In this document: positions 1 through 58,250 of the stretch, in pieces | Layout of the letters: each line of letters starts with the position of its first letter | How positions within the stretch are numbered: the stretch's first letter is position 1 | NCBI GenBank assembly: GCA_010093815.1 | Contig: ML996592.1 | Length of the DNA: 58,250 nucleotides | Strand: one strand, 5' to 3' | Source: Pseudovirgaria hyperparasitica | Taxonomy: Eukaryota | Translations under genes and position numbers: made by a program | The notes under the pieces: model-generated | What the model was told of the DNA's origin: nothing | The model's database searches: none | Seen by the model: only the letters and a program-made list of their open reading frames with translations

Positions 1-2760
1 TAACTAAGAAGAATTATTATCTATTACTACTAGTTAGTAAATCTTTAGACTAATTAATAAAGGTAAAGTACTTTATAAAGCTAGATTTATAAGATCTATA
101 TTACTAGCTTTAAATTCGTTACGGAGATAAGTAGAAAACCGCATTTCGGACTAGATATAGTTATTTTAAGTATACTATTATACTATTTAGGCTAATAAAT
201 ATACTAGGAGTATTTTAAGAATATATTAATACTATACTTATAGAATTACTTAATATAATTTACGTAGTTTATCTTAATAATATACTAATTTACTCTAATA
301 GTATATAGAATTATAAAGAATATATGAAATTAGTACTAAATCGTCTAAGGTAGTATAAACTCTATATAAAATTATCTAAATATAAGTTTCACTAATAAGA
401 AGTTAGGTTTCTCGGCTTTATTATAATATATAGCGGTCTAAAAATGAAGCCGGAGCGTGTAAAGACCATTATAGAATAGCTAGAATCTACTACTATACGT
501 TAAATTAGAACGTTTATAGATTTTATAAACTATTATTATAAATTCATTATAGGCTTCTTACGAATTATAGCGCCGCTTAATAAACTTATAGAAAATAGCG
601 GTAAAATCCCTATAGATAGACGAGTATAGCGTAAAGCTAAGTCGGTCGAGATATAGTTAACGCTAGAAGCGTAAGATACGTTCCGATTACTAAAGAATTA
701 CTTTATAACTATACTAATTCTTAGGTATTTTAATTCTAAGAAGTATATTCGGGTCGAAACTAACGCGTTAGAATTTATAATTACTAGAATTATTAGTTAA
801 CCGTATAAAGATATAAAAGATAAGGTATAATAGTACCCGGTTGCCTTCTTTTTCTATAAAATAGTAGATATAGAGACGCGTTATAATACGTATAACTAGA
901 AACTACTTATAATTATTAAGAGTTTTAAGTAATAGTAATATTATTTAGAAGGCTCTATATATTAGATTGAATTATTATCGGATTACGTAAATCTATATTA
1001 CTTTATATTAACTAAGGTCCTTAATCGCTAATAAGTATGTTAGGCTAAGTAGATATTAATATTTAACTTTAAAATCTTATATAAAGCTAGAAGAGAGAAT
1101 AAAGCTAATCCTCTATCGCGGCATAAAGATTATAAGAAATCATCATAGAATAACATAGATAGTCAGTATAAGTTAGACTATACTATACTTTAGATACTAT
1201 AAGACTAGTTATCTAATAGAATACTAGAAGCTAGGACACTTTCAGCAATTCTCCGCGGGAATTAGAGCAGGTATTAAGTAATCTAAATAAACGTCTAAGA
1301 AACTAAGAAAACCCTTAAAGACTTAATTAAATCTACCTAGAATTCCAATATATTAGTAAAGAAAGTTATAAGTATAAAAGGAAGCGCCGTAGATCTACCA
1401 TAGTTATTAAGGTAGAAACGACGATTAGACGTAGTCTACTTCTAAGGCCGACTCTACGTGCTAGAAGGTAGCTTATAAATTAATATTTTAAGGGAATAGT
1501 ACGATTATACGTTAGTAGAGTACTTTAGTATTATAAGAATAGTTAATTTAATCTAAAGAATATATAACTAGCTAGGTCTTTATAAATATATAAAGGACTA
1601 CGTAAAAATATATAACGTTTACTAGTATACGAAAGTATATAGATACTTACCATATAGTAAATTAAGGCTATTATCTATGCTAAAGAAGATATAGAAGAAA
1701 TTATTAATAGATTTTATTATAGATCTACCTCTAAGTAAGTATTCTAGGTATATTTATAATAGTTTACTTATAGTTCTAGATAGATTTATAAAGATATTAT
1801 ACTATATCCCTATAAGAAAGATAATCTAAGTACCGGATCTTATAGATATACTACTCTATAACGTAGTTTAGCTCTATAGTATACTAAACGGTATAGTTTT
1901 AGATAGAGGTCCGTAGATAATATCTAAATTTTAGAAGGATTTCTACTATATACTAGGAATTAAGCGGAAACTTAGTACTACGTTCTATCTATAAATAGAT
2001 AGATAGATAGAGTAGTAGAATTAGATAGTCGAGGCGTATTTACGCGTATATTATAACTATAAGTAGAATAACTAGGTAAGGTTAGTCTATGTTACGGAAT
2101 TCACGTATAATAATAGCTAATATATATTAACCTACGTAAGTCCGTTTAAAGTAAACTTTAGTTAGAACTATAATATATAGTTCTTAGGGACTTAGTTTAA
2201 AGTAGAACGACCTAATATTAAAGTAATAGAAATTACTATAGAACTATTCTAAACATAAAGAAGCATTATAAAGTTACTATAAGATACTACGGATTATAGT
2301 AAATCGTACTATAATAAGAGTAGAAAACCTATAATCTTTAATATTAGAGATAAAGTTTTACTAAATAGTAAGAATATTCGTAGTATTAGACTAAAGAAGA
2401 AGCTTAACTATATAATAATAGATCTATATAAGGTTACTTATATAATTAATAACTAGGTGTATAAGTTATAACTCCCTTCTATATTAAAGATATATAATAT
2501 ATTCTATATTACGCTTCTCGAGCTATTTTATACCTTATTATTACTAGATCGTTCCGAATAGATACTATATAAAGTAGTTATATAAGAAGGTATAGATATC
2601 TATAAAGTTAAATAGATACTTAGCTAGTAACGCGCTAAAGATAGTACGTGGCTATATAAAATTTATTGGAAAGAATATAATCCTAATAAAGATACTTAGA
2701 AACCTATAATAAATATTAGTAGAGTAGTAATATTAGTATATAAGTAGTTATTAGTAAAGA
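1..2760 (+). pseudogene. pol: Gypsy pol remnant: RT, RNase H, integrase, chromodomain
   Basis: Manual translation gives KTAFRTRY (~136-160), YLNN = RIPed YLDD (~270-281), ETNAL = ETDAS RNase H (~757-773), IDFIIDLP integrase (~1707-1730), DRG (~1902), GPY-like region (~2420-2500) and chromodomain WLYKIYWKEYNPNKDT*KP (~2648-2706). Many RIP stops. Confidence 0.92.
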
Positions 2761-3981
2761 AAGCTATAGAATTATAGAGAATTATATTAAAGTATAGTAA
2801 TTTAACGGGTCGTAGCTAGGCAATGCCTCTTCGGAGGTAGTAAGAGGTTCGGAGCGGCGTTAATAGCGACCTCGTCGTCGCTAGGTAGGTGGTTATAGAG
2901 TTTTCGCGACGCGTTACTCTATAGGGACCACACCGTAATAAACCAGCTAGGATAGTATATACTTCTATTCTATTCTTAATTAACGCGTTAAGAGGAGTCC
3001 ACGAGGATACCGGGATAAGAAAACCACCTAACGCGCTACTACTATGTTAAAAGCAGGCCTAAATCTACCTTACCATGTGGGTAGAGAAAGCGGAAGTCCT
3101 AGTAGCGCGATAGGACACCTTAAGGCTTAAATGGCTCTAGGTGCATAAGGATTAGCGAGAAATCATGTTAAGGGTAACTATAAACTACTACGGATGAACT
3201 TATTAAGGCTAACTCTCCTATAGTATTAAACTACGTTTATTAAGACGCCTAGCGCGACCACTAGTAGCGCGACTCTATTAAGACCTTTCGCTCGATACGG
3301 GATACCGCTTAGGTCTAGAATAGATAGAGCGGCTCCCGTGTATAAGAGATGTTATAGTCTACCGTAGAAGGTAGAGCGCTAGTATATATAGATAATAGTA
3401 CACGGACATAGGTAAGAGGCGGCTATAGGGACCTATTAAAAAGTAGTAGAAATAAGTCGGGTTAGTAGATAGAGGATACTTAAGTCGCCTAGGCGCGTCA
3501 CGCGAGTATATATATATAGGATTTAAAGAATACTCGCCTATAAGACACGGTCGGCCTATTATAGAGAGATCCTTATAGGTAACGCGAAACCGGATAGTAG
3601 CTATACTTAAAGGCGGGGCGTGGTATATAGTAGTGACTACTGGCTCTAAGGACCTTACCCCTTTAATGGGCTCTAACCTTTAGTATATCTAGAAGTAGGC
3701 GGGATTACGTCCTAGCCGGGGAGACTACTATATAGCCCGAGAGAACGGATGCGCGTATCGATTTATAAAGAGATAGAACGTGTCGCTAGGCACGTACGCT
3801 AGTAACATGAGTTTCAGGAGTAAACCTCGTAGTTTTCTAGCTAGATAAGGCGTCGTGCCCCTCTTCTAGTAGAGCTAGAGGTATAAGCCTAAAGGTGATG
3901 AGATAAGGCGAAAACAGGAGCAGGGCCTAATGGTATAGGGCACGTTAAACCTATAGGAGTCATCCGACTTCGAACTAGAGG

Positions 3982-5858
3982 CCGAACCGTATACACGGTC
4001 ATGCTCCTAAAACTAGGGAAGAGCCTAAACACGCCGAAGGGATAGAGGCCGATCACCCTTCTCTCCTACCTTAGTAAGGTACTAGAAGCTACGATTACTA
4101 AGAAGATAAGTATAGTAGTATAGGTACACGGCCTTCTTCTAGTAAACCAGAAGGCGAAGGTAGAAAGCTCCCTAATTATAGCTATTTAATATATCCTCGA
4201 GGTTATCTAGACTATATAGAAATAAGGACGAGTCGTCACGCTACTCTCCCTAGATATAGTAGGGGCGTTTAATAAGGTAAACCATATAAGACTTATCCAT
4301 AACCTCCGGATAAGGCGAATACCTAAGTAGATTATATAATTTATATAGTCCTTCCTTGCGTAAAGGACTACTTAAATATATATCCCTAGATACCGAAGTA
4401 AATATAAGGAGACGGTATACGGCATCCCGTAAGGGAGTACTATCTCCCCGATCCTCTTCCTCTTCTTTATAGTAGACCTCCTTTAGAGAATAGAATATAT
4501 AGAGATAGTCGGATACGCGGACGATATATACCTCCTCGCGGTTAATAGTAGTACTAGTAGAATATATACACGACTCGAACGAGACTACGAGAAATGCGTC
4601 TAGTAGGTAAAGCGCTATAGAGTAAAATTCGCACCTAAAAAATACTAGCTTATATACTTTATTAACCGCTATAGAGGATAGGCTACTAGGGAGGGGGTAC
4701 GTCGCCCCTAAATCGACGCCTTTATAGAACTACTAGTATAGAGTATACACGCACTCGGCGTTATAATCGATAATAAGCTAAAATAGGGACCATAGGTGGT
4801 ACACGCCGTCTCTAGAGCCCTCTAGGTAGAAACCGCTATATACTAGATTACGGTATCCACGTAGGGAATAGCCTAGGATAAGGCGAGATAGCTATACGTC
4901 TCCCTAGTACGCCTAGCCTTTATATATGGATACGAGTACTAGTATATAGCCCTTATATAAGCTTGGCGGGTAAAGCTTAAGTCTATATAAAACCGTATAC
5001 TCCGCCTTATCTCCGGTATATATAAAGCTACTAATATAACGCTCCTCCGACGCGAGATAAACGTAATAAGTATATAGAACTTCTACTAGATATAGAGACT
5101 TATATACTTTACTAAATAATAAGTATAAGAACGTGGAGAAGATAGGGTATATACCTTCGCTATACTACGTATATATATCCGCGCGTATTACTAGGCCCTC
5201 CCTACTATAGAATAAACTTAAGTATAATATAAATACTATATAGAGGCGGACTCGAGCTAGACCGCGTAGGAGGTTTAAAATAACCTAGATACCGTCCTAA
5301 GCTAATAGAGCCCTAAGGAGCTTAGCCGCGTTATACGGTTATAGATCTAGAATAAATAGAGGGAGGTACTTAAAGCCTAGTAGGCCTCCTAATAGGATAG
5401 ATATCTAGAATAGATCTAAGGGCCTTAGAAGGAACTAAGTAAATAGATATATAAAGGGCTAACAAAGGCCTAAGTATCTATACTCCTCTAAGCCCGAATA
5501 GGCGCTATAGGTCTTCTATATTACCTCTACTAGAGAGGCGTCCTAGATATATCTCTCTAGTGCGAGGACTACGGCCGGAGAGGTATAATATACCACTACC
5601 TCGCGACGTGCTCTAGCCTCTATACCCTAAGATAAGCCCTTATCTATATAATAAGGACCTCCGATATCACGCGATAGCTTAATAAGTACCCTAAGGATAT
5701 CGCCCGATAGATACTCGTATACCTTCCTCTCCCCTAGTTCTAGTAGACCCGTATATATATACCGGAAGAAGCCCGATATATGCCGGAAGAACCCTAGTAT
5801 ATATTGGAAGAACCCCGGGAGAACCGCGATTATTAGTTAAGGGCAGCCCTTAACTAAT
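3982..5858 (+). pseudogene. LINE ORF2 3' half (reverse transcriptase plus C-terminal CCHC finger), RIP-inactivated
   Basis: RPITLLSYLSK, IP*GS (PQGS), GYADD at 4511-4525, and CEDYGRRGIIYHYLATC finger at ~5561-5611. Confidence 0.92.
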
Positions 5859-5861
5859 AAT
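5829..5861. repeat. Conserved palindrome copy (LINE 3' position), 16-bp arms around a 1-nt centre
   Basis: ATTATTAGTTAAGGGC-A-GCCCTTAACTAATAAT read directly. Confidence 0.97.
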
Positions 5862-7146
5862 ATCCGTACCTATACGTACTACCTAAGGGTAAACCATTAT
5901 AATATAGGCTATAGGCCCATAGGTAGCCCCTAGGGCTATATATATATAAAGAATAAGAGGATAGATAGAGCGTAGTTATGGATATAAGGGAATTTTCCTA
6001 TTCGTAGGTTTCTTCTTATATAGTAGCTTAGACTAGAGGAGGTATGCGTCTATAGAGTGGTACTCTACCTAGTTTACTAATATTATTATTATTATTATTA
6101 TTATAGTAATTTAACGTTTTTTAGTATAGCTTAGTACTAAGAATAGCTATCTAAAAGAAAGAAGGTAAAAGAGATATAGATCTTTAAAATATTCTAAGAA
6201 ATTAAGAAACTTCCTTAGAAAGTTTAAACTTAGAACTTTAAAATTTAACTAAAAAAGAGACTTAGAAAAATAATTCACTAAGAGAAATAGACATTAAAAA
6301 TTAGTACTAATTAGTATAGATTAGTATAGATTACTAAAGAGATTAAAGAAGTTATTATTAAAGAAAGATAAAATTAAGAAAACTAAAAGAAAATATAAAG
6401 ATCTATATAGATCTATATAAATCTATACTAATCTATCTAGAAGAAGTAAGATTACTTTAAAATTAAAATCTAAAACTAAAAATACTAGATAAAAGAGATA
6501 TATTAGTACTAATTAGTATAGATCTAAACTAATTAAGTTAGAGGAGAAGTAGAATAGCTAATTAATACTATAATTATATCTAAGTCTTTCTACTAGTTCT
6601 TATTTAGTATAGTATAGAGCTTTATAATATAGGTCTCTAGTCTTTTATTCTAATACTATAAACTCTATATAGTATACTTTATAGCTATAAACTCCTCTAT
6701 AGAAATCTATAGAGTAGTAGAAACTAGAGTAGAGAAGAATAGACTAGTATAGATATACTAAGAATTATATAAATTAGTAAAAAGATTTAATAATTAGTAT
6801 AGAACTATATACCTTTAGTATAGAAACTTCTAGATTAGAGCTATCTTCTCTAAATTTATAGCTCTTTAGTATATATAAGAAAGAAACCTTAGTCTTTTTA
6901 CTAGAATCTTTTCTAGGAATTTTAATATTATTAGTATATAGAAAAAAGTCTAAAGTAGTAGAGATCTTAGTACTATTATAGAGATTAATATATATTAGTT
7001 AATATCTATAATAATTTAAGAAAAATAATATTATCTAGTAATTATAGTAATTATAGTAGAGGTAGCTTTAGCTAGATTAGCGCGAATCTCTATAGAATTA
7101 TACTTCTAGCTATAAAGTATACTATATTTATATAATTTATAGAAGA

Positions 7147-7216
7147 ATATTTCTAAAGAATTCTAATTATTAGTACTATATTTCTAAAGAATTCTAATTA
7201 TTAGTACTATATTTCT
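7147..7216. repeat. Perfect 31-bp tandem duplication (2.3 copies)
   Basis: ATATTTCTAAAGAATTCTAATTATTAGTACT at 7147 and 7178, with a partial copy at 7209. Confidence 0.9.
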
Positions 7217-8867
7217 TATTAGTAGTATTTAAATAAGATCTAATACTAATCTATATAGATATAAGTAAATCTATATAAAACCTTTTAAACTTATTTAACT
7301 ACCTATAAATAATAATACTTCTTAGTTATATAAGTACTATAAGTTATAGAATTAGTACTACTATATATATATATAGATAGAAAGTAATAACTATAATAAT
7401 ATATAGCTAGATTATTAGAACCTAGCCTAGGTTAGAGTAGATTAATAGCTTTTATTATATTATTAATATAGATAAGATAGAGATTATTTAAAGGTATCTA
7501 TTTCTATACTAATTACTTCTAAGTATTAAGATTTTAGAAAACTATATTATAATTATTACTAATATATATAGATTCTTATAGATTATTATTATTATTAGCT
7601 ATATATACTATAAAAATTAATAAACTATATAAATTATAGTAAAATATAGTAAATCTATATAAATCTATATCTATAAGAATTAGATAATATATCTAATAAT
7701 CTAAAAAACTCTATAATAAGTTAAAAAGTTTTTTAAAGAAAGGAATATTTCTAAGAAAAGATTTTAATATAGATAGTACCTAGACTTATCTAATTATATT
7801 ACGTAATATACTAGGCCTAATTAGATAATTCTATCTATATAAAAATTTAGAATAGATAAATTCTAGTTTATTAGAAAAATACTTATATAATTCTTAGATT
7901 AGCTAGTATCTATATATATCTAAGATAAAGTATAGTAAATAACTAAGATCTTATAAGACTTAGAATAGAGAATATAGAGATAGATAATAATCTAGATTAC
8001 TAAGGGTAGCTTTCTAAAGAAAGAGAATAATTATTAGAACTTAGTCTTAGATATAACTATATCTATATATATCTTAGCTAACTTAGTTAGAAGATAGCGT
8101 AATATATAGTAAATGGTTATATACTAAATAGATTAGCGTCTCTTTATATATATACTCTTAGATTTCTACTAAAAGGGTTTAGTAGTAATTTATTCTATAA
8201 TAGAATATACTCTATTATTCTATCTAACTATACTACTATCTAATTACTCTATTCTTATAATAACTCTCTTATTTTACTCTCTAATTAAGCGCCCTTAAAA
8301 TAACGTCTATCTAGTACTCTCTAGATTATACTAGACTACTAAAAGTAGCCGTTCGTATCTACTACTACGGTAGTATTCGATTGCAATAGCTATTTAGATA
8401 GGGATTAGACTAAGAAGTCTATAGATAGATAGATAAATAGATAGAAAGTACTAGATGAAAGAAAACTAGCTAGTTAAAGCTAGTAAACTCTTACTAATTA
8501 AAGCTAGTAAAGCTCTAGTTAAAGCTACTAAGTTATTAATAATTAGTAGATTACTAGCCTAGTATTATTATTATTATTACCTTCTATTACTTTATTTAAG
8601 TATACTTATCTTTCTAAAACTTCTTTATACTCTAAGAGACTAAAACTAGTTAATTTAGAGAGATATAGTAATCTATATATATTAATTAATAGAGTATACT
8701 AAGTATGATAACCTCTAATATATATATATATATAGTATAGAGAATATAATAATACTAATATATAGAGATACTATATATATATACTTAAAAACTCTTTAGA
8801 GATATAAGTATAGACTACTACTAGTAAATACTAATATACTAACTCTCTTTTATTAGTTAAGAGTAAC

Positions 8868-9017
8868 TATTAAGATTATTAATAAGTTAAGTTATATTGG
8901 TTATAAAGTATACCATTTTCTATATACGTATCCGGTTGGTTATATTTATATAAACGACCGGTTCGCAACTACCTATATTAATTATATATAGTATATGCTA
9001 CTACTATAGCTATAATA
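8868..9017 (-). repeat. Gypsy-2 3' LTR
   Basis: Near-identical to 23601-23750. TAT...ATA ends are consistent with RIPed TGT...ACA. Confidence 0.95.
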
Positions 9018-9060
9018 AGGTGCCCGAATTTAAGAAAACCTACTACTACCCTTAGTGGCT

Positions 9061-10860
9061 TTACGCGCGACGCTTAGCTAGGCGCGGGTTTATATCTTTA
9101 TAGATACTATAGCGCGGTTAACCTACGGCTAAACTAACGCTAGGGAGTTCCTCGGCGGGCGCGACGTGCTTTATAGTCCTCTTAGGGCGACCTCGTTACT
9201 TAGCTAGTAGCTTAGTAACCTTAACGTCTTTATTATCGTCCTAGTTAACTTACTATACTTTACCGGTAGATAGTACGCTAGTTAGTTTATATAAAGCTAT
9301 TACGGGCTTACCTTATACGCTATTAGAGTCGTTATCTAGAAAAACTAGCTTTACGACCTTTTAGCACGTCTTATAATATAATAGTCCATTTAGTAGTATT
9401 TTAGTAAGGTAAGGTTTATACTACTTGTAACTATAAGTAGCTATAATAGTATCTTTAAGTCTAAAGCTATAATAGTAGTAGACGTCCTAGTAGTATTTAA
9501 CCATTTACTTTAGTCTTAACTCCTTAGTATAAAACTTATATTTAGCGTCGTAGGCACGGTTTAGGTACTTCTATACATGCTTACTAATTTCGTTATTAAA
9601 CGACCTTATAGTATATTTACTATACTTATAAATTAACTTTATAGGCTCGAGGAGGTTAACTACCTCCCCTAGAGGCCCTAGTTACTTAATTAGCTTACCT
9701 ATTTAGTATGAGTAATATCCTAGTTCTCTACGGTTGGCTAGAGGACGAGCTAACTTACTTAGGCTAGGTAGGAGACCTAGGCGGTCGACCGAATTAGGCT
9801 ACTTAGACTTTCGTTAAAATAACTAAGATAATATTTTTAAGGCGGCTAAGGTCGTCTTTATAACTAGGCGGGGCTATACTATAGTAAAATCGCTATTAAT
9901 TTCTTCCTTATCGGATAAGATAACGACTCGTTCCATTGCGAGCTTAGGTTAGATAATATAGGGGTCCCTCTTAATAGTTAGTTTTTTAAAAACTAGACTT
10001 TCTATAACTACTCTATTAAGGCCCTATATCTTTTTAGTAGTACTTACTTTCTATCGAAAGTTCTAGAATAACGTAATATATATATCTAGGTTACTCTTAA
10101 CTTTAAAGGAGTCTTTAGTCGTTAAAATAGTATACTCGAATATAGATCGCTTATATCTATTTTCGACTAAGTTAATACCTTCGTCGCCGATAAGTTTATA
10201 AAGAGTTTTAGCTTACTTAAGGAGTATTACGCGTAGGTTATTTCTAGTAGCTATTAGAACGGACGTTAAAAATTATACCTAGGTAGCTACTATAGTTCTC
10301 TAGTTAACTATATTTACCTTAATAGACGAGGTTACATTATATAGTTATTAGTAGATATTAGTAAGATAGACGTCGGCCTAGGTTAACTAGTCGATGATTC
10401 TTTCGACTATGTTAAGGTTATATATATAGATATCTAATATGGTCGCTTTCTTATTATCCGGCTAATCTTTCTATAGAATCGTAATTAGGTTAAATCTTTA
10501 CGTACTAGTTTCGAAATCGATTACCCGACTTAATTTAGGCGTGAATAGCGATAGGTTACTAACGTTTAGTACTAAGCTACCCGAGTTCATTTACTATCTA
10601 CTTAACTAACCGTACGGCGAGCTAAAGTCCGAATTATCGGTGGTAGTTAGTAATATAAGTAACGTAGTACGTGTATAATCTACTTATCGCGATCGGGCTA
10701 AAATTAGATTATCTACTAGACTTTTTACGGTCGGATATACGGCGCTTATAATCTTTAATAGTCGCTTAGCTAAAATGCTGCTGTCGTTATCTTCGTGCCT
10801 ATATATTAGGTTAATATCTAAGGGTACCGCCTAAGTATAATAGTCGGTTTCATTCGCCAT
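9061..10860 (-). pseudogene. Extra ORF(s) of Gypsy-2 downstream of pol; putative DNA-binding protein (Cys/His-rich region plus AT-hook-like RGRPKR)
   Basis: ATGs at 10860 and 9936 lie in the same phase. The frame from 9936 reads MERVVILSDKEE... to AK*RGRPKR (9178-9195). A Y-x2-Y-x11-Y-x4-Y pattern at ~9478-9540 is compatible with a RIPed C2H2 finger. Confidence 0.55.
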
Positions 10861-11919
10861 AAATAGCTTATCTTTAATTACCTAGGGCTTAGAACGAGTC
10901 TTTTCTAGAATCTACTAATAATATAGCGGTAATATCGCTGCTCCACTAAGTATAAATTAATTAAAGATAATCGCGACCTTATTATTTAAAACGCCGGGAG
11001 CTCCGTGTAGGAGATAACCGTTCTAAAACCATCCTTCTTTTAAGAATACGGCCGGCTATTAGATGCCGACCTTACCCTTCCTTATAATCTATTACTCTAT
11101 TACTATAATAATTAGTAACTTTACTTAGTTAGATAGCTAGACGTTTATAGGCGGCTAAGTTATATAGTCCTCCGTGATATTAATAGAATAATCTATATAA
11201 AATAGCTATAAATCGTATTTTAATAGGTGCTATTATTTAGTCGTAGAGAAATTATCTACTACCGGCCTATCGCTAGAGACCTATATAGGTAGGGCTAATA
11301 ACGAAGGGTATTCTATTACTATATATTCTAGAAGAATTAGTAGGAAAGCTTTTAACAAGCTAGAAAAACTCTTAGAATCTACCTAGTTCGCTATCACGTC
11401 GTATAGAGCTATATAGAATAGTTAGTTAGCTAGGTTAATGTTTACTCGCGTCTAAATCTTTTCTATAGACTACTAGTAGTACTTTTTACCTACCTTTAGA
11501 CGTAGACGTAGGAGGATATTAGTTAGTTTAGATTAAGTATAACTATTACAAGCCTACTAAATCGATATACTAGGTCTAGTAAGAATAAAGCTAGTTATAT
11601 ATAGTAATTAGTTAATATTATAGAATATTTATAGATTAGTAACTATGAATAGTAGGCCGTACGGTTAGCTTAACCGTGGTAGTCGTCTTTAGTTAACGGC
11701 TCTAGGTCCGGTATAGACCTTTAAGTAAATAACGTAAGGAAGTACTTAATAGTTATATATCCGTAGAATACTTAGTAAATATATATATTATAATACCGCT
11801 CGTTATAATAGATATCGACGGCTCTCTATCTATAATAGCTAGGGGCGGATAGATATCGCGACTTTAAGTAGTCGTCGACCTAGCTAGGCTCCTAGTAGAC
11901 TATTTCTATAGGCTTATCT

Positions 11920-13203
11920 AAGGTCGTATTCTTTAACTAAGTCTAATAGGAGTATGCTTCGCTATATCTACTAACCGAATTCTAGACTATCGCTATATAC
12001 TATTACCTAGTATTCGACGGTTAGTTTACGATTACGCCCGATTTAAACATGGCGCCGATTATAGATAGCTATCGCCATCTACTTATTTATAATAGTAAGT
12101 AGGCGCATGTCTTCTCTACGGTCGAAACGGTTAAGATCCTTTAGAAATAGTTCTAACTATTTAATAGATATTACTAGGTGTATTTTCTATGTCTCCGGTA
12201 GCTCTAGTTTATACGCCTAACGGCCTACTACGTATTTAATTAGTACCGGTCCGACTCGTTATTAGCTAAGCTTATAATAAGCGTCTAGAATCTTATACCC
12301 TTTATATAGTTAAATATAGACCTAGTTACTAGGAGCGAGGTCTAGTAGAGACGTATAGCGCCTATTAAAACGCTCCTTCATACGCGTCTAGGCGAATACT
12401 AGCGCGTCTAACGTCTCTTTCTAGTTTATATTATGCTTTCGGGCGTAATTATTCGCTTCTATTAAACTAGTCTCCTTAAATAGAGTGCCTTTAGATAGTC
12501 GGAAGCCGTATACTATCTTATTTAGAGATTTTAATATCGAGACGTTTATTAAATTATTTATAAGCCGCTAGACTAATAGAGCATAGGTTATCTAGCCTAT
12601 GGCTAGCGATATTAAAATAAGAAAACGTAGAGTAATCTCTACCATTTAGTTCGTGCGTTCGCTTTAACCGTTACTCTATTTATAATAAGCGGTCGATACT
12701 AGGATTTTAGTACTAATACCCTCGAAAATTCCTTTCTAAAATGACGATAGGAATTTTCGGTCTCTATCGCAAATAATTACGGCTAGGACTCTCTATTCTA
12801 GTAGTATACTCCTCCTAAACGTAGTTATCTATTACGTGGCGGTCTAGTTATTCCGGCCTAGGACGAGGTAGATTCGCTTAGTAAACTTATCTATTATAGT
12901 AAGTAGCGCGTTAAGCCTATTCTATATTGGTAGTCCGACGATAAAGTCTATTATAACTATATAAAATAGTATTAGCGGTAACTAGACTAGCTTTAATTCG
13001 CTATACGGCGTATATCTTTATATCTAGTAAGTTTTATAGGTAGGATAGTACTAAATATAGTACTTTAGGCGCTTTACGAGCCGATAAATAAAGTAGCCCA
13101 CGCGAATTTAATTATATACTTAGAAAAATCCTATATAAGCGGTTTTATCATGGAATTAAGCGAAGATATCTCTATCGAGCGATTTTAGTATATAGATCTA
13201 ATA
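11920..13203 (-). pseudogene. pol: Gypsy-2 integrase and chromodomain-like C terminus
   Basis: IDFIVGLP (~12928-12952), CDRDRKF (~12752-12772), RVGP...AYKLELPET.KIH.VISI (~12160-12258), and a chromodomain-like segment at ~11925-12060. Confidence 0.88.
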
Positions 13204-13470
13204 ACTAAGTTATCCTACTTATAGTTATAAGAAAAAAAACTTCTTTTACATCCCTAAGAGGCTAACTTGGTCCATTCGGGGTAATATAGCGAGATATACA
13301 CCTTAATCGATAGAGTACACCGAGTATACTAACTACTACTACACGCACGTACGTGTAGCGTCGAAACTAAGACGTTATCGCCGTATAAAGATATATATAT
13401 ACCCTCTTAAAATCCTCACGGAGATAGAGGCACGGACTACACTACTAGAACGCTAATACGCTGACCCCCT

Positions 13471-13503
13471 TTTATTAGTTAAGGGTAGCCCTTAACTAAT
13501 AAA
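13471..13503. repeat. Conserved palindrome copy (LINE 5' position, directly before the ORF1 ATG at 13505)
   Basis: TTTATTAGTTAAGGG-TAG-CCCTTAACTAATAAA. Confidence 0.97.
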
Positions 13504-13504
13504 T

Positions 13505-14920
13505 ATGGCGGCCTTAGGCACCGATATACCCCGGTATATACTAGATATACCCCTACTAGTACGATAGAAAAGGCCATATAGCGATATTACTGAGGGTAAC
13601 TATATACCTATCTAAAACGTAGAATACACCTAAAGGCGCACGCCGTTATAGATAGACGGAATAAAGGGGACCCCGAGAGGGGAAACCCTCCTAGATTATA
13701 TTAACTACTAGGTAGTATATATAGAGAAGGAAGCTAGAGAGGGCTAGAAGACCCTCCTATATATATTCTAGAACCTTATCTAGAATCTAAAGGGAATTAT
13801 AGAGGAGGAGAAGAAGATATAACTAGGAGGACCGGAGGGTAGGCTCGACCGAATAGAGGCTAGCCTATATAGAATCTAGGAGGAACTTACTTAAGGTAAG
13901 CGCCCTAGTATATAGGTATAAATAGTAGTAATACCGGAGGCTATACCACGGGCCCCCCGGACTAGCGATATAGCGTATAGTATATACGTCATAATCTAGG
14001 ATAAGGATACCCTAGTATAGGTCTAGTAAGTATCTCTAAAGGATATAGTAAGTAAGATTAACGAATAAAAGAGAATATAGTTAAATATCGTTATCGCTAA
14101 ACTTACGCTAGGAGGAGTAGTACTTACTATAATAATAAATATCGCGTAGTAGACTATCTCGCGCGATCTAAACGCGATTAGTAGTATCTTTCTAGGCGCC
14201 TCCATTAGGGCGGCCATATACCCGATATAGATATACTCTATACCCGTAAGCGGATAGGTTATCGGAGAAGAGAATATTACGCGGATAGAATAGTTAAATA
14301 AGCGAAAATACCTAGGAATTAAGATTATAAGAGTATAGTAGAAGAATATATAAGGGATTAAAACCAGATCGAAGGTATACTCTACTATAATAGTAGAGCT
14401 TAAGGACCCCGCCCTCGCGTATTAAATTATATAAGAGGGATTCCTAGCGGAAGGGGAGCTTCTTATGGCGGAACTATGGGATAGAGTATAGATAATAATA
14501 TAGTACTTTAACTATTAGAGATACGGGTATACGGCATAGCGGTACTCCTAAAAGACTAGGTGTAGGTGGTATTAATAAGAATATAGTACCTGGGAGTGCC
14601 CCTACGGGATATAAGGAGAGGGCTAGAGGGATAGGGACACGGCGAAGTACTCTAACTACGACGGTAAGTACCCGTCGTAGTTAGCTACGTGCGCGAAACG
14701 TAAATAGATTACCGAATATATCTACTTAATCCGGATAAAGGGAGTAAGATAGCTATAAACGATACGACCTACTACCGTTCCTCTCTTTACTATAATACTA
14801 CTACTATAGACTACCTCCTTACGAGGAAGCGGTTAGGAATAGTAAACCATCCCGAGAAAGCTAATAATAGGACGGCCCTAAGGAATTACTAAGGCCGCCG
14901 CTATATAAGGATAGTCGCGT
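13505..14920 (+). pseudogene. LINE ORF1 (gag-like, three CCHC zinc knuckles)
   Basis: ATGGCGGCC start. RIPed knuckles read CFNCQRYGHTAQRC (~14504-14545), CRWC...H...EC (~14561-14599) and CSNCDGKHPSW.ATC (~14648-14692). The end coordinate is approximate. Confidence 0.85.
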
Positions 14921-14949
14921 CTTAGAGGAACGAATATATAGGTCTATAC

Positions 14950-17900
14950 ATTCCCTAGCACCTAATAAGAGACTAAGATATACTCCTAATTATATAGATA
15001 AACGTATAGTATAAACGTAAGAACTAGGTAATACTCCTCGAGGAGACCGGAGCTATAATACTCGCTATATAGGAGCTATATAAACACTACTAGACGAATA
15101 AACCAATAACACACCTAGGATATTATATAATACACCCCCTAGGACCGGAGAGGAGAGTCCTCTTCCATGTTTATAAGTCTATTCTACTCTTATTATGGTC
15201 GTATACTAAACGGGATAACCTCCGGATAATACTACACCTCTAGACAAATATCGGACCCCTCTATATATATAATATATATAATTAGAACCAATCGCTTTAG
15301 GCGGATGACATACTTAAGGGTACTACTAAGCTAGGATAATATATCCTCCTAGGAGACTTTAACCTCTATTATAGCTAGTAGGGTAGACTAACCGTTACCC
15401 GCGAAGAGCTTTAAGCTAGAGAACTACGCACCTAATGCTATAGCTTCCTATACCTTCTTATACTAGTAGGATAGATTACCTAGCGAAAATATAAATAAGA
15501 TAAGGGCGGATCCATACTCGACCTCACCCTAGCCACTAGATACATTTATAATAGGACTTAATACTACCGCCTAAGCCTTATATAGATAGACTCCGACCAC
15601 GAATGTATAGAGACCGTAATAGACGTATCTACCCCTTAAGACTAACGAGGGCGATGGCTATAGAAGGATACTAACTAGGAAAAGTACCTAAAGGACCTAG
15701 AATCGACGATCCTAGACCCGTCTATAGTCGACGTATCTAATGGCCCGGCTATCGACTAGGCCATAAACATACTCCTATAGGCGTACTAGGGAGTAAGAGA
15801 TAAACACGTACCGTACCAAATATATAGACCCCTAGACCCGAAAAGCATACCTTAAGTGTAAGAGTATAGGCGAGAAGTCCGGAGATTATATATACGCGTA
15901 TACTATAACTATATACCTAAAGCGTAGGATAAATAGAGAGAGGCGAGAAGATAATAAGATAAGGTCCTCCGTAACGAGCGACGTAAATAGTAGCGTATAG
16001 TCACGGATAGATATACACGTAATACTACTAGACTATGGTATATAGTAAAATAGGCTAAAAGCACCGCCTCCCCGACACCTACACTACTTATACCCCCCCT
16101 TATATATTAAGAAAAGACGTACTCTACGAGCCTTAAGAAAACAGAGATCCTACGAGAGGTTATATTCCCTCTCCTAGAACCCGTAGACCTATTAGATATC
16201 GACGGCACGGAATACCCGGAAGCTATAAGTATCCCTAGGGAAATTATAGACGACGATATACTTAGCGCTATTAAGATACTCCCGAACGATAAAGCGCCCG
16301 GGCTAGATAGAATTCCGAATTAATACCTTAAGAGAACCATATAGGCGACCTTACTAATTATAGGCTATATATTCCGAGCGTGCGCCCGTATAGGATACTA
16401 CCTATAGAGCTTCCGAACCGTACATACGGTTATACTCCTAAAACTAGGGAAGAGCCTAAACACGCTAAAGGGATGGAGGCCGATCGCCCTCCTCTCCTAC
16501 CTTAGTAAGGTACTAGAAGCTATAATTACTAAGAAGATAAGTATAGTAGTATAGGTACACGGCCTTCTCCTAGTAAACTAGAAGACGAAGATAGGAAGCT
16601 CCCTAATCATAGCTATTTAATATATCCTTAAGGTTATCTAGACTATATAGAAATAAGGACGAGTCGTTATACTACTCTCCCTAGATATAGTAGGGGCGTT
16701 TAATAAGGTAAACTATATAAGACTTATCTATAACCTCCGGATAAGGCGAATACCTAAGTAGATTATATGATTTATATAGTCCTTCCTCGCGTAAAGGACT
16801 ACTTAAATATATATCCCCGGATACCGAAGCGAATATAAGGAGACGGTATACGGCATCCCATAAGGGAGCACTATCTCCCCGATCCTCTTCCTCTTCTTTA
16901 TAGTAGACCTCCTTTAGAGAATAGAATATATAGAGGTAGTCGGATACGCGGACGATATATACCTCCTCACGGTCGATAGTAGTACTAGTAGAATATATAT
17001 ACGACTTGAACGAGACCACGAGAAATACGTCTAGTAGGTAAAGCGCCACGGAGTAAAATTCGCACCTAAAAAATACTAGCTTATATACTTTATTAACCGC
17101 TATAGAGGATAGGCTACTAGGGAGGGGGCACGTCGCCCCTAAATCAACGCCTTTATAGAACCACTAGTATAGAGTATACGAGTACTCGGCGTTATAATTA
17201 ATAATAAGCTAAAATAGGGACCATAGGTGGCACACGCCGTCTCTAGAGCCCTCTAGATAGGAACTACTATACGCCGGATTACGGCATCCACGTAGGGAAT
17301 AGCCCGGCATAAGGCGAGATAGCTATACGTCTCCCTAGTACGCCTAGCCTTTATATACGGATATGAGTGCTAGTATACGGCCCTTATATAAGCTCGGCGG
17401 GTAAAGCTTAAGTCTATATAAAACCATATACTCCGCCTTATCTCCGGCGTATATAAAGCTACTAACACGACGCTTCTCCGACGCGAGATAAATATAATAA
17501 GTATATAGGACTTCTACTAGATATAGAGACTTATATACTTTACTAAATAATAAGTATAAGAACGTGGAGGAGATAGGGTATATACCTTCGCCGTACTACG
17601 CACACGTATCTACACGTATTACTAGGCCCTCTCTACTATAGGATAAACTCGAGTATAATATAAATACTATATAGAGGCGGACTTAAGCTAGACCATATAG
17701 GAGGTTCGAAATAACCCGGATACCGTCCCGAGCTAATAGAGCCCTAAGAAGCTTAGCCGCGTTATACGGTCGTAGATCTAGAATAAATAGAGGGAGGTAC
17801 TTAAAGCCTAGTAGACCTTCTAATAGAATAGATATCTAGAATAGATCCGAGGGCCTTAGAAGAAACTAAGTAAATAGATATATAAAGGGCTAACGAAGGC

Positions 17901-18290
17901 CTAAGTATCCATACTTCTCTAAGCCCGAACAGGCGCTATAGGTCTCCTATATTACCTCTACTAGAGAGGCGTCCTAGATATATCTCTCTAGTACGAGGAC
18001 TACGGCCGGAGAGGTATAATACGCCACTACCTCGCGACGTACTCTAGCCTCTATACCCTAAGATAAGCCCTCGTCCGTATAATAAGGACCTCTAACATTA
18101 CGCGATAGCTTAATAAGTACCCTAAGGACGTTGCCCGATGGATGCTCGTATATCTTCCTCTCCCCTAGTTCTAGTAGACCCGCGTATATATACCGGAAGA
18201 AGCCTAATATATACTAGAAGAACCCTAGTATACGTCGGAAGAACCCTAGAAGAACCGCGATTATTAGTTAAGGGTAGCCCTTAACTAATA
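14950..18290 (+). pseudogene. LINE ORF2 (APE endonuclease, RT, CCHC finger; no RNase H seen)
   Basis: LAI*EL = LAIQEP (~15061), LLGDFNL (~15345-15366), SILDLTL, SDH (~15592-15600), KAPGLD, PQGS (~16858) and YADD (16945-16956). The start coordinate is approximate. Confidence 0.92.
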
Positions 18291-18293
18291 ATC
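18259..18293. repeat. Conserved palindrome copy (LINE 3' position)
   Basis: GATTATTAGTTAAGGG-TAG-CCCTTAACTAATAATC. Confidence 0.97.
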
Positions 18294-18540
18294 TCCGCAC
18301 CTATACGTGCTACCTAAGGGCAAACCATTATAACATAGGCTATAGGCCTATAGGTAGCCCCTAGGGCTATATACATATAAAGAACGAGAGGATAGACAGA
18401 GCGTAGTCATGGATATGAGGGAGTTTTTCCTATTCGTAGGTTTCTTCTTATATAGTAGCTTAGACTAGAGGAGGCATGCGCCTATAGAGTAGTACTCTAC
18501 CTAGTTTACTAATATTATTATTATTATTATAGATCTAATA

Positions 18541-21500
18541 TCGTCCGTTAAGCTAATCGATATAATAAATTATACTATTAGTAAATTAAAAAGGAATTAG
18601 TTAGATAATATCGTTATCCTAGTCTAGTACTATAGCTTTTATACTTACCTAGTGCTTATCGTTATTATATATATTAGCTAGCTACCTTATAAATTTTAGA
18701 TTAATTTTGACTATTACGATATTAAACATCGAGAGCTCCTTAAGGACGTCTAAGTCTCTTGGCTAGGCTCTATCGTAGATCTAACAGAGCCGAGAAAGAG
18801 CGTTAGGTACTACGTGTTCTTTATCTAGTCTATATTTAAGCTCTAGGTTAAACTAGAATAGATACTATAAGGCCCGTACTAGTCGGAGATTTAGCTTATT
18901 AACTAATAAGCTTATAAGTACTATCTATTAAACGATGCTCGGCGTGGCTACGTAGTCGGTAATAATAATCGTTAGTTAGTCTAAACTATTAACTATATAG
19001 CGTATTCGGCGTATAGTCTACACGACCGCTACTACTTCTAGCTCTATCGGCTAGTACCGCGACTTAGCTATAGAGAGTTCTTTACTAAGGTATAGAATAG
19101 ACTCGATATCTAATTATCTAATCTTTATAATATCGTCTACTTCCCCTTTAATATGGTAAGCGAAGACTCTAAAGCCGTGCTTTAATACGTCAATATCCAC
19201 GTAGGGCCGTTATTTTAGATTATAGTAGACGAGCTTAGTCTCGTCCGCGAAGGCGGCCTAAATACCCTTCTATAATACTAATAGCTAGTCTATTCGAGCG
19301 ATCTTTGTTCGTTTATAGTACGCTATACGTGTATATCCCGCTAAAGGTACTTCTTTAAGAAGACGCGTTTTCTTAGCCTATAGGTCCTAGGTAAGCTAAG
19401 CGTAATATAGCACGTATTACCGTAACTATCCGGTTAGTCTAAGGTAGTATTTAAGCTTATCGAGCGTTTCGGGATACTAGAGATTACGTATAGCTACTAA
19501 TTTCTTAGCTATAGTAGAGAGTCTATAAGCGTTGACCTTCTAACTAAGTAGAGTAATAGATAGGTATTCTAAGTAATACTTTTTACCTTTAAGTATTAGG
19601 TTTCTTACTTATAGTATAGCGAACACCCGCTAAAGGTAGTTAAGATACTCGTTAAGTTCCTTACTAAATATAGGAATATCGTTAATATATACTATGGTAA
19701 ACGCCTCGCATCTAGCGTCGCGTAAGATCTTATTAATCTATCTCTATACGTATAGTAGAGAGTTATAGAAACCCATTAGAATAACGTTTAACTACTTCTA
19801 GCCCCGATATAATATAAACGTTAGTTTATAACGGTCTTTCTTAGCGACCGGCTACTAGTAGAAGAAGCTAGCTATATTAACGACGGATATAAATTTCTTT
19901 CTAGCCGTATGTTAGATAATATCGCCCTAGAGTAGTAATAGGTAGAAGTCCTTAATACTAATTTTATTTAGGCCTCTTATATCTCTAACTACCCGACCGG
20001 CGTCCTTGCGCAATATCTAGGCGAGTAACTTTACCATAGAGTATATAACGATTATTAGGAAACCGAACGGTGTTACCTATATCGGGTATTCTATATAACC
20101 TTATATATAAAGCTTATTATATATCTTATTAATAATAGCCTTACCGCTCGCTTCTAACGGGTAGATGCGGTAGCTTAGCTTTATACTAGCTATTTTCTAG
20201 TTACTTACTAGGGGGATATATATCTAGTCTTTCTCTAGAATATTTACGAGTCTAGTATCGTAAAATAAGATAGTATAACTTTAGATAATCTTATTAAATA
20301 TCTAGGTAGTCGCTTCGTCTTTAGCGTAAATTTTTATACTAAACACGCCTATCTATTTAACTTTATTAAGCCGAGTAAGCTTTATAGATAATCCCTCCGT
20401 ACTATCTAAAGGGACTACTTTAGCCTAAAATGCGTGGAGGGTGTCTATTTCGTCCGTTAATATACCGAGTCTTATATTTTTATTTATATATACTAATCTA
20501 AATCCATGGTTTATAATAAATATATACGCTATATTTTAGTTAGTAAGATATATATAGACGCCTCCGCCCTAACTAAGCCTTATACTTATATATATTAGAG
20601 TAAACACGTAATCTCCTATAACTAATTCGTGCTAGCGACGGATTATAATTAGGACTAGCGTAAGTATTCGTAGCTAGAGAATAGTATACTACGAAACGGT
20701 TACTCCCCGGCGCACTACTAGTCGAATAGTAGTAGTAAAGGTTAGTATAGTAATCCCGCTATATATGCCGATAGTTATTATATACGTACTTATATAGATA
20801 TCTATCTTCTAAGGTACTATAATATTAGTTCCGAGAAGGAGACCTATCTATAGACGGTTAAGAATATATACTTCGTATATTACTTTCGTAATTATAGCGG
20901 TTAAACTATTAGATATTCGGCCCGGGAGAAATAGTATAATAACCGCGGACTTGGTCAACTTTATAGGCTTAACTCCCTCCACTCCTTAAATGGAAATAGC
21001 TAGTTAGATAAGTATTTAGATATTAGGGTTCTACCGTTTAAGAAAGGCTCGGTCGATTAGCGTTACTATACTTTCTATATCTAGGTAGATATGTTTAACG
21101 GGGCCGTTAAGACTAAGTAAGGCCTTAACTTAGATATAGTACGATCCTTTATACGCTCGGCCGGTATCTAGTAGGTTACTAACTAATAATAGTACTACGT
21201 TACCCTAGATATTATAATATACGACGTCCAATCTTAGGACTATATAATTATATAGAGGAACCTTAGCCTTTACCATTATCTTAAGGTGCTTTCTATCCTT
21301 AAGGTACTTAAATAGCTTATTTCGCGATAGAAATACCTCGTTATAAATATTATACTAGATCTAGCGTACCGGACGTATATCGGTTACTTAGCACGCTATG
21401 AACTACGAAGGTAGGCTCTCGTCGATATCGCTAGGCGGTAGGTTAAGGCTAGCGAGGCCGGTTTCGTTACTAAACTATACGAGTTTAATAGTATCTATAT

Positions 21501-23000
21501 CGGTTAGCCTAAGATAGGAGAAAGCTTCTTTAACCCCCGTATAGTAAGTATCTTTAACGTCTAGATTATATAATCCTTCCTAAATATTATACGCCTAGTA
21601 GAACGGTTATAGTAGTTAGGTAAATCGTCTATTATTACTAAGAGACCGAGGCTAGCTAGTATAGAGCTTATTAGTTATTCTAGGACCGGTAGAATAACCT
21701 ATAGAAGCGCTAGTTATAGCTAGTAGCTAACGTGCGTTAGCTAATGCCTTTTAACCGCCTTTATCTAAACCTTCTAACCCTTATTAGAACTATTATAGAG
21801 GGCGGGGCTAGTACGAGTTATAGCGTTAATCGGGTCGATCGGTTATAAGATAACGGCTATTAGACTAGCCCTAGTCTTAAGAGTTACTAAACGGTCGAGG
21901 TAAGTTATAGTAATAAGAGCCGTTATATTAACTATCTCCTCTTCCTTATTAAGTAAATTAACTTAAAGTACCACGCTACGCGCCCCCGAGATAATAGTAG
22001 GTAAGTTAGTACTATTCTTTACGTTTTATCTATAGAGTTTATATAAATTAGGCTAGAGATATAGATTCTATTAGTAGAGGTAGACCCTAGTAAAGGAGAA
22101 TATTAATGCCGTTCCATGCGAACGTCTAAGTATTTTAGCTAGAAGGGCCTGATAATTATACGGCACTATAGTCGCGAGCTATAGTATATATATATAAAGC
22201 GACGTCGGTTTGGGAGCGGGTCTATTAGAGAGTATATCTTCGCGTTATAAGGGACGATAGAGCGTCGGATAACGGCTACTTAAACTACTTAATTAAGGCC
22301 GTAGTCTAGACGTCTAAACTAGGTAAGTAACGGAGCGCCTCCTTCTCGAGATCGGATAAACCTAATATAAACTACTCGAGGGCATATCCTTATAGATACT
22401 AAGAGATTTTTAACTTAATAGTTTCGGTTCCTCTAGCCGTAGTAGCGTCTTTAATCCGGTTAAGGAAAATATATACGCTATGTATATATATATCCTAACC
22501 GGTAAAAATAATATCTCCGTCTCTAAAGCTACGATCTAAGTTAGGTTAGAAGAATCTAATTCTTATATTCTAAACCCTCGACCGTCTTCGTTATCGTTAA
22601 ATAGTAGGTTTTTACTACTATCTATTAGGTTTTACTTATTATCTCATAAACTACCCGCCCGCTAAGTAAGAGTCTACTAGATTATAGCTATAATCGTAGC
22701 TTACTACCTTACTATAAAGTCCCTATTATCGGTCGTTAGGGCCCTAGCTAGCGTGCCGCTATTACCGGCGTCTATATCTATCTAACGTGGTATAGTATAT
22801 TCTACTAAAGTGCTAGCACGTTTAGGGCGGTCGGATATAGTAGCGTCCGTACTAGAGCTTACTATATAATTAACCGAGTCCGATAAGCTTAAGAAAGCCC
22901 TAGAGAGCCTAGTAGTTAAAGGGTACTAAGCTTGAATTAACGGGTTATTTAGGAACGAGTTATACGTCTCTTATAACGCTAGGCGATTTATTAACTACTA
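18541..23000 (-). pseudogene. Gypsy-2 gag, protease, RT and RNase H remnants
   Basis: LLDTG protease motif (~21161-21175), VYINDI = YIDD (~19675-19692), and RNase H YVDIDVLKHGF (~19170-19203) with ELEV (~19030). The gag boundary is approximate. Confidence 0.88.
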
Positions 23001-23600
23001 CGGTGGAAAAGGCTTAGTAGCTAGCCTTCTACTTTATAAGGAACGTTCTAGAGTAGAGGGCGGTAGATAGTTAGTAATAAGACGATTAAGTACTATCTTA
23101 AGTAGTAGTAGATTTCTAAACGCCTATTAATTAACTTATCCGTAACTAAATAGTTAATGCCCTAGGAGAACTAAGTCCTCTAGTAGTAATATAAGCTATT
23201 ATTACGAGCGGCTAGTAAGAGTATAGGAAATGTAAAATCGCTAGCGTCTAGCGTATAACGGAAAACTTTTAAGCTAAATAGTAAGATATAGAAGCGACGG
23301 AGTCGTAGATACCTAGTTCGATCTATATACGGTTTCGTAACTAGTAAATAGAGCGTTCTCGAGCTCTAGAGAGTTAAGTTTATAGTAATACGATAAGTCT
23401 ATTCTACTTATACCGTGTACTAGAAGGAGGACGTTTCACTAGCCTATAATAAAGTAGTTAGTATAGATGGTATAGTAAGGAGAAGGTCGCTTAAACTAGC
23501 GATCGTCCTATTATTACTATATTAACTAAGATAGCCTAGTAGAGAGGACTTAGTATTCGAAGTATATAAACTAGTAGATACTAGCTTTCAGCTACTACTT

Positions 23601-23750
23601 TATTAAGATTATTAATAAGTTAAGTTATATTAGTTATAAAGTATACTATTTTCTATATACGTATCCGGTCGGTTATATTTATATAAACGACCGGTTCGCA
23701 ACTACCTATATTAATTATACATGGTATATACTACTACTATAGCTATAATA
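23601..23750 (-). repeat. Gypsy-2 5' LTR
   Basis: Direct repeat of 8868-9017. Confidence 0.95.
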
Positions 23751-24160
23751 GTAACCCTTAACTAATAACTATAGAGACTTTAGGCGCTAATATACTCTAG
23801 CTTCTACTAGATATATCTCTAATACTAGTATAGTAGAAATAGCTATATAGTAGAATATTCTAGAATAATTAAACCCCTATCTAAAAGACTATAATTAACT
23901 AAGAGTATAAAGTACTATAATAATAATAATATTATTATATAACTAGGTAGAGTAGTTTACTCTATGGATATATACCTTCTCTAGTCTAAGCTATTATATA
24001 AGAAGAAACCTCTATAAGAGGAAAAACTCCCTTCTCTCTATAACTATATCTTATTAAGTCTTTATATTATCTTAAGTATATAGCTATTAGAAATACCTAT
24101 AGATCTATAATCTATAGTACTATTATTTTACCCTTAGATAGTATATATAGAGTATAGGGG

Positions 24161-24191
24161 TTATTAGTTAAGGGTTACCCTTAACTAATAA
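24161..24191. repeat. Conserved palindrome copy (LINE-B 3' position)
   Basis: TTATTAGTTAAGGG-TTA-CCCTTAACTAATAA. Confidence 0.95.
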
Positions 24192-25636
24192 TTAGGGTTC
24201 TTCTAGAGTTCTTCTAGTATATACTAGAGTCTATCTAGTATATACCTAGTTTCTTCTAGTATATATATCTAGGTCTATTAGTATTAAGGGAGTAGAAGAT
24301 ATATAAGTATTAATCTAGCGATCTTATTAGAGTACTTATTAAGCTAGTATATAATATTAGAGATTCTTATTATATAGATAAGTAATTATCTTTATATATA
24401 GAGATCTAGGTATATTATAAGATAGTATTATATTATATATCTCTAGCTATATATTTTATACTATAGAGATATATCTAGAATATCTCTCTAGTATAGATAG
24501 TATAGAAGTTCTATAGCTTTTATACGGGCTTAGAGGAGGATAGATACCTAGACTTTTATAAGCCCTTTATATATCTATTTACTTAGTTCCTTCTATAGTC
24601 CTTAAATCTACTCTAGATATCTTTTCTATTAGAATATCTAATAGATTTAGAGAGCTTCTCTCTATTTATTATAGGTCTATAACTATATAGTCTATATAAG
24701 CTTCTAAGGGTTCTAGTAGCCTAGAAAGATATCTAGATTATCTCTAATCTCTTATATAATCTAACTTAAGTCTATCTCTATTAGATACTTATATTATATC
24801 TAGGTTTAGTCTATATATAGTAGTACTTAATAGTAGGTACTAACTTATATATATAGTATAGTAAATATATATTCTATATATCCCCTATATTTCTATACTT
24901 ATTATTTAGTAAAGTATATTACCCTCTATATCTAGTAGAAGTTCTATATACTTATTATATTTATCTCGCGTTATAGTAGTACTATATTAGTAGCTTTATA
25001 TATACTAGATATAAGATAGAGTATATAGTTCTATATAGACTTAAGTTTTATTTATCTAGATTATATAAGGGCTATATACTAGTACTCGTATCTATATATA
25101 AAGGCGGGTCTTACTATAGAGATATATAGCTAGCGCGTCTTATTCTAGGTAGTTCCCTATATAGAGACCGTAATCTAGTATATAGTAGCTTCTATCTTAA
25201 GGGCTCTAGATATAGTATATATAACTTATAGTCTCTATTTAAGCTTATTATTAATTATAATACCTAGTATATATATACTCTACGTCGGTAGCTTAGTAAA
25301 AGTATCTATTCTAGAATATTACTCTCTCTTCTTAGTAGTCTATCTTCTATAGTAATTAATAAAGTATATAAGTTAGTATTTCTTAGGGGTAAACTTTACT
25401 CTATAGTATTTTATCTACTAGATATAGCTTTTATAGTTATATTTAAGATATTTATATATTAGACTAGTACTATTATTAATAGCTAAAAGATATATATTAT
25501 TAGTATATTCTACTATCTCTATATATTATATTCTCTATAGAAGGTCTATAGTAAAGAATAGAAAGAGAATTAGAGAGATAGTACTTCCTTATAGAATACT
25601 ATATATTATCTTCTTATATTTACTTTAATATCTAGA

Positions 25637-25877
25637 TATAAGAATTATAGACGTAGGATAGTAGTCTAATAGGTTATAGAAGGATTTAGGAATATATTTA
25701 AAAGGGTAGTCTACTCTTATAATAAGGTTAATTCCTAAAGAGTAGGAATTAAGTATATATAGCCTACTTATATAGTAGTCTTACTTAATCTAGCTAACTT
25801 AATCTAGGTCCACCTATTACGGGACCGTACTAGACCATAGTAGTCTAGTTAAGTCTATCCTAGTATTAGCTCTAATA
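25637..25877 (-). mobile_element. Solo LTR of the Gypsy-3 family inserted in the LINE-B RT
   Basis: 241 bp homologous to 32649-32890 and 40492-40733, with a 5-bp TSD CTAGA (25632-25636 and 25878-25882). Confidence 0.92.
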
Positions 25878-28800
25878 CTAGAGATATATATCTAGGTAAT
25901 TCTTTTAGTAAGGAAGGACTATATAAACTTTATAATCTACTTAGGTATATATCTCTTCTAAAGATTATAGATAAGTCTTATATAGGTTATCTTATTAAAT
26001 ATACTAGCTATATTAAGAGAGAGTAGTATTACTATATATCTCTACTTCTATATAGTCTAAATAACTTTAAGAATATATTAGATAGTAGTAATTAGGGAGC
26101 TTCTAGTCTTTATCTTCTAGTTCGCTAGAAGAAGGTTATATTCTTATACTATAGTACTTATCTTCTTTATAATTATAGTCTTAAGTATCTTTCTAAGATA
26201 GAAGAGAAGGGTAATTAGTCTCTATCCTTCTAGGGAGTTAGAGTTCTTCTCTAGCTTTAGAAGTATAATAGTATAGATAGTCTAGAAACTTTAGAGATAG
26301 TATCTATTCTTAGTATATATCTAGAAGATAAGACTAATAAGTAGTAGAGTTATCTATATAGTATATTTAAGGTATCTATTTAGTATTCTATCTAGTCTAG
26401 ATACTTTATTATTTAGGAGTACTTTAATAGTATTAAGTATATTCTCTTCTATAATCTCTATAGAAATATTAACTATATCTAGATATATAGTATTATTAAT
26501 ATCTAATAGATCTACTAGCTCTAGAGGGGAAAATATAATCTTTTAGAGGATCTCTATCTTTTTAGGGCTTATAGTATATATTCTCCTCTAGTATATTAGA
26601 GGAGGTATTAGTAGTAGTAGTATTAGTATATCTATACCCTTAGTCTACTTTACTATATACTATAGCTCTATAGCTTATTATGTATATTTATTAGTAATTA
26701 TATACTAGTATTTATATTATTTATTATAGAGGGTTCTATTATAAGATTAGATTATCTCTTTCTATTTCTTCTATACCTTAGCTATCTAGATATAGTATAC
26801 ACGTATATATAGTCTCTAGACTTTCTATCTACTTTTATATATTTAAGGTATACCCCTTATATCTAGAGGCTTATATATTTAGTATAGTATATATTTATCT
26901 CTTAAGTCTTAGAAGACTTAAAGAAGGACTTATATAGCTCTATCTATAGCTAGGCTATTAGATATATTAACTATAGAGGGGTCTAGAATTACTAGTTCTA
27001 GGTCCTCCCTATATTTCTTCTAGTTAGTATCTTTCTAGAGCTATCTTCTCTATTATTTATTAGATATAGATATATCTATTATAGTCTCTATATACTTATA
27101 GTTAGAGTCTATCTATATCTTACTTAGGTAGTAGTATTATACTCTATAGCTTATATATTCTATAATAAGAGTAAGGTTAAGTATAGATCTCTTCTTATTC
27201 TATTTATATTTCCTCTATATAATTTATCTAAATAATATAAGAAGGTATAGAAGGTTATAGTATCTTATATATAGTTCTCTTACTCTAAGTTCTTCTCTTA
27301 TAACTATTAGATCTCTTTACTATCTATAGTAGAGATTAAAGTTATCTAGAAGAATATATTATTCTAGTACTATAATATCTTCTAGTATAGTATCTAGTAT
27401 AAGTAATTCTCTCTAGTTATAGATATTATAGATATAGAAAGATTCTATATTTATCTAGAGATATAGTATTATTTAGAGATTATCTTTTTTTATATAGAAC
27501 TACTTAGAGAGTAGAATTAATTTATATATATAGAATAGAACTCTTCTATCTAGGCTTAGAGGGTAGATAGTATAGTACCCTAGGTATATTATTAGTTTAT
27601 TAGTTTAGTAGTATTTATATAGCTTCTAGATAGCTATTATTATAGTATCTATCTCGTTAAGAAGTATAGTCTAGTTTTCTTATTTATATTATATATTTAT
27701 CTATATAATAATAAGTATATCTTAGTTTCTTATTAGGTACTAGAGAATACTTAGACCTATATACTAGTAGTATTAAGGCATGACTATCCCCGTACTATAG
27801 CTACCTTAAGAATACTCTAGGGTTAACCTATCTTCCTCTATATAGTATACTATTCTATATTATTCTCGCCCTCTTATAGATTAGTAGATATAATTATAGA
27901 TAAGGTTAGAGTAGGTAGTAGAGATCTTATAGCCTAGTATATCTACCTTACTTCTCTTACCTTTATAGTATTAATATACTTAGTAACTTATTTATATTTT
28001 ATATATATTACTAACTAGAATAGGTATTTTCTATTATAGTTAGAGTACTTAGTAGTATCTCTATTATATATACTATCGCTCTACGTCCCATAGAGGTATT
28101 CCTAGATACTATAGCTCTAAAAATACTAGCCATATATAGCCTTTTAAGAGTATCTTAACCTAGTATATCTATATCTCTAATAGTTAAAGTATTAGATTAT
28201 TATCTATATCTAATTCTATAGTTCTACTATAAGTAGTTCCCCTTTAGCTAAGAAGCCTTCTTATATAATTCTATAGATAAGAGTAGAGTCTCTAAGCTCT
28301 ACTATTATAGTAGAGTATTTTTTTAATTTTATCTTAATTTTCTATATATTTTTCTACTATACCTTTATAATCTTAATTCTAGGGTATTTCTAGTTATTAG
28401 ATCTCTCTATTTACTTAATATTATTATTTCTAATAATATAGCTCTAGATAGAGATAGTATATATCTATATTAGATATATATTTATATAGACGGATATACT
28501 AGAGAAGATATTATTTATTATATTTAAATTATAGAATATAGTCTACTAAACTATATTAGTAGTAGTTATTAGTACTATATCTTCTAGAGTAAGTTTAGCT
28601 ATAACTATATTTAATTATATTTCTTTCTATTTATTAATTTTATTAATAATATTCTTTAGAAATATCTACTAGACTTATATAAGTACTTTCTTATTCTAGA
28701 TAGTAACTTATATACTATATACTTCTCTCTTAGATATTCTTAGTATTTAGACTATTCTAGTTATATTATCTATTAGTATAGTAATCTATATCTATATACT

Positions 28801-29207
28801 AGAGTATTTCTTCTAGGTAAGGTCTACCTAGATCTTTAATAGACTAGCCTTAATCTAGTCTAGCCTAGACTCTAGGTTTAACTCTAGCGCCCGCTTTACT
28901 TCTATAGTAAGTTCTTAGATATTCTAGACTAGACTCTAGAAGATATTAAGAAGGGTAGTCTCTCTCTTCTTAATCTCCCTTTCTATATATACTATCTAGT
29001 ATTTAATTTTATTTATAAGGGTATCCCCTAGTAGAGTCCTCTCTATCTTAGTTATCTATAGTATTTTATACTCTTAGTTATTTTTTATTTTCTAGATAGT
29101 AGTTTAGTTATTCTAGAATATACTACTATATAGCTATTTCTATTATACTAGTAGTAGAGATATACCCGGTAGAAGCTAGGGTATATTACTATCTAAGGCC
29201 GCTATAA

Positions 29208-29238
29208 TTATTAGTTAAGGGCTATCCTTAACTAATAA
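29208..29238. repeat. Conserved palindrome copy (LINE-B 5' position)
   Basis: TTATTAGTTAAGG-GCTAT-CCTTAACTAATAA. Confidence 0.93.
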
Positions 29239-32200
29239 AAGAGAGGTTAGTATATTTACGTTTATTAGTAGTAGTCTATACTTACTACTCTAAAGAGTTT
29301 TTAAGTATATATATATATATAGTATCTCTATATATTAGTACTATTATATATTATATACGATATATATATACGTATATCGGAAGTTATTATACTTAGTATA
29401 CTCTATTAATTAATATCTATAGATTACTATATTACCCTAAATTAACTAGTTTTAGTCCCTTAGAGTATAAGAAGTTTTAAGTATATATAAAGTACTATAG
29501 ATAAAGAAGATAGAGAGAACCTTAGTTAAAGATACTCTTCTAGATAAAATTAACTACTAGATAGTATATAAAGAGAGAGATTAAGAAAGAAGAGACTATC
29601 TTTCTTAGTATTTTCTAGAGTCTAGTCTAGAATATTAAAGAGCTTACTATAAAAGTAAAATAGATACTAGAAGTAAGTTTAGAATCTAGATTAGACTAGG
29701 TTAAGGCTAGTCTACTATAGATCTAAGAAGGCCTTACCTAGAAGAAATATCTAACTACTTAAATATAAGTTATAGTACTATTTAGTAGTATAGCTAGAAT
29801 AGCTTTAATACTAAAGATATCTATAGAAGAAGTATATAGTATATAGATTATAATCTAGAATAAGAAAGTCCTTATATAGGTCTAGAAGGTATCTCTAAAG
29901 AATATTATTAATAAGATTAATAAATAAAAAGAAATATAGTTAAAAATAGTTATAGCTAAACTTACTCTAGAAGGTATAGTACTAACTACTACTACTAATA
30001 TAGTCTAGTAGACTATCTTCTATAATCTAGATATAATTAATAATATTTTCTTTAGTATATCTATCTATACTAATATATATCTAATATAGTTATATATAGT
30101 CTCTATCTAGAGATATATTATTAGTATTAATATTATTAAGTAAATAGAGTAATCTAATAACTAGAAGTACCCTAGAATTAAGATTATAAAAGTATAGTAG
30201 AAGAATATATAGAGAATTAAAGTAAAATTAAAAAAGTACTCTACTATAATAGTAGAGCTCTAAGACTCTATTCTTATCTATTAGATTTTATAAGAAGACT
30301 TCTTAGCTAAGAAAGAGCTACTTATAGTAGAACTATAGAATAGAGTATAGATAATAATCTAATACTTTAACTATTAGAGATATAGATATACTAGATAGAG
30401 ATACTCTTAGAAGACTATCTATAGATAGTACTAATAGAACTATAGTATCTAGAAATACCTATATAAAGTATAGAGTAACTATATATATAATAAAGATACT
30501 TCTAAGTACTCTAACTATAATAGAAACTATCTATTATAGTTAGTAATATATATAAAATATAAATAAGTTACTAAATATATTAATACTATAAAGGTAAGAG
30601 AAGTAATATAGATATACTAGACTATAAATAAGACCTCTACTATCTACTCTAATCTTATCTATAAATCTATAAGAAAGCTAAGATAATATATAATAGTATA
30701 CTATATAGAGGAAGATAGGCTAATCTAGAGATATTCTTAAAGTAGCTACTATATAGAGATAATCACGCCTTATTACTACTAGTATATAGACTTTAGTATT
30801 TTCTAGTATCTAATAAGGAGCTATAATATATTTATTATTATATAGATAAATATATAATATAAATAAGAAAACTAGGTAATACTCTTAGAAGAGATAGATA
30901 CTATAATAATAGCTATCTAGAAGCTATATAAATACTACTAAACTAATAAACTAATAATATATCTAGAATACTATACTATCTACCCTCTAGACCTAGATAG
31001 AAGAGTTCTATTCTATATATATAAATTAATCCCGCTCTTAGAGTAGTTCTATATAAAATAAGATAACCTCTAAATAATATTATACCTCTAGATAAATATA
31101 GAATCTCTCTATATCTATAATATCTATAACTAGAGAGAATTACTTATACTAGATACTATACTAGAAGATATTATAGTACTAGAATAATATATCCTTCTAA
31201 ATAACTTTAATCTCTACTATAGATAGTAAAGAGATCTAATAGTTATAAGAGAAGAACGTAGAGTAAGAGAACTATATATAAGATACTATAACCTTCTATA
31301 CCTTCTTATACTAATTAGATAAATTATATAGAGAAAATATAAATAGAATAAAGAAAGATCTATACTTAACCTTACTCTTACTATAGATTATATAAGCTAT
31401 AGAGTATAATACTACTATCTAAGTAAGATATAGATAGACTCTAACTATAAGTATATAGAGACTATAATAGATATATCTATATCTAATAAATAATATAGAA
31501 GATAGAAAGTCTAGAGACTATATATATATATTATATCTAGATAGCTAAGATATAGAAGGAATAGAAGAAGATAATCTAATTTTAGAATAGAACTCTCTAT
31601 AATAAATAATATAAATACTAATATATAATTACTAATAGATATATATAATAAGCTATAGAGCTATAATATATAGTAAAGTAGACTAAGAGTATAAATATAC
31701 CGACGCTACTACTACTAATACCTCCCCTAATATACTAGAAGAGAATATATACTATAAGTCTAGAAAAGATAGAGATTCTCTATAAAGTTATATTTCCCTC
31801 TCTAGAGCTAGTAGACCTATCTAATATAAATAATACTATATATCTAGATATAGTTAATATCTCTATAGAGATTATAGAAGAGAATATACTTAATACTATT
31901 AGAGTACTTCTAAATAATAAAGCGCCTAGACTAGATAGAATACTAAATAAATATCTTAAATATACTATATAGATAATCCTACTACTTATTAATCTTATCT
32001 TCTAGATATATACTAAGAATAGATACTATCTCTAAAGCTTTTAAACTATTTATATTATTATACTTCTAAAACTAGAGAAGAATTCTAACTCTCTAAAAGG
32101 GTAGAGACTAATTACCCTTCTCTTCTATCTTAGTAAGATACTTAAGACTATAATTATAAAGAAGATAAGTATTATAGTATAGAAATATAATCTTCTTCTA

Positions 32201-32648
32201 CTAAACTAGAAAGTAAAGACTAGAAGCTCTCTAATTACTACTATCTAATATATTCTTAAAGTTATCTAGACTATATAGAAATATAATTATATAGTAATAG
32301 TACTCTCTCTTAATATAGCTAGTATATTTAATAAGATAAACTATATAAGACTTATCTATAATCTATAGAAGAGATATATATCTAAATAGATTATAAAGTT
32401 TATATAGTCCTTTCTTACTAAAAGAATTACCTAGATATATATCTATAGATATTAAAGTAAATATAAGAAAATAATATATAGTATTCTATAAGAAAGTACT
32501 ATCTCCCTAATTCTCTTTCTCTTCTTTACTATAGACCTTCTATAGAGAATATAATATATAGAGATAGTAGAGTATACTAATTATATATACCTTCTAGCTA
32601 TCAATGATAATACTAGTCTAATATATAAATATCTTAAATAAGACTATA

Positions 32649-32890
32649 TATAAAGATTATAGACGTAGAATAGTAGTCTAATAGATTATAGAGAGATTCG
32701 GGAATATATTTAAAAGGGTAGTCTACTCTTATAATAAGATTATTTTCTAAAGAGTAGAAATTAAGTATATATAGTCTACTTATATAGTAGTCTTACTTAG
32801 TCTAGCTAACTTAATTCTAGGTCTATCTATTATAGGACTATACTAGACTATAGTAGTCTAGTTAAGTCTATTCTAGTATTTATTCTAATA
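32649..32890 (-). repeat. Gypsy-3 3' LTR
   Basis: Direct repeat of 40492-40733. Confidence 0.93.
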
Positions 32891-33390
32891 ATATTCTTCT
32901 TCTTTTTATACTTTACTCTAAAGTCCTTAACTATATATAAATCTAAAATTCTATAACTATTATATTTCTATACACGTGTAATTAAATCTATATAATATAA
33001 TTAATAGCCTTTATATAGATAAACTTTAGATTCTAGTTTACTTTTATTAACTTATATATACGCTTATTTCTTACTTTCTAGCTACTACCTTAGAGATAGC
33101 TCCGCGGGTTATATAACTACTATATTAATTAAGCTTATATTTAGTTCTTTTATTCTAAATTTTCTTCTTTAGTATATCTATCTTACTCTTAAGATAAGTT
33201 ATTAATTTATATACTATCTTCTTTAGTTTAGATTAATTAGAGTCTAGAGTAGTCTATTATTATTAGAATTAGTTCTATATAATCTATTTATATTATTATA
33301 GTTACTAATCTAGCTTTTCTAATCGCTCTTAAGGCTAGATAAATATTTCTTTCTTAGATCTTTAGCTAATATATATATATATATATATAG

Positions 33391-34600
33391 ATATCTAATA
33401 CTAGTTCTATTTCTAAGTCTATCTTCTTCTCTTATAAGACTTACTCTAAAGAGATTATCTCTACTCTAGCTATACTAGCTAAAAAGTCTACTTATTATAG
33501 TAGTATAAAGATATACTCTAAGTTAGAGAAGAAGATAGCTAAGACTACTACTACTATTACTACTAAGGTAGCTATTAGTTACTCTAATCTAGATAATTCT
33601 AGTACTAGTATTATAGAAGAAGTAGCTATAAACTCTATTTATACTTTCTTATACTATCTATCTACTCTATCTTCTATAGAGAATAAAGAGAATCTTATTA
33701 TAGATAATAATTAAGAGTTTATACCCTTACTATCTAAGTCTAAATACTATTTCTCTTTTTAGTCTAATATAGACTAGCTTAGTTACTCTAGATTCTTTTA
33801 GAACCTTAGTATTTATTTTAAATCTAGCTCTACTAATAATAAGACCTAGATTACTAAAGATACTAAATATAGTTATAGTTTATACTATAAGAAAAATAGT
33901 AAACTATAGTTTAATATACTATAAGTATATTAAGACTTATATAACTAGCTCTAAATACCTCTTCTACTCTAACTCTAGTATTAGCTATTACTCTACTAAT
34001 TATAATAGATCTATATATCTAATCTTTAAACTATCTATCTACTACTACTACTATACTATTCTTAGTAAAGTTTATCTTTAGATTAGTCTATTAGACTATT
34101 TTAGTCTAGAGTAATCTAAAGTTATCTATACTAATATATTTTTAGATTTCTATTTATATATAAGATATATATAATAATCTTTATATCTATAAGACTCTTA
34201 GTAGTTCTAGTAGTTATCTAGTCTCTATATATAGAGAGTTTAGAGAGTAATATAAGCTCTTTCTAGAGATTATTAAAGTATAAGTTTAGAAACTATTAAT
34301 TACTCTTAACCTTATCTTATAATTTTTAGTTACTATAAGATTTCTAGTACTTAGACTATCTATTCTAGAGAGTTAGTTTTAGCTACTAAGACTATAAAAG
34401 AGATTTATAGTATCTTCTTCTATCTATCTTATACTACTAATAGATCTTATAAGAGATCTACTATTTCTTCTTCTAAGTTACCTTATAAGAAGGTATATAT
34501 TTTATTCTAGATTATTCTAGACTATATTAGCTAACTTTAGGCCTAGTTACTCTACTCTAGTACTTAGTTATTATCTTACTAGACTCTAACTAAGTATATA
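33391..34600 (+). pseudogene. Putative antisense, possibly spliced extra ORF inside the Gypsy-3 3' region
   Basis: About 105 stop-free codons from 33391 despite heavy RIP, and an intron-like GTATAT...CTAAC...TAG at 33925-33978. The end is approximate. Confidence 0.4.
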
Positions 34601-35299
34601 GTTACTCTAGAGAATAAGATCTTAGACCTCCGCTACTTTATTACTTAGCTAGTTTATTTATTATACTTTAAAAGTAAGAATAAGATAGAGAAGTAGCTCT
34701 ATAGCTTTATATACTAGGGTTTCTATAGGGTATATACTAGCTCTATTTATCTAGCTTCTATCTATTTTAGTTCTTTTAAGACTATTTAAATATCTATCTA
34801 CTAGTTTTCTAGTAATTTAATTCTTAACTTAATAATATTATATATACTCTTATTTATTCTATAACTATTAAATTCTAGATTCTAATTTTCTTTTAGTTAC
34901 TAAAGTATAAATATTATATATAAATTAGTTTATCTCTCTAAATTACATTAGAGTATCTAAACTAGTAGTCTAGTAGTTATTAGTTTAGATACTCTAACTT
35001 TTTATATTATATATTATAAGTTTAATTCTATAGTAGGGTACCTTTTTAGATTCTTAGTTCTATATTTTTCTTATATATAATAGTCTATATTAGTCTATTC
35101 TAGACTTTTCTATATTATTCTATTATAATATATTATATTATATATCTATAATAGTTATTTATATTTTCTTCATATTTAGTAACTATATATTACTTAAACT
35201 ATAGGCCTACCCTATAGAGTTTTCCTAGTATATATTTAAGATTTATAACTTAATACTTTATTCTCTATAGTATTCTTCTTCTTTTTATAATAGCTCTAA

Positions 35300-38200
35300 T
35301 AGTACTAGGTTTATAGTAGTAATATATTATTCTATAACCTCTATTTATATATAGATATTACGGTACTTAAGATATATACTATAGGTTTCTAGATATTCTT
35401 ATTCTTAGTATAGTTCTTCTAATAGATTTAATACTTCGAGATACTATTCTTATTAAGTCTATAATTAATAATATAGTCTACTTTATATATATCTAGTCTA
35501 TCTTAGAGTATAATAGAATATAACTATATATTTATATAATTATATATATTAGATTAAAACCTTTCGAGTAATAAGATATAGAATATATTATAGACTTTTA
35601 TATTATTTCCTAGGTTAAGCTTATAGACTCTTATACTAATATAATATATAATTTAGAAGGGACTAGCTATTTTATAATTACGCTTTTTATTTACTTATAA
35701 TATTTATATATTATAGATATTAAGAAGAACTTTATCTCTCTCTTTATATATTTAATCTCTAACTAATCTATTATAGTACTTTATATATAACTTATTTACT
35801 TACTAGATTATTATATAATAGTTATATATAGTTTTAAAGATTTTAATTACTAGTTTCTATATATAAATATTAATATCTATTATTTAGTTAAACTAGACCG
35901 TATAAGGTTTAAAATCTATTCTTAGACTATATTCTAGATTTACCTAGAAGGGTATAATATCTATTATACTATAATAGTTATTATTATATATAAATTCTAC
36001 TATACTTAGTAGAGAGACCTAGTTATCTTATTTAAAATTATAGAATATATAAAGATAGGCCTTAAGTATTTAGTTCTATTGCTCTATCTAACTATCTATT
36101 TATAGATAGAATACTATTAATATATTTCTATTTATACTAGCTGTCTTATAGAATAACATCTAGAATTTAGACTTAAATATACTTCCTTAGTCTATAATAA
36201 TTCTTTTTAGTATACTATAGGTCTTAATAATCTTATTCTAGAATACTTATACTAGTTCTTTTAATATAATTATCTTCTATACTAGAATATATCTAGATAT
36301 CTTTATAAGTCTATCTATAATAATAAGAATTAAATTATAACTTATTCTAAGTATCTTACTTAGAGGTAAGTTAACTATAAAATCTATAATAATATCTTTC
36401 TATATAGAAGAGAGACTAGTAGAGACTATAAACTTCTATATAGCTTATATCTAGGTACCTTCGTTCTTTAAAAAATTAGATAAGTAGCTATCTATTCTTT
36501 AATATACTTAGATATATCTTTCTAAAAATAGTACTAATAAATTAAGCTTAGAGTATATATATACCCGAAATATTCTACTAGGTTAGTATTATAGTATTAG
36601 CTAACTATAGTAAATTATATATTATCTATTAGTATATAATACTTTCTATTATAGTAAAGTAAGCTATCTATAAAGATCTACTTATACTCTACTTTAGTCT
36701 ATAATAATCTATCTTACTATATTTTATATAACTTTAAAACTATTAGATCTATCTTTTATAGATATATAATTAACTAGATAAGATTAACTTAATATATATA
36801 CTAGATACTATTACTTTCTCTAATAGCACTAATAAATAGCTTACTAGAGACTTTAGTACTACGTCTTTAGTTACCGGCTTTAGTCTTATAAATTTAATTA
36901 CTAGTATTAGTATTAGTATCTTACTAATTATTAGATAACTTCTTATCTAATCTTATTCTTATAAGTTAGATCTATAGCTACTCTAGAACTCTATAGCTAC
37001 TATAATTCTAGATACCTTCTTTATAGTTAGATCTTCTTAATATTCTATTAGCTAGATTTATACTTCTAGATTAATAGTAGATTATAAAGTAGAAATTTAT
37101 AAGCTACCTAGTCTATTAAATCTATTAATAATTTAAAACTATTATACTTATAAACCCCTTTAAGTTATAGTAATTAGTTAGTAACTTAATATTATATATA
37201 GTATCTTTAAGATAATATTATTACTACTTAAATAACTCTACTATTACTAGTAGCTCTTAGTTATAAATAGTATATCTAGTCTTAATATTAGCTATCTTAT
37301 ATAAGAAGAATATAACTAGATACTACTAGATCTTTTTAGACTCTATTAGTCTAGGCTAGAAGAGTATATCTAAGATTATAAATTCTAATATATTAGTTTT
37401 AATATAAATAGATTTAGTTAGATTAAAGTATACTAGTAATAGAGTAGTTATAAATATCTCTTTAATCTTCTTAAAGAATATTCTTTTAACCTCTATTAAT
37501 TTAATAGATTATAACTTAATATTATACTATTTCTATCTACTATAGACTATAATAGATAGATTAGTAGTAGTAGTCTATAAATTAAGTAGTACGGCTAAAT
37601 AGAAGAAGTATTTAATAAATTTTTAATAGTAGTTAGTAAAGCTAATAAAGATATATATATCTTAAATAGATTTTAGTTTAGACTAGTCTATAATAGTAAT
37701 AACTCTATCTCTCTCTATAGTTATATCTTAGTTAGTAATAAGAAAGCTAAGAAAGTTAATATAGTTCTAATAGAACTTATATTTAGATAGCTTAATATAT
37801 AGCTTATACTTTTCTAGTCTATCTAGAACTATATATATATACTAGATATACTCCTCCTTATTATCTAAGAAGATAAGAATATTATCTAGGTATATAATAT
37901 ATATTATATTAAGTAGATCTACTAGTATATTATTAATATATACTTAAAAGGTATCTAGTATATTAGTTAGTCTAAAAGAGACTATAGTATACTTAAAGTA
38001 TCTATAATAGATTCTAAAGGCTATTTTCTATTTACTACCCTTCTTACTATAAAGGCGATAGTAGATATTATATAGATTAAGCTTAGTAAAGATCTTTATA
38101 TATTCTAGTTTATTAATAGATTTAGAGATAAGAGGTAGTAGATAATAATTCTTTTATATAATATTATTTAGACTATAGTAGTTAGTATATAGATAGAGAC

Positions 38201-40400
38201 TTCTATTCTTCTTCTTTATAAAGAGAATTAGAGATCTAGCTAGAGATATACTAGATCTAATCTATTCTTATATAAGATTCTTTTTAATATATTCTTAAAG
38301 AACTTCTAGTTTAGATTCCAAAAGAGAGTAGATAGGTCTATATAAAGGTTATTAGCTATCTTAAAGATTAATAGTAAGATTAGTAGATTAGTATTAAGGT
38401 AATTTAGAGGAATTAATTACTAATATAATATATTAGTATATTTTATACTAATATAATATATTAGTATATTTTATACTAATATAATATATTAGTATATTTT
38501 ATACTAATATAGTAGGTTTTTATCTACTTTAATACTAAGCTTACTATTTTAGATAAGTAAAAGTATATAGATAGTAGAGATTATCTTCTTATAATCTTTC
38601 TAGAATTATTTATTATTAATAAGCTATACTAGTTTCTATTAAGGTAGGTTTATATACTAGCTAGCTATTTTCTTAATAAAATCTAGTTTCGGATTATATT
38701 TTTTAAGCTATAGTATATCTAGAATTATATTAAAGAAACTATCTACTATAATAAAGGTAGAGTAGTAGGGTTTCTATTTCCTTCTACTATTCTAGATACT
38801 ATATTAAGTAGTATAGATTCCGTATAACTTAATAGAACTATTAATACTATAGAATATAGTATCTATTAGAGCTTAGATATTAATATTAAGTTCTTAGACT
38901 TCTTAGATTAATATAATATTAGTAGCTAAACTACTATTAAGTATTATAGTCTAATATTATCTATAAGAGACCTTAATAGGTCTAGCCTATAGTTTAATAT
39001 ACTATTTAGCTAGTTATCTCTCTATTATAGTTATATCTATAAGTTATAAGGGTTTCTTATAGACTATTAGTTTTTTATATTCTATACTAGATAGTTAGAC
39101 GTAATATATTCTAGCTACTAGTACTTATAACATATAACTAATTAGTTAGTTATATTAGTACTTAGTAGTTTCTCTAAATAGTACTTAGATACTATATAGT
39201 CTATCTTACTATAGGTATAGTAAGGAACTTTAGATTATTTATATAAGTTAGTTCTTATATCTTAATATATTAATTAGTAGAGAGATCCGTAATATAATTC
39301 TTATATTCTTAAGTTTAAAGAGTAGTAGTAACCTTATAATACTCTATAAGGTCTATTACTAAATTAGTTTTAATTAGATAATTTTATATTAGATTAGATT
39401 ATTAGAGAAAGTTATATACTAGTATAGTATTAGTTATTTATTATATACTAGTATTACTCTATAAGGTTTATAAGAGCTTAGAGATCTATAGAGATTATTA
39501 TTATAAGATTAAGATAGTTCTTTATATTTAGGGTAAGGAACCGTTTAAAGTTATTATATTATTAAATTATATAATCTTCTTTAACTTCTCTCTAGAGAGG
39601 CTAAAGGTATTAAAGAAGTTATAATAGTAACTAATTAATTTTATTATCGAGTCTCAAAGATATAGCTCTAGATCTATTTATATTATTTAGCTCTATTACT
39701 AAAATATTAGAGAAGAAATTTAGTAAATATATTCTAGTTATAGGTATTCTTAGAATATTAAATTTAGTATACTATCTAATATTCTAAAGGTATTAGATTA
39801 AGGTAGTTCTAGATAAATCTAATTTTATTACTATTATTTATAAATAGATAAAAGAATTAGCTATATTAGTAAGTCTATATATAGAAACTCTTTCTACTTT
39901 TACTATTAAAGTAAGATAGTTTCTTAGGTTAAGATAATTAAGATAGTAGTAGACTAGAATAGACCATTTTAGTTAGTATAGATCTATATAGATATAAATT
40001 AGTTCTTACTAGAACTAAAGTATATAATATAGCTTTAAGTCTTATAGTATATTCTTAAGCTTTATTAGATTTATATAGTTATTACTTAAGTTAAGTCTAA
40101 TACTATCTCTCTTTATATAGTCTAGTATATATATTATTATAGAGTATAGTTAACGTTAGATAGTTCTACTAAATTAACTTATTAATATTAATAGAGTCTA
40201 GTCTTATATTAAGGTTAGATCTAGTATAGTTTAAACTAGACTAAGATAGAGTATAATAGACTTTATCCTTATATTCTATAATATCTTCTATAGTTATATA
40301 GAATATTATATAAGTTATTTATATATTAGTCTATAAGATATACTTATTAGTAGAGATAGTTATAGATAGACTATTCTTCTTATTTAAGTTAGAAGAAGGT
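35300..40400 (-). pseudogene. pol: Gypsy-3 gag-pol remnant (PR, RT, RNase H, integrase, chromodomain)
   Basis: YLDNIL = YLDD (~37875-37892), IDFIVNLP integrase (~36364-36387), and a chromodomain-like segment at ~35310-35450. Boundaries are approximate. Confidence 0.85.
38418..38511. repeat. Perfect 28-bp tandem repeat (3.3 copies) whose unit contains a palindrome
   Basis: TACTAATATAATATATTAGTATATTTTA at 38418, 38446 and 38474, with a partial copy at 38502. Confidence 0.93.
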
Positions 40401-40491
40401 CTACTATAAGAGGCGGTACTATAAGTATTATAATAAGTAGTTAGAGCTATTTCTATAAACTACTATCGTGCTATATAAAGAGAAATTAAAA

Positions 40492-40733
40492 TATAAGAAT
40501 TATAGATATAGAATAGTAGTCTAATAGACTATAGAGAGATTTAGAAATATATTTAAAAGGGTAGTCTACTCTTATAATAAGGTTAATTTCTAAAGAGTAG
40601 AAATTAAGTATATATAGTCTACTTATATAGTAGTCTTACTTAGTCTAGCTAACTTAATTCTAGATCTATCTATTATAGAACCGTACTAGACTATAGTAGT
40701 CTAGTTAAGTCTATTCTAGTATTTATCCTAATA
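40492..40733 (-). repeat. Gypsy-3 5' LTR
   Basis: Direct repeat of 32649-32890. Confidence 0.93.
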
Positions 40734-41165
40734 CTATAATAGATATATCTAGTAGATAAAGCGCTATAGAGTAAAGTTTACTCCTAAGAAATACTAACTT
40801 ATATACTTTATTAACTACTATAGAAGATAGACTACTAAGAAGAAAGAGTAATACTCTAAAATAGATACCTTTACTAAACCGCTAATATAAAGTATATATA
40901 TACTTAGTATTATAATTAATAATAAACTTAAATAGAGACCGTAGATTATATATACTATATCTAGAGCCCTTAATATAGAAGCTACTATATACTAGGTTAC
41001 GGCCTCTATATAGGGAACCGCCTAGAATAAGATATACTAGCTATATATTACTATAGTATAACCCGCCTTTATATAAGAACACGAGTACTAGTATATAGCC
41101 CTTATATAGACTAGACGAATAAAGATTAAGACTATATAGAACTATATACCCTATCTTATATCTAG

Positions 41166-41536
41166 TATAGTAAGCTATTTTTAGATATATTCCTTTAAAG
41201 AGAGAGGTTTACTCTTTAATAAGATAGATATAATAAAGTTACATCTATAACTTCTATATACTATAAGTACTCTTTAACCTTATAAGTATTTATTACTTCT
41301 CTTATATAATAGAAGGGGTCTATATAATACTTATAATCGATTCTTTAATAACTATATCTATTAATTAATATCTATAGAAGCCTATAAATATAAAGAAAAG
41401 CTAAATAGTTAAATATTAGTAATAGGGAGTGCGTATATATTAAAATAAGTAGAGAAATATCCTCCTTAAGTATATAAATATACTATATAATTAAGCTAGA
41501 GATATATATATAGAGCTATAGATACGGCCTTCTATA
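41166..41536 (-). repeat. Candidate 3' LTR (~371 bp)
   Basis: Ends TATAG...CTATA are consistent with RIPed TGTAG...CTACA. It is followed on + by TATACCTCCCC (a GGGGAGG PPT on the minus strand). The partner LTR is not in the window. Confidence 0.55.
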
Positions 41537-41681
41537 TATACCTCCCCGGCCTATAGAGCTACTACTCTTAGTAGTATAATAGCCGTTATAGAAACTATAT
41601 AAAAAACACCTAAGAAAGCTATCTATAAAATAAAGGAAAAGGCTAATAATAAGTAGTTATTATAGATAAATATTAGTCTAG

Positions 41682-41714
41682 ATTATTAGTTAAGGGTAGC
41701 CCTTAACTAATAAT
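41682..41714. repeat. Conserved palindrome copy outside any LINE, at the 3' end of the dioxygenase-like ORF
   Basis: ATTATTAGTTAAGGG-TAG-CCCTTAACTAATAAT. The flanks do not match LINE 5' or 3' flanks. Confidence 0.95.
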
Positions 41715-43078
41715 TAGATAGATTTAGATATCTATTCTTAGTCTTTAAGGTTCTAAGCTAGCTCTTTAAGAATTATATTACTTAATTTAGATAGAATAGA
41801 ATTATTATTATTAGAGATTCTATTAGACCACTCTTATCTATAGAAGTTCTCTATATTATTAGATAGTATAGTATTAGATAGGTATTTCTTAAAGTTAATA
41901 GACTACTTCTCGCCTCTAGCCTTATTAAACTCCTTCTAGAATAATCTATCCTTATAGACCTCTCTCTCTAGTTCTACTATCTTTATAAAAGTTTCTATAA
42001 ATACCTTAGTAGTATCTTTAAACCACGCGTTAGTCTTTTACTTTAACTTCTAAGATCTAGTATTAAGCTATATAGCGGCCTCCCTATATACTTTCTAGCT
42101 ATTCTATCTTTTCTAGCTAATAAGAGCATTACTTACTATATTAGAACTTAAGAGCTAGATAGTAGCTAGAAAGACATATAGAATAGCACTATACTTATTT
42201 AAGAAACTAGATAGAGATATAGACCCTAGCATTAGATTTCTATATACTACTATAAGCTACTTCTAAATATCTATTTCTAGTATCTCTATTATTATATAGT
42301 TAGAGCTAATAGAGATATACTATAGAAATATTATATATCTTACCCTCTTTACTAGCTCTAGAGCACTATATATTATAAGAGGGCTAGATATATAGACCTT
42401 AAGGGCCTTATAAGGTATAGATATAAATAGACTAAACCTCTACTTATCCTCTATATTATAGATCTTATTATTAATAGTAATAACTATACTATATCTATTA
42501 ACTTCTAGACAGAGCTTTATCTAGATCTACTATTCTTCTAGAAACTTATATAATTATAGAATAATAATAGTAAAGTTATCTTTTACTTATTATTAAAACT
42601 AATACTTTCTTAGATTATATTAGTACTATAATAGTTATTAGAGTTAAGTACTCTATTAATTAAGTTATCTAGATACTAGAATATAGTTCTATCTTCTAGT
42701 CTCTAGAACTTTATATAATATAGATATAAAATTAGATAATAGTTATAGTTAGATCTATAGACTATATAAGAAAGCTAGTATATAGAATATTAATAGACTA
42801 GCTACTAGATATAAGAGTAGTAGATAGTATATAGCTATCTATAATAATAATAATAATATTATATAACTAGGTAGAGTAGTACTCTATAGGCCTATGCCTT
42901 CTCTAGTCTAAGCCACTATATAAGAAGAAACCCTATAGGGAAAAACTTCCTTATATCTATAACTATATCTCGTTAAACCTCTATTTCGTCTTAAGTATAT
43001 AGCTATAGAGTACGCCTATTAGCCTATAGCCTATATTACCGTTATTTTACCCTTAGGTAGCACGTGTAGGTGCGGAGG

Positions 43079-43109
43079 TTATTAGTTAAGGGCTGCCCTT
43101 AACTAATAA
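43079..43109. repeat. Conserved palindrome copy (LINE-C 3' position)
   Basis: TTATTAGTTAAGGGC-T-GCCCTTAACTAATAA. Confidence 0.97.
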
Positions 43110-46100
43110 TCGGGGTTCTCCCGGGGTTCTTCCGGTATATATTAGATTACTACCAGCGTATACCGGGTCTCTTCCGGTATATATTTCCGGGTCTACTAGT
43201 ACTAGAGGAGTAGTAGATATATAAGTATCTATCGGGAGACATCCTTAGGGTACTTATTAAGCTATTATACGATATCTAAAGTCTTTATAACGTAGATAAG
43301 CTATTACCGTTATATATAGAGGTTAGGGTATATAGCTAGATAGTGGCGTATTATACCTCTCCGGCCGCACGCCTTATACTATAGGGAGGTATCGGGAACG
43401 CCTCTCTTATAGATATAGTATAGAAGTCCTATGGCGCCCGTTCGGGCTTAGATAAGTATAGATACTTAGGCTTTCGTTAGCCCTTTATATATCTATTTAC
43501 TTAGTTCCTTCTATAGCCCTCGAATCTACTCTAGATACCTATTCTACTAGGAGGTCTAGTAGGTATAGAGTGCCTCTTTCTACTTATCTTAAGTCCATAA
43601 CTATATATTTTTTATAAGTTCTTAAAGGCTCTACTAGTCTAGGAGAGCGTCTAGATTATCTCGGACTTCTTATACTACTTAGCTAGAGTCGGCTTCTATT
43701 AAGTACCTATACCGTATTTAATTCTAGCCTATATATAGGAGTGCGCGGTAATATATACTAATTCATATACGTAGCGCGGCGAAAGTATATTCTACGTTTC
43801 CTATATATTCTTATACTTATTATTTAGTAAAGTATACTACTCTCTATATCTAGTAGAAGTTATATATACTTATAACGTCTATCTTACGTTATAGTAGTAC
43901 TATATTAGTAGCTTTATATACGCCTAATATAAGATAGAGTATACGGTTCTATATAGATTCGAGCTTTATTCGCCTAGTCTATATAAGGGCCGTGTACTAG
44001 TACTTATATCCGTACATAAAGGCGGGTCGTGCTATAGATATATATAGCTAGCGTGCCTTATCCTAGGCGGTTCCCTACGTGGAGACTATAATCTATTATA
44101 TAGCGGCTTCTACCCGGAGGGCCCTAGAGACGGTATATACTACTTATGGTCCCTATTTAAGCTTACTATCTAGTATAACTCTAAGCGCGCGTATGCTTTA
44201 TACTAGTAGTTTATTAAATACGTCGATTCGGGGGCGTCGTTCGCCTTCCCTAGTTATCTATTTCCCTTAATAATTAATAAAGTATATAAGCTAGTATTTC
44301 TCCGGGGCGAACTTTGCTCCGTAGCATTTTACCTACTAGAGGTATCTCTTATAGTTCTATTCTAGTCGTCTATACGTTCGGTTAGTATTATTATTAATAG
44401 CTAGGAGATATATATTATCGGCGTATCCGACTACCTCTATATACTTTATTCCTTAAAGAAGGTCTACTATAAAGAAGAGAAATAGAATCGGAGAGATGGT
44501 ACTCCCTTATAGAATGCTATATACCGTCTCTTTATATTCGCTCTAGTACCTAGAGATATATATCTAAGTTACTCTTCCTATAAGGAATAACTATATAAAG
44601 CGTATAATCCATTCTAGTATTCGTCTTATCCGGAGGTTATAAATAAGTCTTATATAGTTTACCTTATTAAACGCTCCGGCTATATCGAGGGAGAGGAGCG
44701 ATACTACCCGTCCCTATTTCTATATAGCCTAGACAACTTTAATAATATATTAGATAGCTATTATTAGGGAGCTATCTATCTTTACCTTCTAGTTCGGAGG
44801 AAGGAGATTATATTTCTATACCGCGGTACTTATCTTCTTCGCTATCATAGCCTCTAGTATCTTACCTAGGTAGAAGAGAAGGGCGATTAGTCTCCATCCC
44901 TTTAGGGAGTTAGAGCTCTTTCCTAGCTTCGGGAGTATAATAGTATAGATAACTCGGAAGCTCTAGGGGTGGTACCCCTACGTGACGCATGCTTAGAATA
45001 TACGAGTAATAAGTAGTAGAGTCGCTTTTATAGTACTTTTTAGGCATTAATTTAGAATTCCATCTGGTCTAGGTACTTTATCATTTAGGAGTATCTTAAT
45101 AATATTAAGTATATTCTCCTCCGTAACTTCTTCGGGGATATCTACCGTATATAGATATTCGGCGCTATGAACGTCTAATAGGTCTACTAGTTCCGGGAGA
45201 GGGAATATAGCCTCCTATAGGGCCTTAGTTTTCTTAAGGCCCATGGAGTATATTCTCCCCTAATATATTAGGGGAGGCATAAGTAGCGGGGGTGTTAGAG
45301 TATCTACGCCCTTAGCCTATTTCGCCATGCGCTATAGCCCTATTACGTATTATATTTATTAACTAGTAATTATATACTACTATTTACGCCTTTCGTTACG
45401 GAGGACTTTATCGCGTTATTATATCGCTTCCTTCTATTCTTTCTACGACTCGGGTATTCTCGTATAGTATACGCGTCTATATAGCCTTTAGGCGTCTTAT
45501 CTACTTTCCCGTACTTAAGGAATCCCCTTTACTTCCGGGGGCCGGTATATTTAGTATAGTACGTATTTATTTCTTATATTCTAGTATATTTATAGAAGTA
45601 TCTATACGGCCTAGTCTATGGCTAGGTCGTTAGATATATTAACTATAGAGGGATCTAGAATCGCCGATTCTAGGTCCTTTAGGTACTTTTTCTAGTTGGT
45701 GTCCTTCTATATCTATCATCCCCGTTATTCATTCGGGGTATATACGTTTATTACGGTTTCTATATATTCATGGTTAGAATCCGTCTATACCTGGCCTAGG
45801 CGGTAGTATTAGATCTAGTAACTAATATACTCCGTAGCGAAGGTAAGGTTAAGCGTGAACCCGTCTTCGTCCTATTTATATTTTTTCTATATAACTTATT
45901 CTATAGGTATAAGTAGGTATAGAAAGTCGTGGTAGCGGGTACGTAGTTCCCTTACTCTAAGTTCTTCCCTAACTATAGCTAGGCCTCCCTACTATTAGTG
46001 GTGGAGGTTAAAGTCTCCTAGAAGAATATGTTACCCTAGTTCCGTAGTACCCTCGAGTATCTTATCTAGTATAAGTACACGTTATTAGTTATATATATTA

Positions 46101-47855
46101 TATATATATAGGGGGCCTATATCTATTTATAGGTGTAGTATTATTCTAAGGTTATCGCGCTTAGTATATAACTATAATAAGAGTAGTATTAACCTATGAA
46201 TATGGAAGAGGACTCGTCTTTCTAGTCCTAGAGAGTATATAGTATGGTATCCGGGGTATATAGTTAGTTTACTCGTCTAGTAGTATTTATAGGGTTCCTA
46301 GATGGCGAGTATTATGGCCCCGGTCTCTTCAAGGAGCGTCGCCTAGTTCTCTCTTTTATATTATATATTTATCTATATAATTTAGAGTATATTCTAGTCC
46401 CTTATTAGGTACTAGGGAGTATATATATCTATATACTTATTCCTTAGAGGCGCGACTATCCTCGCGCGGTAGCGGCTTTAACTATACCTTTTAGTCGTCC
46501 TATCGTCTTCGGGATAGTCTACTATTCTATCTAACTACCTTCCGGAGGGGAGGTTAGGGGTATTATAAAGGAAGGGCTCATGGTAGGTATTATATTCTAT
46601 AACTATCTCGTGCCTCTTGCTTTTATCGTACGAATATATTCTATAACCTATTTACGTTTTATATACGTTAACGACCACGACGGGTGTTTTCTATCGTAGT
46701 TTAAATACTATACTATATCCCTATTTCTTAGTCCGTCTCCTCGCGGTTTATAAGGGCACTTCTAGATAGTATAGTCCCCACGGTACTATCCGCACTTAGT
46801 CTTCTATAAGTACCTTTATATAGTATATCTATACCCTTAATAGTTAAAGCACTATATTATTACCTATACTCTATTCTATGGCTCGGCTATAAGGAGCTCT
46901 CCTTCTATTAGGAATCCCTTCTATATAATATATTATACGAGGGCGGGGTCTCGGAGCTCTATAATTATAGTAGAGTGTTTTTTCGCCGTCGTCTTAATCG
47001 CCTATGGATTCTTCTACCACGCTTTTACGATCTTAATCCCTAGGTATTTTCGCGTGTTAGATTATTCTATACGCGTAATATCCTCCGCTCTAATAGCCTA
47101 TCCCTATACGGGTACTACGCGTACTATAATTAGGTATATAGCTACCCTAATAGACGCGCCGGGGAAGATACTACCTATTACGTTCGGATCTCGCGAGATG
47201 TTTTACTACGTAGTATTCGTTATAGTAGTAAGTACTACTCTACCTAGTATAACTTTAGTAGCCACGACGCTCGACTATATTCCTTTCTATTCGTTAATCT
47301 TATTTATAATTTCCTTTAGAGATGCCCGTTAGACCTATACTAGCGTATCCTTATTCTAGATTATAATACGTATACTATATACTCTATCTATAGTTCTAGT
47401 AGTCCTTAGTGCGGTGGCTCCGGGTATTACTATAATCTAAGCCTACGTATTAGGGCGCTTACCTTAGAATAGCTCTTTCTAGATTCTCCGTAGGCTGGCT
47501 TCTATTCGGTCGAGCCTACTACTAGGTTCCTCTTATAGTAACTTCCTTTCTTCCTCTATAATTCCTCTTAGGTTCCGGATAAGGTCCTAGAATATATAAA
47601 GAAGGGTCTTCTTTCCCTTCTCGGCGTCCCTCTCTACACGTATTACCTAGTATTTAAATTTATCTAGAAGGGTCTCCCCTCTCGGGGTCCCCTCGGTCTA
47701 GATTATCTATAGCGCTTTACACCCTTAGTTAGTTCCTATATTTTAGATAGGTATCTAGCTATCTATATTAATATCGCTATATGGCCGTTTCTACCGTACT
47801 AGTAGGGGTATATCTAGCGTATACCGGGGTATTACGATGCCTAAGGCCGCCATAG

Positions 47856-47886
47856 TTATTAGTTAAGGGTAGCCCTTAACTAATAA
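47856..47886. repeat. Conserved palindrome copy (LINE-C 5' position)
   Basis: TTATTAGTTAAGGG-TAG-CCCTTAACTAATAA, two bases from the ORF1 start. Confidence 0.97.
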
Positions 47887-50132
47887 AAGGGGGTTAGCGT
47901 GTTAGCGTTTATTAGATATAGTCTATACTCATGTTATCGAAGAGTCTTTAAGCGTATATATATAGTATCTCTATACGTCGGTATCGTCGTATATTATATA
48001 CTATACGTACGTACGTGTGTCGGAGGTTATTATACTCGGTATACTCTATTATTTAATGTATGTAAATCGCTGTTTTGCCCCGAATTGACCAGTTTGGTCC
48101 GTTAGGGTGTAAGAAGTTTTTTTTATATAGCTATCTATAGTTTAACTTATTATTATATCTCTACTAGTAGTATTTATATATCTTAAACTCTAGTCTACTA
48201 AGTTTAAGAATACTTTTATTAAGAATAGTTATTTTAGACTTAAGAGGTTTAAATATTCCTATAATATTAATACTCTCTATCTTATTCTATTTTATAAGAT
48301 ACTAATCTTCTAACCTCTTATTTTATTTCTAGATAAGAAATATAATACTATTAAGTATCTTCTATATATCTATAACTAGTTTAGATATATTAGAGATATA
48401 AAAGTAATAGACCTCTAATATCTCTATAGAGTATAGTAGCTAGGTATATTTAGTAAACTATATATAATATCTATTATCTACTTTAAGGGCTCTAATATTA
48501 TCTCTAAAGTTAAATACTTTCTTAAGTCTTACTACTAGATTTATATAGAATATTCTAATTAATATCTTATTTTTTCTAGCTATATTCTAATAATACTTAA
48601 AATAGACTCTATAAGGGATAGCTCTATTAACTATCTATTCTTTCTATTTAACTAGTAGAGCTATATCTTTAACTACTATAAAGTTCTTCTTTAAGAACGC
48701 TACTACTTTAGATATCTTTATTACTAAGGGTATATACTTATAATACTTAGAATCTTCTTCCTTCTTTTCTTCTACTACTATTAGAGTTATCTTAGACTAT
48801 AAGACTCTAGTAACTAATCGCTACTATAAGTATATTTTTAGTAGATATTAAGGGTCTACTAGAAAGATATATCTATAAGTAGACTTTATTAAAGAAGTTA
48901 TAATAGATACTAAAGAAGTCTAAGTATAAGTAGACGGTAAATATATCTCTATAGTAGATAGATAGTATATTTCTAATCTAGAAGGTATACCTTAAGAGAG
49001 TAATTTTACTATAGATATTACTTATACTTACTTTAGTAATAGTAGCTCTAGAGATAGAGATAATATACTTATCTTCTTAATCTATAAGAACTACTCTATA
49101 GATCTATAGACTATTCTACTAACTTAAGAGTACTAGTTAATAGAAATAATAAGTTCTATTCTATTATAGAATATTAATTTATTTTATTAACTAGAGTAGT
49201 CTTAGAGCTATTAAAGAGAGGGTTCTCTTATATTACTATCTCTAGCTATAATAGTATTAATATTAGAACTCTAGAGATATACTTTAATTTCTTATTCTTT
49301 CTATTCTTAACTAATTTAAGACTATAAAGATATATTTAACTAGTCCCTTACTTATATCTATTACTATATTTATAAGAGTACTACCAGCTTTTCTATAAAG
49401 TTCTATATCTACTATAATAGTCTAAGAGTAGATTAGAGTAACTAGCCTTCTATATTAGAGAGGTCTTTTTACTAGTTCTATAGAATTATATTTTTAGTCT
49501 TTAGAATATATAAGTTAGTATCTCTTTCTTAATAAATTATCTTATAGACTTCTTTTAGAATAGAGGATTTAATCTTAACTTTACTATATTCTATTATAGC
49601 TTCTATCTTCTAGAATATATTAACTATACTACTTAAAAGTTATTCTATAAGACTAGTAGTATAATAAAGATTATTAAATATATCTAGAATATAATTATAG
49701 TATTTCTATAGATCTTAAATAGTAAGAATATAGTTAATAGTAGAGGTATTTACTTCTATAATATCTACTAGTAGATCTTAAGAAATAGTAGATAGTCTTA
49801 AGACTATAAGGGTAGTTAAAGGCCCTACTTTAGTACTTATAACCCTTAACTATAATTATATCTATCTTATCTAAACTTATTAATCTTATAATTCTTTATA
49901 AGTAGATATCTTCTTTTTTAGTAGAGCTATTACTATTATTAGTTTCTATAAGAAAATATAGAGATATAAGAGAGAGTTAGTATAGAGAGAGTATTAGAGA
50001 GATTAAGAAGATATAAAGAGAAGAGAGTTCTATACTTCTTATATACCTTATTCTATACTTTATTAAATACTAGGTATATAATAAATTTTATAAATAGACC
50101 TTTATTAATAGCTATATATCTATATATATATT

Positions 50133-50660
50133 AAATCTATAAATAAGTATATACTAGATATATAGAAAATCTATAAATAAATATATACTAGGCGCTTAGT
50201 AAAATCTATAAATAGATAGACGCTAGGTATATCTCTATCTCTTTATTATAAGGTTTTCTATAAATATCTTTTTTTTATTAACTTTCTTTTTCTTTTCTTC
50301 TTTTCTTTATTAGTTTTAATAGAGTTCTATATAAGTATAGTATAAAGTAAGCTTTTATAGAAAGACTTTAAATTTATATATATCTCTTTTTATATCTTCT
50401 TTACTTTAATAGTAATATTTATTATTTTACTATAATAATAAAGCTTATCTTTACTATAATAGTAGAGTTTATCTTTATAGATAAATAGATATAGAGTATA
50501 TAGAGAATCTATAAATAAAGATATTCTAGATATATAGTAAAATCTATAAATTAATAGATACTAAGTATATCTTTATTCTTATAAGACTTTCTATAAGTAT
50601 CTTCTTTCTCTAGACTTTCTTCTTCTATTCTTTTTCTTATTAGTTTTCTATAGAATTATT
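50133..50660. repeat. Degenerate 34-35-bp repeat array within a ~340-bp duplicated block between the integrase and dioxygenase ORFs
   Basis: AAATCTATAAAT cores at 50133, 50167, 50202, ~50505 and 50540. 50167-50310 resembles 50505-50660. Confidence 0.7.
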
Positions 50661-51154
50661 AGAGTCTTTAATAGATAGACTTTAATTATATAACTAGCTT
50701 ATATATAGCGGGTAGACTATAAATATACCCTTACTTATATTTTTCTTTACGTCTTTCTTAGTTTAATACTTATATTTTTCTTTATATCTTTCTTTATTTA
50801 ATAATAAGACTTATTATTTCTTAGTAATAATAGAGTTTATTACCTCTTTTTAATAATAGAGCTTATTATTATAAGACTACTTCTTAAAAGTATCTTCTTT
50901 CTCTCTTTAAAAAAAACTTCTATTCTCTAGAAGAAGATATTAGTCTTAGAAAAGTATATATACTTCTTTCTATTAAAGTTTTATAAAGTAGAAATTACTA
51001 CTTCTACTTATACTTATATAGCGTTATTAAGGTATTCTATAAGCTATGTATAGTATTCTTTCTTATTACTACTCTTATTATTCTAATAGATAATTCTTTT
51101 AATAGATAGTTAGAAGAACTTATTATACTACTTACTACTTATATTATATATAAA

Positions 51155-52040
51155 ATACTTCTTTAGTCTATAGCTTAGAAACATTTCTTTAAGTCTAGTT
51201 CTATCTAGTTCTATAAGCTAGTAGATATAGTTAAATACTAACTAGATTCTATATAGCCCTCTCTAATACTATTTTAGTTTCTATTCTATATTTATTTATT
51301 ATTATAAATTATATAAAAGAATAATAGTATTAATCTATAATAGTTCTTAATAGAGGTAATAGTTATTATTCTATACTTCTCTTAATTCTTTATAAATCTA
51401 TATAGTATAGATATATACTTCTTAAAGATTCTCTAATCTTCTCTCTAGTTATCTAGCTTAAAGAGTAAGTAAGTCTAATATTAATTTTATCTTATTCTAA
51501 GAGAGTATTTAGAATAATCTAAATTTAATCTCTATAGATATAATTAGTTTATAGCTAAGTATAAAGTATATAGTACTATATCTAGTACTAGTATAAGTTA
51601 TAATTCTATCTATCTATATAACTATATAGAGGTATTTAGACTAGTTCTTAAATCTACTATTAGTTATCTTTATTAGAGTATTAGTAAGTAGTATAAAGCT
51701 TCTCTTAATAATTCTATTTATATAGAGATTATATATAGATATAACCTTCTAATAAATTCTATAGAGTTAGAGAAGTTCCTCTATAGTATCTATGTTCTCT
51801 CTTCTACTACTATAAGTAATCTTAGAAATAATTCTATATCTATAAATAATATTTTTAAAGAGGAACTTTATAATAATAGTAGATATAGCTACTATATATA
51901 CCTCTACCTTAGTCTATCTACTTAGCTACTCTCTTATAGATACTATCTTACTATACTCTATAGAAGGTAGTAGCGTTATTATATCTAGATATATTCTTTA
52001 CTAGAGAATAGACGTTACTATATAGTAGAGTCCTTTATTA
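51155..52040 (-). pseudogene. Retroviral-type (rve) integrase core plus GPY/SH3-like tail
   Basis: De-RIPed reading W.RVHLDV..LP...Y...VSARE.LSGW.EA......S..IAKFLFENIICRHG....T..GGGEN......L..YGI....SAYNP.ANG.VERG...L...L.KMT.G....W..YL.AV.WADR.T....TGYS..., then LLALRARQLERR and KL...WRGPYRI...Y.L.ELDGT.LK.MF...RLKKYF. Confidence 0.85.
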
Positions 52041-52049
52041 AGACTACTA

Positions 52050-54990
52050 ATGTTAAGAATAGAGATGTTATATCTTAGTTAAGTATTAGATTAATTATTA
52101 CTAGCTACTTTATAGAATCTACGGCTATATATATAGGACCTTTAGTCTATGGTTCTTACTATTATCTATCTTCTTATTACCTTCTATAATAGGTACCTCT
52201 AATAACTTAAAATAATAGAGTTAAAGTCCTTTACTCTAGTAGACTTACTTTAGTTAGATACTTATATAGATACTATATAATATTACTTTCTAGATATTAG
52301 TTAAAGTATTAATAATATTATTATAATATAGCTCTACGTCTCTCTAGTTCTTATATAAGAATAGCTTCTATTATCTTTAGATTTATAGTAACTATCTAAG
52401 GTCTATTATAAATCTTAAGGAGAGTATCGAATTAGTTATTAGAGTATTTAAATATATAATTTAGTACTATTCTTATTACTCTTATTTCTTTTATATTTAT
52501 TTAATCCATTTATAGTATTAGTATAGCTATAGAGATCTATAACTATTTATATATATTATTATGTTTTCTTAGCTAAGTTAAGTAAGCTATAGTAGTAGTT
52601 ATAGATTTAGCGGATTTAGTAAAAGTAGAAATAGTAGTTCTAGTTAAAGTAGAAACTATGTATATTAGAATAATTATAGTATCTATATTTATAGTAGTAG
52701 TAGTATTTATAATAACGTTAATCTCTATATCCGTTATAATATTAGTTTTAACTATTAGAATAGTAACGGTTTTAGTAGTAGTAGCTTCTTCTATTTAGAA
52801 GTCTTCTATATTATAGAATTTATTCTTCTATTTATTTTATTCTATTAGTTCTTTAAACTAGTCTTCGAACTAGTATTCTAGTATAGAAATTCTAGGAATT
52901 AGTATCTCTATCTAGATATTATTAAGTTTAGAATAGTAACTATAAGTACTAGTAGCTACTACTTTATTAAGAAGTATTCTAAAAGGTATTCTATTAGAAG
53001 CTTTATATAGCTTATCTTCTTTTATAGTAAGTAAGTATTTAAAGCTATCTTAGATATACTACTAGTATCTTCTAATAACTTTATTAATATCTTATACACC
53101 TACTTCTATAGTATACTCTATGGTTTTTATCGCGCTATTTAGATATTATAGATCTATAATTATTTCTATGATTTTTTTTATCTATTCTATAACTCTTAGT
53201 ATTTATCTAATTAAGTCTCTTATAAAATTCTTCTTCTACTCTTAAGCTAACTTTATAGATACTAGTTCCTAAGTTTCTATAATAGCTCTCTATACTAGTA
53301 GTACGGATTCTCTATATAACTCTATCTCTTATTCTTAGAAAAATATAGTACTTAGATTACCTTCTATAGATATAGTAGTTATAACTATTATAGTAATCTT
53401 TTACGTAGCGATTTTTTATACCTCTACTAAGAACCTTTTTAGAGTCTCTATTATAATTTCTCTAATCTATACTTCTATGTCTTTCTTATAGACTAAGATA
53501 AGTATATTTATTTCCGTCTCTTATTAACTAATAGTATTTATAGTTAATATAGCGGGAATTAAGGTAGATAAGATTATAGAAATTAAGGCTAATTATAGCT
53601 CCGTTTACTCTATTAGAGTAGATAGAAGTTTAGATAATATAGAAGCTATCTTAGATACTATTATTTTAGTAGTAACTAATATTATCTTTTTTACTATTTT
53701 AACTTTCTTTATAGTAATAGCTAGTACTAGTTTTATAATAGAGAATAGAACCTTAATTATCTCTATTACCTTTATAACTAGAGTCTATATTTCTTCTAGT
53801 ATCCTTAATTTAATAACGTCTTTAGTTAGATTTATTAGAATATCTAAGATAGATACTCTAGCTTTTAGTTTCTTAGTAATCTCTCTTACTAAAATAATTA
53901 ACTATATCTTATTAGTATTTATAAATTCTTTTATTATAAAAAAGTTATCTACTTTATTAAAACTAGATAGTAGACTTATAATAATAATTTATATAGAGGT
54001 TTTGGGTAGAGTTAAAGTATATCTATTAAGTAAGTATTATAGTAGAAGTCGATTAATTCTTCTACTCTATATAGATCGGTCTTTATAGAAACTATCTTAA
54101 ATAATTATTAGTATAGTTACCTAGTTATTTATAGTACTATAATTTAAAGAATCTATAAACTATAGTATTTTCTTATAGACTATAGTAAATTTCTATATAA
54201 GGTCTTTAAGAGAGACTATAGAGATTAGCTATATATATACTATATCTTCTATATATAGTACGTAGACTTCTTTAACTAGTTTTTCTTCTACTTCTTAACG
54301 CTAGTTAGCTATTATATTCTCTATTAGACTCTATTTTTAAACTAAGTCTTAGAGTATAGTCTTATTTAATAGTATCTATAAGTATACTTTATAGATGTTT
54401 TCTATAATTCTAGTCTTATCTTCTAGGGAACTTAGATAGTAGATTAACTAGAACTAGTATCTAGAAGATTATAGTACTATTATCTAGTTATTATTAAGGC
54501 CTTTAAGGCGTTATATAATATACTAGAATCTTATATACTAATAGAAGATATATTATTAGTATTTATATATAATAAGCGTCGGTTCTTAATTATAGTATAA
54601 TTACTATATAATTAAGTCTAGCGGTCTAATTACCTATTCTTAGATAATATTCTTTTATAGCTAAGCTATAATAGTAACCTAAACTAATCTATCTCTTCTT
54701 TACTATACGGTATAGTAATAAATATTCTTACTATTTAAATCTTATAGCTAAGTTACTAGTATATTCTATATATAACTATAGTAGCTTCTAATTTTCTCTA
54801 TAATATCCGTAGTAAAGTATCGAGTTAGAATCTATATATATTCTACTTAAGCTATCTTCTTTATAAAGTATCTATTATCTAGTTTTAAGACGTATATAAT
54901 AATACTACTCTTAGACGCTTACTCTATCTTAAATCTCGTGCCTTTTAGAAGTATAATAGTAAAGTTCTATTTCTTATCTATAGATATTAT
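52050..54990 (-). pseudogene. Long RIPed ORF of unknown function (charged helical and Thr/Ser-rich segments) upstream of the integrase
   Basis: One apparent frame of ~1000 codons whose stops are TAA/TAG, as expected from RIP. No RT or RNase H motif was recognised. Confidence 0.45.
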
Positions 54991-55002
54991 AGATACTAGT
55001 AG

Positions 55003-58000
55003 AAAAAACTTCTTACACCCCAACGGACCAAACTAGTCAATTCGGGGCAAAACAGCGATTTATATACATTAAACGATAGAGTATACTAAGTATAACAATC
55101 TCCGACATACGTACGTACGTACAGCGTATAATACACGACGATACTAACGTATAGAGATACTATATATATATACTCAAAGACTCTTTAATAACACGAGTAT
55201 AGACTATATCTAATAAACGCCGATACGCCGACCCCCTTTTATTAGTTAAGGGCTACCCTTAACTAATAACTATAGCGGCCTTAGGCATTATAATACCCCG
55301 GTATACGCCGGATATACCTCTACTAGTACGGTAGAAACGGCTATATAGCGATATTAATATAGATAGCTAAATACCTATCTAAAATATAGGAACTAACTAA
55401 GGGTACGAAGTACTATAGATAACCTAGACTAAGGGGACCCTAAGAGGGGAGACCCTCCTAGATAAAATTAAATACTAGGTAATATATATAGAGAGGGACG
55501 CCAAGGAGAGAAAGAAGACCCTCCTTTATATATTCCGGGACCTTATCTAGAATCTAAGAGGAATCACGGAGGAAGAAAGAAAGTCACCACGAGAGGAACC
55601 TAGTAGTAGGCTCGACTAAATAGAAGCCAGCCTATAGAGAATCTAGAAAGAGCTATCCTAAGGTAAGCGCCCTAATATGTAGACTTAGATTATAGTAACA
55701 CCCGGAGCTACCGTACTAAGGACCACTAGAACCATAGATAGAGTATATAGTATATATATCGTAATCTAGGATAAGGATACGCTAGCGTAGGTCTAATAGG
55801 CATCTCTAAAGGAAATTATAAATAAGATTAATAAATAGAAAGGAATATAGTTAAGCGTTATAGCTACTAAAGTTACGCTAGGTAGGGTAGTACTTACTAC
55901 TATAATAAATACTATATAGTAAAATATCTTGCGAGATCCGAATATAATAGGTAGTATCTTCCCTAGCGCGTCTATTAGAGTAGCTATATACCCGATTATA
56001 GTATACGTAGTACCCGTATAGGGATAGGCTATCGGAGTAGAGGATATTACGCGTATAGAATAATCTAATACACGAAAATACCCAGGGATTAAGATTATAA
56101 AAGCGTGGTAGAAGAACCTATAGACGATTAAGACAACGGTAAAAAAACACTCTACTATAATTATAGAGCTCTAAGACCCCGCCCTCGTATAATATATTAT
56201 ATAGAAGGGATTCCTAATAGAAGGAGAGCTCCTTATAGCCGAGCTATAGAATAGGGTATAGGTAATAATATAGTACTTTAACTATTAAGGGTATGGATAT
56301 ACTATATAAAGGTACTTATAGAAGACTAAGTGCGGATAGTACCGTAGGGACCACGCTATCTAGGAGTACCCTTATAAACCGCGAGAAGATAGACTAAGAA
56401 ATAGAGATATAGTATAGTATTTAAACTATAACGGGAAACACCCGTCGTAGTCGTTAACGTGCATAAAATATAAATAGGTTATAGAATATATTCATACGAT
56501 AAAAGCGAGAGACGCGAGATAGTTATAGAATATAATACCTACCACGAGCCCTTTCTTTATAACACCCCTAACCTCCCCTCTAGAAGGTAGTTAGATAGGA
56601 TAGTAGATTATCCCGAAGACGATGGGACGACTAAAAGGTATAGTTAAAGCCGCTGCCGCGTAAGGATAGTCGCGCCTCCAAGGAATAAGTATATAGGTAT
56701 ATATACTCCCTAGTACCTAATAAGGGACTAGAATATACTCCGAATTATATAGGTAAATATATAATATAAAAGAGAGAACTAGGCGACGCTCCTCGAAGAG
56801 ACCGGGGCTATAATACTCGCTATCTAGGAACCCTATAAACACTACTAGACGAGTAAACCAACCATACACCCCGGATACTATACTATACACCCTCTAGGAC
56901 TAGAAAGACGAGTCCTCTTCCACATTCATAGGTTAATACTACTCTTATTATAGTCGTATACCGAGCGCGATAACCTTAGGATAATACTATACCTATAAAT
57001 AGATATAGGCCCCCTATATATATATAACATATATAACTAATAACGTGTACTTATACTAGACGAGATGCTCGAGGGTACTACGGAACCAGGGTAACATATC
57101 CTCCTAGAAGACTTTAACCTCTACTACTAATAGTAGGGAGGCCTAGCCGTGGTTAGGGAAGAACTTAGAGTAAGGGAACTACGTACCCGCTACTATAACT
57201 TCCTATACCTACTTATATCTATAGAATAAGTTATATAGAAAAAACATAAATAGGACGAAGACGGGTCTACGCTTAACCTTACCTTCGCTACGGAGTATAT
57301 TAGTTACCGGATCTAATACTACCGCCTAGGCTAGATATAGACGGATTCCGACTATAAATATATGGAAACTATAATAAACGTATATACCCCGAATGAATAA
57401 CGGGGACGATAGATATAGAAGGATACCGACTAGGAAAAGTACCTAAAGGACCTGGAATCGGCGATCCTAGATCCCTCTATAGTCGATATATCTAATAACC
57501 TAGCCATAGACTAGGCCGTATAGACACTCCTATAAATATACTAGAATGCGAGAAATAAACACGTACTATACTAAATATACCGGCCCCTAGAAGCAAAGGG
57601 GATTCCTTAAGTACGGGAAAGTAGATAAGACGCCCGAAGGCTATATAGACGCGTATACTATACGAGAACACCCGAGTCGTGGGAAGAATAGAAGGAAGCG
57701 ATATAATAACGCGATAAAGTCCTCTATAATGAAAGGCGTAAATAGTAGTGTATAATTACTAGTTAATAGATACGATACGTAATAGGGCTATAGCGCATGG
57801 CGAAATAGGCTAAGGGCGTAGATACTCCGACACCCCCGCCACTTATGCCTCCCCTAATATATTAGGGGAGAATATACTCCACGAGCCTTAAGAAAACTAA
57901 GGCCCTATGGGAGGCCATGTTCCCTCTCCCGGAACTAGTAGACCTATTAGACGTTTACGACGCCGAATATCTATATATAGTAGATATCCCCGAAGAAGTT

Positions 58001-58250
58001 ACGGAGGAGGATATACTTAATATTATTAAGATACTCCTAAATAATAAAGTACTCGGACTAGATGGAATTCTAAATCGATACCTAAAAAGAACTATAAAGG
58101 CGACCCTACCGCTTATTACTCGTATATTCTAAGTATACGTTACGTAGGGGTACCACCCCTAGTACTTCCGAGTCGCCTATACCATTATACTCCCGAAACT
58201 AGGAAAGAGCCCTAACTCCCTAAAGGGATAGAGACTAATCGCCCTTCTCT
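55003..58250 (+). mobile_element. Tad1-like LINE (LINE-D, same subfamily as LINE-C), running off the window
   Basis: Near-identical reverse complement of 44875-48120. ORF1 starts at ~55272 (ATG RIPed to ATA). ORF2 has APE motifs (LAI*EP, DFNL). ORF-track 57917-58132 is an in-frame fragment of the RT N terminus. Confidence 0.95.
55239..55269. repeat. Conserved palindrome copy (LINE-D 5' position)
   Basis: TTATTAGTTAAGGG-CTA-CCCTTAACTAATAA. Confidence 0.97.

What the first reader, a model, noticed from the sequence alone, without database searches (positions are those of the whole stretch)
5829..55269. A 31-33-bp palindrome is shared by unrelated transposon classes and brackets their coding regions
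Seen: TTATTAGTTAAGGGC(A/T)GCCCTTAACTAATAA occurs 10 times (5829, split 8849/23751, 13471, 18259, 24161, 29208, 41682, 43079, 47856, 55239). Every LINE end visible in the window has it, 1-2 nt before the ORF1 start and again at the ORF2 end. The arms are essentially invariant across three LINE subfamilies whose flanks have diverged. It also sits at the end of the dioxygenase-like ORF of an LTR element with no LINE sequence around it. Inference: reversing CpA/TpG RIP gives TATCAGTCAAGGGCAGCCCTTGACTGATA, which reads ISQGQPLTD, QSRAALD* or SVKGCP*. LINEs are not expected to carry identical hairpins at both ends. This looks like a cis site selected across TE classes, such as a dimeric protein binding site (chromatin boundary or anti-silencing recruitment), an RNA hairpin, or an ultra-short mobile unit.
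Basis: partly seen in the sequence, partly recalled or inferred. Interest (0 to 1): 0.9.

Follow-up and report, generated by a model that had tools for sequence, protein, structure and literature searches.

The report
Conserved hairpin pair inside a fungal LINE
A 31-base perfect palindrome sits twice inside every copy of one decayed jumping gene (a LINE), just before its first gene and shortly after its second, and it has stayed unchanged while the surrounding non-coding DNA drifted, so it is probably a working signal of that element and not a motif shared among different transposon types.

Summary
The palindrome is real: 9 full copies plus 1 split copy, where none is expected by chance. Nine of the ten belong to one 5.3-kb non-LTR retrotransposon family with endonuclease, reverse transcriptase, 13-16-bp target duplications and an (ATT)n tail. 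Six RIP-mutated copies are nested among LTR elements.

The palindromes are internal, not terminal. One ends 2 nt before the ORF1 ATG, 277 nt from the 5' end. The other lies about 95 nt after the probable ORF2 stop, 243 nt from the 3' end. All 9 of 9 such junctions in the window carry it.

Three subfamilies differ by 7-10% transversions. The 62 palindrome columns show one non-RIP change, at the loop centre, against about 17% of columns in the 5' UTR. The arms also lack any RIP target dinucleotide, so part of the invariance is trivial.

The tenth copy (41683) has no LINE-like flanks. It lies in unclassifiable RIP-degraded DNA with no dioxygenase or LTR signal.

Best reading: a selected, duplicated cis-hairpin (-15.8 kcal/mol) of this LINE, probably a recognition site for its own proteins. 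The mechanism is inferred. "Shared by unrelated transposon classes" and the de-RIPped sequence are not supported.

The parts
5830..5860 (+). Palindrome, 3' junction copy of LINE A (centre CAG intact)
   Evidence: 0 mismatches; model positions 5055-5085
8850..8867 (+). Left part of the split palindrome (5' junction copy of LINE G), including the GTAAC target duplication at 8863-8867
23751..23768 (+). Right part of the split palindrome (second GTAAC copy at 23751-23755, then the right arm)
13472..13502 (+). Palindrome, 5' junction copy of LINE B; the ORF1 ATG follows after a 2-nt spacer
18261..18291 (+). Palindrome, 3' junction copy of LINE B
24161..24191 (-). Palindrome, 3' junction copy of LINE C (element on the - strand)
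29208..29238 (-). Palindrome, 5' junction copy of LINE C
41683..41713 (.). Orphan palindrome: flanks unlike any of the four LINE contexts; 427 nt downstream of the last LINE G homology (41256)
43079..43109 (-). Palindrome, 3' junction copy of LINE E (centre intact)
47856..47886 (-). Palindrome, 5' junction copy of LINE E (centre base T in the element's sense)
55239..55269 (+). Palindrome, 5' junction copy of LINE F (centre base T)
3976..6098 (+). LINE A, 5'-truncated copy (model 3199-5325), ends in (TAT)8
13191..18540 (+). LINE B, full length with its 13-bp target duplication (about 13191-13203 and 18528-18540), nested in an LTR element
23914..29486 (-). LINE C, full length, 14-bp target duplication, carries a solo LTR at about 25641-25857; inserted into LINE G
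8616..41256 (+). LINE G in four pieces (8616-8867, 23751-23919, 29488-32647, 40732-41256). It is broken by an LTR element, by LINE C and by a gypsy-type LTR element (32648-40737). Homology ends at model position 4310.
42838..48163 (-). LINE E, full length, 16-bp target duplication
54954..58250 (+). LINE F, 5' part, runs off the window
5755..5815 (+). Three 21-nt tandem repeats between the probable ORF2 stop and the 3' palindrome (the same array is present in B, C and E)

Best explanation
The palindrome is a conserved internal cis-element of one non-LTR retrotransposon (LINE) family.

Shown:
- Each element carries two identical copies.
- One copy forms the last 31 nt of the 277-nt 5' UTR and ends 2 nt before the ORF1 ATG.
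- The other opens the 3' UTR, after a short 21-nt repeat array and 243 nt before the (ATT)n tail.
- Both copies stayed sequence-identical in three subfamilies while the UTRs around them changed.
- The only non-RIP change is the central loop base.

Inferred:
- In the element's RNA (or first-strand cDNA) each copy folds into a 13-14-bp hairpin with a 3-nt loop.
- That hairpin is read sequence-specifically by the element's own machinery: the zinc-knuckle ORF1 protein and/or the ORF2 reverse transcriptase. This would resemble the way stringent-type LINEs recognise a 3' UTR stem-loop.
- Because the sequence is self-complementary, the two copies can also pair with each other. That would join the two borders of the coding region, or two RNAs.
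- The uniformity of the arms in the decayed copies is helped by the fact that they contain no RIP target dinucleotide.
For: One LINE family:
- RVT_1 E=1.5e-18; Exo_endo_phos_2 E=1.2e-4.
- Intact ORF2 relatives P0001 and P0002 carry PF00078, PF14529 and PF03372.
- Target duplications of 13, 14 and 16 bp and an (ATT)n tail.
- nhmmer places the palindrome at model positions 278-308 and 5055-5085 in every copy that covers them, 9 of 9.

Conservation:
- Between subfamilies, transversion divergence is 6.6-9.9%.
- Non-RIP variable columns: 17.2% in the 5' UTR, 18.4% in coding sequence and 13.8% in the 3' UTR, against 1 of 31 and 0 of 31 in the two palindromes.
- 0 of 202 5' UTR windows and 30 of 212 3' UTR windows have <=1 such column.
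- By total variation the palindrome windows rank 13th and 119th of 5258.

Folding:
- -15.8 kcal/mol; 0 of 200 shuffles fold as well.
- The inter-copy duplex is -44.2 kcal/mol, or -49.3 with the E/F centre pair, against -31.6 for two hairpins.

Other runs of the same species label (X3, X4, kind not on record):
- They hold long contigs of a C-rich, un-RIPped relative.
- One contig ends at 13501 and another begins at about 13473. Both break at the 5' palindrome.
- Contigs crossing the 3' palindrome differ from copy B at 5 of 74 letters.

Precedents: LINE ORF2 proteins bind a cognate 3' stem-loop (PMC4176376, abstract read). TRE5-A has a 5' UTR module duplicated into its 3' UTR (PMC3159450, passages read).
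Against: - No covariation is available. The stems never vary, so RNA structure is not demonstrated over DNA-level recognition.
- No Rfam family matches the element at E<=1.
- The 3' copy lies 243 nt from the tail. The known recognition stem-loops are described as part of the 3' tail.
- For TRE5-A the authors state that the 3' duplication seems irrelevant for retrotransposition. A duplicated UTR module therefore need not be functional.
- Part of the invariance is trivial. The arms have no CpA, TpG or CpG, and longer fully invariant runs (28, 25 and 19 nt) exist elsewhere in the element.
- Only three independent lineages are available. The significance estimate (about 1e-4 by columns, about 4e-3 from pairwise transversion rates) is my own rough calculation.
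- No conserved upstream ORF ends in the 5' copy.
- The orphan copy at 41683 is not explained.
Confidence: 0.4

Rival explanations
1. Neutral relic. The two copies are a fossil duplication with no present function. One origin would be an unusually long target-site duplication, made when an ancestral coding core inserted into a palindromic site of another element that then supplied the present UTRs. Another would be a template-switch duplication like the TRE5-A B-module. Their uniformity would reflect RIP immunity plus a short time since divergence.
For: - The arms have no RIP substrate, and other invariant runs of 19-28 nt exist.
- The 21-nt tandem repeats directly upstream of the 3' copy look like a former LINE 3' terminus.
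- The TRE5-A duplication is reported as apparently dispensable.
Against: - Non-RIP substitutions hit 14-17% of UTR columns but only 1 of 62 palindrome columns across three subfamilies.
- Both copies remain perfect palindromes in all lineages.
- This family's target duplications are 13-16 bp, not >=31 bp.
Confidence: 0.22
2. Translation control at the RNA level. The 5' hairpin, with stops in all three frames and an A at -3, insulates and sets the ORF1 start by blocking read-through from upstream and tuning initiation. The 3' copy would be a by-product.
For: - Constant 2-nt spacing to the ATG in 5 of 5 copies.
- The 5' UTR is essentially free of ATG.
- Stops occur in all frames on both strands (read directly from the sequence).
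Against: - No conserved upstream ORF terminates in it.
- All-frame stops are expected in about 1 in 6 AT-rich 31-mers (my estimate).
- It does not explain equal conservation of the 3' copy, which lies about 95 nt past the probable stop.
Confidence: 0.12
3. DNA-level site for a dimeric host or element protein (promoter or boundary element, or recombination site).
For: - Perfect dyad symmetry with a tolerated central base.
- Sequence, not just pairing, is conserved.
- An LTR element integrated exactly at the dyad centre of one copy, which hints at unusual DNA structure.
Against:
- The position relative to the ORFs fits an RNA role at least as well.
- No copy shows inversion or deletion between the two sites.
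- The copies in the window are dead, RIPped DNA, so their state says nothing about chromatin function.
Confidence: 0.1
4. An ultra-short mobile or independently acquired palindromic unit that entered the LINE twice and also occurs elsewhere. This would be a nuclear analogue of bacterial REP elements or yeast mitochondrial GC clusters.
For: One of ten copies (41683) has flanks unlike any LINE context. In all 8 flank-versus-context tests, 21 or more of 200 shuffles scored at least as well. In both positive controls, 0 of 200 did.
Against: - Nine of ten copies are at two fixed positions of one element.
- The orphan has no clear target duplication (read).
- There are no extra half-sites beyond chance.
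- The orphan lies right after a truncated LINE in the same orientation, in a nest where insertions replace flanks.
- The motif was absent from the prokaryote and viral collections.
- The 5 metagenome loci that match a looser pattern are unrelated.
Confidence: 0.07

Closest known systems
Dictyostelium TRE5-A (structure AB-ORF1/ORF2-BC; PMC3159450, passages read)
   Same: A non-LTR retrotransposon in which a segment of the 5' UTR at the ORF1 start is duplicated into the 3' UTR, so that one sequence brackets the coding region.
   Different: The TRE5-A B-module is 290 bp, contains the ORF1 start and is not described as a palindrome. Its authors consider the 3' copy probably dispensable. Here the duplicated unit is a 31-nt perfect palindrome that stops 2 nt before the ATG and is conserved in both places. 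No sequence relationship was tested.
3' UTR stem-loops of stringent-type LINEs (zebrafish ZfL2, eel UnaL2, insect R2, TRE5-A C-module; PMC4176376 abstract read, PMC3159450 passages read)
   Same: A short stem-loop in the LINE RNA, with a simple-repeat tail at the 3' end. In those elements ORF2 protein recognises the stem and the loop of its own RNA.
   Different: Those stem-loops are described as part of the 3' tail and occur once. Here the hairpin is 243 nt from the tail and has an identical twin at the 5' UTR/ORF1 border. Binding is untested.
Retroviral dimer-initiation palindromes and viral 5'-3' cyclisation sequences (recalled from general knowledge, not from a call)
   Same: Self-complementary RNA motifs that let two RNAs, or the two ends of one RNA, pair. 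Zinc-knuckle chaperone proteins can convert hairpins to extended duplexes.
   Different: No LINE is known to me to use this. Here only the thermodynamic possibility is shown.
Mobile short palindromes (bacterial REP/BIME, yeast mitochondrial GC clusters; recalled)
   Same: A palindrome of about 30 nt repeated in a genome.
   Different: Those are scattered through unrelated intergenic contexts. Here 9 of 10 copies occupy two fixed positions of one element.

Membership tests
Non-LTR retrotransposon (APE-type LINE) | Reverse transcriptase domain | tested here: met
   RVT_1 E=1.5e-18, 67.7 bits (cut-off 29.6), in copy B read with X at stops
Non-LTR retrotransposon (APE-type LINE) | Apurinic-type endonuclease upstream of the RT | tested here: met
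   Exo_endo_phos_2 E=1.2e-4, 22.4 bits. This is below the curated 27.4 in the RIP-damaged copy. Intact relatives P0001 and P0002 carry PF14529 and PF03372.
Non-LTR retrotransposon (APE-type LINE) | Variable target-site duplications, 3' simple-repeat tail, 5' truncation, no LTR or TIR | tested here: met
   Duplications of 13, 14 and 16 bp for B, C and E; (ATT/TAT)n tail; copy A is 5'-truncated
Named LINE clade (Tad1, I, others) | Clade-specific domains (such as RNase H) and RT phylogeny | not tested
   No RNase H hit in copy B, nor in the precomputed Pfam domains of P0001 or P0002. No tree was built, so the clade is left open.
Stringent-type LINE 3' recognition stem-loop | Stem-loop in the 3' UTR | tested here: met
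   13-14-bp stem, -15.8 kcal/mol, 0 of 200 shuffles as stable
Stringent-type LINE 3' recognition stem-loop | Forms part of the 3' tail next to the terminal repeats | tested here: not met
   243 nt separate the palindrome from the (ATT)n tail
Stringent-type LINE 3' recognition stem-loop | Bound by cognate ORF2 protein and required for retrotransposition | not testable with these tools
   Needs binding and retrotransposition assays
TRE5-A-like duplicated UTR module | The same sequence at the 5' UTR/ORF1 border and in the 3' UTR | tested here: met
   Model positions 278-308 and 5055-5085
TRE5-A-like duplicated UTR module | Long (290 bp) module containing the ORF1 start | tested here: not met
   Only 31 nt are shared. 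The flanks of the two copies do not align.
Transposon terminal hairpin or terminal inverted repeat | Lies at the element's ends, next to the target duplication | tested here: not met
   Target duplications lie 277 nt and 243 nt beyond the palindromes
Mobile short palindrome (REP / GC-cluster-like) | Copies in many unrelated contexts, with empty sites or target duplications | tested here: inconclusive
   1 of 10 copies is outside a LINE context and it has no clear duplication. No whole genome is held.

The most novel reading that the evidence does not exclude
The twin palindromes are a pairing signal. With help from the zinc-knuckle ORF1 chaperone, the 5' and 3' copies form a 31-bp duplex. That duplex would either circularise the LINE RNA, so that only full-length transcripts are packaged and copied, or dimerise two RNAs. 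This would be a retrovirus-like or flavivirus-like strategy not described for LINEs. In the E/F subfamily the single tolerated change (centre A to U in the 5' copy) makes that duplex perfect. The orphan copy could then be a recombination or template-switch product at this site.
Probability: 0.1. Interest if true: 0.7.

Novelty: new variant of a known kind. Interest (0 to 1): 0.4.

Why it matters
How LINE proteins pick their own RNA, and how full-length copies are favoured, is known for only a few animal and protist elements and hardly at all for fungal ones. This family offers a short, sharply defined, sequence-conserved hairpin present at both borders of its coding region. That is an easy target for binding, structure-probing and marked-element experiments.

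The result also carries a caution for reading RIP-degraded genomes. Motifs without CpA, TpG or CpG stay constant for trivial reasons, so conservation has to be judged on non-RIP changes.

It corrects the idea that the motif links different transposon classes.

Tried and rejected
- Whole genome: none is held, so no genome-wide census of contexts was possible.
- Earlier findings: three look-ups found nothing.
- Metagenome scan with a RIP-degenerate 25-mer: 5 loci. None has RT homology (tblastn gave no hit). blastn matched only the palindrome itself in L001, and L003-L005 share one unrelated flank. This used the only metagenome scan, so the contigs encoding P0001 and P0002 could not be fetched.
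- Prokaryote-genome and viral-contig scans for the exact arms: 0 and 0.
- Rfam at E<=1 on copy B: no match.
- Sequencing runs: no RNA holder listed. The kind of X3 and X4 is not on record, so I draw no conclusion on expression.
- Summed contig depth is highest in the two bins that hold the palindromes. The tool states that depth is no copy number, so I do not use it.
- No joint from the 5' to the 3' palindrome was listed. Contigs break at the palindrome, so deletion derivatives could not be tested.
- Only 40 of 334 "other letter" rows were shown, and none lies in the palindromes. Genome-wide variants of the motif remain unseen.
- Flanks of the 41683 copy: plain and --max nhmmer, tblastn, a RIP-collapsed alignment test, Pfam at E<=5 and low-stringency blastn gave nothing specific. 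The roughly 60% matches occur in both orientations all over the window and are compositional.
- Pfam on 48164-54954: nothing.
- A first MAFFT alignment with fragments was unusable and was replaced by hmmalign.
- A 13-bp hairpin at 14652-14684 in copy B is not kept in copy E and lies in the ORF1 zinc-knuckle region, so it was dropped.
- A head-to-head sharing of the 29208 palindrome by two LINEs, my early idea, was rejected. It belongs to copy C only, and the adjacent forward LINE sequence is the continuation of G.
- Literature: the motif strings occur in 6 papers, all unrelated judging by the search listing. Two keyword searches found no description of such a palindrome pair in a fungal LINE.

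Full report
**Observation.** The 31-nt sequence TTATTAGTTAAGGGC(A/T)GCCCTTAACTAATAA occurs 9 times with up to 2 mismatches. None of 100 dinucleotide-preserving shuffles gave any match. All mismatches lie in the central five bases. A tenth copy is split: 8850-8867 and 23756-23768. It is interrupted by a 14.9-kb insertion with 150-nt terminal direct repeats and a 5-bp GTAAC duplication taken from the exact dyad centre. A half-site search found 20 arm matches in these ten palindromes and only 2 single matches elsewhere, with 3.8 expected by chance.

**What the surrounding DNA is.** The window is a nest of RIP-degraded retroelements with GC of 20-41%.

- Self-comparison and a profile built from three full copies define one 5.3-kb family with six copies:
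  - A: 3976-6098, +, 5'-truncated.
  - B: about 13204-18527, +.
  - C: 29486-23914, -, with a solo LTR inside.
  - E: 48163-42838, -.
  - F: 54954 to the window end, +.
  - G: four pieces (8616-8867, 23751-23919, 29488-32647, 40732-41256), broken by an LTR element, by C and by a gypsy-type element.
- Copy B, read with X at stops, has RVT_1 (E=1.5e-18) and an endonuclease domain (E=1.2e-4, below the curated cut-off in this damaged copy).
- Its ORF1 shows RIP-damaged CCHC-like motifs (read).
- Intact ORF2 relatives at 37% and 27% identity carry the endonuclease and RT families.
- B, C and E have target duplications of 13, 14 and 16 bp. The element ends in (ATT)n or (TAT)n.
- It is therefore an ordinary APE-type LINE. 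I did not determine its clade.

**Where the palindrome sits.** It is not at the ends.

- In every copy that covers the positions it lies at model 278-308 and 5055-5085. That is 5 of 5 5' junctions and 4 of 4 3' junctions.
- The 5' copy is the last 31 nt of the 5' UTR. A 2-nt spacer and the ORF1 ATG follow.
- The 3' copy follows three 21-nt tandem repeats. It starts about 95 nt after a triple stop (PLP*F**) present in all four copies that cover it.
- Lengths of the intact relatives fit an ORF2 end anywhere from that stop to the palindrome.
- If the triple stop were a RIP artefact, which I estimate at about 5% from the rates, the frame would end at the TAG in the left arm.
- My early idea that two head-to-head LINEs share the 29208 copy was wrong. 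The forward sequence beside it is the continuation of G, into which C inserted.

**Is the conservation meaningful?** RIP has acted strongly.

- In C and G, 98-99% of detectable CpA sites and 94% of CpG sites are mutated. In A, B, E and F the figures are 54-64% and 30-41%.
- The arms contain no CpA, TpG or CpG, so RIP cannot change them. Fully invariant runs of 28, 25 and 19 nt occur elsewhere. Raw invariance is therefore weak evidence.
- The copies form three subfamilies (A/B, E/F, C/G) that differ by 6.6-9.9% transversions, which RIP does not make.
- Columns with transversions or gaps: 17.2% of the 5' UTR, 18.4% of coding sequence and 13.8% of the 3' UTR, against 1 of 31 and 0 of 31 in the palindromes.
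- No 31-column window of the 5' UTR (0 of 202) and 30 of 212 in the 3' UTR have <=1 such column.
- From these rates I estimate a chance probability of roughly 1e-4 by columns, or 4e-3 from pairwise transversion rates. This is my own rough calculation.
- The one change is the central base of the 5' copy in E/F (A to T).
- Both copies were therefore kept by selection while the family was active. The sequence itself was kept, not merely base pairing, because no compensatory changes are seen.

**The de-RIPped reading.** Only 54-64% of detectable CpA sites are mutated in A, B, E and F. The central CpA itself is intact at 5830 and 43079. Uniform conversion is therefore very unlikely, below 1e-3 if sites are independent. 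Contigs of another run of the same species label cross the 3' palindrome with only 5 differences in 74 letters. The RIPped centre and the flank sites of copy B can account for about that number. The peptide readings built on the de-RIPped sequence have no support.

**The 41683 copy.**

- LINE G homology stops at 41256 by nhmmer and at 41169 by tblastn.
- The 426 nt before the palindrome and the 427 nt after it were compared in both orientations with all four LINE contexts, in an alphabet that ignores RIP transitions.
- All 8 comparisons were within the shuffle range: 21-198 of 200 shuffles scored at least as well. Two positive controls exceeded all 200 shuffles.
- Pfam finds nothing in six frames at E<=5. 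It also finds nothing in the 6.8 kb that continues this sequence beyond LINE E.
- So this copy is a true orphan in unclassifiable DNA. There is no evidence that it belongs to an LTR element or ends a dioxygenase-like ORF.
- It may be LINE debris whose flanks were replaced in this insertion nest. It may be a recombination product at the palindrome, or an independent copy. The window cannot decide.

**Outside data.**

- No genome is held.
- In two DNA runs of the organism, 14425 of 592746 and 5572 of 180325 assembled contigs lie on copy B at >=80% likeness. The family is therefore highly repeated there. One of these runs may be the source of the window.
- Two runs of another study (kind not on record) hold only 14 and 4 matching records. 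They include contigs of 4052 and 4383 nt whose unaligned parts are C-rich versions of the RIPped UTR.
- One 319-nt contig ends at 13501. From its aligned record positions, it starts close to the element's 5' end. The 4383-nt contig starts at about 13473. Both break at the palindrome, as expected for a k-mer assembly if the same 31-mer occurs twice in that element (inference).
- Scans of metagenome, prokaryote and viral collections gave nothing related. Rfam gave nothing.

**Mechanism.**

- As RNA the motif folds into a 13-14-bp hairpin with a 3-nt loop: -15.8 kcal/mol, and 0 of 200 shuffles fold as well.
- Being self-complementary, the two copies can pair with each other. That duplex is -44.2 kcal/mol, or -49.3 with the E/F centre pair, against -31.6 for two hairpins. 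This holds for any repeated palindrome and is not evidence of use.
- The 5' UTR has no conserved upstream ORF ending in the motif, so a termination-reinitiation role lacks support.
- The best-supported reading is a sequence-specific recognition hairpin for the element's own proteins, duplicated at both borders of the coding region.
- Steps shown: position, duplication, selection and folding capacity. Steps inferred: the RNA level, the binding partner and any 5'-3' pairing.

**Comparison with known systems.**

- The nearest architectural precedent is Dictyostelium TRE5-A. Its 290-bp B-module at the ORF1 start is duplicated into the 3' UTR, and the authors consider the duplication probably dispensable (PMC3159450, passages read).
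- The nearest functional precedent is the 3' stem-loop that ORF2 proteins of stringent-type LINEs bind (PMC4176376, abstract read). Here the hairpin is 243 nt from the tail and has a twin.
- Searches for the motif strings and for fungal LINE hairpins found no description of this pair.

**Verdict.** The cross-class and de-RIP interpretations are not supported. What remains is a new variant of a known kind: a LINE with a selected, duplicated palindromic UTR element. It is of moderate interest.

Noticed in passing
window 8863-8871 and 23746-23755: An LTR-type element (150-nt terminal repeats; an integrase-like match on the - strand at 12625-13017) integrated exactly at the dyad centre of a palindrome. 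Its 5-bp duplication GTAAC is the central five bases. This may be chance, or a preference of the integrase for symmetric or hairpin-prone DNA.
   Followed up: partly
window 5755-5815 (and the same place in copies B, C, E): Three copies of a 21-nt tandem repeat (unit ATATATACCGGAAGAACCCG) lie between the probable ORF2 stop and the 3' palindrome. They resemble a LINE terminal repeat array stranded inside the present 3' UTR.
   Followed up: partly
window 13191-13203 / 18528-18540; about 29487-29500 and 23900-23913 (flanks of C, positions derived, not verified); 48164-48179 / 42822-42837: All three recoverable LINE target duplications begin TATAG (TATAGATCTAATA, TATAGTACTTTATA, TATAGATAGCTATATA). 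This suggests a preferred nick site, or microhomology with the (ATT)n tail.
   Followed up: no
whole window, LINE copies: There are two RIP intensity classes. C and G have 98-99% of detectable CpA sites mutated and 94% of CpG sites. A, B, E and F have 54-64% and 30-41%. Of 500 ancestral CpG positions in the alignment, 496 are mutated in at least one copy and 4 are invariant, so CpG sites are hit about as thoroughly as CpA. The pairs A/B and E/F differ almost only by transitions (0.1-0.2% transversions against 8-9% transitions). That fits copies of one master mutated separately.
   Followed up: partly
window 25641-25857, 32648-32894, 40491-40737: A 247-nt LTR family occurs as a solo LTR inside LINE C and as both LTRs of a gypsy-type element (RT and RNase H on the - strand) inserted in LINE G. 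A related gypsy pol (RT, RNase H, integrase SH3) fills 3-3977 on the + strand.
   Followed up: partly
runs X3 and X4 laid on window 13191-18534: Runs of the same species label from another study hold long contigs (4052 and 4383 nt) of a C-rich, apparently un-RIPped relative of this LINE, and almost none of the thousands of RIPped fragments seen in X1 and X2. The kind of these runs is not on record.
   Followed up: partly
window 41257-42837 and 48164-54953: About 8.4 kb of extremely AT-rich DNA (GC 20-25%), split by LINE E, has no Pfam domain in any frame and no specific repeat in the window. It holds the orphan palindrome, and its nature is unknown.
   Followed up: partly
L002-L005 (metagenome loci): A similar palindrome, TCAGTCAAGGGTTACCCTTGACTGA, recurs with identical flanks in three of these unrelated metagenome contigs (L003-L005). 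In L003 it lies inside a 740-codon open frame. There is no relation to the LINE.
   Followed up: no
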